Shown: positions 1 to 64,000 of the stretch, piece by piece
Position numbering within the stretch: position 1 is the first letter of the stretch
Layout: every line of letters starts with the position of its first letter
Assembly (NCBI GenBank): GCA_963924565.1
Contig: OZ004610.1
Span: 7,068,001 to 7,132,000 of the forward strand
DNA from: Ascidiella aspersa
Lineage: Eukaryota
Direction: 5' to 3'
DNA length: 64,000 nt
Made by a program: the position numbers and the translations under genes
The notes under the pieces: model-generated
What the model was told of the DNA's origin: nothing
The model's input: only the letters and a program-made list of their open reading frames with translations
The model's database searches: none

Positions 1-336
1 GATGCCGGATTGGAAATAATATATTTCTCTATTGATGACTAGAACTTAAAAATGACTGATTTTGACTCAGACAAGAAAGTCTAAAGTATATTGCTACAAT
101 TTGAAGTCATTGTTGTCATTTACGTTAAAGGGCGAGGAGATGTCTTTATATTTTACATAATCAGTTTGCAATTAAAGAACATTTTCAGATATGTCTTAAT
201 TTCAGTAACACTAGGAAAACTAATACGCTTTAAATCAGCTCTAAGTTTAAAATGACATTCTTTAGCAGCACCCAGCGGACGGGCGATGCTGCTAATCACG
301 TCCGCACGGTGGCAAAATAACACACAGACGACCAAC

Positions 337-489
337 CGATTTGTCTTCGATCCTGGAGAGGCAGACGCGCTTGAAGGCCTGAAAGAGTTGGGGCGTAAAG
401 TCCTGGTAGCGTTTGTGCATCAGAGAGCACATGTGGATGGCGCACGATACGTCGCTCATCTTCAGCTTAGCGTCAATCAGAGTGGACAC
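337..489 (-). CDS. UPF2: UPF2 coding exon 5 (VSTLIDAKLKMSDV...IEDKS)
   Basis: cctgcag| acceptor, TCG|gttggt donor, 153 nt; corresponds to ORF 292..489. Confidence 0.93.
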
Positions 490-2889
490 CTGCAGGACGA
501 AAAATAAGAAGAAATTTCAAAATAGGAATCGATCTACGAAACTGCGTTTACGCATTTGTTCTATCGAACATTTCCGCCGATTACAGCATTATTATACTTT
601 TATGAAGCATTGACGGGCTGGTAATAAGTTACAATACCTAACTATCTAATTAATGCTCTAACCCAGGGGTGGCCAACCTTTTCCTATAGTCGCGGGCCAA
701 AACCAACCTCAGAAACGTCTCTGCGGCCGGAATAATTTTAAACTGACAATTAAACATTTAAAAATCAATGAGTTTCAATGAGTCGTACAAGTTCATGACG
801 AGATGGTAATTTTCTAACCTGAAATCAGGGATGTGGAGTCGGTTAAAAATAACCCAAGTCGAACTCTGACAAATAAATTAACTTGAGTCAGCGTCCGGCC
901 AAATGTGCAATGAGTCCCAAAGTCCGGGTCCTACACTACAGCCGTATTTCACCCGTTTACTGAACAAAATTATGGTGGATATTCAGCAATTTACTCACAA
1001 GGGTGTCATATAATTCATCCACCCATGACAAGTAAAATGTTCTACCATACCATGCTATCCAAAATTACAAGTTGCGGCCTTATCAGTAAATTGATACTGT
1101 GCATGCTCGGGGGTAGTCTTACTCAAGTCCGGAGTCAGACTCTAGCAAAACAAACCAAACTCTATTGAGTCCCGAGTTTGACTGCGCCTTAGATTAAAAC
1201 AATATTAGAAAATTATAAAATAAATGAAAACTTACAACTTCTTGGATGTATCTTGTCAAATTGAGAGACTGAAATTCGTTTGACAGTGCAGTGCGTTGTT
1301 GCTCTGTTAACTTGCCCTAAAGAAAAATCATTATATGCTTGATTATTGTCTTTACGGCAGCTTTTACAAATTACATCTATTTTGTAATTTACTTGAAAAT
1401 CATAACCAAATGGCCTTGCTTATATTCACAGAAAATTATTTACTGAGACCTTATGCAGGAAATACACAATAAGATCTACAAAGAGGGAAGTTTATAGCAA
1501 AGAATCTACATTAACATAGTATTAACACCATTAAAATAAGAACGCCAAATACGCAATAATAACCACAACAGAATAAGATATAAAATTGTCAACCGTTCGG
1601 CATCAACAATTGGGCGCCCTAGTTTTAACGGCACCCCTTGCATGCAGCGGTTTTGAAACCCAATATTTTGCCCCTGTTTAGGATTAAGGTGAGTAATGGG
1701 ATGTCGTTAGAAATCCAATTAGGACATCAAAACTATGTGCAATATGTATACTGCATAGCAACTAATGATCTGAGCAAAATACAATACCGAGGGTTCTATA
1801 CCGGTAGTTTATAAAGATCGCATTTAGTATTTGGCTCTGTAGAACACCAATATTATTTTTGTGCTAACATATAAGTGTACCAGTTTTTTGACAAAAGATG
1901 TGTTCTTTTTTAAACTTGAATCCAGTTTCCTGAAGAAAACTTCATCTGGACGCTTTGTCGCTGCATTTTGATACTCAATCCGAATACTGGATTTCTGTTC
2001 ATTTCTTTTCTTTATCTCAACAATTAGTTGTAATGCTTGTTCCTAGAAGAAAAAAATAGTAAATCAAAATCACATGATGGGTATGTACGACATTATTTTG
2101 GCATTATCTGAACATAGTTCAGCTTGATAAAAATACATATAAACAAATATCTTCAATGCAAAATTTTTAGTTACTCAAAACAGCCAAAAAAACAATTACC
2201 ATAAAAATGTAATAAAAAAAAGAATATTTTAACAAAGTTATTATTTTCACATTTTATTTTATTGCAATAACTACATGGCAGATGGCAGAGTTATATGAAG
2301 CTGTAAATTCAAACATAGGGCAATTATTACTATAGGCATTGGGTATTTAATAGTTTATGGAAAACATTAATAGTTTATGGAAATTATGACAGTGCCCTAT
2401 GGAGCATTTACAGGATTCAGCCTGTTTTTTTTGTACAGAATTATTAGGAATTCCTCAAATAAAGTCAACAGAATAGCATATTTTGAGATTTGAGATTTTT
2501 AGGGATTTCAAAAATCTCTAAAAGACACTGTTTAAATCAGCTGAATTCTACATATCACACATCCATACATATATATTTCTGAGTTTAATTACCTTCTCCT
2601 TGGCAAGTTGTTCTTCGTCTTGAGCGGCTGACGCAAGACTTGTATCACCGCCTTCTATATAAAATATGCACTGATATGAGACTAAAACCAACGTCTAAAT
2701 AAAGGGCAGTTTACAGCATAATGTTAGGTCAGTAAAACTTTATATTTTACATATATATAACAGAAAGTCGCATGTTTATTAACGATTTAAAAAAACACCG
2801 GAACCTAAATGCTTAAAATATAAGTCAAACAAACCCTCAGTATGCATTTTCTGTACACCTTCAATCTTTGTATCTCCTTCTGTATCCAT
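337..2889 (-). CDS. UPF2: UPF2 / regulator of nonsense transcripts 2, 5' part (5 coding exons; continues beyond left edge)
   Basis: Spliced exons 2889-2835, 2654-2593, 2042-1881, 1316-1236, 489-337 all have GT..AG borders and compatible phases (1,0,0,0). They give MDTEGDTK...RPDEVFFRKLDSSLKKNTSFVKKLGKLTEQQRTALSNEFQSLNLTRYIQEVVSTLIDAKLKMSDVSCAIHMCSLMHKRYQDFTPQL, matching the recalled first MIF4G domain of human UPF2 (RLDSSLKKNTAFVKKL..TEQQR..LNLSKYI..EAKLKISDV). Confidence 0.96.
664..730. mobile_element. Truncated end of hAT MITE (same family as 27083-27802)
   Basis: CAGGGGTGGCCAACCTTTTCCTATAGTCGCGGGCCAAAACCAA..TCTCTGCGGCCG closely matches the reverse complement of 27737-27802. Confidence 0.7.
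826..945. mobile_element. Degenerate GGAGTC-repeat MITE-like element
   Basis: Starts CAGGGATGTGGAGTCGG with internal GAGTC/AAGTC repeats; similar motifs at 1120-1185; no TSD found. Confidence 0.35.
1236..1316 (-). CDS. UPF2: UPF2 coding exon 4 (GKLTEQQRTALSNEFQSLNLTRYIQEV)
   Basis: tttttctttag| acceptor, GTT|gtaagt donor, 81 nt; homologous to UPF2 TEQQR..LNLSKYI. Confidence 0.95.
1881..2042 (-). CDS. UPF2: UPF2 coding exon 3 (EQALQ...FFRKLDSSLKKNTSFVKKL)
   Basis: ttttttcttctag| acceptor, CTG|gtacac donor, 162 nt; contains the conserved LDSSLKKNT motif. Confidence 0.95.
2593..2654 (-). CDS. UPF2: UPF2 coding exon 2 (EGGDTSLASAAQDEEQLAKEK)
   Basis: ttttatatag| acceptor, AAG|gtaatt donor, 62 nt, open frame joining flanking exons. 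Confidence 0.82.
2835..2889 (-). CDS. UPF2: UPF2 coding exon 1 (ATG; MDTEGDTKIEGVQKMHTE)
   Basis: ATG at 2889; donor GAGG|gtttgt (phase 1) joins the next exon in frame; upstream acceptor tttag| at 2937-2936. Confidence 0.75.
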
Positions 2890-4868
2890 TTGTTTTAACA
2901 AAATAAACCACCACTGTCAACACTATAATCAAAACCTAAACATAGAACAAACAAATGGAAATGTAGGCACATGCCCTAAATTCAAGATAGCATACATATA
3001 CATATATATATAGTGTTTCAATTATATAATTTCAAAAGCCAAAAAGTTCAAGTAAATCAAAATCATCTTATTTAAGACGTTTTAATACAAACTTGTATAA
3101 TCTTCAGTTAATGTGGCTGAGAAGTAAATGAAAGCATAACTCATAAAAGGTTGAACGCATTTTTTTTTAATTGTTTAGAGCATTAATCTCAGATATTGCA
3201 CAGGTACAGCGTTGTTAATACGATGTCAAACTTCAACTCGGGGTCAACCTTCAATTCAACCTTTAATCAAACCTTTTGTATAATGGCATTTCAAAAATCT
3301 GAATTGATGTCCCACAGAAAAATTTGGGGGCATCAACACAGAGTAAGAAGCATAACTCACATTAAAAGCATTATCAGTTTTTTTATTTAATGATTTTATA
3401 GTCAACATTATGTATGACTTGAATTACAGTCAACATCATAAAAATTTGCAAAAATATACCTTCCAGCAAGCATTTAGCAGCTTCAAATGTATTGCATACC
3501 ATATATTATAGTTGGGAATGTGATACTAATTGTGTTTCTACATGCAAGATGTCATATTTGTTTCATAGGATAAACGAAGAAACCTCAAGCACAAAATTAT
3601 CTTACTGATAGCACATGGGCAAGTTTGCATTTTGTGGCTGGTGCATAACCAATTTTTCTTTATTTTTGTGCAGTCATAAATTACACACATAAACAATAAT
3701 AATAAATGATTTTTTGTGATTCCAAACAACAGGTGTACTACATGTACTTAAAATCCAAATTGCACAAATGCACATCTAAAAATTTGGCACTGCACACCCA
3801 ATATCATGCTGAAAAGTATTGCGAAATGCAGATTGTCACTTGGGAAATTGATAGATAAGGTCTAAACATTTATAAAATTCTCAAAAACATTCTTCAGGAT
3901 GTTACATTTTTAAGTTTGGTGTTAAACAGTAGAATTTACATAATAAATATTCTGTTAAGTTTGTAATGTTTTCGGTTGTGCACCTGCAAGATCTCGTCAG
4001 GATCTGCCATACTTACCAGACTAATGCACAAGGGATAAATGCCCCGCACAGGCTTAACTTTCAAACCAGGTGCAATACAAATGCTACAGATTTTTTTTGT
4101 GTTAATAACAATATTTTGGGGTTTTATTATTATTAATTATTATGAGAAAATTGCAAAACTATTAAAACATACAAATTCATTCCCTAAAAGATGAAACTTT
4201 ACAGTTATCGTTCACTCCTAGAATCATGAGTAAGTTTAATTAAGGTGAAGTATTAATAAAAATAATTTAATATAAGACGTATTTTTTTTCGCTAAATTAC
4301 ATTACCAAATCATATATAGTTTAATAAGCGACACCTTGGTTCTAGTGCACTGTTACAAGAATACAGGGACAACAGGGTAATATGTAAAATGAACAGACGA
4401 TTTCAGGAATTGTTTAGGTCTGGACGTCTGACTTTTCCGAAGAAACTTACGTCACTAGATTCACCTTTGTATTTGTTTTGCCTTGCATTAAATTTTGCAA
4501 TTGCATGTTGTTGTGTCTGACGTCATTAAATGATCACTCGTCTCGCTCCAATGCTCTGTATTATTTTTATTAGGCATTTAGCAGAAAACCTTTCGTTGAT
4601 TTAATCTCATAAAATACTTCACATCAGAAAAATAACAAAGTTAGTTGTCACATTTTGGACGAATATTGTTTCGTTTATTGGCACCAGGTAATAAGAAGTC
4701 TTCAACAGCAGTATTTGTTAACAGAATAACGAAACGTGTACAGTGCTTATTATGCTTGGTTGCTGGTTCATCGTAGGATGGCAAAACTATAGTACAGCTT
4801 ATTTTAGATAACTCAGTTTTACTAAACAATATTGAACAGAAAACTTTCTTTATGATGTATTTAGTTAC

Positions 4869-5000
4869 CTACGAAATATTAAAACCTACGAAATACAACT
4901 TGTCGAAAGAGGGCGCAAACGAGATTGTTTCTTGAAAAAACTTGTGTTCAATCTGCCTTGTACGAAAATTTTCAGACGTAAACAAAGTGTCGTTTTATAA
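4869..5000. promoter_or_regulatory. Candidate UPF2 non-coding first exon / bidirectional promoter
   Basis: Minus-strand donor AG|gtaact at 4869/4868 could pair with the acceptor at 2936. CpGs reappear here between two CpG-depleted blocks; duplicated ACCTACGAAATA (4867, 4884). Confidence 0.3.
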
Positions 5001-5056
5001 ATGTCGTGTCGTCTATGTGTTGACAGTGCTAGTACCATATTGAGGTACATGGTTTT

Positions 5057-5857
5057 ATGAATCAATTTGACAAAAACAATGTGGTATGTCGTTGGTTAAA
5101 CGATGTGAAAGTAGTTGTCATATGACGTTTTACGATGTACTAGATTTATCGCACCGAGCTAGTGAATTTCATGCCAGACTACAGCCCCCGATCCACGTGT
5201 TTCAACCAATTCAGCACTTTTAGCAACAGCGTAAGAGCAATCCATGTTTGAAGGAATGATTTTTTGATGATGATAACACTCATTGAAAGAATAGCAAAGT
5301 GTAATAGAAGTTTATTGTTTTTTTAGCTAACGAATAAAACTTGTTAACCATCAGTGTTATAATGATCTAAGTCAATGTTTTTAAATGACTTGACTTAGGA
5401 CACATGGACTGATTTTTAAGTTATTTGGACAAATTACTTGGGTTGAAATGAAGTGGTTTCTTGAAGTATTTTTTTATAAAATTGACCTATTTATTCAAAT
5501 TTGTGCACATAAAACAATTTGCTTTCTGTATGTTGTTTTTCTCATTTCATACTTGAGTTGTTTTATGAATGACTTGACTGGGACTTGATTCATTGCAAAA
5601 TGACTTGTTTACAAAACTGTTAACCATTGCCTATATTTTGAACTTGTAATATTTATTGATAAATTGCAGTCTTAAAAAAGTCTATTTAGTGTGGTAGAAA
5701 AGTCTATTTCATGGTAGACAACAACTTTCCAGGTATGAAAGCACATGGATTTGTCACCAAAAGTTAAACCAGTTTAATGAGAAGATTTGTGTGCATATAT
5801 AATTAATCAGCTTTCAGTTTAATTTTGCCTTTTTATGCAGAAAATAATGAAGTATGA
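5057..5857 (+). CDS. Hypothetical 4-exon micro-gene (57 aa) or spliced lncRNA divergent from UPF2
   Basis: Exons 5057-5083, 5144-5230, 5690-5732, 5841-5857 have GT..AG borders (GTG|gtatgt, AGC|gtaaga, CAG|gtatga; tactag|, tttag|, ttttatgcag|) and splice into one open frame; AATAAA near 6123. No recognisable homology. Confidence 0.25.
5352..5619. mobile_element. hAT-type MITE, CAAGTCAAGT/GACTTGACTT family (268 bp)
   Basis: Perfect 8-bp TSD TTAACCAT (5344-5351, 5620-5627); imperfect TIRs CAGTGTTATAA / CAGTTTTGTAA; internal GACTT repeats. Confidence 0.85.
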
Positions 5858-7559
5858 GTATAACTGTATACTGTTCACATTGTAGTTATTTCTTTTAATA
5901 ATTACATTTGCACTTGTATATTTATTCAATACATTTGAATTGATAAAATATAGTGATCTTAATTATAAGATTGTATTTTTTATATTTTGTACTCTTTTTA
6001 CAATTTTAAGGAAAACACAAATTTAACATAAAGTTTAATTGAATTTGAAATACCAAACTTGTTTTTTACACACTGTAAGTGCCATGATTATGGTTAGAAT
6101 TTAGATTCTAGTATGAATGGAAAATAAACTATGATTTAATGCGTTATTTCTTTAAAGTTAAATTGTATCAGCAATAATTAATGATTATAAACATATTAAG
6201 AAGTGTGGGGAAAATGAGGCTTTGTTATCATGTTCTTGTCTTGGTTTTTATACACTGTTGTCAGCAAAATTAACAGTCACAGACTACAAGTCATAACTTG
6301 AAAAATAGAGCACATATATGGGTTTTGGAGTGCCTTAAATCTCTTACTAGAATTGTTTAAGGTATACCACACATTAACTATTCTAGGTGTACAAACGAAT
6401 TAATCAAAAAACTTTTCAAGTTAATTTCAAAGACGGCTCAGCAATCAGCATATCTAGCCGTAAAAGTGAAAGTTGTGAACAGCGTTTCTTTACAAACTAC
6501 CAAAAACGTCGAATTTGTGTACAAAAGACTGCACAGTGTCACTCTTGCCGCTGGCCGCCTTTTTGGCCACATCATCTGGCGACGATGTATTCAGGTTTGT
6601 TCTTGATGCAATCTCGAGTGGCCTGCGGCGAAATCAGTCGCCACTATACCTTCCTTAATTCGAATTCGATCGAAGCAGCAGTTTCCAGGCCTAAAAGACA
6701 AGTGTAGCGCAGCGCAGCTGAGTGGACTTTTTACTCTTTGTCAAATCACGTTAAGTTGAGTTGTGTTTTACGTGGGCGTTTTACCGGACGCAGCTGCGGC
6801 AATACAGGATTTACAGAACTGAAGCGCAGCACAGATCTGCCAGTCTTAAAGGCATTTTTATGACATGTTGAAGAAAGTGTTCGATGCTAGCCCAATTCAG
6901 TTGGTTCCCATTTTTATAGTGTTATAGAAAAAGTATATCAAATTTTTATCATCGAATTTCAATAAAGAAGGAAATTCGGAATTATTTTGTTCGGGGCTGA
7001 AGGAAACAGCTTTCCAAGACTTGGATTTATTACGTCAGACGACAACGCGAATTGCTGAACTTTTTGGAATGTCAGGCCAACAAAATTTGACACAAGACCT
7101 TACAGTTTAAACGGGGTTTTACAGGAAAAACTTGAAATTTCTGGCTGTAAATTTTTAAGCCAAAACTGTTAAAATTAAAGTGCGATTTTCGCCAAGAAAA
7201 GAGAAAACGCAAATAGTTCCGTCAGTAGACAGCGTAGCGGCTTGGACACGTGTCGCTTTGCCGCCGAAACGTCAGGGTACGGTCGCTGAGCATTCAACGG
7301 CGCAAAAAGCATTTTTAATAGCGGAAGAACGATAACTGCCGAAAGTCCGGAACTGAACTGATGAGGCAAGGGTCGGAGACTCAAAATCCACAATCCCTCG
7401 TTGTAATGCAAATTGATATAAACCAGCAAAACAAAATAAATTAGCGTATTCGGGTTACACTATAAACAAAAATTGTCACCCTCCGGATTACCTTATTTAG
7501 AATAAGACGAATACGGCAATTTACAAAGATTAGTTAAAAGTATAGTCCTAGTTAAGAGA

Positions 7560-7810
7560 GCCAGCAGTAGGTAATCGCAGCCCTGGTACGGTAGCGTACA
7601 TTCCTCAGTCGACAAATAAGGCGGCCGGGGAAAGAACGCCCGGAATGGGACGCAGGTCGAGCGCGTCGGCGCACCGTGCTCAGGCAACCGTGCGATTTGC
7701 GAGATACCAATCGTCAGCAGACTGGCGGGGGATTGCCTGTTGTTTTTCTGCTTGCGCTGTACGAAGAGAGTTGTTTGTAACTCAGCGTGGTAACATTGCC
7801 GCAGTTCTAG
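7560..7810 (+). promoter_or_regulatory. CpG-rich candidate promoter / 5'UTR exon
   Basis: GC-rich island with CATTCC/GGAATG and CCAAT, ending at possible donor TAG|gttaga (7810/7811). Confidence 0.25.
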
Positions 7811-10299
7811 GTTAGAAGGATAGGTTTTTAGTTATAGGCCTACTTTAATAGCAGACTTAGCCTAAGTAGGCGTCTCGGTTTTTTAAATATTTAAACTATC
7901 AAAACGAGAGCAGTGACATCTTCATTGCGAACCGTGGTTAAAATTGGTTTTATTGTTTAAAAAGTGAGTTTTGTAATTTTTCGAGCAAAAGTTATGCGTA
8001 AAAAGTGTGTTTGTTAATCGAATTTTTAGCAGGCTTGAATGAGATTTGCACCAGTTAGCAAATCGTATTAGTTCGACAGCATTTGTGCCTTATAAGGCCC
8101 AGACGAGTAAAGAAGAGGCGTTGGCCGTGAAAGTGACAGTTGCCAAAAACGATCGCTGCACGCTATATGCGAAAATCCATATTGAACGACGTCGTCAACT
8201 AAAAACGTACCGCTTATCAAAGCTAATTAAACGTTTCCTTCAAGGTCAAATTGCTGCAATCACGATATTATTGAAATAGGAACTGTAAAATTTTGCCTAC
8301 TGTATTTTCAGTAAAAAGTTTTCAAAAACTGTAGTTACTTTTTGACCAGCCGGTCATAAGAATTTTGCATTGGGTTGTTATTTCCCTGGAACAACAAATA
8401 ACTGGCGGATATCCTGTACAGAAAACAAAAATCGATGTGTTTTAATTGTGCAGCTGATGTTTACGGGATATCGCAACGCGGGCAAACTTAAGCGGAGAAA
8501 TTGTTTCTGTCCAAATATTAATTATTTTTAACTAGTCAAAATTCCTGGCGGGCAACGTCATTCCGACACAACTTGGTGAAAATGGGCCTTGTAAGTGCTT
8601 GAGTTGCGGTTTAGTCAAGTGTTTCGGTCGAGCCTGTTGTTTTCGACAGCCAGACTTTTACGGGGCGTTTCTTCTTAGATTCCCTGTTCGCCGAAGCTTT
8701 GCCTTGCTTCTATTCGGCGGCAACGAAACACCAATTGCGATATAATCCTTACGGGGAAATCGACGTTGGGCGATTTTAAGTCTAAAAGAAAGCGAGGCGA
8801 TCTTAAATTGCGCAACAGACAGCACTTGTGTTTACCGGTAATATTTATGATTTATTATCATGTTAAATTTGTTCAGAGCCCGAGGCTACTTTTATATATT
8901 CCAGCTGTGTAATTAAGGTTCCAACCGCTGAAAGATTAACGCCATGCCCCAGTTCTCTTCATTCTCTTAAGATTTACGGCATGTAGATTGCTTTTTCTTA
9001 CAAACCGTTATGTGGTCAATTGTCAGAGGCTCGTTGAAATATTTGAACGTCCAAATGGTAACCCTATTGCCCGAGACAACACTGAAAAACCGCATTGCCA
9101 GCAGCATTCGTTTGTCTAAACAAAAATGAATATAAATTACACCCGGTTTCGACTGCAGCAGAATCCCCGCAGTTGCTGCTTTCCTCGAATTCTACCGGAT
9201 TCTGCTAATGTTAGGCGACAGACAATAGATCAGTAAATTAGCACGATTTTTCACTGCTGGTGTGCGATTTCGCCAACAGGTTGCAACACGGTAAGTTCGC
9301 AGTGCCGGCGAATTGCCCAGACTCACTTATTTGACTGGGGTTGTATTACTTACCCATTTGTCGCTTTAAAAGCAGTACCTTTATGGAGAGAGTGCTTGGT
9401 TGGAGAAATTGGTGTCAACTGCATTTATAGCAGTAATTCTTAAAATGTGCGCTTGAGAGAGATTCTAAACTGTCCCCGCATATCATCCATTTGGAAACTG
9501 ATAATACTTGGATATTTACCTAATGGCTTGCCATGTATTAAAGGCAAATGTCAGGTTATGAAGTTGTAGTTTTGCACAAAGTGTGTCAGGAATATTTGTT
9601 CTGTTTGGAGTTCAAATTGACAGCCTGATAAGATCGAAGGCAGGGTGCTGGTGTTGTGCAAACCGCACACCAGTAATGCAAGTCTTAGTTGTGCGCGCGC
9701 CCCAAGTTCTAGTTTGGAGTTGACTAATATGGATTTAGAGTTTCCCCAAACAAAATACTGTTAATTTATTAGAAAAATACTATATATCCCTGCATAGTAG
9801 GTTTTCACTGAAATGGGTACTTGAGAAATGTTAATCTTTGCTCTATGGGCACTAAAGTTGTAAAGGTTTGTACTGGTGAAATGATGGGTCAATTTTAGCA
9901 CCCAGTACTCTTAGCCTCGTGGTGTAGGAACCTGTTAAAAAAGCAAAGCGAATAAAATTAAAAAATGAGGCCTTTATTTTACCAAATTACTGTATTAAAA
10001 ATCATGTTTAACTTGCAATAAAATCGGCTTTGTACAACCCAGACAGACTACTAATGTACCAAAGTACTAATATTGTTAGTGGTTATTTATACCCACTGAA
10101 CAATGTTTTCTCAGTATCCTTTGTCTAGGTGCCGTGCGCTATATTTTAACTTGTAGTTTGCTAATTTTAAAAGCGCACCCTTGCTGCAGAAATATCCCAG
10201 AAATGAAAATTATACACCTCCATAACTTAATCATCTCACTTTGCGTGTTAAGTATGCGATAACAGGCCAAAGTTGTACCTAGCTCCCAGCTAACCACAG

Positions 10300-10580
10300 C
10301 AGAAATCGATTTTCGTGTACGCGATTGCGTCGTGTGGTTTTGAAGGCTTGAGATCATCTCCTGTGCGCGCCAAAAACGCTCCCAGAAACAGCAAAAGCAG
10401 CAGCAAACAACGTGCGCGCAGTCCGCCATTAATAACTGTGACGTCATAACGGCCTACTGTGACTTTTGTTTATAGGGGAAGCGAGCTGAGAGTGATTTTG
10501 CTCGGAACGGAATAGTGTTTACGCGCGTGCTGCTGCGTTCGGATACTATTTGTGTTTAGAGAGCGACGGCGCTGGCCCAG
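10300..10580 (+). promoter_or_regulatory. Candidate upstream promoter / 5'UTR exon of VGLL4-like gene
   Basis: CpG-rich block with CRE TGACGTCA (10439), TTTATA near 10469 and donor CCAG|gtgtgt at 10580/10581. Confidence 0.35.
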
Positions 10581-13409
10581 GTGTGTTCTCCACTGGGTAT
10601 GAAACCCATTTTTATTGGCAGCAGAACCAGAAAGTGTCGCTTGGTTGGATTTTATCCATGGCGGAATATTTTCAGAAAAAAACGTAGAACAACTGATATG
10701 ATTTTATTACAATATTTTTTAAGGAATAAAGTAAAGCAGGTGCAGAGGACCCCACACCCAAAGGGGGACCCCGCACATACAGAGGACCCCGCACAGGTTT
10801 AATGTACATACATACCATGATATGAAAAATGTTTGTCCAAGAAAAATGGTTAGCATAGCCGATTTGTTGTTTTTTTTTTGTTTTTTTTTAGTATATATAT
10901 ATAAGCTTTAAAACTAAATTTATTCATTAATCTACGTAGGTACTCGCGAAACGTCTTGTCTTTTGTGCAGTAAATGTGAAATAACGGCATGCCAAAAAAA
11001 GATTTTTAGTGCATTTTAACGTCAAGTCATGCGTCTTTGACCTGAAAAACTTTTAAATTTATCGATTCATGGATAAGTGTAGAAAGTTTTTTTTTTTTAT
11101 TTTACCATCAAGTAGGGAAGGAACTAACGCTACCTACGGTGTGTTGTTTCGCCCAGTCTACAAATAGCACAGCCGTAATCTCTAAAACATGCTGAGGTTT
11201 CGCTGTTTCTCTGTGTGATGAATGAACTAAAGCAGCCAACCAGCCAGCTAATTACAGTCGGTTGTAAAGTGACACCTCAATAGGCGAACTGGCGCTAATT
11301 CGCAGTGTTTGGAAAGGATTGTACTACTTTTGTTGTTATCTTTAAAGTGCTTTAGACAGTTAATACAAACCGTATTTGAAATCATTTGTGTTACGTTTTA
11401 AAGTGGCATACACTTTGAAATTATATTCAGCCGCCATACAAATTTTGAATAGGTTTGCGTGATTTTATGAAACGACATGCGCATTTTTAATCAGGTAATT
11501 TTTAAAGGGTATTTTCGACCAGTTAATTTCCCTACCGAATTGTCGAAGACAATAAATTTATTTTTTAACTATCGTCAGCGCAAACTTACAATCGTCCATT
11601 TTGTACAAAACTGAAGACGAAAACCAGAAAGTTAGCGTTCTTGTGCAGCCTGCCGTGCGTCAATGCGTATGGACGACGACTAGCTGCAAACAGTTTCCCG
11701 GAGTTTTCATTGTTGTTTTATTTCGATTGGCTTCGTTTGCCGACGGATTGTGAAACCAATCAAGGCGGCGTAACTGGAAATCCAATAACGTAAGAGGAGC
11801 CGCTCGCCTTTTTATGTGGAACGTTTCTCTTTTGTTGCCGCGACAATCCTTTTATAAATCGAGCTATCTGGAGCTTTTCGCAGCCGCCGACGACAGCACT
11901 CGGCTCCTGCCAAAAGCAGGCGTGCAAAATGTGGCGCTGTGTGCCGTAGAAGGGTGTTATCGATGCTGAAAACCGCCGTGTTTGAACGACCTGCCTTCGC
12001 CCGTTACGCTACAGCCTGTGTTTGTCTTTTCCCGGCGCCTGAGCCAAAGTTAAACAGCCGTGCTGGCCAAACAAGGGAACCAGTTGTGTGCGAGTCAATA
12101 CCTGGCGCACATGGGTTGCGTATGTCGACAAAGACAAAGAGCTGATATTTCAGATCAAGTGACTTACTTTGTATTTTGTTGAGCCCTGTTGCCTGGATTT
12201 CCTTAAACCTACAGTCAATCAAAGATTTCTGTAGCTTGGCAGTTTGGTAGGATCAGTTCATTTGTGGTTTCTTTAACGTACAAAATATATGCAGTCCAGC
12301 TAACTTTCAGGTGAAACAAGAAAAGGCAGTTTCACCTATTGTACCAAAACAAAATTTGAACATTCAGTGTTGATTAATATACAAAAAGGTGCTCCTTTAT
12401 TTTGTACTTTTATATGGTTTCATAGGGCTAGTTGTTACCTTGTGCTGAAAGGTTTAAGTGTAAGTAATTTCAGCTCGACTAATCTAGTAAATATGATTCC
12501 CATTACAAATATGACTAGCACAACTACTTTAAGAACCCGAGTATCTTGTGAGTCATTGTTGGCTAGCAGGGGGAGTTTTATTGTGTTAGTCAACAAAGTT
12601 TAACTTTCACATTCACCATATGGGCCACTTGTAGAATGTGATGGGCAAGCCTTTATACAGAAACAGCAGTTAATAAATTTTGGCACTATTTCTGAAGGAA
12701 TTTGATGACATTTGATTGTTAAAATTGTGATTTTGGTAAATGCATTGTTTGTACGTTTAAAGTCAGATAGCTTAAGATCTTAATAACATTTTCATGCAAC
12801 AGTTAACATTAAAGTAAAATAATTGAAAGAGTTGTTAATAACACTTAATTGTAATAGTTGTGATATGTTGGTCAATGTTATTGCAACTTTTAAAGACAAA
12901 TGGTTTAGGAATTTGATAACATCTTAATTCAATAATTAACATTTGGCAAATATGTGTTATCTTACAGTAATATATAGTAAGAAATGGTTGACAATTGTTG
13001 TAGTTGAAATTTTGGTAAATACAAGTTTACATTTAATTAAACAGTTTGATAAGTTCATAATATTTGTTTAATCTAGATGAGATTTAGTTAAAAACATTGG
13101 TTCTACTTTTAAAGTCACATTGGTTCTGACTTTTAAAGTAACTTAAACAGGTAGATTATATTTCTTCAGAATAGCTAATGTTTTACGCTATGTTTATAAT
13201 ATTTTCTCACCTTTCAAATCAATAAATTAATTCATCTTTATTTAAAACGATGTACTGATAAGCTCGTCTTCACATTTTGTAGCAAGCTGAACAATTACAG
13301 TGTAAATGGTGGAACACCTGAATCAGATAAGCAGTTTATTTTGCAGTACAAGCCAAACGCACAAGTCCAAAAGCGATTGTAAGTCAAAATGCTCCAAAAA
13401 AACGAACGC

Positions 13410-13910
13410 CATTTCCCAGTCGGCGCAGTGGTGTCCAGGATTTTTTCGGCGCCGCCTGTAATCTGACAATAAACTTGCGCGGCCGGGGCACTATTAAGCT
13501 TTTACAACGCAGTGACGTCAGCCGGATTGACAGCAAGGGCTTTGAGATCCTTAGTCAGCGCACATCCTGTTGGCGGCCTAGGCGTGCTCCCGCTGCCTGC
13601 TGTATCTAGCAGCAGCAGCCGCCAAAAACTCGCTCAATGACACATGCGCCAGGGCCAGGCGAAAATGACAAAAGTGCAGCCGCAGCATTGCAACACAGTT
13701 CCTGCTTATAATGAGAGGGCGACGAAGCACACATGTGCGCGGCAAGCATGTCGAGCGCAGCGTTCCAGCTTACTGCAAAGTCATGTGTGCAAGGCATGTG
13801 GCGATGCCCCGGGCTGCGTCGTCTATACTCGCTCTTGTTTATCGCCGTTTCCAGTTAAATTTTGCGCGGTTTTGCGACTGGGAACTGTTGTTATTACAGA
13901 GTCAGGCTAA
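13410..13910. promoter_or_regulatory. CpG-rich regulatory island with CRE and inverted CCAAT
   Basis: TGACGTCA at 13513-13520 followed by GGATTG; GC-rich against AT-rich flanks. Confidence 0.35.
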
Positions 13911-16600
13911 GCTTAGCGGTGTAAAACTCCCTGGCAAAAACCCTGCTTTTTAAGACATGTCAGGGCGAACCAGTAGCTCTTCTGCAGCATCCTAGCACAG
14001 TATCAAAGGTCTGTCAGTGGGTTAGATGATGAATTATTTATCGATTAGGCCTACTAAGCTGAATACAGCTGACAACAAGTTGTAGGGATTTTCGTAATAA
14101 TCCCCAGGTTGTGTAACATAAATATTTAACAGCCACCCTACGAGACAGTTGGTTGTCTAGCTTAAAATATGTTTGCCTGTCTTGTTTGTATTTTAAGTAT
14201 TTTGTTATGTATAGTAAGATACGTTTTTCTTAGTACCTATCATTGCAATGTAATTGTTTTTTAAGTTCATGTTGTTGGAATTTCTTCCGGGGTAAACACT
14301 TTTTGGTAATTTATCAGCAATATCATTTATGGTCTAAAGCTAATTCTTAAGTACATATTTTCAGAAAAATATTTTAATATATCCAAGTCTAAAGGTGTAA
14401 AAGCCAACTTTTATCTTTGTGGCATGTGAAAGAGTAAATTTAAAAACCTAGACCCATAAGCGAATTTATAAAAACGTTATGAAACTTAAATGATAGTTAA
14501 ATTATGCAGAAGTCCCAACAGAATCTAGGGATATCCAAACAAAATTTAGTAAACATATGTTATGTTACAAGTATTTTAGTTAAATTAGTCGATTCACTAT
14601 ATGCGCAGATCCATGTATAAGAGCAACTCGCTTTGCACCAAACCTTATTGCCTTGCAGAATGCTGGGCACACAAAGAGCGGTGCCAAGGGCTCAAAAGAC
14701 TTGATTAATATTCAGCCATCAGCCCGGAAGCCGGGTTAATTTGTAATAGAAACTAGCCCGACAAAATGACGACGATCCAAAATGCAAGGCAAGACCCAGT
14801 ACACACTAACCCAAGTAGCTGTCGACTGCTGCTCCATTATAACCATCGAACACAAAGGGGCTGCGTAAACAGAACAGCACTTCAGCACCTTTCCTTGCTC
14901 GAGCCTTTTCGAGATACTTAATTACCGCCATGCTCGATTGCACACAGCGGCCAGCCATTGTGCCGACCCGTAGCCACTTGTACTTGTGTGCCAGTCGTCG
15001 GTAGCGCCTTGTTTTTTAGCGTTTCCTTGCCTGGCACCAGGGAGGGGCCGATTTCTTTTGTCTGCAAGCGGAATCCGTGAAAAGATGTCAACATTTTCTC
15101 CACCGCGCAAGCCTTTTGGAGTCAACACGTGCCTAGCGTGCCGCGCTCTGTCCTTATTTACCTGCAGCTTTGACTGTCATGGTTTTGCCTTTGAGCGCGA
15201 GTTCAGCGTTAATAAAAGTACAACTGTTTTGTGAGAAATGAGAAAATAGACCTGATAAAGTAAACAGCTCGAATTACATGGCAAGAAATAAAAGGGCTTT
15301 CACTGAGGAACGTTTGTAAGAATGGTGCTAGAAGCGTGTTACGGCATGCGAAGTGATTTGTCTGCGTTTGTGTCTCCTAACTTTATATAACTAAAACATA
15401 ACTTCTAAATATGGTAGATCTGTATTGAGCAATGCAATAGCACGGCTATCAATTTTCGTATTCGAGTCAATAGGGTTTTTGGAGCGTGACTTTACTGCAG
15501 TCTTGTGTAAGTTACCTGGCAGATACTACGGAACACAGATTAGCACATTTTCAAAAAACTTAAAAAACAGTGTTTTTTAGATTTACCAGGATTGTCCAAT
15601 AGGAGGTTCATTATAACAGTTTATGTTTGTCCTTTTCACCATACCTTAGCATTGCCAAGTACAAAAGCGTTATTTTTTACAGGGATAAGGGCCGTCGCAA
15701 ATCGAGTACATTGTAAGAGGCTCACTTGACTAAAGAGTGCAAAACGGTTGTACACACTGTTTCGATCGTTTGGTAAAACGCTTCTGTCTTTAGAATAGTT
15801 CGGACTTGAATGGGCCTTGTAAATTGCCATAGGTTCAAATCCACAGTCACACTTTTAAGATGTACCTTTAGTGCGCAAAAAGCGAAAAACGCACTTTAAT
15901 CGTTCATTTCTGTGTTGCCTAAACCTTGTTTACAGCAGACTCGCAATGCCTTTTCGAAACCACGGTGTTTCTGTGTAACCTAATAAAAAAGCGGTCCGTT
16001 ACTTATTGCATTACTTCCTCGAGAGAAAAATCACGCCCATCCTTTGGGTGCTGGATTTCACTGCCACTGTGCGAGCCTGGCTGATAGCAGTGATGAAATT
16101 GTGCTCGAATTTACAGCAGTGGCTGTCAAACAGTCCCGGCCAAATATGGCAAATCACACGTCACCAGTGCGAATAACCGCTCGGTTTGCGATGAACCGAG
16201 ATACGAAGAAATTCTGTTTCTTTTAAGTACCGTTTGCTGCATGCGAGGCGTAGTATTTGTGCCGTTTTAGTGGTTAACCAGTACACCGATTTACCATTGG
16301 GGTCGCTCGATTTAGGCGTTTTACTTTTCTAATTTGATTTTTTGACTCTGAAAGCTGGGTGAAATGCACATTTTACCAAAAGTTGCCAAACTTTCTCATG
16401 TCTGGTATGGCCTAACTCTTTCTGTCAGCTTTTAAAACTCTTCAAATGTTGCGCTTGTAGACTACCTCAAAACAACACACTTGTTTTGAACTAATAGAAT
16501 CATAGGTTTTAAGTTTTTTCCTTTCGAGGTCACACTTAAAAAAATATTTGCTTTTTGAATATGAAGTGATATAAACGAGATACCTGAAATTCAGTTTTAC

Positions 16601-16605
<5 letters not shown>

Positions 16606-16637
<32 letters not shown>
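16606..16637 (+). repeat. Poly(A) tract (~32 nt)
   Basis: Read directly. Confidence 0.9.
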
Positions 16638-16639
<2 letters not shown>

Positions 16640-17375
16640 TGCGTGCATTTGACTCTCCAGTATTTATACGAACCATTTTTGAAGATGAAATTTGACTGTT
16701 AATTTACACATAATAGTTTTTCAATGTTTAATTTCTATATTAAATTGATAGTGTATAATTAATGAACGCTTTTCGACTAACAACATACGCCCAAGTAATT
16801 TGGTTTAAACAGGTGCGTTCCAGGAGTTCGAGTTGTATACTTACGGTTAAATTCAGCGCTGAGTGACCGTTTTAAATGAGCGCGAGCCAGATTTTTGGTG
16901 CTTTTATCACCTAGGAACGACTGGTTTTCGTGTTTTTTTAACTGTGGAATTTATAATAAAATGACGCTACAAAGGAAAATCTAGTTTTAAGAAACAGCCC
17001 TTCTTTCAATCAAAATACTAAAGCCGTAAATATTTTATGCCATTACCAGTGCAAAACAATCAAGTTGTATTTTTTGCTTATGTTTATTAGATTTTTTACC
17101 CTGATGTTGGGCATGCAGTATTACCGAAGTGTTTGTAAACAAAAAACACTAAGTTAATCGAAAATTATGGCTTCGGATTTTGTATTTCAAATACTAAGAA
17201 AACCCGTGTATTGTGTTTAAAAAAAACGTCGGTGTTTTTTGCTATCAAGAACATTTCAGCAACGTTAGTTATTAAAGAAAAGATTTAAAAATAGGCGAAC
17301 GTCACAAAGTTACGTCATAAACTAAGGACTCTTCAAGTTACTTGTCCACCTGGATAGCGTTATGTGTGTCTAGCC

Positions 17376-17692
17376 CAGGGGTTGGCAATTATTTTTGACA
17401 GCGTGCCACACGAGAAACAGAAAATATCTTGACGGGTCGGGTCACAAAAGGATCTGAAATACCCGTAATGCAACGTGTGATTAAGTTTAAAAGAATCTTT
17501 ATCTTTGTTTTGACAAGCTGGTAAGAGTATAGGAATAGGTGAGGACGCCTTACACGAGTATAATGCAGTCAATAAATAATTTTAAAATCAATACAAAAAT
17601 GTTAAGACTTATTTTTGCCTAACCTAGTTTTATTTAAGATGCTCTGCTGGTCTGATTATATTTCTTGTCGGGCCTTAGTTTGCCCAGGTCTG
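17376..17692. mobile_element. hAT (Charlie-like) MITE, 317 bp
   Basis: TIRs CAGGGGTTGGCAA / CAGACCTGGGCAA; TSD GTCTAGCC / GTCTAGCT (7/8), nTCTAG target typical of Charlie elements. Confidence 0.8.
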
Positions 17693-17802
17693 GTCTAGCT
17701 GGTCTAACCAATGCCCTTCTATTTTTCAGATCGTCTACTTAATAGGTTGTTTTGTTGTTAAAACTGATACTTTGAAAGAAAAGCTATAACCGAGAAGGAA
17801 AA

Positions 17803-17844
17803 ATGTGCAGCCGACGTTCACAGCGAGCCCCGCTGAAACGCTAG
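17803..17844 (+). other. Upstream ORF (MCSRRSQRAPLKR*) in VGLL4-like 5'UTR
   Basis: aaaATG...TAG, 13 codons, between acceptor 17729 and main ATG 17900. Confidence 0.45.
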
Positions 17845-17899
17845 ACGCGCGCGCGGCGATCAAAGAAAAAGTATTAGTTATAGAAGAAGACTTATTAGG

Positions 17900-18059
17900 A
17901 TGGAATCGGCCCTCGACGTCCTCACAAAGGCGGCGCACTTCGTCGAAAATCAGCAACAAAATGGATTCGAGCAACGGCGAGCACATGCCCTACAGCAACA
18001 GCAGCAGTCGACTGGCAAACAACAGCACCCAGTCAAGGAAAATGGAGACGCCATTCCCG
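17900..18059 (+). CDS. VGLL4: VGLL4-like coding exon 1
   Basis: aggATGG start; MESALDVLTKAAHFVENQQQ...GDAIP; donor CCG|gtatgc phase 1; likely upstream acceptor atttttcag| at 17729. Confidence 0.88.
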
Positions 18060-21000
18060 GTATGCGGTTTCAAATTTTCGAATTGCTATAGCGTCCGAAC
18101 CTTCATGGGAGCAAAATTTACCTCGATTGCGATTCTAATCCGTTTAGATTTAGACGTATAAGCGGAATTCGGCTGCCGAGCCTTCCAACTTGTTGTACCC
18201 CACGCAGTTAGCCAAACAGGATTTTTTTAGTATTTTCTTTCCTCGAGTGTTACTTTTGTGTTGCGGGTCAAGGCGTTCTGTGTTAGTACGGATTTCTAGG
18301 TCACCGTATGGCACAATGTTTTTTTCTAACTTTGCGCGCATAATTTGAAACGCTAGGACAGCATTAGTAGGATTTTGGCCTTTTGCAATATTATACCCTT
18401 ATTGTTGCTACCCTTGAACAGCCCGTTAAACAGTCTGTTTGTACACTACTTATATTTACCGAAAATAAAATTCTTTTTTGAAATCTAATTCGATGGCATA
18501 TCGTATCGTACTGCTAATTAGTTTTTTTTTGTTTTGAAGGTAAAAATAATTTGTTATATTAAGCCGTGAATGCGCTGCACAAACAAAACGTGCTCTTTTG
18601 GAAAAGAAACGCCTTAATCGTTGCCAAACTTTATTACTACACTCAAGATCAGCTTTTATATCGTGCAACGTAAAAACTTAAAATAGATACAATAGGTAGT
18701 TATAGGACAGCGACAGAGAACAGTATAGATTGCATTTAGGTCCATACCGCCCTGTCATGTTATAGGTTGATCCTGCCTTAAGAAAGACAACTCTACAACG
18801 ACTGGTATTATTATTAATTGTCCACGTGACGAGCGATTGTAAACCAATCGCAGTCTTTTCAAATTTCCGGTATTTTTTCTCGGAAAGTCGAATTTAGTGC
18901 GCGCAAAAACAAATAAACTCCCCTGAACCGCAATTTACCAGTTGCTAAACCGAATTACCAATGAACTCCAAAACGTTTTGTCAACGACAGTAGCAGCAAA
19001 CAACAGATTTGATAGCTATAGAGATTGCATCACTGGTCCATTTTTGAATTTGCGCAAGGCGGGGAAATTTTGCCACCCGATTTTGCTCGAGTGGTATCCC
19101 GTGACACAAATCAGGCGTGACTACTACTTTTAAATTGATGATTCATTCGGCGCTTAGTGCAACATTTCTTTCCGGTCCCGGTTTCTACTATTTTTTCAGT
19201 CACAAGGTTATGGTGGGTTCTAAAACCCCCATAGAGCGCTGGAAGGACCCCTAAGCACCCCGCCCCCCTATCTCAACCCTTTCGTGTGACCTAAAGACCT
19301 ACCGCCGGAAATTACTCGAAACGACATTATCAAACGAACGCTTGCGTCAAAACCTTAAAATTTTGGCAGTGCTGCGAATTGGTTGCGTCACTTGGCAATC
19401 GAAGAGATTGGCACAAATTTGCGTGACTCATGATCAGTAGAATTAAGTGTGCCGTGGAAAACTCTAGGGTTGCAATTTTAATTTGCTAAAATTTCCAATA
19501 GGCCAACAACAGTCGCCACCAACTCACTTGCGACGATAATAAATCAAGTTGCATCGCAATTTCCAGCTGTCCGCACTTGGCTTTTTTTACAATAAACACG
19601 GCCGGTCTTTTGTTTACATCATGTTCACCGCGTTTCAAACGAGTGTAGACGATTTCTTAATGTTTAAAAGTGCCCGTTGGTTTTATAATTGGTTTGGGGT
19701 CGGTTACATTATTGTAAATAGTATGTAGTAGTGTAGTACATTTTATTTGATCTCCCTTTTATGTTTTTTTATACATTGGTCACCTTATATGTCCACTTCA
19801 TATTGTAAGTTTTTGCTTAATGAAAACTAATTTTCGTTCTTTACAAAACTGCTACTTTGTTTGCGCTTTTCACCCTTTCAGTCAAAACAAGAATTCAGCA
19901 AAGGTTTGACAAAAAACGCCCAAATCATGACGTTAAAATTTTGCCTTAAAAACTCCGTTGGAAATTAATTTTGATTTTACCTAAATTGTTGGTGAATTAT
20001 ACCTGATTTTTTAAAGTGTATTTCGAATTCGAACTTTTGTAATTGTGATGCTATTTGAAAAATGACAAAAATGTAGTTTAAATCGTTTTGGGAAAGAAGT
20101 ATTTCTAGTTTATCCTATACTGGTTGTTTTGTCCAAGAGTATAGGCAAGCTATTTGGTTGTAACAAGTAAAAAAACTGACAACGTAATGTCAGAAAGGAA
20201 GCGATCACCGTATACATGAAAAAAATTGGTGTTTTACATGCGCGTTCATTCAATTTATTTAACGAGTTTATCGTTAAGGACGACTACATGCATTTTGTTT
20301 AATCCGCTCTGTGTCCATTTTTCTTTAGCAGAGCGCCGAATTCTAACCGTGCTCACCCAACTGTGTAAATGTTGTTTACAACGTGACGTGGAATCGAAAT
20401 TGCATCACATGCCGTTCGGTCATCGATAATTCCGCGTCATGCTGACGGCTGCATAATTTCCCAGCACTGGGCGAGCAGCTTTTAAATTCCTCTCGACCCG
20501 CTTTGGCCAAGCTAGGCCAGCGACCAGCTTACAATATGGTTTCGATTAATAGGCAGCTGTCTTCACTTTTTATTCAACAACAGCTTTTTTTCCGTCACAT
20601 TTGCACCTTAATGGTCCCGGCTGTCTTTAGAGTTAGCATGCACACACTACTACTTTTTAATGCACTACTTCGCGCACTGGATTGTTTAGACACGCAACCC
20701 TAATGGGAATTCCTTGTAATCGACTCGCCGCCCCATCTTGACGCGGAAATGCGAATAAATTGCTTACTTGTCGGAATCGCAAATCGTTCGTTCGGTAATA
20801 AGAAAGTGCTTGGCTGTCAAACCAATTAAGGACGGCCTTATCCGCTTATGTTTTTCGCATAACTTCCAATTGAATACGGTGATGGACAGGGTTGTAACTA
20901 CATATTTCTGTACACTTCCGTCACTTGACTTAAACTTTAGTTGTTTAACTTAATGGATTTGACACATAAAAAAGTTCTTTGGAATAGTGTTTTGTTCCTT

Positions 21001-24000
21001 GATTTCCTAATTTTTACACATAAAGCGTTTGCTTTACCCGTGTTCAATTTTAGGTGTTTGTTACGCAAAAATTCCTAGAAATCTAATACCTTTGCAGATT
21101 TCAGTGGTATAATTATCATTTCAGACTTCTTGTCTTTCAAAATGATTTGTGCTGTTTGTATCTCTATTGTTGACACAGTGCTTAACTATGTTTATTATAG
21201 ACACGTAACAGACGTTGTAGTAAACTATAAACTTGTTTGCTGTAAAGTTGTATCCCAGATTTGGCGTTAAATTGCGGAAGCAATAGGAATACATTGGATC
21301 ATATCATAATAGCTAACATTTTATGCTTTGTTCGTTGATAAAAAATTCAAAGAGAATTCCATTGCCATAGCTTCGATGTTACACTTTTCGAAAAAAGGTA
21401 GCAAAATGCTGCTTTTAATTATTGATAATGTTTAGTCATTGCCATTTGCCGTTTCAGCATTGCGCTAAATTATATGTTGTCAAAATCACTCGAATGGGCC
21501 ATTCATAGATCTATTTCTAGCTTTTCATATAAGGGCAACTGCATTCAAAGTGGGAGGAAACTGTTTTGCTGAAGAGTGCTTTTGTTCTATTTTTAAAATA
21601 TCGAAATGTTTGTGCAATAATCACCACTTAAAGTTTAAATATAAGGGGTTATACAACCTAACAAACTTTAATACACATTTAACTCCTAATTTTGTCACAC
21701 TATATACCATAGGCAATCTCACCCAGGTTAAAAATTATGTAATATATATATTTAACTAGAGTCCAAAGATGATTGACCGACGCCGCGTGAAACCATTATT
21801 AGCGTGTTGTTTTGAACTTTGTTCAACCGTGCCAAGATTGCTTGGCAAACAATAGCGTGTCTATAAATTATACCAGCGATTACAACTGGGTTGCGCTGCA
21901 CCTTGGGGTGCCATGTATAATTTCCAAGCATGCCAAGCGGTATTTTAAATTATTACATAATAATTATTTTGCTTTATTGGTAAGCTTCTTGAAAAAAAAA
22001 AGTTTGTGTACTATTTGAGTAAAGTTAATCGAACTTATATCCCTGCATAGTGCACAGTCGTGGCTTGGTGGTGTTTCGTTTGTTTACTTTTCACTGTAAA
22101 CCACTCGGGAAAAATGATTGTGACTCAATCTACTTATCTTTGGTGAAGGGCGCCGATGGCTAAAAAGATTAGGAGCTACTGGCTGGAACAGGCCGGTGTT
22201 TAATACGAGTAATCGTTTTTCAGGCGCAGCTTTTTCTATTCTTGATTCTACCACTTAAGCTCAATAGGCTTGCTGAACTTTTTAACAGGGTTAAGTTCTT
22301 TCAAAGTGACTGTAAACGCTCGCATAAACACCAATGTATTCATCTGGAATGGTTATGGCATTTTTCTTTTTACAACGTATCCGGACCAGTTGTACACCGG
22401 TAAATTTTGCCACGAATAACGATTTAGTTAAAAGCTAATCTTTGTGATTTAAAGTACAGTTCAACTTTAAACTTGTTTTTAGCCAAGTCTTCTTTCAGTC
22501 ACAGCCACAATCGACATTTATATAGGTTTAAATCATTTAAATATTTTAAATCGTCATCAGTACACAGAACAACTGTTATCAATACAATTAAATGCTTAGA
22601 CGTATTTAATTCGTTTTAAGTTGATTTGGAAAACTATACAATGCCAATTATAGCCAATCTGTCAGCAATACCGGTCTAACACATCAGAAGGCTGCGGAAA
22701 GGAAATAAATTGACTCATCAAGAATAGTGACGCCTTGAAGCTAGACGGTTAATTTCAGCGACAATGTGAAATGGTATATGACTGGTAGAAATTTGTGGCC
22801 ATTTTTTCGGTCTTTGGTACGCCCCCGAAACTTGACTTGGCTTTGTTATTTTGTTGGTCTTAATGCTGCTGTTTTGTAGATTACTTTAATTTAGCTCTTG
22901 TTGCTTTGTATGTCTTATTGTGTGTTTCCGCTAAAACGCCCGGCCAGACTTATTTTGAACTAAGGCTCGTTCCCAATTGCGTTAAGTATCCACTGGAAAA
23001 TAGCAGCAAAAATATCCACGTCTCTGTGCTGTCGATAGCTTAATGCCTAGCAGTTCAGCGTCACCAAAACCTGTCGAAATTGCGCTGGCGCGTCAGGCAA
23101 ACTGCTGGGCATAACCGCCGGCATTCCTGGCATGCCAGAACCGTTTAAGCAGCGTACCTGGCCTGCTGGCCCCGACGCTGTGTAATTGCCACCTCGCGTT
23201 CGGCAAAGGTCGGGCGACTGTTTTCACGTATCGCTAAACTGGTAATTTTTTTACAAGTTTTAGACGCCAATCGTCTCCTGGAGCCCATCAGTCTATATTT
23301 TTCAAGGTTATTGGAATATCATATCCAATGATTATACTCGATCAAAATTTAAAATGTGTGTCTAAATGTCCGCCACTCGTCCACTTTCTGGCACTTTTAA
23401 ATTTGATAATCTTAAATCAAATGGATTCTTAAATCAAATTGATTTCGAGAAGCTCAAGTCGATTCGTGGTTTCCGTAAATTTTAGTGGGTAGGGGAGTTA
23501 GTGATGTACTTAGGGGTAGGGTTTTGGGTTGGGTAAACATGCCTTATTCTGGCCACTAGTTCTTGTTCTCGCCTGTTTAGGACTTACCGGTACTCTGATT
23601 TTGGTATTATGTCTATTATAGTTATTAGTCCTATTTTGGTCTGATTCCGAGATAGGTTTTATTCCGTCGTGAATGTTGTTCTTATTTCGGTCTTATGGCT
23701 AGAGTCCGATCGAAGATGACTATAATTCATATCGCCAACACTTTTACCGCATGACATAGAGCAACACTCCAATTAATGGCGTCAAAAGTTAACGGACGAT
23801 TAACGATCAAAAGACGGACTTTATATAACTGCGAAACTCTAATTCCCGCTTAATTAGCCTTAATTCCCAGTTATATAACTGCGGTCCAAACTCTACTGAT
23901 TCAAGTCGACAAGAATGCCGGTTGTCCGCTGCACGCACGACACTGATAGGTCGGGTTTCGGGAAGCGAACTTTCCGCTTTGGAAAAGGATATCCAAGTCT

Positions 24001-27000
24001 GCAATATGCCTATCCCGAAACGTTTAAGCCTCGCTTGACGCAGCAGTTCTTTAAAGTGCCTAAGTTGCCCATGGCTTACCTTGATTTTGTCCGAGTTGTA
24101 AAAGCTTGATTTTTACTTACTATCCTGTTGCACTTTAATTTACTTATCATTGTCTCAGAGTTACGTTACACGTGACTATGTGTGTGTTTAGGCGAAACGA
24201 AAAGATCGCTATTAGGGATGACCAATATTTGGCATTTTATTCTGATAACGAGACCCGATATTTTGGACTAAATCTAAAAGTATCACGATGCGATCCGATC
24301 CGATCCGATCCGATACTGAATGAATTCACTGATGTGCCCAAACAAGAAAAACAACTGAAATAAAAACCTTCAAACGGATTTTTCGGACGAGTACCGATAC
24401 TACCACATGACATCAGGTTTAGGCTCCGATCCGATATTATCGTGGCATCAGGTATCGGCTCCGATCCGATATTATTATATATTACTGGACATCTCTAATC
24501 CCTATTATTTTAATTTGAGGCAGTTTCTTAACGTTTGTATGTGATTTAGGCTGCACTGGTTTCTGAACTAAACGAAAGATGACATTACTGTTGAATGCAA
24601 AAGTTTTAATGTCTTATTTAGCTGCGAGCGATTGAATGACATTTTGGTTATTGAGTTTTGTAAGATATTTCTCTTTACCTCTACGCTAGATACACATGGA
24701 AAAGACTGTTTTATTGGGCTGGTATTTTTAAATAGAATTCATGACATTTATTCTTATTTTAAGAACCAACAAAAAATGTGCAACTTTTATGGAACGAAAC
24801 GATCGGTTGTGTTATTACACTGTTTTACTACCTTTGCTAATATTTTGTTGTTATTGCAAATGATGTGCTGCAGTCCGCCAGATGAAATATTAATTGAATT
24901 ATTTCCTTGCCTGCCTGATTCAAATAATCGATTTGTAATACCCTGTCTTCTAAGTCTTTGAACTTGTCACGTCTTAAAATTCCATGAAATGCCACAAGAA
25001 AGTGCCATTTTCGAGGGTTTACACAATACGGTAAACACACTTTCGGTTTCCAAAGGGTAAACCCTCCAAAAAAGTAGCTTATACAATATACCCTAGTCTT
25101 TAACTTGCATTAAACCATTACCACAATTTAAAAAAAAAATAAAAAAAAGCCTGGAAAACTCATTCAAAGCCCGGTTTTCTTTTCAATATCGAGGCATACC
25201 GTACATATTGTATCTCATCGTCTTATCACAACAGCAAAATCCGCGCATAGATCTTCTCGGCTCGCCGAAATAACCTTGTCCTCCAAAAACGAAATGCTCG
25301 AAGCGAGACAAACGAAAACAATTCGCGGCCAAGCGCCTCTCAGTCTGAAGAGGTCCAACCAAAGTCGAAATTTCGATTTTAAAGCTATAGGTTTTTTTCT
25401 CCACGAAGCACTTGAACGCGAATCATTCTCAGCTTTTCGGTAAATGACATGACGAGTTTAGTAGGTAGGTGAAATAACACATTTCCACATATGGCTTTGG
25501 TATTTGCCTAAACCCATTTGTTTTTCACACTAAGATGTAATGCGTTAAGTGGTATGGTCATTTAGTCATTTAAAATAAATCTCTTCATGTTTTTAATAAT
25601 AAACCTGATTCATTTATTAGCCCGCCAGTCACGAAATAGTTTCAAGTATAATATCTTAGATGTATGTTTTGCCGACGATGGCTTTTTTTGGAATTCTGCT
25701 GATCGACTTTTTGTTTACGTGCCTGCTAGTTGTTAGCTTAATTTATAACAAGGACGCCTCTGATGTGTTAACCTAAAAACAAAACATAGACCGATATATT
25801 TTACCGCTAACAACTAGCAATAGTTTCTATTGATATATCGTTATCGCTAAATTCGGGTCGACATTTTACTACATTTTTCCCTAAAGACCAACAATTTTTT
25901 AGTTTTGTTTTGCGTCATGCTAGGTTGATTTCGATTTTATTTAATTACATTGAAATTTTTACCATATCCCAGATATATGTAAATCAGGTAACGATTGGCA
26001 AAAACGTAAAAAATCGGTCATCGACATCGTTCCAAAAAGTGATAATGGTCGAATCTTTTAACAACTCCTAAATAAGTTAGCCGTGGGAAAAACTAAATCG
26101 TCCACCTAAAGGAAATATCTGTCGTTTCATATCCATCATAGCCATTCGAAGAACTGGATTCCGCCTGAGTTTTTTTCAACCATATCAATTGTGCGCTCTT
26201 GTTTTTTAGGACACAACGGTGGCGACTATGAAAGGCAGTCCAGAAGCCTGGATTCAACGAGGCTTAAGGAACGACACGCAATCCTAAAAACAACTAAAGG
26301 TAGGTGGCCGTTTTTACATAGACGAATCGTAATTTGCAAAAGCCCTTTTCATGAAAAATGATATATTGCTTTCACAACGTTAAATATTATGCGACGGAAA
26401 TCATGAAGCAGTGTTGTACACGCATTTTTTTTATGAGAAACTTGGCTCAAGCCGAGTACTAAAAGTTTTGTTAAATTGTTACCATTTTAAGCCAATCTAG
26501 AGGGCGTGGCCGCAAAAATTTTTTCGGGGGAGTACCCACGGACCCCCCAATATTTCGGCTCTCTAAACTCGCCTGCGGTCTATGTTGCTTACCAAAAAAG
26601 TCGCCGCCCTTGCCCTGAAATCGCTTCGGCGTCCCTGAGTGCAGGTTGGCAGTAAGTATCCAATTATGGCCATGGTAAGTTATTACCGCTGTTAAAGAGA
26701 AATTTCCTCCCAAAAACATTGTAGTTTTACCCGTTTTGAAACGGGAAAGAAGTATAACATGTGGTATTCTGTTGTTTGTTTGCACCCCTGTCCTACGAAT
26801 ATTTTTAAAGCCTGGATTTTATTCCCCCCCAGTTGACTGAGACTGGCGATCAAATGTCCCTTTATGGGTAATGGCTCCCTTCTAACGTTGTTTTCGTGCT
26901 TCGTGTGCGATATTTGCATGAATACGAAATAGAAAAGGAAAACAGCGCGTTTCAAGCGGCTATACATATTTAAACCAGGGTTTCCCAAACTGTGGTCCGC

Positions 27001-30000
27001 GGACCACTGGTGTTCCGCGACGACTGCACAGGTGGTCCGTGGCGATATGATAATTAAAAAGTTACACATATATATTGTACAGCAGGGGTCGACAACTTAC
27101 GGCCCGTAATTTATGTAATTTATCCTACCAACTAAACACGAGTCCATTTCTCATACTTTTTGACTATTTTAACTATGTAAGTGCGAAAATTTTTCGCGCT
27201 TTGCGTTAACGATCTTTATACATCAGGCATCACGTTATGATGCTGTCATTTGAAATAGATTAGCGCTTCTTGCGCTGAGGAAAACTGACTGCCTAGTGCC
27301 AAAGTGCGTCGCGTTCCAACGGAAAACGTGTTCAAAAATATTGGACATAATTTTTTTATTTTTAATTTTAGAAATGTAATAAATATTGCAAGAAATTTGA
27401 AAGAAATGCCCGTATACCCCCTAAAAAATCGCTCTCGCTTCGCTCGCCAGGTGCGCCCGGTCTTGAATACAGTATGTTGACAAACACTGAACTAGATTAA
27501 CCATTAAGGTTATCGCGTTTTCTCAAAGTGGTTTTATTACACTTTTCAATATGAATAACGAAGTGTGGACTCGAATTTTGAACCTAACATATGCTTTTTG
27601 TCCCGCTTTGCGCCAACACTTTACTGCCTCCTAAAAAGTAACTAAACACGATTTTAAGTGCAAAAACATATCCGAAGCCCGCCTGATAACAGTTGTTCTA
27701 ACATTTTAATAACGTAATTCTTAGTTAACATTTTGTGCGGCCCGCAGAGACCTTTTTGAGTTTGGTTTTGGCCCACGACTAGAAAAAGGTTGCCGACCCC
27801 CGTTGTACAGCATGTGTACTCTTTCAAAAATAATTAAATTGCCGCAGTTATTCACAACTTTGATCTCGAAAGCGTTTGCTATCCAGTATCGTAATTCTTA
27901 CGTGTTGCGCTTTGAATTTATGATAAATTAATGATTTAAGCAGAGAGAAGCAATCCCATTCGTCCCATTGATGTTGGCAGTTTTGTAAATATATAAAATT
28001 TGTTTTTATTTATTTTTTGCTTTGTATTGCGGTCCGCGAAAAAATAGATTCACAAATAGTGGTCCGTGGTCCAAAATAATTTGGGAAACCCTGATTTAAA
28101 CAACTATAAAAAATGGCGCACGTATTAAAAACTGGGATATAGTGTCTGCAAAAATTCTTCTAATCATTCGGGTTAAACTCGGCTATACTCGACTACAAAA
28201 ACGCATGTGGCACAGAGTACAATTTTTTATTGTACTTAGGAAAGCAGCATTGAGGGGCTTGCCACGGTATGATCCCCCCTCCCCAGGCCCGGTACACCGT
28301 CGAAATGATTGCCAGAACTTGCGCGGGGCGACGTCTTTGCCATTGTTGTCGTTCCGGGCCGCTAAACCGTCTTGCCTTGGGCGACGGGCTTTTGTCTATC
28401 TGACCCTGTTAAGTCAAGCGATCTGTCACGCATGGTTTAAAAGATTACGATTTGACTGATGGTGCCGGTTCTGTTCTGGCCGAACATTGTCACAAGTTTC
28501 ACATATCAAACGGCATAACTTTAGGTGCAAAACCTTAGCCTTCACTTACTGCAAGTTTGCCCATCTGTCTCGAAAGCAAATCACTATTACAAATGCAATA
28601 ACAAGGTCGGAATAGGAAGTAGTCTAATTTTTAAATGGCTGATTACAGTGTTTTCAACAGGCTTCCAGCATTTTATTGTTTTCGAAGAGACCTTTAATAT
28701 AAACCCAGCTGTGCATAAGTCTGAAGGTTTGTTTTCACTATGCACCCATCCCCGTGTGCCAATATATTTTCAATTTTCTGATCGCGAATTCGTTTTATTT
28801 TGACAGATGTTTTTTGCAGCCCGCACAGTTAAGGTTACAATACTGTCTAAGGCTTTGACATCAACGGGTAAATAGGCGTCCAGACTGTCCCTATTAAGGG
28901 TTTTGTTTTAACCAACAGAGTCAAGTTTTGTGTTTGCATTGCAGCGCTTGTCTTTCTGTCACCTAGTTAAAATTTCAATATACAAAATTCAATACCCATA
29001 AATAGCAAGGTGCAAATCCCCGCCGGCGGTTTTGTAATGTTAAACATGTACTTGTAACTGTTGTGAGACTTGTATGTATGGAAGTAAATCGTTAGACGTC
29101 GTATTGAGCAAACAAAAAATGTGACAAGTGTGTTACATTCCCAGTTTGCCAGCCCTAGAATCGAGTATAGTCAATCCTCTAATAGTGCTCTCTAATATAA
29201 ACTACAAATATTTCTTTAAACTTTGTCGTATAATAAAAATTACCATTTCTTGCCGAAATACATTTTATTTTCTGCTCTCTAATTTGAAACTATTCCATAA
29301 TTGTGCAGAACAAACTTGGCCCTTGTATCGAAAATCAGCTTTCAGTTAAATATCTTACATGTTGCAGTGTTATTTTACTTTTAGCTGGCGTTTTATCCCA
29401 CCTCGCGGAAAACTTACTAAACCCCTACCACCGCACGTTGGCGGTACAGAGCCTTGTTAGCATAGATCAACGCACGCGGAATAATGGTTTATTTGCAAAA
29501 ACTCGCTGCTTTTGCTCAAAAGTATTACAATTACTGAATTCCAGCGCGAATCTTTACCGCTTACTTATGGCGTTCGAAGTAATAAAGCCGTCGGTTCTGC
29601 GAAATACACTTGCTTCTGTCAGTCTGCGATATTTTCTCAAGACGAGTCAGCCTCGCAAGATCACATCTGAATAAGGAGTGATTAACGTCATGCTCATATT
29701 TAGGTCGAGAGCTGTTCAACGGTAAAATTGATCGCGTTTAGTTACACTTCAGCTCAGCAGAGCTTACATCAGTAAGCAATGTCGAGTAGTAATTCCCAAT
29801 GGTTGAAGAGAAATTTGTTCCCAAGTATTTATTAACCATCAAAATTATCCTTCTTGTAACGCTAAATTTGCAAAATATGACTTTATTGCTGTTTATAACG
29901 AAAACATCCAAATAAATGCCACTCTGAATTTAAAAAATAACCAAAAAGATCTTGATTTTTAACGTTTGGTTTTGCTCTAGGGTCTACCAACTTTTCCCTT

Positions 30001-33000
30001 CCCCACCCCAAACTCAAATGACTTGAGCGGCGAAAAATTTTTTTTGACTTGAGCGGCGAAAAGCAGTTTTTCTCGGATATCTTTGAAGTCATAAAGAATA
30101 ATTCAATTTTAGGTTAACCAGTTGGCATAAATAATAATAGCTGGGGTGCGTGACCTTGAGCGCTGATACCAAGGTCAAATATGTGGCCGATGAGGCTGAC
30201 TGTAGGGCCGTGGAACCTGCTTTTTTTCCGATGTTGTAAGTTACGTTAGCAGCATTGCACATACGCATGTAGGTTGCTTATCGCTATATCTGCGGTATCC
30301 CAAAAGGACTCCATTACTCCCTTTTCATGTCCCTGGAAAAAGCAGCAACAAATATGATTTGTAGAAAGTAACCCGCCCGCTTTGTATGTAAGTAATACCC
30401 TGCGTCGAGTGGCACACCGTCGCACCCGCTACTAATAGCGGCTTAACGCGTGACGTCGTAATTGCTTACACTTGGGTTAAAACCACCAGAACACGCCCTG
30501 AACCAGCTAACTTTCAACGAAGCGCGAATTGCGAGTCCCCCGCCCGCCAATTAACGCCCATCGCTCGTTTTGTTTCCGTGGTCCGGTTGGCGTTCCCACC
30601 GAATGAACTGGACCTATGCCCTTTTGTTCGAGGTGCTATACGCGTCAGCCTGCCCGGCCGTGTTCGCCAGCGGTATAGGATCGTTGTACTAGCTCGGATA
30701 ATTGGCGCCCAGACCCGGAAGCAACACCCGTTCCGGATATTAAACGGTTTAAAGAGTTCATCCGGTTAAACGCTGTTCAAGGTCATTGAACAAGTCATTT
30801 TGAAATGACTTAAGTCTTACAATTACAATCAAGTAATCTGAATAATAGATTTAGTTCAAGCCAAGTATTTTTGCAAAAATAACCAGCAAAGTCCCGGTCC
30901 AAGTTATCAATTGCCCAAGTCAAGTCATAATTAAAGCAAGTTCCAGATAAAATCATTAACATATTAATAACCATTAAAATTCATAAGTTCGTCCGTTTAT
31001 TATGAGCAACATCTAAACTAAAAAAAATAGCAACAATGCAACCTATAGCAATCAAATTGTTTTACGTGCAAATTTGAGATAGTTAACCCAATTAAATTAC
31101 AATATATTAAAAGAAAACACCTAATCTACGTTATTCGACACAATGACTGAAGTCCAGGTCAAGCCATTTGTCCAAAAGATTTAAGTCAAGTCAAGGTATT
31201 TTACCCAAAAGCTTTAGGCCAATTCAACAACACTGTTAAAGTCGAAATGGCTTTAACTAGCTTGTACAAAAACATTGCATAGCGCTTAGAGACTTTTTTA
31301 ATAGACAGAACAAAACCTAGCATGGTTAATAGAACAGCTAAATGCCGTATGACATATAGTTGGTCTCAACCTGTGGCACGCAAATAGCTGCCAGATGCAA
31401 GGGAAGCCTATATTAGTCTACTGTGGGGTTACGAATTTATCTAAGTGTACTGCACTTTTTGTATGAAAAGATTTGGTCTTTTTGCAGCCAAGATGGCAGT
31501 AAACGAAAGATTTACGTTTAACATCTGGCATTTTACCGACAAATTGAGATTAAATAAAATGTGTAACAGCTGCTATTAAGCGGCTGTGAAAAACACACTA
31601 GTTGGGACGCGACAAAAAAAGTTTCATTTCAGAAAAAACACCTTTTTTCGGTTTCTCTAATCGGGGCTGCAAGTTACATATCTCGGAAAACAACCGGATT
31701 CTACCGTTATTGTGCTACATACGCCCGCAGGTAACACGGCCGACCTATGTTCTAATCTTGCATCATCACACCACCACTTGCCCCCTCAACGCCCACGCGC
31801 TCCCTGAACAATGGCGCTACTATTATGACGTAACAAGTCACGCGCCACCATGCTCGGGTGCCCTTTGCCTTGCACAGTCTGCGGAATGTGGTGTAACCTT
31901 TTGCGGCGACCTGCCTTACAGGATTGTAGTGAATTGCTTCTAGTTTGTGAATATTGAGTTGTCTGGCATGTTAAGCCGGACTTGCTGCAATGTCCTGATA
32001 GATCTATAATATCGGCCGATATTGCACTACTACCGATATACAGGTATCGGTAGGTAGGTAAACGGAATGTATTTCTAATATATCTTGAAATAAATAAAGT
32101 TACTGCTGGATCTCAGCTGTATTAAAAAAATCGCCTATCGGCATCTGTCTACAAGAGTGACATCGATCGGCTTCCAAATTATGTGTCCCCGATAGGTTAA
32201 ATGGCTCAGAGCTTTGGCGGTCAGAATGTCAGATAGTGGTTCTCAATAATTGATCACCCGGCTGATCATATCAAATTATTTAAGTAATGCTGGAGGCAAA
32301 ACTTTTCAAAGACCCTTCTACCTGGGTAGGATTTCTGAAATATCGTCTTAGTTAGGTAATGGGCGCGCATTGGATCAACGAAGATGGATCTTGTCGCGGG
32401 TTTCGCCTTTTTACTCGCCTGACCGCGCAAATTACCCCAGGGCCCATCGGTATCTAATCCATCGTTTACTTTTCAAAAAGTGGTTTTGTCGATTAGCCGC
32501 GGGTTCGACAACATAAAACTTACTCAAAAACAAGAGAATTCTTCTACAAAAAAAAATTATGTCTTGTGCTGTATTCATTGTTTCCTTCTTTTATTTATTT
32601 ATTCCTTCCGCAACATACGACACCAATGGTATAAACAAATTAACTTATAACGTTTGTTGGTGCTCGTCGATTAATTCGCTTTACTCGTCGTTCGACTTGA
32701 TATGAGTAAAGATCTCCGCTAGCAGTAATTTTCTTGCGCTTTTCGCTTTGCCAAGTCACGTTTTTGCACCGAGCAATGAAAACGTTAACACTACTTGGTC
32801 CCAACCTAATTTTCGCGCCACACTTGAGCACACTTCCTCGATCTTATTGTCGCACGATAAGGCAGAAAACCCGGGCCAAATCACGGCAATCGAATTCACG
32901 CGGCGTCTGGGCGAAAGGTGAAAAAATCCTGCGAAACGAAACACCCCAGTCGTAACCCCGAGCCAGTTAAATGTCATCGGGGCGCGTTTCAGGTTTCCGT

Positions 33001-36000
33001 CAGTTGCATTTCGAGCGAAACCTTAGCCTAATTGACCCCGGGACGGCTTGCGTGTCGCGCTATGCCGTTGCTAGCGACTGAAACCGGATTCGAGCAAAAC
33101 ACACGATTTTTTTTCGCTTCTTGCAAACCGCGTGTACAAGCGCTTCGTATCGGCTGCAGACGCCAGGCTGCGTTTGGACTTTAGAGTGTGTTGCAGCGAC
33201 TGTTTTATACGTGAGCCTGTGGTTGTCTGAATTTCGGGCTTTCTGTAACCTGCGAATGTCGATTTTTTGCAAAAAAGGGGGGAAATGAGGTAAATACAAT
33301 TATTTAATTTTTCGTTTTCGGGCTTTCTGTAAACCTGCGAATGTTATTTTTTGATAAAAAAAAGGGGGAAATAAGGAAAATCAACAATTTATTTTTTTTT
33401 GTTTGTGCATTTTGGTTCTGTACATTTTAGCCTTTGACGCACTTTAAATATATTGAGGCACAATTTCTACATTTCACTACAATTATAACTTAACCCGCAT
33501 CACACGGCAAGGCAAAAGGTAAATGCCATAAAATTTTCACTTATTTATTTATCCGTTACAAAATAACTTTTGTAGTCTCGCATGCTTACCCTGCATATCT
33601 AATCGTAACACGAAGGGGTTATTTTCCAGAATTACATACCGTTTCGCGGCACATTTAGAATCTCTTGATGCCAACAGTTTAAAAACCACTGGCTAAGATC
33701 CAACAACAATTAAATTAATGCCACTTCAATACTTACCGTATGTGTTATTGCAACCTGTCGCACTTTCTCTGGAACTTAAGGAAAAAATATCGTTTTTTAC
33801 TTCTTAAACTTTGTAAAATTTACAAAGGGTTGTTAAAAGTTACAAAGGCACTAACAAAACAAGAAAATTAGGAGTTGCTGTCGGCCGTTTTATGTGTACT
33901 TTCTGAGTCCTGACTGCAAGGCAGTGGCTCATGTAAATGAGAGAGTGTAAAACACGAATTCAACAACTTACATTTCCGCTTTTGCACGTTACGGGCGTAC
34001 ACCACTACACCGACCGAGCCCACACCTCGACTGGCTAGGATTTATTGACCGCATTTTTTGCCTATACATATGAAAGACATTGCCATTTTTGATCTACTGA
34101 TACTGGTACAGTTTATGGCCTACGAAATTCTCTATCTGCTATCGAATGTGGCGCCTTGAAACGCGTTTGTAAATAACAATATAAACTCTCTGATTTTAAG
34201 TGATCTACTAATATAATCTTACCGGGAAAGGAAACATTCTAACCTTTAAGCCATATCTTAATATATATGCCTTCAAGGGTACCTCTGGACTATTATGACA
34301 ATTTTTTTACGCTTTGCTTTTTACATATTTTTTTTCTCTCGGTGAAAAACTAACCGTCAATTTGAAAAATAATTGCAATAAACAGATGTTCTTAAAAATT
34401 CACGAAAACCAAGATAATTTCGCCTCCTAATTAACGTTTGTCAGTATATTTCTTCTACGGCCTTATTTGGGTGTTCCAACCGAATAAAATTAACTCGCAC
34501 GTCGCCCACGATGAAAAAGAACCATCACAAGTCGATAAAATTACTTGGATTATTGCCTCCTTTTAAGTTAATACGTCAATCGATGCTTTGGGTTGTGACA
34601 GGTCAGGGCTAACAGTTTATTCCTAGACTCATATATATTTTCTCGGGAATTTGCTCGGAAAATAAACCTACTCTCCACAATTCCCCCCAAATAAAATAAA
34701 TGACGATAACTTATTTGAAGAAACCCGAAGTGGACGGTCAAAACCCATTTTAAAAAAAACAATATTTTAAAGAGGAATACGGCAAATTTGTACGAAATCG
34801 TGAAAGCAAGTCGATAAAAAAGATTAATCTGGTTGTTTTTTGAAGTTAAAAAAGAAAAAAAGTCGAAAAATTTGCAAAAAAGAATCGTAAACAGGAAGCC
34901 TTTTTTCACGTTGCAACATCTCTAGGACAGGATCGCGATCCAAATAGCAGCAGCCTCAAGCACTAGTCTCGCAGCAGCCGCGCGGCGCGTTCGCTGTTCG
35001 GCGGTTGTTTGCCTCCTGGCGCCGCGCCAGCTCACGTTCCGTCCGAGAGCGCGCGCGCCCATTGTGATGCAACAAGCAAGTTGCGCGCGACCGAGCCGAA
35101 AATTGCAGTCGGCGCGCCTCTACGCCGATTATGACGGCCGTCGAAGCGTTTCTCGGGCGCCGTTTGCCGCTTTTAGCCGACCGAGCGCCCTTTGGCGCTA
35201 TTTTTTTGCGCGATAAAAGAGACTGAGCCAAGTCGGGCACTTGCTGTAGTGGCTGCTGTTGTTATCTGCGGCCTCCCCGCTTTAACGAGCAGCGACAAAA
35301 CAAAATTTTACAATTTCGGGCCTAAAAGGATTCGGCAGGATTTGTTGGCCGACCGCATTGGTGTTTCTTTCACTTTACCTGTGCCGCAAAATTGCGCCAT
35401 GGTTCTATTTTTAAGCAGATCCGCCACTGCTGGTTCAAGATGGATTTTAAAACGTCAACCCTTTTCCAAAAGCTGCGCAAAGGTTTTTGCTAGAAGTTTA
35501 TGCCTAATGTAAATTAAAAAAACCTTACAATTTTTTGTCGCACTATGTAGGCACCAAAACCCCGGTAGCATTAGTGTCGTAATCCTGGTTACCAACCTCA
35601 ACTTAATCTATTTATATTCGCAAGGTAAGGTTTATTTGGCTTGTACGCCAAAGATGAATTGACTCTTGCCTTGGAATTACTGTTGTGAATTAAAGACCAA
35701 ACGCAAAGCCAAACCCAATTAACAACCTCAATTTACTCTATTTATATTTGCAATGAACAGTTTATTTCGCTTGTACGCCAAAGATGAATTGACTCTTGCC
35801 TTGGAATTACCCATTGTGAATTAAAGACCAAACACATGCACAAACCCACGCGCGTGTCCGAATGTCCGTATATATACTGTCGATGTAGGTTGCGTAGGCG
35901 TCGCAAGCCTCAAGTATCATATTCACATTGCAACGCAATATGCAGGAAACGCAGATGAATTGGATACATCCGGCTCGCGAGGTACCATTCGCCTGACGAC

Positions 36001-39000
36001 CTCGTGCGTTGTGCGTTAATGGTGGTGAAACCTTAGACTTCATAAACGTCAGCGATTATTTCTGCAAGATACGCGCTTCGGAATTACGTCATTCAGGCTA
36101 TGAAAAACGTGATGTAGAGCAGTGTTCCTTAAACCTGTGTTTTTTAACCGGTGGTCCGCTAGGATTATGACTAATATTCCTACGGTCGAAAATTGCTGGT
36201 TTACATAATGGACAAAGTAGCTTTTGTTTTATGCAATTAATTTATACACCACAAATTTAAATGTTCCATAGTGATTTGCCCTATTTATTTTGGTGTAATA
36301 ATTATTCATGATTGGAAATGCGTGGACAATGGGCATCTTGCTGCTTTAGCAAAATACAATACCAGTTTTGTGCTCATTCAAACAGGCGCAGATATTGCAC
36401 TAAGATAAACTGAATAAATAAATTGTTATTGTGTTGTTTATTTCTATGCGTAAAATATTCCGTTGCTCAACAAAGATGGAAAAACATGGCCTTAAACAAC
36501 ATAATGGTGTAGAAAAGCGTAGCTATATTTTTATTAACAGAGCATAATACATTAGCAATCTTAATAAATCTTTCTGTTTAAAAGCTTTACAGTCGGCGAC
36601 CTAACCAAATCAGACGACGGCCAAATTTTGCATTAAAAAACTCCGGTGTAGATGTGCAATAAGCTAAGCTGAGCATAGGCGGGAAATTACGCCAAGCCAT
36701 TTAAATTGCTGTCAAACTTTTACGAAGCCACCAAAACAAACACTTGGGTGTTTGGCCCAGCTGTTTGACAGGAAAGGAGAACAACTCTTGTATACAAATT
36801 ATGACTCGTTCCTTTTTCTCCACGGTTCTCTCGGCCATTGTTTTCTTTACACACTCCGGGCCCAACCCACAATGAAAAGCGCTATTAATAAAAGCGGCCA
36901 CGTCATGGTTTGACTGCTCCCGCAGAGAGCGGATTCGCTTCGATAAAATAAGGGAAGATCCTGTGGGTTACAATAAGACTTTCCCTTTTTTATTTTATTT
37001 GTAACCCAATAGTAACAATTGAAGCTTTGGGAACAGTTAGCTTTCGCTTTCGTCATTCGCTTTATACGAGCGCGGAACCTTTCGTTTAAGCCGCTTTTCT
37101 CCTTACCTTACCTTACCTTACCTTACCTTACCTGCTGTTCGGGAACTTGAGCCGAAAGTTTCGAAGTAAACGTCTTTGTAACGAACAGATTAATTTTAGG
37201 AAGTGGCCATTTGCCCGAATCGCTCTTTTACGCTTGCACCCGTACGTGGCTATGTAGTCAACCAACATACAATAAAACACAAAGTTTTAAAAGCCGACTA
37301 AGACCAGGATCAGACATGATTTAAAGGAATATATATTTCGCCTATACTGGCATTATCAGTTCCATATTAAAATGAGCATATGCAGTGATTTAGGTTAGGA
37401 TTTGAATAAGCGTTTTGGCTTGGGTGTTTGTGGTATTAGACTTTCCCGAGTTTTGGATAATCCCCATGCATTATTTCGAAATCGATTGAAATTACTTTGT
37501 TTGCCGGGTAAATAGTCTCAGAAAGTGCGGCTATTTGGCCGGATCGCTCTTTAAGTGATAATATGTCGATTGGAACTACTTTAGTGTCCGGGTATGTAGG
37601 CCCTTCCGTTTTTTTACTTCAGGGCTTCAAAGCAATCGCACAGCTCCCAAAAGTTTTATATCTCGTTTAAGGGACTGTAAAGATTTAATCGACTAGACAA
37701 ATATCGGAATACAGATATATTTATAGTACGTGTCCGGCGCCTTTCACTCTTCCAATGCAATGCAGTTAAGGCTTTGCTTTTTTGAAGGTTTGATGGTTGC
37801 GGTTAAGCGTGCCAGAAATTTTGTAGACTATTTACAGAAGCAAGGATTTTTTGCGTAGCGTTTAAAACGTTACATTTTTTTGCCCATTTTAACGTAATCT
37901 TAACTAATGAAGTACGTGCTCTTGTATTTCTTCTGCGATTCATATTTTTCCCAACTGCGTGTCGTGAAACCGTAACGCGTAAAGTTTGCGCTTTATTACG
38001 TCTGTATTCCTTTGACTGCTTTATAAGTTCAACGACCTCGTCTTATCAACCCTTGGCTGATGTTAAACAGTGACGTAACGTGTTGCGTCACCCGTTGTTT
38101 GTCGAGTCCGCCAACTGAAAACAGTTCGCCGGCATTTACAGCAGCGATTCGTCATCTAGACTTTAGCTCTTTTGAGATCATTATTTTTGACGGCACGCCG
38201 ATGAACTAAAGACGATACAACGGCCGGACGTTAAATTATCATATCCAGCCATTTAAAGTGAAAATGTTTAAGAACGGGTCACGTTTAGGAAACCGTTTCG
38301 TTTATCTGGTGAAACGTGTTTAATTGCTCAACCGAATATCTATTGTAAACGTTTACGCCATCGTTGCTACGATTCTCGGCATAAAATTAAATGTTATCTT
38401 TTATAATAAACAACTTTTAAAAACAGTGAAAAGCTTACAGCGTTCATTGGCATAATCGTAAATCTTAAAAATGTTTATTTTCTTAGTAAACTTAAATAAA
38501 ACATTATATTGGTGTATCAATAAAAAAATGTGTGTTATTTCAAAGTTGTCCGCATGTTTAGCGTTTTCTTAAATCGAACCTAATTTAAAAGTTAACCATG
38601 GCGCTTTTTTGACAAAATCACGTTTTTTGTTTTAAAAAATCCCTCCTGCGAGAATTTTTGTTTTAAAAAATCCCCCCTGCGAAACACATTAGCAACACTT
38701 CGACCGCTAGAAACACTCAATGTGCCCAGAGAGAATCTCAAGTGTGCCGCGCACCTTTTTGTTAATTTGGAAAATCACCCATTTGTATTACAAATATTTA
38801 TGCAAGACTCAATTGCACAATATCCATTTGATAACTGAGGATATTAAGAGGTTTACCTGGTGACTCGCGTGTATTAAGGACGATTGACAAGTTATGAAAT
38901 TGTAGCTTGGTAATGAATTGCAAAGCCAAAAAGGTCGTGTCGGTCGAAATGATCTTGATAAAGACGTTTCAATACGGGGCCGGGCTTGTATCATCTTCAG

Positions 39001-42000
39001 TTAATGTATGATGTCGATCTACTTGAACTATTAGGCTTTGCAATTCATTATCAAGCTAATTACAGATCCGTGCATAGTGTACCCAAATATGAAATTGCAG
39101 TTTTTATATTTTTGTTTTGCTTTTTGCTGTGCAGCAAGCTAAAAATGTCCCACTTCAGTAGGCGACGGTTATAGACATTGTTATCATCACTGTTTTCAAA
39201 CCTGCTAAAAACATAAATTGAATGTATGTGGGTAATTTTAAAATAAATATGAAAATATGTAGTTGGTGACTTATTTAAAAGCTGTGAAAACACCAATTCC
39301 GCATCTTCAAACACAATTGTTATTTTTTTTATTTAAAATGACGTCACCCGTTTCGTTTTTCGCACTCGTAAACTTGTAGCGCCGCGGCGGCGACGGGTCG
39401 AGAGTTTTCGAAAGCCCCGACTAGAAGGACGTTCGTTCAGCTGTGACGTCACGGTTCGACTAAGCCCCTGGGACGGGGTAATCCTGTGCGCCCTCAAAGG
39501 GGGTGCGTGACTCATCAAAACTCGGTTAGATGTGCGTCTTTGTATCCCAGCGTTTAGTGGTTTAAGGTGAATTATGTGAGCTAGGAAAATGCTGATTTAT
39601 CTCGGTAAGCTTTTACAAAGTCACTGTACTTTTGATAATGACGAATTGCAAAGCCAAAAAGGTCAAGTAGATCGACTTGTCGTTTAAGTGCTTACAGATC
39701 CGTGTCAAACGCCGTTTCGCGGCGTCTGTAAATGAAACATTCTTGCGTCACATCTACATTCAAAAAACGTGTAATTTAAATGCGGGTCTTAGTGTTTCCG
39801 AAAAACTTGGAAATAAAATTATTTGTCGCATAGCAGGAGCACCAGAATACTAGAACCAAGCTAGAAATTCAGGTCAGAGTTGTCAGACACTTAAAAGATC
39901 ATAATATTTATATATTTTATATTAGTATCAACCGCCAGGGGTTCCTAAACTTTTTAAGCAGTATTGTTCATAGCCGCAAAAGTTCGTGGACACCCTTCCT
40001 TAACAACAAAAACGGCCCTTTTGCTGCTACAAAGCGCCACGTGCCGCGTTGGACGGCGCAAAAATTCTCGTGTAAAAACACGACTCTTCGTTTAGCGGAC
40101 GTGTAAGGCGCGACCTGGGCACGTGCGTGTCTGATCGGCCTTCTAAACGTCAGACCCTAATGCGTCGCGATCCGTCCTAATCCCTGTTAATAGCGGCCTC
40201 TTCTGCCAGATTACACTGCCACCGATATTGCCACCCTTGTTTTTTGTGGTGTTGTGACGCGGAAGGGCACACGCGTCATAAGGACGACGCGGAAAAAAAT
40301 AGGAGGACCGCGAGATTGGCGATCTTGTTCTGGTTAGCGCAGAGGAACAGGGCTGTGCTGCAGTTTTACGACTTGGGTAGAAAACGCGCCGCTTTTTGAT
40401 CGCACATGTTGGTGTAAGTTTACGACACAGGCACTTTTGGTAAGGCGGTGTTAGTTTAAAAGCCTAAAATGCAAAAGACCATCATTTTTCAGATTTATGC
40501 AGCGTGACATGTGCTTTTGTTAATTGTTTAGTTCTTTCTTTTCTGTAGAATTTTGCGAATGGTGTATTTTGTACATTGGAGAAAATATTAAAAAGGAGAC
40601 CAAAAGATATATTACCACAAAAGATACGACTTTTAGGACGATGCTTTAGTGTTTATCCTAATGCTTTTATTAAGCTTTTTGGTCACACCAACATTTTGCG
40701 ACTTTCAAACAGCAGATAATGAAGGTTTTTCGTGAGCGATATGGCGAATTTTCACAGTCGTTTCACCGAAATAAATTAACTGGAGAAGCAGCTGTGTGCA
40801 AACTTGCTTCCGCTTTTAAACGAACAACGTTATAGACCGCCTCCTTTTACGCAAACGAATTCGACGCAACTACGTATCGCGCGGTCCGCCACTCATGACA
40901 CTTATCTGACGCAATTTATTCATATTTAATGCGGACGTGCTCAGCTTTGCAATTCCTCAGAAACTGAAAAAAATGTACCACATTTTTTTAAGAAAATTAT
41001 TTAGTGCATCAAACGTGTCTTTTTTTACTGTGTTTTAGGAAATACTTTTTTTTACTGTTGTTTTAGGAAATACTTATTTATATCGACATTTAAAGGTAAT
41101 TTTTGCCTTCGGCTAATTTGTTTTACTTTAAATGCTTCCAGGCCTGCTGGATGGCGGACCGATATAGATTCCATTTCGCAGCCGTTTATTGCTTTTAGCG
41201 GATAAGAATCTGTCTCACTGCGAGTGGTTCACTCATTTTGGTGCAATTTCCTTGTCTGAGATGCAGTTTTAATGGCATTTTCGAGTTCCCTATCTCCCCG
41301 ATGCAAATGATGCAATTGCGTTTTGCAAGGATGCAAATAGCAGCGCTCTTTTCATAACGCCTCAGACGCGCCCTATGCGCCTATAGGCTGTGTGAAACCT
41401 ATAGGCAGAATGTTCGTGAAGATCGTGTCTCCTTTTGATCAGTTTGGGTAGATGTCTGCAGTAGTTCACATGTTTGGATTTCTTAAATTAGTTCTGAGCA
41501 AAATTGCTCCAAAATTTGAGAAAACTCTTGAGTGAAATACAAAGGTTTGGCTGATATCAATTAAACTCGTATATTTTTTTATTTATGCTATTGCGGTCGA
41601 CTTGTGTTTCGCGAAATAACTATTTAATTTTAGTGATATCCCGACTTTTTTTGTTGTTGTACCATTCGAAGGTCCACAACCTTTAAATATCCAAACAAAA
41701 AGATCCAATAAAGCGTAAGACATTTCAGCCAATTGAAATAACACCAAACAAAATTGAGCACTTTAGTTCACACCCTATTATTTGTGTCCTGTTAAAAATC
41801 CACAAATTTGCCGTGTCCCCATATATGTTCACAACCCTTTATGCGTGTCCCGGTAAAAATCCACAAATGTTATCGCGTCCCCATATGTGGTCAAACTTGC
41901 CCCACCCATATCCAAACTTTTACAACTGTCGCTTGATATTTCTAAATGCCCGTAACTCTGTCAAAAAGAAAGCAGAATTGAGGAGCTTATAGCTTGTGTA

Positions 42001-45000
42001 TCCGGCCACCACATTGGCCTGGCCCATTCAGCTGCTTCAAAAAGCGACCGCAGTAGCGCAGTAACCCCGCTCTACACATCCGCGCCTGTTTTCCACTCTT
42101 GAAGTGGCGCGCTGGCAGCTGGCTAAACCCGATCCAACCGTCGATTGGGGGGAGGGGGTCGCCTAAAGGTCCGTCTGTCCCCAATCAGCTCTCGCACTTG
42201 ACTCTGACGTAACTGCGACCTGATGCTGACTGCTGTTTTGTTCATGTCGAGCCACTTGTCGTAAATAGATGGCAGTGCGCGTTACGACGTTACGTGATGT
42301 GTGCATATTCCAGCGGCTAAACCAGGGGTTCTTATCTTAAACGTCGGTCCGTCCCTTGAGGGTACGTGGATTGGTTTTGGGGTTCTATGAATGTCTAAAA
42401 TACATCTTGCTGTCTAATTTAAAAAATAGAATGGCTTTTTCAAGAAAAGTGTTTAATTGAAAATCGCTTTGGCGCCTTTAAATATATTTCGACTTCATTT
42501 TATTTTTTTCCTGTTTGTTGGTCAAAAACAGCTGTTTTTTTAGGTCTGCTTGTTCTATGACATCAATTTATTACGTAATTTTAAAAACTGCATGTCGAGA
42601 GTGCCCCAATGAAGTTGTTATTGCAGCAATTTTTGAAAAAGTTTAATGTCTCCTCTATACGTTTAATTGTCGGATAAAGATAGAATTTTATGACAATATC
42701 ACACCGAGATAATAATTGCACAAAAACATTTTTTTTTACTTTTGTTGCCGTCTTGTACTTTATCGATTACATTTTGTAAGCGAGACGACGCAGATTTACA
42801 AACGTTTCCTAAGCCCTTTTGTCATAAGTGTTGTCGCTCTTCTCATGTCGTCAACCCTAGAAACACTGTTTTAAGTTCACTGCACTTAAGAGACTGGAAA
42901 TCAACGATTACAATGTTTGTCAGTTCATGAAAAAAGGTCTTACTATTTTTGTTTTTTGTGGTAGTTGGGAGTTGGGATGCTCAGCTAAACGTGACTTGAG
43001 ATAGCGGGCGGTTGTAACGCTAATATATAAAACGTCTTTATATATCAACATCTTACTACAAATATAGTAGCTATGCCAGTTCGTTTGTTGTCAATTGCAA
43101 CTATAGTGCTCGGTTGTTTATCGTGCGTTCAGTGCGAATTTTAAACAACCTTTGTCCTTTTCTCTTTTCTACTTTTGCGTGAAATTAGAACGCTCTTATC
43201 AGACATGATTTCCAATACCGTCAGGGCAGTTTTAATTTATATTATAATGTTCGGCGGTGTCGATCAAATTTAAATGAGCACGTCATGCCTCAAATTCAAG
43301 CCTCATCATGGCGAAATTTACATACAATGGGCTTACGGATGTGTGAATGAACTAAAAATACGCCGATTTGCCTTTCCTGGAACAAACCAATTATTACTTC
43401 TGACCGTTGCAGACTTATTTGTTCTTTTGCCAGTTGTTGTGGGTGTCATTCGAGTCAAATGTAATAAGATTTCAGTGAATTGCATTTCAATACTGTATAG
43501 TGGTTAGCTATGCAGACAAAAAATCGCTTTGTGTGTGTCAAATTGTGCTTCGTGAGAGAAAACGGAAATTGTTTGTCTATCGATATAATTTTTTCGGAAA
43601 AGCGAACGAAGATGGCAAAACGCAAAATAAAAAAAAATGCATTGTGGCATTGCAGCCGTTGCTTGAACCACCTCCAACTGAAACGAAAGGCTTAATAAAC
43701 GGTTATAATTTTCATTAAAAACCTCGTAAACCCGAATAACTTGAATATAGTCTTTCACAAGGTTTCCTATTGGCAGTCAGATTTAGTATTGTACCGCATT
43801 TTTACAGCAACGAAAGGTTTAGTACCGAAAATTGAAATTGCATGGGAGAAATATATATGGGAGAATAAATATAATAAAATTATACTTTACCCACCCGACT
43901 GCAAATACTAAACCACACCCTAACCCAAATAATGTTTGCAATGCTATAAACATACTATAAACCCCCAGACTAAAATGTATTTATGCCCACCCGAGTTTGG
44001 GCTTATTCCCAGCGCAGCGTTCAAATAACTATTGAATCAGCGCAAGTTATTTGGGCTAGGGCGGTGCGGGTTAGCGTTTGGGTTCGGTTGGGTTAAGTGT
44101 TATTAATTTTATTCTACCAGTTGGCAATTTCAATTGTGTCGACTGGTTTTGTTACTGTACCGAAAATAATGTGGAATGATTCTAACCGGCGCAAAACGCT
44201 CTAATCACAACTTCTCTCTTAGTTGATCATCACTGTAGGCTGGAGCCGACGTCGACTGTTCGAAGTCTTTTAAAATCGATGATCCCAAAGTCGATTTTGG
44301 CCCGAAATATTTCAACGAATCGATTCGGCGGGCCTGCCGCAATTTCGTCAGTCCTTCCTGTTCTATTTTCTTGCAATTTAAATTTAGCAGGAGTAGCGTC
44401 ATTTGCGGGCGCGATTGCTGGCCACCACCCGGGTCGCCGGTTTGATTTTGGGCCAGCGACTGATCGACGGGACGAGTTTATATTGGGAGAGACCCGAGAA
44501 ACGAAATCGCAGGCCGCAGGTCGTTTTGAGAATTGATGCTGTCAAATCGTGCTTGTTTCTTCGATTTGTTATCACTATTGTTAGGAGCTGCGTCTTAAAA
44601 AACTGATAATGCGTTTTTTTTCTGATTAAGGCGCTCTGATTTTAGCGAGACCTCCACGAGTCTTCAGGCCTGTCGTTTGGTAGTTTTGTTTTAGAGTGAC
44701 CTTGCAGCTTGTTAGAATGGCCGGGTCACGATAGTGTATGTTTACACACTGTTGTTTTAAACTTGATTTGTTTTTTTAAGTTTGTCTTACATTTAAACAC
44801 CACTGCCGAAAACCACTTTAAGTTTCGGGCAAATTGAAACAGATTAGTCCTAAACAAGAATATCGAAGTCAGCTACTTAAATAAGAGTGACGTTAAATTT
44901 GTGATTGCTTTTGACAAGAGTGTAAGTTTGTCTTCAGATAGGGAGAACTACTTTTAAAGTTGCGGAATTTCGCTAACCATTTCTTTTTTGAAGACAAAAT

Positions 45001-48000
45001 CAATCACAGCTTTTCTTGTCTACCTCGTTCTTCGTCGTTACGCAAAAAAGCGCTTAAATTTCTGCGCAAATCTGACAGGCACTTTGACCTTAACTGCCGC
45101 TCGACAGACCTGCTTACACAGGCTGCTCCAAAGCGAATAAAAATAAAAAAAAAAGGTTTAGGCAGATTTGGAAGCGGTCAAAGGGGGTTGGGAAAAAAGC
45201 CCAATTAAAACTTGGTAGGTAAATGTTTTAAAGATACTGGATTGCTAAAAAAAACTACCTCACTTTTACTTGGCGAGGGAGCAATCTGTTTTTAAAGCAT
45301 CCAGTCATGGACTAGTTTTAGCGGGTCCATATGAAGGCTTAATTGAAAAATATTCATATATAATTACAACAGTGGTATGAATTTTTCAAAAAAAAGTGTG
45401 GTTCAATTGAAATCAGCTTTGGTGCCATCTTCCTAGTAAATTTACTTTGACTTTATTCAAGCTTTACATTTGATATAGCAAGCAAGCAGGTTTCTTCTTC
45501 TGCTTTATAACGTCAGTTGATGGCATCCTCTCTAAACATTGCATGCCGACATTATTTCAGGCGGACAAAAAATATTTTTAGGGGGTGAGCGTTAAAAATG
45601 AACCCCCACTGTACTTACACTGTCGTGGTTGAAAAAGTACTCCAAACCTATACACGGGGGTGTAAAAATAGTTATAAAAGCTAGTTCCATGAAAATGCCG
45701 CAAACAACCACCCAGGGATCTTGTTTACGCCAGAGCATGGGCGGGCGCGCATTAGTCGACGCCGAGTTTTCAATCATAAGCTGTCAGGCCCGGGGACACT
45801 TCGTGACGCGGCCCGGCCCCCTCCCCTCTGTCACAGTTATCTCAGTCCCCAAGCGCTTCCGACCAAAGCCACAAGAGACGCCTTACCCACTTTACCCGCT
45901 CGCTTGCAAGTCACGTCTCTCCAGATAACTGTCACTCGGCTTTTTCCTGCGCACGTGACCTCACTCGCAAATCGCCTGGCTGACTGTGTCGATCTGACGG
46001 GCGAGCTACTGTGTGCTGTTTTCGGCTGGGGCGTTGGCCTAATCGCTTAGGGCGCGCGCCAACTACGATCAATAGACGTTTTGAGAAATGCAAGGGCAGC
46101 GTGCCGCCATGTCTAGAACCTATGGATTATACCAGTGTTTTTATCGCACTGAAATTTGGACTGCCGTTTGATTTGGTTTGGGTCGCCGATTGCAGTAGTT
46201 CACACGGTTGGATTTGTTGGGATTAGCTCTGAGCGAAATTTCTCAAAGAAAAAAAGAACAACGTAAAAGCAATACGAAGACATGTGAATCGTAGTAGTGA
46301 AAAAACGTATTTCGGGGCTCAGCAGAAATTTTACAGATAATGGGTGGCAGCTAGCTCTAGAATTAGTAAAAAAAATGCTTAAATGAAAACACTTTATTTT
46401 AATCCAAGTTATTTGTTCTATAAGGATTTAAGTTAAGTCGAGTCATTTGTGTAAAAAATTAACTCAAGTCAAGTAATTTTGCGCAAAAGACGTAAATCAA
46501 GTCAAGTCATTTGAAAAAAGTCACATTTACTTGGTCATTACAACACTACTGACAGAAATCGTACATGCGCGTCAATCCGTCCAGTTTCAGTTGTACTTTG
46601 CCATATCCAACTGGCGAGACCGACAAATCTCGCGCGGTCTGCCAGCATATGAATAGGGGCGTTTGTTCTAGGTTTGTCCACTGCAGCGCATTCAGCCATC
46701 TGTACTATGAATGCGGTCGACTCTCTGGACAAAGTCGTTTATCTGTAAGGTCGTCTTTACAATAGCGACTTAGGTTTTAAACAAGTGTGTTGCCATACGC
46801 CAGCTTTAGTGTGATTGTTCGAAATGGACAGTCAATCACATAAAAAGGTTTAACAATTAAACCCACAAAGCCTTGAGTCCTTTAAAGTAAAAAATTGAAA
46901 TGGTCGATTCCTGCTGTAAAGTTCTATAGAAACTCGTGTAGTAAAAAACAGGCAATCCATTACGTGGCTGTGTAGACCAGAGACTACAGGATAGGGAAAT
47001 ATGTGAAAGTCAATGTCGGGAAAGGTGCAATTCGAAATAACTTTCTGTGGTAAATAAAATGACAGAAGCTTTTTGTACATCGCCCAAGCGTTACAAAATA
47101 ATGCCGCTTTTGAGCTGGTTTTATCCCAATTCGTGCGCGTGTTCGCCGCCCTGCTCTGGTTAAGTAGCAAGTAGCGTCGGGCGTTGCACCGGCAGGCGCG
47201 GATATTCCCCGGTTATAAGTGTATTGATCGCACCGTTCTCTGGCCCGCCAACCCGTCATTTGCACCTTCAATTTCGCCCGCGCCAACTTCAGCCTTGTCA
47301 CTGCAATCTCCTCTAAGAGCCCGCCGGCTACGCGCGCCGCTCTCTTGGCTAAGCGGTTTAGCCTGGGCCCAGCCCAGTTCAGTCCTCGCCGAGGCTGCGT
47401 GCGGGCGCGCTCGCGCACATACACACACGCGCGCGAGCTTCGTGGGTGTGCCGCCGCGCTCGGGCCGTTTCCGCAGCGCCCGCCGCTGTTTACAAGCGGG
47501 GCTGTGTGTGCGGAACACACTCCTTGCGAGACCGACTCGAAAAAGCCGAGGCGGCGACTGGAGAGCAGTTCGCCCGTCGCCGCTTTTCAGCCTGCTAGCA
47601 GTCGACTAGTCGGCAGTTACTATTAGCCTTTGACGAGTTTTCGCCTTGTTTTATTTGTCAGCCAGGTATCTATTTTCAGCGTTCGGTTTTGTACAGTTTT
47701 AAAGTTCAGTTTGGGATCTCTGGATGTTGCACCTCGCTTTACAGTCAGCTGAGTTTTCTTGGCGTTGCCATCACGTTTTTTTTCCTACTGCGTTTTCTTT
47801 CCTGGATTTACTGCGGTTTTGATTACAAGTTAGCTCAGACTGGGAAACGAAGATTTGGCGCAGCCATGTCAGTTAAATTTACTCTCGGATTAGGTTGCTT
47901 GAATTTTAGTTGTTTGCTGATATATTGTTAAAGCAAAGCAAATCAAAATCGTAGCCAGGTTCAAGCGTCGAACGTACGTCTTATTACAGTTGTGTTTTAT

Positions 48001-51000
48001 CATAGTGAGCAACCGACGCAGTGTCATTTCGATGTTAAACGCTTTTTTTAAAACACCAATGCTTCTCCAGCTCGCCGTTTTAAAAAATCGCGTTTCCTAG
48101 TGTCGTGCGGCTTTCCATGGCAGTTTAGGCGGAACTGGGGTTTTGCCGGGATTTGCGCTTCGAATCCCCGCGGTTTGACGATCGATCGAGTCGATGTCGC
48201 GGCCGTTTTTGGCGGCGAGTCAAGTGCGCGCACAGGATGGAGGAATCGAGTGGACAGGTGTGTCGAGTGCTCGGCGCGCTAAGAGCGTGCGAAAATAATT
48301 CGATTTCAAGTCAAAACAAAGGCCGTCCCCTCGTCGACTCGAACCCGAGAGGCAGCGGCCTCTTGTGACGTCACACTTCGCTAATCCCCCTTCCTCCCCT
48401 CGTTGCAGCCCTCCCTGTGGGAGCATTTTTTGCGCAGGCGCGGGAAATGACAACTTCCGTGTTAGAAGGAAGCTGCTAACCTGGTCCTAGCTTTGTTTTT
48501 AGATCGGTCACACGCGCCCGGCGTCTATTGTAAAACTTAAACTCCCATTGGCGACATAATTTTATACCGACCGTGTTACATTCTCCGCGTTTTAAAATTA
48601 TTTTTTCGCCATAAAATAAACAGCATCTCGTTAGTATACTAACATCATATTTTTTTCTTGTAGTTGCACATTAACGGAACGCTTTAGTATTCGTGTTCAA
48701 GGTCATGCGCGTGATTTAAAAGGTATCTTTCGCGAAAAATCAAGTTTTGCAGTACAACTAATTTTGGTCTTACTCTAAAAAAGTATCATTTTTTTGCGGG
48801 CTTTGCGTTAAAAAATCAGCGCGAAAAAAACATCGCATTTTTAGCCCTTCCAGTCCACTTTAACCCCAACTGCACAACAAACCACCCTTTTTTTCTGCTC
48901 AAAATCCCCATAGATTGCCGACTGCTTCCCAGTCAACTGTACCAAAACAAAGTCGGGCCACCGGGGTCGTTCCAATATCTCGCGACGCGTCTTTAAAAAA
49001 CAAACGCGACCGCGCGGCCTCAGCAGCGCTAAGGGAAACAAAAGCGCGCGCGCCAAACGCCGATCTTCTGTCGCAACCACTTTAAAATTTTGCCGACGCC
49101 TTGGCTCCGGGAAATTCTAGGTCGTGGGGCGCGAATTGAAACCCGAAGCCTGGCTGCCTTGCGATTTTCCGGCCGTTTTCAGACGCCCTTGTCGCCGTTT
49201 AAGTGACTGGGCGAGGGTTTAGTTTAATGGACAACCCGATTGCCTGCGATTTTCGCAGGATAGATGCGTGTTAAGAGGTTTTATCTTGTTGGATGATTAA
49301 AACTGCTGTTTAGCAAAATGACGCTTAAAAATGTGAAGCTAATGTAGCGGTATTTTTGAAGCACATTCTTTAAATTGCCAACTCGTGTTGTTTGATGCAC
49401 ATATCGCCCAATGTAAAGTTACAAAAACCCTTAAAAGTGCAGCATCTCATTTCCTATTTTATGTCATCCGTTAAATCGAAATCGCGAAACCGTCTTCCAG
49501 CAACAACTAACTTGATCAGCCTTCGGTTAACCACGCTCTGATAAACGCTGAAGCATACAGTTGTAATGCTTTTGGTGTCGTCGTTATGCTTGTTGTTTAG
49601 TTTTGCGAAAAGTTTAGGATTTTTTGCTGCGACGTTTTTTGCAAATCACGTTACCACTTTCGGGAGCCGTTGAGAAAGGTCAAAAACAACATCTGGCCGT
49701 CGCACGACTCCTGTCAAATTCCGCCGCCTATCGATCCTTAAGGCGCCGCCGTGTTGCAAAAACCACGAACATGCCGGGCCAGTTGTTTAGTTCGCGTGGC
49801 CCTATACTTCAAAAGAGCCGAATACACGCGACGTAAATGCAAAAATGTTAGCACGCGTGTTTATTTTTGCGCTCAGTTGTTTCCTTTATTTGTTTGTTTG
49901 AAGTCCCATGTGTGTTTTCGCTTTCGAAATTGTTGCACTCAAGGTACGCTCTTAGAAATCTTCATTCCAATGAAAGAGAGATTGGCGCAGAATGGTTAAA
50001 GTGCAAATCTAAACTAAAATAGTGAAAGGTCAAAATGCTGCGTCCAGTTTGTGTGCAGTCGTTTGTTGGCCAGCATAGCTTAGTAATGTTACAGAAAATG
50101 CATTGCAACTACAAAGCCATTTATTTAGCTAACTTTGTTTAAGCTAGGCTTTCGTGTGAACACAGCCTTTAAAGCACGGACGTAGGGCAGCTACAGCCTA
50201 CTACAAGTTTTTATCAGTGTTTGTGTTATTATACATTAACTTTTTTGTTTACCACACTAACGAACCAAAAGCAGTTAAACTGCTTGCAATTTATGAAACG
50301 GTCTTAAATCGCGGCGAACTCTGACTTTTACCAGAAAACACCAAACAAATGCCTGAAACGCAAAACTGTTTTCGCGCAGATGATCAGGGCGCCGCCGTAT
50401 CGAGTAACAGCCACACGAAAAGCAGCAGTCAAGCCCCTCTGAACCACCACAGCCAGCAGCAGCAACAGCACCATTACCAGCAACAGCAACAACACCTCCA
50501 TCCCAGGCCAAACCCGGAAAGAATGCGTCTGAACGATCGCGTGGCCAGCGACGAAACGCTCCTGTCGATTCCTGCAAGTCACCAGCACGCCACAAACAAC
50601 AACAACGGCCTAAGTCACCACCACCCGCACCCGCGCCTTCCCCAGCAAAGACTCTACTCCGACGACCGGCAGCTCCTGGCCTCGGCCTACGGCGCCGGCG
50701 CCAGGAACCGTACCCCTGATTCGCCGCCCCTGTCGCCCGGCAAGCGGCTCCAGTCGCCCCACGCGGCCATGGACGGCGACCAGCAGCAAAGGACAATGGT
50801 CCTACCTCACCCCCTGACCTCGCTTGCGAGCGTAGCGGGCCACCCACTCACCCACATCAACCCCGCCAACCCCATGTTGCCCTTCATTCACCCAATGATG
50901 TACCCCGCCTTTGATCCCGGCCTTGCTGAAACCCTAGCGAGGCAGCAGGGGCACCTTATCGGCGGCGAGGCCGAAAAACAACAGCAAAATCCGCAGCAAC

Positions 51001-54000
51001 AGCAGCATTCGCCAGGATCGCCGGCCAACGTCGCGTCATCGAGCGCCGGTTTTCTGCCAGCTGGACTTCAAGGCTACATGTACCCGCTGGCGGCCGCCGC
51101 TAACCCGGGCTATCTGATGGGCGCGCGGCAAGCTGCGTCGGGCGCACAGCAACCCGGATTCGGCCTGGCCGACCTATCCATGTTTCTGCCGCAGCAGCTG
51201 GCCGCGTACGGCGCCGCCAACGTGCTTCAAGGCCAGCTTCCGGGCGCCCTTGGCGGTCTGAGTGAGCACGAGAAGCGGCTGTATGAGAGCCTACAGCCAG
51301 GCTTCGCCCAAACGCCGGCTCACCTCCTAGCAAACCCCTACTTCAAGAGCTTCTGCGCGCCAGGCCTGGACGCCGCCGCTGTGGCGAAGGACGCAGCAGC
51401 AGCGGCGGCCGCGGCAAGCCAGCATCTACCAGCAGCGGCTGCGAGTGGCATGCCAGCAATGCCTGGATACTCTGTCGACTTCCTGCTGAAGTACCAGGAG
51501 GCACTGAACAGCGAGGCGCTTAAAATAAAGGGGATGTCGTCCCCCCAGTCGTCCTCTTCCCCGGCGCCGCGACGCTCGATCTCCCCCGACGCCCCTAAAA
51601 AGTCGGGGCCGATTCCCGGCTACCCCCTGGCCTACTTGCCCTCGTACCTGGCTAACCCGGCCTTGAGCAAGTCGCCCGTTCCCGAGCGCAAAGCTTCTAC
51701 CCCGAACATGGCCGCGGCGCACAAGAACGGCACCGGGGGACCATCCCCTCACCAGGAACCGGCCAGGCCATCTGGGTACCCGAACAGCCACGACATAATG
51801 AATGGCGACGAGGCGCGACGAAGACTTATGGCGCTTGCTCAAAGGTATTTTTATGTTAGTATGTTACAAATAGAGTTAGCTCCACCAGGCAACATATCAA
51901 TAGATTGAAATCGCTCTTCTTGTGAAAACGAAGTATAAACCGACGTTTCGGCAGCAGATACCAGCTGACCTGATGAAGTTCTACTTTGTTTACACCATAA
52001 GGTCGATGTCTATCTATTGATATTAGCATGTTGTCTGGAGTTTGTGTAGTTCCTTATAGGACAAGTAGAAAAGCCTGGGCAGTAATGCGTAACACCGTGT
52101 TACTGTAAAAATTAAAATAAATATTAAAGTTGAAGTGAATAGGAAAAACATGGTTCGAAGCGTTCACACATTTTGTCCGGCTTAAAATCCACTAAGCTCA
52201 AGGTTTAAAATATGCGTAAATTACTTGTTATAGAGCGCTCAGTTTTGTTCTGAAAACTCATTGCTTTTACGAACTCACTTAGTTGCTTTGCTCGTTTCGC
52301 ATTTTCGTCTCGCGAACGGATAATGGCGTTTTGTGTTATAGTTTTTCCGTTGATTACACGCCGAGCAATCAGCTTGCAGTGTACAGTCGGCGTTGTAATG
52401 ACTTGAGTCAATGACTTGACTTGAATGCACTTAGGTTGAAATTAAGTGTTTTCAGTAACATTTTTCGTAAAATTGGTTTATTTATCCATATTTTTGTACA
52501 TAAAGCAATTTGCTTGCCTTCTATTGCGTTTTTGGTATTTTTTAGTTAGTGTATTGTTCATAATCGGGCGAATTTACCCAATTTTAATAGCTTAACATGC
52601 AATTTTCATGACATGGACTTGGAATTAATTATGACTGGACTGGGACGTGACTTGTTAATTGTTCAAAAATACTTACTTGGACTAGAGTTATTTTAAAATG
52701 ACTTGTTTACAACATTGAACTACAAGCAGCTGGGAGTAATTTGCAAAACGGCCAAAAACAAGTCCAGGTCATTTTACGCGCGCCGCCGCAAATAGATGAA
52801 TTGCAAGGCGCAGAACCGGGCCTTGTCAATTCCTCGAAGCTCGCAGTATGCGCGTCCTATTCGAAATCTGAGTGAAAAAGCGTAGGGTTTTGGCAACAAA
52901 CCAGCGCCGGGCGCGCGTGCAAAGCGCTGACGCAACGCCGCGCCGCCATTGTCGGTCATCAATGGCTTGCATTGTTCCGAGCCAGTTCCGGTCGACTTGG
53001 CCGGTGACAGAGCCTGTTTACGGACTTTGCGCGGCCTTCGACGAAAAAAGCAGCACTAGCGGCTTTACGCTGAAGGCCGCGGCTTTCGCGATACGGCAAC
53101 TGATTAAAGCGTGTATACGCCAGCAGCAGTAGGCATCGCGGTTCCGCGTCGGCGCGCCGGTTTTATCTCACTTCATCCTTGGGCCACTTGTTTACAGAGC
53201 GACCGTTTGGTCCTCCTGTCCTCGGGAGTAACTTTTACGTCTTGAGCAGGCCGCTGCTCGCTTCGTTGTTTTGTCGCGCTTCGAAAGCTTGTTGTTTCGC
53301 CGCCCGCGCCCTGTTTTGACAAGGTCCTTTTGTGGATTGCCAAGGCGGAATTCGCGCAGAATGCCATTCTGGCATGTTGGGCCGTGGTTATTCGCGCTGC
53401 CACAGCTTTATTTTACTGAGGCGCAGCAGAATCCATGTAGGCCAGTCGTGGCAACGTGTTACATTTTCTCATCCATAACTAGCGTATTTTCACCATCCGT
53501 TTTTGATGGCTAGTTAAAACGGGCCGGTATGTTCGCAACGATTTTTTTGGCTTTACCACTACAAAAGAGCAACAGGCCATCCTTTTTCAACCACCACTTG
53601 TAATTTTCCACGACCTGGGCGGTTTAAATGGCCACTTTAAAAACGGCGTGTCTCGTTTTTTTTTTCTGTGGCGCTATTTTTGGTCGGCTAGAAAAGGGGC
53701 AGCTGGTTTTAAAACAGTCAAGCCTTGGAGAAAAAAAGTTTACTTTTTTTAAGATGGTATTATGTCGCTTTTTAAAAATCGTCAACGCTGCCTGTCCAGT
53801 GCCAAAAAAAACTTGTTGTAGTCTAAAAGACTGCCCAATTCTAACTGACTTGGGCGTGGAAAAACAAGTCGTTTAAAATTAGGAAAAAGTGTAAAATATA
53901 CCGCACATTTTAACTCGCTTAAATTAGTGTGCTGTACCTCAGCCGAAAGTAGGTCACTTTCGCCGCCACGCGTTATTGCAAGCTTCTCAGATCGTGGCCA

Positions 54001-57000
54001 TGCAATTCGACTGTACCGTTCGCTGTCGATTGTGTTTGCGAAACACGAGGCCTGAGGGCTTGGCGCAATCGACCGAGTGCTCAGCCCGTAATCGCACACT
54101 GTTTATCGTTACCTGGCTTTGCTGTGTCGAATCACGGCGATCTTGCAACGGCAAAGGCAACACCAGCGCAAATCCGATCGATATGCTCAAAAAACAGTCG
54201 ATTTTTACTATTTTTTTTTCGTGATATAGTAAAGCTTTCGTATGGGTTCGCAGTTTGCTCGCGTTAATTTCATTATAATTTTTTAAAACATCGCCTGTTT
54301 AATACACTTATTTCAACTTAAAATGAATTCCAAACCCCTAAATCGCATGTTATATTATCAAAGCATTTTACGAGTAACTACATCTTCCAACCCACATAAT
54401 TCTGCTCCAACGTTTAATTTAAACTTATTCAATATAATTGAGTATAGCCAAGTGTTTGACTGAGTCAAAGTGAAACCGGGCCAAACTGTTTTTGCTCTAA
54501 AGTAAACAATGGCAAAACGCTGTTAGCTCCGACATTTGTGCGAAATCGAACCGTATTCGTCGACCAGCATTCCAGCAATGCCTTAATGCGCGGTAAGCAG
54601 TGCCCATCTACTATTACCTGTCCATCCCTGCGTTTTTTTCAAGACGCTGAAAGAATACCTCCAACAAATCGCGATTGAGAGAGAGGGAAGGCCGATTAAC
54701 ATTCCTCCAACCCGAGCCGCGACCGCCATGACTTAAGGTCCCCCGGCATTCTTGGCGGGCCTGGCCGCGCCCCGGTCATGCCCCCCCCGGCTTGTTTACA
54801 GTAGCCTGGCGATTAGCGTTACGCTCATCTGTTCTTTGGGATTTTTTACCCGATCGGGAGATATAACCACTGTGTCAAGGTTAGAATTAGATGAATGGCT
54901 GATTGCCGTGTCGGGTTTGTGCCGCGGAAAGAGTAAAAACATTCTACGATTTCCAAACTGCTGGCTAAGCAAAGAAATGCAGCAATGCTGGGCGAGGTTT
55001 GGGGGAAAAATTCCAAAAATAAAGAATGCAGGTCAAAGGGTGGAAAAAAACGAAAAAAATGCTATCCAAGATGCGGCAAAAAAACTAATAAACAGATAAA
55101 AAAAAATAGTTTGTTCCAGGCAGAGACAAATGTGCGAATGCGCGCTTCGAAAATATTTTTCGATCCTGTGCGAGAGTTGCGTAGGTCTGAAACACGCCGG
55201 CGCTTTTTCACGCGGCCGAAAGCAAATTCCTGTGCAGAGTTTCAAAATATTCGAAAAGTTTTCCGATAACAACAAAGCCCGCAATTTAATCCCGATAAGA
55301 TTGCGAGCGTTTCTCAACAGCACTTTCGCTTAAACGCGCCCAAATTCCGGCGCACGGGCCTTGAAACGACTAGCGCAAGTCGTGCTCTTGATACGCATGA
55401 GCCCTGGTGAGAAATAGCCTTCGAAGGTGTTTATCTCCAGGAAAGTAGCCGTTTTTTGTCCAGGTTAACCACATATTTGAAATGCCGCATCTCCGATACG
55501 CAGAGACCATGAAAAACGAAAGAAAAAAGAAAAACGCCGCTCCATTCTTGTGATCTAAATGCAAACACACGTTTTTTACCGAGCATTTGGAGTTTATGGA
55601 ATCGATATAAAGCGAAATGGATTTGATTTGATTGACGAAAAACCCTTGACTAATTTTCCAGTTTTGTTTGTGAAATTCCTCTTGCCGTAAGTTGCCACTA
55701 ATGTTATTTAATACGTTGTGAAAAGTGCGAAAATTAACTTCGCCTGAGTACCATATAGCTTGCTTATAGTTATGAGACGTCCAAATCAATAGATTGGCAG
55801 TGTTAAACCTTTTTGGGATTCCTTATTTGGGGAATCTTAAATAAAATCTAAACAAGGTGTAACTTGAAAGAAAACAAATTGCGCCTCTAGGTTAGCGTCT
55901 TATTTAGAAGTTCAATAAAAGAAAAATTCGTAAAAAAAATCGAAAATTTGTGAACTCCGAACTAATAACCTTCATTATATTTAAAACCTCCACCTAGCCC
56001 CCATTGTGGGAGGATATTAAAAAAAAAACTTTAACGTTGATCTTCCAACTAAAAAATTAAAAAAAAATCAGTTTCGGTTGTTTATTGGTCGAGCGAGAGA
56101 AAGTAGAAATAGGCCGCTGGGGCGTCAAGCAACTTTATCAGAGGATACCGCGGCATCCGCCCTTAATAGTGACCTGGGTGGTGGCGATTGGCGGTTGCCT
56201 TCCCCCTACACCTGTTTCCATTTCCAGAAGAGAAGTGAAGTGCGAAATATAGTCGAAACCGTGTCCTTATATCGCTGTTAGTCGCCCGCCAAATCACGGC
56301 TTTGAGAAGTGGTTCTTGTCCTTTCACCCTTTCTGCACCCTTTTGAAATCGCAAAACAAATTTCTCGGCAGCCTCCATGTGTAGAATTAGATAAATAACA
56401 GAAAACATGACAAAAAAACGACAAACGAATGGCGGTGTATAAATATTTTTGTAAACTTTACCAATCCCGATTTACCTTCCACCGAAAAAAATGCCTGGAA
56501 AAACTTCTAGTTAAAGTCTAAAAGACTTCTCAATTCCAACAGACCCAGGCGTGGAAAAACAAGTGAATAAATCAGAAGGATTGGGAAAACTAGGTGCCTA
56601 TGGCTATAGCGTATTTTAAACTCGCATAGATTAGTGTGCTGTGTGTATAAATATTTTTGTAAACTTCACCAACCCTGATTTTGTTCCCACCCAAAATTCT
56701 ATAAGCAGATTAAAGAAAATGCGCAATCTCCCGTAGATAACAAGCCCTGGCTTAATATAGAGAGGTGCCAAGATAAGCATCAGTGCTAGCAGCGGGATGC
56801 AAGACCAACCCGAGCGCCGCTGTTTGTTTTGCTTGCTTCGTGCGCAAAAAAGCTCCGATGACGACTTGGCAGGCATAATGCGGGACACCTGTCCGACAGC
56901 ACGGTGCGCTGTAGCAGCTGCAAAGATCGTCAAAGTTTCACAAACAAGCCCCAGTCGCTTGGTTCGCGTATATGTCCAACACACCTTCGGTTCTGCGCCT

Positions 57001-60000
57001 TTGCTATGAGTAAAGCGCCTTATGCTGGCGTACAGCTTTCGCTCGCCGCCATGTACTGGATTAATGCGCGGAAGTTGTGAGTTTTGCGTACATGAGCGTA
57101 TTTTTTGCGGCGTTCAACGGCGACGGAATCTCCGCGTCGGCTTATCTCGCTCGATCATCGACGATCGGGAAATTACGCCAGCGCTAAATGTGCCCCCGGG
57201 GTATTGGCTTCGACCTTTTTCGCCCAGCCGCTTGCTGCAGCCTCCTGTACGGTCGTCGGCGTCGGGCCAGCTAACGTTTAGCGGCCGAATCGGCTTAACG
57301 CTTAAAGGACGCATCGGTCGCCTTCGTAGAAATGACGGTGAAGCTTTTTTTTGCTGGAAAAAATGTGGCACGGGTTTTCGACTGTTGACCCGGCACGTGT
57401 TGTAATAGTCTTTCTGTCCGTAGGAATAAACTCTTGCAGTTAAAATGTGTCTGTTGAAACTTAGCTTCAGATCCGAGATGTTTTTTGAATTATTTTTTTT
57501 ATGCGTTAAAACTGATCATCAACCTTCTTTACGAAATCCTGGCAAACCTTTTAGGTCTGAAATGTGTTTGCGTTTTCCAAGTGTTGCGTTTGAAGTTTAG
57601 CAGCTTAGTTATTGTAATTTCGACAAAACTTAACACATCAAATCTAAAAAAATAGTTAAATTGTCTGTTTAATGCGTTAAGAGTTAAGACCGATGGGTTT
57701 CACCATTGGCTGTTAAAATTTAGTCGATATACATATATACAGTTAAACACCACTCGTCAAAATGCTTGATTTGTGAAATTCAATTTGCTAAAATTCAACT
57801 GCACGTTTTTGTGCGAAAATAGGTCTAAACCTCGACATATAATCCCCTAAAAGTTGTTTTAATGCGTTTACACAGTGTCACCTTTTACAACGCGCAGCGC
57901 TTTCTGCACAAACATCGCTAAACAGGCGCAAATCAAAGCGCTCCTTTTTTTCATGCGCACGCTGTAGAATGGGCGCTGTGCGACGCAAAAAAGTGCAACT
58001 CGTTTGTAAGCACGGAATCCATCAAATAGCCCGCGGTTGAGTCTAGTAGCTGAACACAGCACGTTTTATTATGGAAAGAAAACCGGCGTGATTCCGGGAA
58101 GATTTCTCGGCAACCACGCAGCTGTATCAACCCGGCGTCGGCTGGGTTAACGAGCGCAGTATTTTCCAAATCGCACCGGTTTATGTGTCAAAAATCGAAC
58201 GGCGATGCGTAGTACATTTTAAACAATAATTGACTGTTGGAAAAATCAGGGAAAACGTGCGAAATTAAAAAAATTAAATTGAAAGTTCTCGTTAAAATTA
58301 GTTTTGTTTTTTCATGGCAAAATCGCGTTGGAAATTGGACCACTAGCCCCTTTTAAACTGTTAATTAAGCTGTTTATTTCAAACCATATGGTAAAACACA
58401 CCACCTTAATTTTTTCGAACATTGGCGCGTTTTGCCATCAAAGATCACGGTTAAAATAGACCACTGATGCTTTGGAAATTTTTAATTACGCCTCCCGTAA
58501 CCTTTTCGTTTGCCATTTGTCCTAATCGCGACGTTAGCCGAAATTTGTTAGAGGCTTTCGGCATGGCTTGCAAAAGCTTTTAAACAGGGCCATCGGCGCT
58601 TTGCAAAACAGGCCTGTATAGGCTGGCCAGCTTAAGCACACCCAAAAAATATATATTTAGAGATTTAAACAAGGCGGTACCACACACCACTTCCTAGCAC
58701 CTCCCTGTCTGTTTTGAGAAGTGACGACGCAGCTGTAGGTCGTTTGCTGTTTTGCTTACGCCGATTAAAAACGCCAGCCTCCCACCACGCGATACAAAGT
58801 AAAAAGTCAACCTGGAAGCATCGCGACGCGACTTTACGACTTCAGCCGTTTTTCTTCACTGTTTTGACGCTAGCGTTTCTTTGCCGTCAGAAAACAAACA
58901 CACTTTGATTGACGGCCTGGCGATTATCTTGGCGTTCTGCTGTTCGCCTTCGCCTCGACAGTCATTCCGCGCGCGTTTTCCGACCGATGACGTCAATGCC
59001 ACATTCTTTGACGTCATACCGACAACAGCGCGTTAACGTCTTGTGCTTGGCCGGTTTCTTCACTGTTCTGACGGTCAAAAGTTACTATTAGCAGTTTCTA
59101 AAAAAACTGTACCTATATTTAATATTTGATTCAAAATTGATACATTTTTCGGCCTGCTCTAGTGAAATATTAACCAACGTACTACTAATAGAAAACAATG
59201 CCGGGTTAACCAGAATAGTTATACTCATTAGATTAACGCGTTGCCTATTATAGCGCCCTTTAAACACTTCCTTGTTTGGAGGTCCGATGGTTAACATTTT
59301 ATTCCAATACCGATAACTGATATTTTGTGTAAACATGCAAAGTAATATATATCAATAGAACAACAAAGCAAACGGAAGGTGGACCCGCAAAACAAACAGA
59401 CAGTTAAAACAAAATCAGATTCTTGCGAGAGAGAGCAACATCAAAAAAATCAAAAAAAAAAAAAAAAAAAAAAAAGAGAGAGAGAGAGCAACAAGAGAGA
59501 GCAATCAACATCTGTCCGATCCGATACCAAAAGACGTCAAAACTATGCTAAAAAATCAAAATAGATGAAATCGAAACGTCCAACGGCACTCGGTCCAAGT
59601 TTTGAAGTAAAAATTTGCCGGGGGTTGACAAGTTAAAAAAAGTTGACTCAGATGTTAACCAATTGTTTTTACACTAATTTACCTTTTAAGGGAGAATTGT
59701 TGAATTAGTTTGCAAATCATGGCTGAAATTCCTGTATTAATTTCGTATGTAATCGGCACCGAAACCACCCTAGTATCGACCAAGTAGAAATACTACAACT
59801 ATTATTAATATTTACACTGACACATTACCTACACGGTCTACACCATGAACAAAAAGGTAAAAATGTTAACCTTCTGCCGATGCGCAGTTCAACTCTAGCC
59901 CTACCTCCAAGTGGCGGCACCGTCTCCCTTTGGGAGAATGGATGTCCTGAGGACTGGGCTCGAACAATACTGACACTTCAGGCATCCCCGACCTACTTTT

Positions 60001-61934
60001 TCGTCAATGGGAAGAATACGCCACTACACCTTTACACTTCTTTTACATTTACTTTCTTAACTTCAATGGTGAAAATAACGGCCCTAATAGACGTAAAAAG
60101 CGACATGCTTTATTGTTCAAATGTTTCGGCAAATGCTCATGCCATCATCAGTGATATTTGGGCCGTTATTTTCACCATTAAACTTACGAACAGATCCGTA
60201 TATAATGTTTCTTTACTTTCTTTTAGAAAAAAAAATAAAAAAAATCCATTATTTCGCAGACCTCGCAACCCGTTGGACTTGTACAGTTCACCATACAAGG
60301 GACCCCACGACCGTACCGACCGCCGCTCTCCCTCCCCCTACACGGACCGGCGCCGAGTCTCCAGGGAGCGTTCGCCCCTCCGGGGACTTCCCCAGGACAA
60401 GCCGGCCAAAAAGCGATCGCACGAAGGCTTCGGCGACATTAAGTCCCGGAGCCCGAGTCTTCAACAATCCGACGGGAATCGAAGCACCAAATCCCCGCCG
60501 ACGCACCGACGAAGCTCAAGCCCTCTTTCGCGCGGCGGACAGCGGCACAGCCAGACCGCCAACCCGTACCTGGCGCCGCCGGGCTCGAAACCGGGCCTGG
60601 GGCACGCGGAAAAAGAGGCCCAAGTGGCCCTAATGGCCCAAACGCACCCCTATCTGTTCCCCCAAGGAATTGGAAGTCTGTCCTCACCTTACGCGCTGCA
60701 GTCTTACCTGCGCCAAAGCGAAGCGTCGTCGGCCGCCGCCAAGGCGTCAGTAGCTGGCTTTGTTCCTCCCACTTATTCCACGGCGCCTGCTGCCGCAATG
60801 TACCGTGCCCCGGCCCCGACTGACGTGAGTATATATTTGTACTTTTTAAATGCCCTTGCCTCTAACCGTTTGCTGATAGTTTTTATTTACTTGCCTCCAA
60901 CAGTTTTACCTGTTTACGTTAACAGTTTAATTGTTAGATTCGATTGCCACACATTTTCCGACTTCCTGGCTTTCTCTCATTTTTCTCTGAACAAATATTT
61001 GCTTTTTTTTCTCATTTATAAAATGTCTCAAAATATTTTTGTTTTTTTCACTTAACTTCAGCCTGCATAACCTAATGGCAGTGGAACAGTAACCCAGCTA
61101 AACCGATGGTAATTTCAAAATTGTCACTTATTTCGTTTGCCACAAAGAATTAAAATTATCGCTGCAATTTTCTCGTCAATTAGTTAGAATACATGTGTCA
61201 TGAGGATAATAATATAATATATTGGCTAATAATATATATGGGATAATAATATATATTTTATAAAAAAAACAGCATGCTTTAAAAAAAACAGCAATCATGG
61301 GATAATAATATATATTTTATAATATACCTTTCATTACCGCATTGAGTTTAGATGCGAAACGTAATAATTAAGGCGACGCCCTTTGGAAAATTTAAACGAC
61401 CCACCAGGGCGTCGCAACGGACAGATTAAGAACCTAAGGCCTACAGAATTACCGCTATAACTACCTTACTTGTCCAAAACTTATTTGTTATACCTGCCTT
61501 GGTTTTACAATGGCGCCTGATCGTTTTACGAACGCCTCGGTTTTCGATAGCTCGTTTTTGAAGAATATGCCTTGTAGTTTATATTGTGAAAAAATCAGCG
61601 TGAAAGCTCAACAATTAGGTGTTTATTATGCCTGAATATTAATGTTTATAAAAATAAATGTTCATATTTTTCATATGTTTTGCTAAATATAGGTTTGCTG
61701 GATTGCTAAAACCAATGCAAGGACTATATAGGCCGACTATGAGTCGCAGCGCTACTTAACCCAACTAAACACGTGGCTTTGACGCAGGCGGCGGCCCTGG
61801 CCGAATACTCGCGTCTTACTGGAATCCACCCTTACGCAATCGCCCTGATGATGCCCCAGCAGCAGCAGCAACAGCAGCAGGCCGCCTTCCGCCAATCGGT
61901 GATTGCCCACGCTACACCCACGACCGCTCAGCAG
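17900..61934 (+). CDS. VGLL4: Vestigial-like 4 / Tgi-like TEAD co-repressor, 4 coding exons (794 codons), 3' end beyond window
   Basis: Four motifs are collinear with recalled human VGLL4: MESALDVLTKAAHFV ~ METPLDVLSRAASLV; PPLSPGKR ~ PPISPSKRK; SRERSP ~ RERSRSP; FRQSVIAHA ~ NRPSVITCA. Exon phases match (1,2,0). The TDU motifs are not in the window, so the call rests on these motifs. Confidence 0.85.
23122..23136 (+). promoter_or_regulatory. Tandem TEAD (M-CAT) site
   Basis: CATTCC-tgg-CATGCC with 3-bp spacer inside a GC-rich island (23050-23230). Confidence 0.5.
24213..24497. mobile_element. hAT (Ac-like) MITE with CCGAT repeats, 285 bp
   Basis: TIRs TAGGGATGACC / TAGAGATGTCC; TSD ATCGCTAT / ATCCCTAT (7/8); internal (CCGAT)n and duplicated CATCAGGT..GGCTCCGATCCGATATTAT. 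Confidence 0.85.
26976..28093. mobile_element. hAT MITE (outer element, ~390 bp without insert)
   Basis: TIRs CAGGGTTTCCCAAA at both ends; perfect TSD ATTTAAAC (26968-26975, 28094-28101); subterminal GGTCCG repeats. Confidence 0.92.
27083..27802. mobile_element. hAT MITE nested in the previous element, 720 bp
   Basis: TIRs CAGGGGTCGACAAC / CGGGGGTCGGCAAC; perfect TSD TTGTACAG (27075-27082, 27803-27810); subterminal GGCCC repeats. Confidence 0.92.
30785..31235. mobile_element. CAAGTCAAGT-family MITE copy (opposite orientation to 5352 copy)
   Basis: AACAAGTCATTTTG...AAGTCAAGTCAAG...CAACACTG end; left border degraded. Confidence 0.7.
33232..33400. repeat. Tandem duplication, ~85 bp unit x2
   Basis: TTTCGGGCTTTCTGTAA(A)CCTGCGAATGT..AAAAAAGGGGG..AAAT occurs twice. 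Confidence 0.85.
35440..35482 (+). CDS. Candidate alternative first coding exon of VGLL4-like gene (MDFKTSTLFQKLRK)
   Basis: caagATGG Kozak context; ends AAAG|gttttt in phase 1, compatible with the acceptor at 50334; follows a CpG island (34920-35400) with GATAAAA at 35212. The donor is weak. Confidence 0.4.
35591..35850. repeat. Tandem duplication, ~130 bp unit x2
   Basis: GCTTGTACGCCAAAGATGAATTGACTCTTGCCTTGGAATTAC identical in both units. Confidence 0.9.
37101..37133. repeat. (CCTTA)6 microsatellite
   Basis: Perfect pentamer run read directly. Confidence 0.95.
38624..38682. repeat. Tandem duplication ~31 bp x2
   Basis: TTTTTGTTTTAAAAAATCCC(T/C)CCTGCGA twice. Confidence 0.85.
39339..39514. 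promoter_or_regulatory. CRE/AP-1 cluster (candidate enhancer)
   Basis: TGACGTCA at 39339 and 39444, TGACTCA at 39508. Confidence 0.5.
41782..41895. repeat. Tandem duplication ~61 bp x2
   Basis: GTGTCC.G.TAAAAATCCACAAAT...GTCCCCATAT.TG twice. Confidence 0.75.
42323..42600. mobile_element. Old hAT-like MITE remnant (family shared with ~45290-45610)
   Basis: Begins CAGGGGTTCTTA; TTTTTCAAGAAAAGTGTTTAATTGAAAATCGCTTTGGCGCC aligns with 45381-45426. Confidence 0.55.
43805..44157. mobile_element. Palindromic (foldback) MITE with TA target duplication, Tc1/mariner-pogo type
   Basis: TA|CAGCAAC ... GTTACTG|TA; long degenerate inverted arms (AATTGAAATTGC; TTACCCACCCGA..CCCTAACCCAAATAA vs TTATTTGGGCTAGGG..TCGGTTGGGTTAA). 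Confidence 0.7.
45290..45610. mobile_element. Old hAT-like MITE remnant (family shared with 42323 copy)
   Basis: Collinear similarity to 42360-42600; ends ...CCCCCACTG. Confidence 0.5.
46370..46548. mobile_element. CAAGTCAAGT-family MITE, partial
   Basis: Repeated CAAGTCAAGT(C/A)ATTT units ending GTCATTACAACACT. Confidence 0.6.
47100..47665 (+). promoter_or_regulatory. CpG island / candidate internal promoter with non-coding first exon
   Basis: Very GC/CpG-rich block ending at donor CCAG|gtatct (47665/47666); splicing to 50335 would use the ATG at 50349. Confidence 0.4.
50335..51844 (+). CDS. VGLL4: VGLL4-like coding exon 2 (1510 nt, Q/H/P/A-rich)
   Basis: Branch/acceptor ctgacttttaccag| at 50334, phase 1 (G+AA=Glu) in frame with ORF 50349..51908; donor AAAG|gtattt phase 2; strong GC3 coding bias. 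Confidence 0.9.
51879..52040. repeat. Long hairpin with rearranged hammerhead-ribozyme core (Penelope-like relic)
   Basis: Inverted arms (CTCC..CAACATATCAATAGATTGAAATCG..GTGAAAACGAAGTATAAAC vs GTTCTACTTTGTTTACAC..CGATGTCTATCTATTGATAT..ATGTTGTCTGGAG) enclosing GACGTTTCG-GCAGC-loop-GCTGA-CCTGATGAAG. Confidence 0.6.
52388..52717. mobile_element. CAAGTCAAGT-family MITE copy
   Basis: CGGCGTTGTAATGACTTGAGTCAATG...AAAATGACTTGTTTACAACATTG, collinear with the 5352-5619 copy; TSD not retained. Confidence 0.75.
53800..56690. repeat. Dispersed direct duplication (~140 bp at 53800-53937 and 56492-56642)
   Basis: Shared AGTCTAAAAGACT..CAATTC.AAC.GAC..GGCGTGGAAAAACAAGT..AACTCGC.TA.ATTAGTGTGCTGT. The second copy is flanked by a further repeat GTGTATAAATATTTTTGTAAACTT.ACCAA.CC.GATTT (56436, 56643). 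Confidence 0.8.
54568..54582 (+). promoter_or_regulatory. Tandem TEAD (M-CAT) site
   Basis: CATTCC-agc-AATGCC with 3-bp spacer; further CATTCC at 54700 and CATTCT near 54747. Confidence 0.45.
58988..59016. promoter_or_regulatory. Double CRE with interleaved TEAD-like half sites
   Basis: TGACGTCA at 58988 and 59009 (21 bp apart, two helical turns) separated by ATGCCACATTCTT; CATTCC near 58963. Confidence 0.5.
59452..59502 (+). repeat. Poly(A) + (AG)n low-complexity tract
   Basis: Read directly. Confidence 0.85.
60260..60824 (+). CDS. VGLL4: VGLL4-like coding exon 3 (565 nt, RS/SP-rich)
   Basis: ttatttcgcag| acceptor phase 2 (AG+A=Arg), donor GAC|gtgagt phase 0; the GC-rich core of ORF 59880..61055. 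Confidence 0.9.
61788..61934 (+). CDS. VGLL4: VGLL4-like coding exon 4 (147 nt, polyQ and RQSVI motif)
   Basis: ttgacgcag| acceptor phase 0, donor CAG|gttagt; AAALAEYSRLTGIHPYAIALMMPQQQQQQQQAAFRQSVIAHATPTTAQQ. Confidence 0.85.
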
Positions 61935-61994
61935 GTTAGTATCGGGTTTTTGTGGCACGCGTAACCTTTTAGTGTGGCCCACGTTGTACTGGCG

Positions 61995-62299
61995 CAGTGT
62001 TTCGCAACCTTTTTTGGCTCGCGGCACCCTACAGAAATTACACATAGTTTGCGGCACCCTTGCTCGTATTTTTACTATGTGGTTAGCTCTAACGTTACAC
62101 TAAACGAGATTGAATCAGCACATTAAGTGTGCAACAAGGTAAGTTTTTAATTAATTGCACTTTTATCGTACACAAAAATTTAGAGGCTTACCCATAAAGC
62201 AAAAATGGGAATCCTAAAGAATTTGAAATATCTCTCGTCACCCTTGAGCGTTAAATATGGCACCCTAGAGTTCCGCGGCACCCCGGTTGAGAACCACTG
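61995..62299. mobile_element. hAT MITE, 305 bp
   Basis: TIRs CAGTGTTTCGCAACC / CAGTGGTTCTCAACC; TSD TACTGGCG / AACTGGCG (7/8); internal GGCACCC repeats. Confidence 0.88.
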
Positions 62300-62857
62300 A
62301 ACTGGCGTTTTTCTGTTTTTTGCTTGGTTTACTAAGTGCGGGCTGGTTTGTCTATTGCGAGATCTCAACAATAAGATATTGCGGCAATATTGGTCACTTC
62401 GAATACGACTGTTTTGGCAGTTGTTTTCCTTAGTTATCTTCTTCTATCTCTTCAAGTCGACTATATCGCATTGTTTATATATTTCTAACCGGGTGTGATT
62501 TACAATGCCCGAAAGTGCCGTAAGATTTTTGGACGCTTTAAAATAACAATTTTAACTCTATCGGTAAGCCTTTTCTTGTGTACGTTTAGAATGGAATAGA
62601 TCCAATTATCATTTTCCGACGTGTGTGGAGTTCATTGTGTTGTTCCTGTTTATAGTGACCTTACAGTAAACCACCTAATAGAAATGCTGGTAGGTGTGCC
62701 GTAACCTGTTTATTATATCTGGGGTGTGTCGTATGCCATAAAAGATCTGGAATCACTGTAATACACCTCCAATGGTTACATCAACGTTGGTATGAGGGTT
62801 GCGAAAATGGGTATTTAGGTACGGCTGTCGTACCCCTTTTGCTGCCTGCCAAATTTG

Positions 62858-63255
62858 TAGAACATCTCAAGTCAAGTTTTTTTCTAAAATTACAAGTCTA
62901 GCTCAGTCAAAGTCATGAACGGCCCAAGTCAATAAACCCAGTCAAGTGATTTCTAGAGCAAGTCAACTACAAGTCAAGTCAATGATAAAAAAGTAAAACG
63001 TTACTCTATAAAATTTGTAAAACCATCTTTTATAAGCAATAACTAAACTAAAATTATCAAAAAACTTAACTATGTTAAAAGCCAATTGTTTTACGTACAA
63101 CAATTGAAATCAATAACCATAAAAAAAAAATAAAAAAAAATGATAAAAAAATGGTGAATGGAATCACTTACCATTAAGTCAAGTTATTTGTACAAAATAC
63201 TAAAAAGTCAAGTCAAGTCACTTTACCAAAACGACGTCAAGTCGAGTCATTGGAA
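62858..63255. mobile_element. CAAGTCAAGT-family MITE copy
   Basis: Two clusters of CAAGTCAAGTC repeats around an AT-rich core shared with the 30785 copy (AATTGTTTTACGT.CAA). Confidence 0.7.
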
Positions 63256-64000
63256 TAGAGCACCGCACGTAGCTCCAAATTATGACAAAATCTGCGGTCT
63301 GCCTTACGATAATCGCGTGGGCGTTGATTTGGCGGCTGAACCTGACATCGCATTTATGAAAATGCAGACGATCTTTTCGACTGCGGTTTTTCTTATAGGT
63401 CTTTCGAGCCGGGCGACCTTTTCTGTTGTTCCAAATATTGCAAAACGTTACTGCTCGAAGGAAACACTCAGAAGGGCTATCTAATTTACATACCGATTTG
63501 ACCGCAGATTTTTTTTAGACTTTTGGGTTTTTTGGGACATTAATCCCGGGTGCTTTTCACAATGAGTCCATTTGTCTTTTCAAAATTAACCCTAGTGTTA
63601 AATAGTGCAATGCAAACTGGAACTGGCCTAAAACCATTGTGTCATTTTATCATCCATTTTAATCTACAATGATGTTTTCAAAGCACCTTTTGAAGAAGTT
63701 GTCCCTCGCGGAAAAGCTTTAGTTTGTATGAGCATTACCACGCATCGGATATATCGTACACCAGCCTAAAACTCACAGTAGCCCTAACATAGGATAGTTT
63801 CTGATCACACTAATTCAAGTCTATAGGATTGCTCTGATGTTAAGACTGGAATAAATCCCTGGCAAGCTGGTACAGTCTTATTATTTATTCATGAGGCGAC
63901 GGGCCAGTTGTCTCTATAGGGCCAGGTGTGATTCATACGATACAGCCTGCGACGAAGAACCGCACAGGAAGCAGAATTGTAAACATTCCAGCTTAACTCT

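What the first reader, a model, noticed from the sequence alone, without database searches (positions are those of the whole stretch)
17900..17950. VGLL4/Tgi N-terminal motif resembles a Mad/Mxi Sin3-interaction helix
LDVLTKAAHFVE aligns residue for residue with the Mad1 SID IQMLLEAADYLE (hydrophobic-x-x-L-x-x-A-A-x-aromatic-hydrophobic-E). The match is closer than for human VGLL4 (LDVLSRAASLVH). The motif sits on its own exon, so promoter choice could add or remove a Sin3/HDAC-recruiting module. I am not aware of this segment being assigned as a SID.
Basis: inference. Interest (0 to 1): 0.7.

Follow-up and report, generated by a model that had tools for sequence, protein, structure and literature searches.

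The report
VGLL4's optional Sin3-docking helix
The first coding exon of this animal's VGLL4 gene, a brake on tissue growth, encodes a short motif conserved from molluscs to vertebrates that likely docks the Sin3 gene-silencing complex, so the choice of first exon would add or remove that silencing arm.

Summary
The motif is real: ATG at 17900, LDVLTKAAHFVE at 17912-17947, on its own spliced exon of a VGLL4/Tgi gene (likely a tunicate) whose Tondu motifs lie about 12 kb past the window. The core L-D-[VI]-L-x-[RK]-A-A is kept in molluscs, a nemertean, echinoderms, amphioxus and vertebrates; all 9 clusters examined hold isoforms with and without it. The pattern alone is near chance in this genome (63 hits, control 39), but the same scan found the genome's likely Mxd and Mnt SIDs (8 and 6 of 14 residues identical). 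The human peptide is a buried, weak SIN3A-PAH2 phage-display hit (2 of 4 replicates, medium confidence; Benz 2022 supplement). A PAH2-peptide model gave weak support (0.46, best control 0.03). Against: position 5 is S, T or K, not the canonical hydrophobe; Tgi pull-downs, BioPlex and HuRI show no Sin3; a motif-less transcript is unproven in this species. Verdict: likely a low-affinity Mad-type SID (about 0.55); my paper searches found no text that assigns it. New member of a known kind, and a direct test of how VGLL4 represses.

The parts
17900..18059 (+). Coding part of the motif-bearing first coding exon of VGLL4/Tgi (53 codons plus 1 base, phase-1 donor)
   Evidence: Translation; donor confirmed by 3 RNA reads and one contig; 5' end of the exon not mapped
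17912..17947 (+). LDVLTKAAHFVE, candidate Mad-type Sin3-interaction helix
   Evidence: binding inferred
26210..26299 (+). Second coding exon, 90 nt, keeps the frame
   Evidence: Acceptor from RNA loose ends; donor predicted from sequence
47420..47665 (+). Candidate non-coding alternative first exon in a GC/CpG-rich stretch; would give a protein without the motif (next in-frame ATG at 50523)
   Evidence: Sense-oriented read depth 1.32 in bin 47420-48083, GC 0.58-0.59, donor-like site at 47665/47666; no junction read seen; start coordinate is only the bin edge
50380..51844 (+). Large low-complexity exon, shared with Clavelina VGLL4
   Evidence: ends predicted from splice signals
60260..60824 (+). 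Internal coding exon
   Evidence: ends predicted
61693..61934 (+). Internal coding exon with RQSVI (61890-61904), the IRF2BP/Pits-binding RxSVI motif; the two Tondu motifs lie beyond the window at G000:C4:7144326 onward
   Evidence: ends predicted

Best explanation
The exon at 17900 encodes the conserved N-terminal motif of VGLL4/Tgi, which likely folds into an amphipathic helix and binds, probably weakly, the PAH2 domain of Sin3 in the Mad/Mnt orientation, so that isoforms carrying this exon would bring Sin3-HDAC to TEAD-bound genes. Shown: the motif, its exon, the gene, conservation, isoforms with and without it in other animals, an intact Sin3 PAH2 in this genome. Shown by others in vitro, weakly: selection of the human peptide by PAH2. 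Inferred: helix register (L5, L8, A11, A12, V15 facing the cleft), low affinity from the polar residue at position 5, recruitment in cells, repression, and an isoform switch in this species.
For: (1) Among 25 aligned motif-bearing sequences L5, D6, L8, A11, A12, V15 are invariant (rows were chosen by a regex on most of these positions, so V15 is the unselected one); these are the positions of the published PAH2 consensus, in which L12, A15 and A16 of Mad1 are the three essential ones (passage, PMC7948954). (2) 8 of 14 residues are identical to this genome's likely Mxd SID and 6 of 14 to its likely Mnt SID; those two share 7 of 14. (3) Human VGLL4 4-19 is a confidence-2 SIN3A PAH2 hit in the nuclear sublibrary, counts 2|-|-|14, with the consensus match DVLSRAA in register with MNT ETLLEAA and PHF12 ELLIAAA; PHF12, a curated ligand, had a mean count of 6.5 against 4.0. 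(4) Complex model: 0.46 against best control 0.03, runs agree in at least 93% of contacts, partner pLDDT at least 61; the mark was reached by 51 of 78 solved and 2 of 108 mismatched pairs, but at 0.60 or under by only 5 of those 78 and by all 4 mismatches that passed (of 180); eukaryote counts 39 of 65 and 2 of 126; peptides untested; PAH2-SID complexes are solved, so the pass may be from memory. (5) PAH2 here is 81 of 85 identical to the Clavelina domain modelled, which is 72 of 85 identical to mammalian SIN3A PAH2. (6) 9 of 9 clusters examined hold isoforms with and without the motif.
Against: Position 5 is S in 44, K in 3 and T in 1 of 48 motif-bearing sequences, against a hydrophobe in both published consensus forms; in TGIF1 that position is needed for binding. 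On the MXI1 matrix the motif scores 4.2 (window) and -0.1 to 2.8 (7 relatives) against 15.9 for MXI1, 9.9 for MXD3 and 3.5 for PHF12; 0.3% and 1.4% of 104,475 background 11-mers score as high as the window and the vertebrate form. The phage hit is thin: one library, no overlapping peptide, counts under the screen's cut-off, so one of its two criteria is probably the motif match itself (my reading); the 76 of 118 SIN3A rows I saw include signal peptides and membrane proteins. The row lists no BioPlex, HuRI or other evidence for the pair. Tgi pull-downs gave four high-confidence partners, none Sin3A. Xenopus vgll4 lacking its N-terminal part still expanded pax3, an activation read-out.
Confidence: 0.55

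Rival explanations
1. The helix binds some other, unknown partner (another corepressor or helix-binding hub, a degradation factor, or VGLL4 itself); PAH2 binding is a side effect of any amphipathic LxxLxxAA helix.
For: D6, R/K10, M-E-T-P and the polar position 5 are strongly kept although the MXI1 matrix disfavours D, V and K/R there; the PAH2 bait picks many unrelated helices; no Sin3 in Tgi pull-downs.
Against: No other partner turned up (Atlas search of residues 1-30 gave no usable hit; no PDB relative); the nuclear-library consensus itself has D/E at that place.
Confidence: 0.22
2. The motif is a CRM1 nuclear export signal that sets the location of this isoform.
For: Spaced hydrophobes fit several NES classes if Ala or Thr is allowed (class patterns recalled). 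I recall a report of nuclear export of VGLL4 (Chen 2004); the paper is not held, so this is recall only.
Against: No strict NES class fits (0 of 6); the invariant Ala-Ala is typical of SIDs, not of export signals; two paper searches (listings, plus passages of one paper) showed no mapping of an NES to this stretch.
Confidence: 0.12
3. It is a Sin3 ligand, but for PAH1 or in the reverse (HBP1/KLF) orientation.
For: PAH1 motifs have small residues where this one does (passage); the window's S-A-L-D-V-L-T-K-A can be laid on the reverse consensus in part.
Against: The reverse consensus needs Ala where most animals have Pro (22 of 24) and a large hydrophobe where the motif has Ala; the only binding datum is for PAH2. 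PAH1 was not modelled.
Confidence: 0.11

Closest known systems
Type I Sin3 PAH2 ligands: Mad/Mxd, Mxi1, Mnt, Pf1/PHF12 SIDs (ELM LIG_Sin3_1 as named)
   Same: N-terminal position on a short first exon, hydrophobe-x-x-L-x-x-A-A-x-x-hydrophobe spacing, similar hydrophobic moment (0.50 against 0.51), 8 of 14 identity to this genome's likely Mxd SID
   Different: Polar residue (S/T/K) at position 5; basic residue at 6; V at 11; sits in a cofactor without a DNA-binding domain; binding shown only by a weak screen hit
VGLL4/Tgi family (Pfam PF15245)
   Same: Two Tondu motifs, RxSVI, the conserved N-terminal region (inside the Pfam model; noted without a function in Tgi), alternative first exons
   Different: About 1,100-1,200 residues as in Clavelina against about 280-430 elsewhere; no function was found in print for the N-terminal region
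Known Tgi/VGLL4 corepressor links: CtBP (PIDMS) and Pits/IRF2BP (RPSVIT)
   Same: Short linear motifs in the disordered part that recruit repressors
   Different: Those motifs lie in shared exons; this one is isoform-specific and would link to Sin3 directly rather than through Pits

Membership tests
VGLL4/Tgi | Two Tondu motifs | tested here: met
   (E 2.8e-12 to 4LN0 chain C); Pfam match of the 65-residue piece is 24.7 bits, under the 27 cut-off
VGLL4/Tgi | Motif exon and Tondu exon belong to one gene | tested here: met
   Same strand, frames compatible, one Clavelina protein holds both and matches the exons between; only the first junction is read-confirmed
Type I Sin3 PAH2 SID | L-x-x-A-A core (Mad1 L12, A15, A16) | tested here: met
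   L8, A11, A12
Type I Sin3 PAH2 SID | Hydrophobes at positions 1 and 11 | tested here: met
   L and V in 48 of 48 (L was part of the selecting regex, V was not)
Type I Sin3 PAH2 SID | Bulky hydrophobe at position 5 | tested here: not met
   S 44, K 3, T 1 of 48, T in the window; Thr tolerated in 1 of 2 MXI1 tiles. Hence filed as SID-like, not as a canonical member
Type I Sin3 PAH2 SID | Amphipathic helix | tested here: met
   Computed moment 0.50; helix formation itself not measured
Type I Sin3 PAH2 SID | Direct binding to PAH2 | tested here: inconclusive
   Weak screen hit for the human peptide; weak model, 0.46 against 0.03
Type I Sin3 PAH2 SID | Sin3/HDAC-dependent repression in cells | not testable with these tools
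   No data found in the searches
CRM1 nuclear export signal | Four spaced large hydrophobes | tested here: not met
   0 of 6 recalled classes strictly; 6 of 6 only with Ala/Thr allowed
Sin3 PAH1 or reverse-orientation ligand | Binding to PAH1, or reverse helix direction | not tested
   Only PAH2 was modelled, and no interface was given

The most novel reading that the evidence does not exclude
VGLL4/Tgi has carried a direct Sin3-HDAC docking helix on an optional first exon since the bilaterian ancestor, so promoter choice toggles it between an active TEAD corepressor and a mere YAP competitor; this would be a missing arm of Hippo default repression and could explain why VGLL4 represses in some settings and activates in others.
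Probability: 0.4. Interest if true: 0.75.

Novelty: new member of a known kind. Interest (0 to 1): 0.55.

Why it matters
VGLL4-TEAD default repression is what YAP mainly exists to oppose in mouse liver and lung (passages, PMC9851404), and VGLL4 loss gives resistance to TEAD inhibitors (passages, PMC11387499). Which corepressors Tgi recruits was called unclear in 2019 (PMC6430605); CtBP and Pits were found since, with genetics short of conclusive. A SID on an optional exon gives a 12-residue, two-substitution test of a direct HDAC link and says that isoform identity matters in VGLL4 experiments.

Tried and rejected
Pattern match as proof: rejected, near chance in this genome. Motif as a PDB or Pfam family of its own: nothing. 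Second copy of the exon in the genome: none found. No RNA holder was listed by the index. The profile search with the alignment looked only at proteins of 2054-5000 residues and found none, so it says nothing. The broad representative search never ran, so arthropod, cnidarian and sponge sequences were not seen; conservation in Drosophila rests on one passage. The SIN3A/B pull-down supplement of PMC8143632 could not be read, a human effector-domain tiling paper and Chen 2004 are not held, files 13, 14 and 16 of Benz 2022 were not searched, and bioRxiv supplements (the Tgi mass-spectrometry table) are closed; any of these may bear on the claim. Three look-ups of earlier findings returned nothing.

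Full report
Observation. No Tondu motif lies inside the window, but the VGLL4 profile hits G000:C4:7144326 on the same strand, about 12 kb past the window's end, where two Tondu motifs stand; that piece matches VGLL4 proteins (267 hits) and PDB 4LN0 chain C. Clavelina VGLL4 (P0034, 1173 aa) begins with nearly the same motif and matches three exons in the window and the Tondu exon, so the exon belongs to VGLL4 and the animal is likely a tunicate. An RxSVI motif (RQSVI, 61890-61904) is present.

Exon structure. Three reads of RNA run X4 (35 laid, about 6% of the run read) leave the genome at 18060 and continue into window 26211; one contig of run X3 ends its match at the same place. Exon 1 ends in phase 1, exon 2 is 90 nt, and the next predicted exon at 50380 takes up the frame. 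The 5' end of exon 1 was not mapped. A GC/CpG-rich stretch at 47.0-47.7 kb has sense-oriented reads (depth 1.32, against 1.48 over exon 1 at a stricter setting), a donor-like site and no ATG between 47510 and that site; it is a candidate start for a motif-less isoform, without a junction read.

Conservation and isoforms. Of 183 stored VGLL4 hits and cluster members, 48 carry L-[DE]-[VI]-L-x-[RK]-A-A in their first 80 residues; the others are fragments or start differently. Named carriers include molluscs, the nemertean Lineus, sea urchin, amphioxus, Clavelina, fishes and newts. In all 9 clusters that I chose for look-up, annotated isoforms with and without the motif join the same downstream sequence. 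Two promoters with different N-termini are already published for mammals and Xenopus (passages, PMC12922143), and the N-terminal region was noted as conserved in Drosophila Tgi with no function given (passages, 10.1101/847707). I saw no arthropod or non-bilaterian sequence myself.

Is the likeness to a SID more than chance? As a bare pattern, no: 63 genomic hits against 39 for the reversed pattern, 22 of them by eye from two repeats. I read the context of 32 of the 63 (the first 30 given as loci, plus 2 picked by eye because they looked like SIDs and lay near bHLH matches). The two picked ones begin 9 and 2 codons after a Met and lie 12-15 kb upstream of bHLH exons on the same strand; I name them Mxd and Mnt from recalled likeness. 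The VGLL4 motif shares 8 of 14 residues with the first and 6 of 14 with the second; they share 7 of 14 with each other. The one consistent departure is position 5, a hydrophobe in the published consensus (passages, PMC7948954 and PMC8657803) and S, K or T in VGLL4. In the SIN3A PAH2/MXI1 mutational scan (supplement file 1, parts 22-23, PMC12102759) Thr scored 0.34 in one tile and 0.015 in the other, mean 0.18; Ser 0.02; Lys about 0. On that noisy matrix the window scores 4.2, seven relatives -0.1 to 2.8, PHF12 3.5, MXD3 9.9, MXI1 15.9: a weak SID at best.

Binding evidence. Benz et al. 2022 (PMC8769072; passages of the text and supplement files 9 and 15) never mention VGLL4 in the main text, but list human VGLL4 4-19 as selected by SIN3A PAH2 (295-383): nuclear sublibrary only, counts 2|-|-|14, confidence 2, no overlapping peptide, no prior evidence, not in BioPlex or HuRI. 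Among the 76 of 118 SIN3A rows I saw, 18 have medium or high confidence in that sublibrary, including MXD3, MNT and PHF12; VGLL4 has the third-lowest mean count there, next to PHF12. Other libraries gave many implausible helices. The complex model of Clavelina PAH2 (81 of 85 identical to this genome's PAH2 pieces; 72 of 85 to mammalian SIN3A) with window residues 1-32 scored 0.46 against a best control of 0.03; runs agreed in at least 93% of contacts, partner pLDDT at least 61. The mark was reached by 51 of 78 solved and 2 of 108 mismatched pairs, but at 0.60 or under by only 5 of the 78 and by all 4 mismatches that passed (of 180); peptides are untested, alignments were not used, and like complexes are solved. 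It is weak support.

Against. Streptavidin pull-downs of N- and C-tagged Tgi gave four high-confidence partners, Yki, Sd, CtBP and Pits, with no Sin3A. Deleting the N-terminal part of Xenopus vgll4 left pax3 induction intact, though that is not a repression assay. A low-affinity SID could be lost in such pull-downs; that is inference.

Mechanism. Most likely (0.55): VGLL4 sits on TEAD through its Tondu motifs; the N-terminal motif folds on binding into the PAH2 cleft with L5, L8, A11, A12 and V15 inward; Sin3-HDAC1/2 is recruited alongside CtBP and IRF2BP; isoforms from downstream promoters lack this arm. Rivals: another partner (0.22), a CRM1 export signal (0.12; no strict class fits), PAH1 or reverse orientation (0.11).

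Novelty. Searches for VGLL4 with Sin3 or SIN3A (16 and 13 papers, listings), Tgi with Sin3A, VGLL4 with HDAC1 and VGLL4 truncation or Gal4 tests showed no text that assigns this segment as a SID; subscription journals and several supplements were out of reach. The motif class, the gene and the alternative promoters are known, and the binding hint is already deposited. What is new is tying them together. New member of a known kind; interest 0.55.

Noticed in passing
window 295-516 and 1827-2042 (-): Exons that look like the N-terminus of UPF2 (recalled likeness; Pfam gave no supporting match), head to head with VGLL4.
   Followed up: partly
window 50380-61934 and beyond: This VGLL4, like Clavelina's 1173-residue one, is about four times the usual length through low-complexity Q/A/P/S-rich exons that are still 40-58% identical between the two.
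   Followed up: no
G000:C4 about 7150500-7166800 (L005-L006, - strand): At least four intronless tandem ORFs of about 470 codons that look like MFS transporters (recalled likeness) follow the gene.
   Followed up: no
window 26234-26240: The RNA loose-end consensus departs from the genome after 23 matching bases of exon 2 (3 reads): another allele, another junction or noise.
   Followed up: partly
L049 (G000:C5:5712445, -) and L051 (G000:C7:21930599, -): Likely SIDs of this genome's Mxd and Mnt genes, each upstream of a bHLH exon.
   Followed up: yes
P0060, P0047 and other vertebrate hits: The alternative vertebrate N-terminus (MDLLNYQYLDKMNNNIG) is itself strongly conserved from fish to newts and may be a binding module of its own.
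   Followed up: no
PMC8769072 supplement file 15: TCF23 and TCF24 (LDVLVLAA, LDVLLLA), TAF1L and LIN54 are stronger SIN3A PAH2 hits of similar shape with no listed prior evidence.
   Followed up: no
G000, 22 of the 63 hits: Two dispersed repeat families happen to match the codon pattern of the motif.
   Followed up: no

What the first reader, a model, noticed from the sequence alone, without database searches (positions are those of the whole stretch)
17900..61934. Greatly expanded VGLL4/Tgi acting as a multi-corepressor scaffold
794 codons precede the TDU motifs, against ~290 aa for all of human VGLL4. The conserved landmarks are separated by long Q/H/P/A-rich insertions carrying extra motifs: SID-like (17900), PPLSPGKR CDK/NLS-like (50724), eh1-like (51468), PLDLY (60270), HRRSSSP (60504), PPTY (60765), RQSVI (61890). 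Inference: a disordered, possibly condensate-forming hub linking TEAD to Sin3, TLE, CtBP and IRF2BP.
Basis: partly seen in the sequence, partly recalled or inferred. Interest (0 to 1): 0.7.

Follow-up and report, generated by a model that had tools for sequence, protein, structure and literature searches.

The report
Giant conserved sea-squirt VGLL4 co-repressor
This is the sea-squirt version of VGLL4, a known brake on Hippo-pathway growth genes, but about four times longer than in vertebrates and equally long in two other sea squirts; it likely still binds TEAD and IRF2BP, while the extra Sin3, Groucho and CtBP links proposed for it are unsupported.

Summary
The gene is real and is the single VGLL4/Tgi orthologue of a phlebobranch-type ascidian. 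All seven cited motifs lie at the stated coordinates. Two TDU motifs lie 12 kb beyond the window (match to human VGLL4, PDB 4LN0, E=3e-12). The seven-exon model has 1281 aa, 990 of them before TDU1, against 205 in human. Phallusia (1191 aa, 57% identical) and Ciona (1232 aa, 43%) orthologues have the same one-chain layout but are not annotated as VGLL4.

The added sequence is not mere Q/H/P/A filler: residues 481-690 are as invariant as the TDU block (49% vs 50%), and 22 of 33 S/T-P sites are shared by all three. The multi-corepressor reading mostly fails on comparison. PLDLY (CtBP), PPTY and PPLSPGKR are not conserved; the eh1-like motif loses its consensus in Ciona; Sin3 binding is untested. 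RxSVI (IRF2BP), HRRSSSP, a bipartite basic cluster and a C-terminal PPPY are kept.

Verdict: a lineage-expanded, mostly disordered, likely phospho-regulated variant of a known TEAD co-repressor. Moderate interest.

The parts
17730..18059 (+). Exon with 5' UTR and coding exon 1 (ATG 17900); conserved N-terminal amphipathic helix, residues 1-18
   Evidence: Sense RNA cover from about 17730 to 18060; first 18 aa identical in Ciona, 78% in Phallusia; helix 2-21, pLDDT about 80, in the Phallusia model
26210..26299 (+).
   Evidence: Loose ends behind 18060 in 3 RNA reads and 1 contig match 26211 onward; AG and GT flanks
50335..51844 (+). Coding exon 3 (1510 nt): Q/H-rich variable part, PPLSPGKR (50724), conserved Pro/Tyr/Met/Leu-rich region, YSVDFLLKYQ helix (51468), S-P rich region, DEARRRL helix
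   Evidence: 527-codon open frame; one spliced contig covers 50378-51842 and continues on exon 4; residues 188-480 are 61% identical to Phallusia and 43% to Ciona
60260..60824 (+). Coding exon 4 (565 nt): PLDLY (60270, not conserved), Arg/Asp/Ser-Pro mixed-charge block (60297-60380), HRRSSSP (60504, invariant), PPTY (60765, not conserved)
   Evidence: Spliced to exon 3 in contig record 5 of run X2; three-way alignment
61788..61934 (+). Coding exon 5 (147 nt): conserved helix, polyQ, RQSVI (61890) = RxSVI, predicted IRF2BP RING ligand
   Evidence: In-frame acceptor at 61787; RQSVI in Phallusia, RPPVM in Ciona; contig length fits
61935..64000 (+). Intron that runs off the window's end. Beyond it lie coding exon 6 (L001:736-1216, extended 64736-65216: PPAY, [IV]KRE, bipartite basic cluster at residues 951-981) and the last coding exon (L002:2324-3216, extended 76324-77216: TDU1 at 76341, TDU2 at 76455, invariant PPPY at 77046, stop)
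   Evidence: Splice sites and frame; both exons align with both orthologues; phmmer to human VGLL4 fragment 4ln0_C E=3.4e-12; only such locus found in the genome
47561..50334 (+). Possible second promoter or alternative 5' region inside intron 2 (inferred)
   Evidence: Run X2 contigs at depth 10-15 over 47561-50152 against 3-4 for the other listed intron pieces, and sense reads of X5 near 47600-47970; CpG-rich; invariant Met-Arg at residue 147

Best explanation
This gene encodes the ascidian VGLL4/Tgi orthologue, a 1281-residue protein predicted to be largely disordered, with two TDU motifs that likely bind TEAD in competition with YAP and an RxSVI motif that likely recruits IRF2BP to repress TEAD target genes. 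Shown: gene structure, transcription, two TDUs, one copy, equal length and colinearity in Phallusia and Ciona. From established family knowledge: TDU-TEAD and RxSVI-IRF2BP RING binding; both partners are encoded in this genome. Inferred: the many hundred added residues arose in or before the common ancestor of these three ascidians and are under selection as a regulatory scaffold. They carry many conserved Ser/Thr-Pro and basophilic sites (likely phosphorylation control of localisation or stability) and several short helices for unknown partners. A conserved C-terminal PPPY would let the protein bind WW domains such as YAP's directly, as fly Tgi does. Odds: identity 0.97; TEAD plus IRF2BP co-repression 0.8; added region as phospho-regulated scaffold 0.5.
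For: TDU pair matches 4ln0_C; one locus in the genome, apart from two single-TDU Vg-type loci. Orthologues of 1191 and 1232 aa hold the N-terminus and both TDUs in one chain. RNA junctions exon1-exon2 and exon3-exon4. IRF2BP gene with a RING matching the RxSVI-binding human RING (8ytf_A, E=8.9e-36); TEAD present. Three-way invariance 49% at residues 481-690 and 36% at 188-480, against 50% in the TDU block and 7% at 19-187; 22 of 33 S/T-P sites and 5 of 7 RxxS/T-P sites shared; RxxS/T-P enriched in each protein (p 0.003-0.013). AlphaFold2 on the Phallusia protein: 957 of 1191 residues with pLDDT under 50, only isolated helices. Motif functions: 10.1101/847707, PMC11608337.
Against: No binding or phosphorylation data. 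The Pfam VGLL4 model is below cut-off (19.9 vs 27 bits), finds nothing in the genome and does not hit either orthologue. Ciona has RPPVM, which departs from the extended RxxVI consensus at Ile. The exon2-exon3 and exon4-5-6-7 junctions were not read directly. Only three ascidian sequences; no stolidobranch, appendicularian or amphioxus sequence was obtained, so the time of the expansion is open. FoldIndex calls residues of about 230-480 and 700-820 foldable while the AlphaFold2 run had a shallow alignment (6 rows), so hidden structure is not excluded. No baseline for ordinary divergence among these genera was computed.
Confidence: 0.62

Rival explanations
1. One reading: the protein links TEAD at once to Sin3 (N-terminal helix), TLE/Groucho (eh1-like), CtBP (PLDLY) and IRF2BP.
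For: The N-terminal helix is strongly conserved and amphipathic (96th percentile of proline-free 11-mers) and resembles Mad/REST-type Sin3 interaction helices (recalled, no call). YSxxxLL[KR]YQ is kept in all three ascidians and modelled as a helix. Sin3 is in the genome. Fly Tgi binds CtBP through PIDMS.
Against: PLDL is not shared in position by all three proteins and has chance-level frequency; no PIDMS-like motif in any of the three. The third eh1 position is Ala in Ciona. Tgi purifications gave four high-confidence partners, none of them Sin3A or Groucho. Among 13 papers holding both VGLL4 and SIN3A none is titled on such an interaction (listing only).
Confidence: 0.12
2. The expansion is near-neutral growth of linkers between family motifs and has no function of its own.
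For: Residues 19-187 are only 7% invariant, with polyQ and His runs particular to this species; several cited motifs are species-specific; VGLL4-family length varies anyway (Atlas representatives of 272, 468 and 634 aa).
Against: About 500 residues (188-690) are 36-49% invariant across three genera, up to the level of the TDU block, and total length is held at 1190-1280 aa.
Confidence: 0.1
3. The added region gives a second activity, for instance a transactivation or low-complexity assembly domain, or an RS-like speckle or RNA-processing role, so the long form is not chiefly a repressor.
For: Pro/Tyr/Met/Gln-rich stretches and a strongly conserved Arg/Asp/Ser-Pro block; about 40 Tyr and 80 Arg in each protein; Xenopus vgll4 induces pax3 even with both TDUs mutated (PMC12922143).
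Against: RxSVI-type motif and both TDUs are retained; Atlas look-alikes of the inserted region score only 0.75-0.79, lead level; no RNA-binding family was found.
Confidence: 0.13
4. The model joins two genes or is a prediction artefact.
For: Introns of 8, 24, 8 and 11 kb; the exon2-exon3 junction was not read; signs of a separate transcription start in intron 2.
Against: Two independent database proteins are colinear with the whole model from the first residue to the end; RNA junctions and contig length fit.
Confidence: 0.03

Closest known systems
Vertebrate VGLL4 (PDB 4LN0 chain C; Xenopus vgll4 293 aa)
   Same: Two short TDUs, both in the last exon; RxSVI-type motif upstream of TDU1; possibly two promoters giving different N-termini (vertebrate gene: PMC12922143 section 3.1).
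   Different: 1281 aa against about 290; 990 residues before TDU1 against 205 (human TDU1 at 206-221, PMC13247214); about 250 residues from TDU2 to the end; conserved PPxY near the C-terminus (its absence from human VGLL4 is recalled, not tested); below the Pfam PF15245 cut-off.
Drosophila Tgi / SdBP
   Same: Two TDUs, conserved N-terminal region, Pits/IRF2BP motif (RPSVIT), PY motifs that bind Yki WW domains (10.1101/847707).
   Different: No conserved CtBP motif like PIDMS; much longer (nearest arthropod-dominated Atlas cluster representative is 634 aa); homology of the PPxY position with Tgi's was not tested.
Phallusia mammillata A0A6F9DX74 ('Trithorax group protein osa-like') and Ciona intestinalis LOC100175154 ('uncharacterized')
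   Same: Colinear orthologues, 57% and 43% identical, same size and motif order.
   Different: Neither is labelled VGLL4 by its source; the window's protein has more polyQ/A/P runs, PLDLY and PPTY, and lacks the second C-terminal PPxY that both others have.

Membership tests
VGLL4/Tgi subfamily | Two short tandem TDU motifs with an [ED][ED]HF core (definition in PMC12922143) | tested here: met
   IEEHF at 991 and VDDHF at 1029; E=3.4e-12 to 4ln0_C; both also in the two orthologues
VGLL4/Tgi subfamily | Distinct from single-TDU Vg/VGLL1-3 genes, single copy | tested here: met
   One locus for the TDU pair; two separate Vg_Tdu loci on another contig
VGLL4/Tgi subfamily | RxSVI motif upstream of TDU1 | tested here: met
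   RQSVI at 810, shuffle p=0.0025; same in Phallusia, RPPVM in Ciona
VGLL4/Tgi subfamily | Conserved N-terminal region shared by Tgi and VGLL4 | tested here: inconclusive
   Conserved among three ascidians; no vertebrate or fly N-terminal sequence was obtained from a tool, so the match to them is recalled
VGLL4/Tgi subfamily | Orthology by tree with other animal VGLL4 | not tested
   The family-wide search never ran; Atlas top three clusters all carry PF15245 but score 0.76-0.85, lead level
Pfam PF15245 (database criterion, not a biological definition) | Score above the gathering cut-off of 27 bits | tested here: not met
   19.9 bits for the last exon; no hit in genome search or in P0001 and P0002
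Tgi-type CtBP recruiter | Conserved PxDLS/PIDMS-like motif | tested here: not met
   PLDLY becomes PSDLY and YRDVY; no P[LIVM][DSAE][LM][STA] match in any of the three proteins
eh1-type Groucho/TLE ligand | F/Y-S-I/V-x-x-I/L-L consensus (recalled) conserved in orthologues | tested here: inconclusive
   YSVDFLL here, YSLEVLL in Phallusia, YSADYLL in Ciona: block conserved, consensus broken in Ciona
Sin3 interaction domain (SID) ligand | Amphipathic helix that binds a Sin3 PAH domain | not testable with these tools
   Helix and amphipathy predicted; no PDB match for the motif; the PAH domains of this genome's Sin3 are split by introns, so no intact domain was on hand for a complex prediction
VGLL4/Tgi subfamily | Binds TEAD and represses its targets | not testable with these tools
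   Needs binding and reporter assays; TEAD is encoded in the genome

The most novel reading that the evidence does not exclude
Ascidian VGLL4 has become a kinase-controlled switch that vertebrate VGLL4 is not known to be: the invariant HRRSSSP (fits recalled LATS HxRxxS and 14-3-3 RxxSxP patterns) and many conserved RxxSP sites put the repressor itself under Hippo-type phosphorylation, its PPPY holds YAP directly, and a second promoter makes a form without the N-terminal helix, which is a Sin3 ligand across the whole family.
Probability: 0.12. Interest if true: 0.65.

Novelty: new variant of a known kind. Interest (0 to 1): 0.33.

Why it matters
Tunicates are the closest invertebrate relatives of vertebrates and ascidians are a tractable embryo model, yet their VGLL4 is mislabelled or unlabelled in the two database records found and is missed by the Pfam model. 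A fourfold longer co-repressor with about 500 conserved extra residues and a fly-like PPxY gives a natural experiment on how TEAD default repression is tuned, and points at the family's conserved N-terminal helix, for which the papers I read name no partner. Without functional data it remains a size variant of a well-studied protein.

Tried and rejected
Pfam PF15245 search of the genome: nothing; uninformative, since the model does not reach cut-off on these proteins. Homologue search with the last exon among proteins of 521-2000 aa: none among 7982 candidates, although both orthologues lie in that range, so these searches are insensitive and the absence of other tunicate or amphioxus hits means little. 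The search of 1.84 billion representatives never ran, leaving the length survey across animals open. Acceptor at 61693 rejected: stops in all frames before the polyQ. The divergent tail of the X5 loose-end consensus is read as a likely mix of genomic and adapter letters, not a new junction (inference). No RNA holder was listed; X2 is taken as RNA from its spliced contigs. X5 depth over exon 3 was about 2 and the listed joints held none from it. Atlas search with the inserted region gave only lead-level look-alikes. PDB search with the N-terminal 24 aa: none. No complex prediction was run: TDU-TEAD and RING-RxSVI are solved pairs, and the Sin3 PAH domains are split over exons. The scan's own index gave nothing relevant. 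The original Tgi papers and the 2016 review of the vestigial-like family were not reached.
Full report
Observation. The window is G000:C4:7068001-7132000 of a 308.6-Mb genome. All seven motifs are at the cited coordinates. In 70 kb fetched downstream one + strand frame holds IEEHFRRSLG at extended position 76341 and VDDHFQMALG at 76455. These 80 residues match the human VGLL4 fragment 4ln0_C at E=3.4e-12.

Gene structure. The 9 X5 reads laid there all have the orientation expected for a + strand gene in a usual stranded library. One X2 contig of 2692 nt covers 50378-51842 and then 60258-60824, which shows that junction. Its remaining 657 nt fit exon 61788-61934 (147 nt) plus the exon at extended 64736-65216 (481 nt) plus 29 nt (arithmetic; those pieces were not listed). 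The junction 26299 to 50335 was not read directly. The seven-exon model, whose last exon is L002:2324-3216 (extended 76324-77216), is one open frame of 1281 aa with TDU1 at 991 and TDU2 at 1029. So 990 residues, not 794, precede TDU1; in human VGLL4 TDU1 is at 206-221 (PMC13247214, figure legend passage) and Xenopus vgll4 has 293 aa (PMC12922143, section 3.1).

Orthologues. Two of three protein searches found relatives: Phallusia mammillata A0A6F9DX74, 1191 aa, labelled osa-like (1 hit among 7978 candidates), and Ciona intestinalis LOC100175154, 1232 aa, uncharacterized (2 hits among 7995, one being the query). The third found none among 7982. Both proteins are colinear with the model from the first residue to the tail, at 57% (641 of 1133 aligned) and 43% (485 of 1119) identity. 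This makes it very likely that exon 1 and the TDU exon belong to one gene and places the organism among ascidians. The TDU pair has one locus in the genome; two single-TDU Vg-type loci lie elsewhere. The Pfam VGLL4 model stays under its cut-off for the last exon and does not hit the orthologues, which probably explains the labels. The top three Atlas look-alikes of P0001 are VGLL4 clusters with representatives of 634, 468 and 272 aa, at lead-level scores.

What the extra sequence is like. Three-way invariance by region of the model: residues 1-18 78%, 19-187 7%, 188-480 36%, 481-690 49%, 691-824 27%, 825-984 21%, TDU block 50%, tail 18%. Homopolymer runs make up 5% of the model and 2% of each orthologue. 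22 of 33 S/T-P sites and 5 of 7 RxxS/T-P sites are shared in position by all three, and RxxS/T-P is enriched over block shuffles in each protein (p 0.003-0.013). AlphaFold2 on the Phallusia protein (6-row alignment) gives mean pLDDT 42, 957 of 1191 residues under 50, and isolated helices at the N-terminus, the YSxxxLL block, DEARR, the stretch around RxSVI, the basic cluster and the two TDUs. FoldIndex-66% of residues unfolded but rates two hydrophobic stretches foldable. Disorder is thus supported with a caveat, and 'filler' is not. I had no baseline for ordinary divergence among these genera.

Motif by motif (unless stated). N-terminal helix: first 18 residues identical in Ciona; a conserved N-terminal region is described for Tgi and VGLL4 (10.1101/847707, passages and one results section read whole), so it is likely a family landmark; likeness to Sin3 interaction helices is recalled and untested. 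PPLSPGKR: partly kept in Phallusia, not in Ciona; RLKRK...KRE at 951-981 is kept in all three and is the better NLS candidate. YSVDFLL: block conserved, eh1 consensus (recalled) broken in Ciona. PLDLY: PSDLY and YRDVY in the orthologues, chance-level (p=0.33); fly Tgi uses PIDMS for CtBP and no such motif occurs in the three proteins. HRRSSSP: invariant, though not above chance in a single sequence (p=0.37); it fits recalled LATS, 14-3-3 and DYRK patterns. PPTY: lost in both; instead PPPY at 1226 is invariant and PP[AG]Y at 900 is shared with Phallusia. RQSVI: fits RxSVI, which binds the IRF2BP2 RING with Arg, Val and Ile critical (PMC11608337, passages); Ciona has RPPVM. This genome has a single-exon IRF2BP gene whose RING matches the crystallised one at E=8.9e-36, as well as TEAD and Sin3.

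Mechanism. Shown: structure, transcription, motifs, conservation. From family knowledge: TDUs bind TEAD against YAP, RxSVI binds IRF2BP/Pits, Tgi's PY motifs bind Yki WW domains. Inferred: the added region is a phospho-regulated scaffold with further unknown partners, and PPPY binds YAP or another WW protein. Condensates need no expansion: short human VGLL4 already drives repressive TEAD4 condensates (PMC11574045, abstract and one passage). Against the four-corepressor hub: Tgi purifications gave only Yki, Sd, CtBP and Pits with high confidence, and Pits is itself named for interacting with Sin3A, so a Sin3 link could be indirect. A possible second promoter in intron 2 (depth 10-15 over 47561-50152 in X2, sense X5 reads, CpG-rich, invariant Met-Arg at 147) would parallel the two promoters of vertebrate VGLL4; this is inference.

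Literature and novelty. Searches for VGLL4 with ascidian (3 papers, none on topic by title), vestigial-like with Ciona and VGLL4 (0), Vgll with ascidian, tunicate, Tead and Hippo (5 papers, 4 listed, none on topic) and the accession names (0) found no description of ascidian VGLL4; these were seen as listings only. The library lacks most subscription papers: the review that surveys the family across animals (reference 15 of PMC12922143) and the original Tgi papers could not be read and may mention the long ascidian protein. Figures and bioRxiv supplements with the Tgi-VGLL4 alignments were not visible. PMC13110368, PMC6378284 and PMC4701972 were seen as passages and add only background. The family-wide length survey did not run, so whether other invertebrates have equally long forms is open.

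Verdict. A real, expressed, lineage-expanded variant of a known TEAD co-repressor, conserved in three ascidian proteins and not labelled as VGLL4 in the two records found. Interest 0.33; new variant of a known kind.

Noticed in passing
window 47561-50334: Intron stretch covered by RNA-type contigs at depth 10-15 and by sense reads, next to a CpG-rich region; may be a second promoter, long first exon or outron giving a protein that starts at Met89 or the conserved Met147 and lacks the N-terminal helix.
   Followed up: partly
window 17730 and 17804-17845: RNA cover starts at an AG acceptor at 17729/17730, so an upstream exon or a spliced-leader site likely exists; a short upstream ORF starts at 17804 and stops before the main ATG.
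   Followed up: no
L002-L005, extended window 82500-105250, - strand: Five intronless ORFs of 469-482 codons in tandem; the one scanned is MFS_1 (E=4e-26). Four are close paralogues by eye. Kelch-like exons (by eye) follow near 109000.
   Followed up: partly
L018 (G000:C7:9292234-9292314) and L019 (G000:C7:9262802-9262882): Two single-TDU Vestigial-type loci 30 kb apart on opposite strands.
   Followed up: no
L017:91-2298 (G000:C8): Single-exon IRF2BP gene, 735 aa, with N-terminal zinc finger and C-terminal RING.
   Followed up: partly
L012 (G000:C7:2204398-2204523): A PAH-like domain outside the Sin3 locus, over the Pfam cut-off; gene not identified.
   Followed up: no
L002, about 470-1020 (extended 74470-75020) and L002:3215-3265: A tandem repeat in the last intron and a short 15-nt tandem repeat right after the stop codon.
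   Followed up: no
L001:997-1008 (residues 912-915): [IV]KRE, a SUMO-consensus-like site (recalled pattern), is kept in all three ascidian proteins.
   Followed up: no
window 46100-46750, 51870-52720, 59400-60250, 62000-63350: High-copy short repeats in the introns, seen as very high DNA depth and many loose ends.
   Followed up: no
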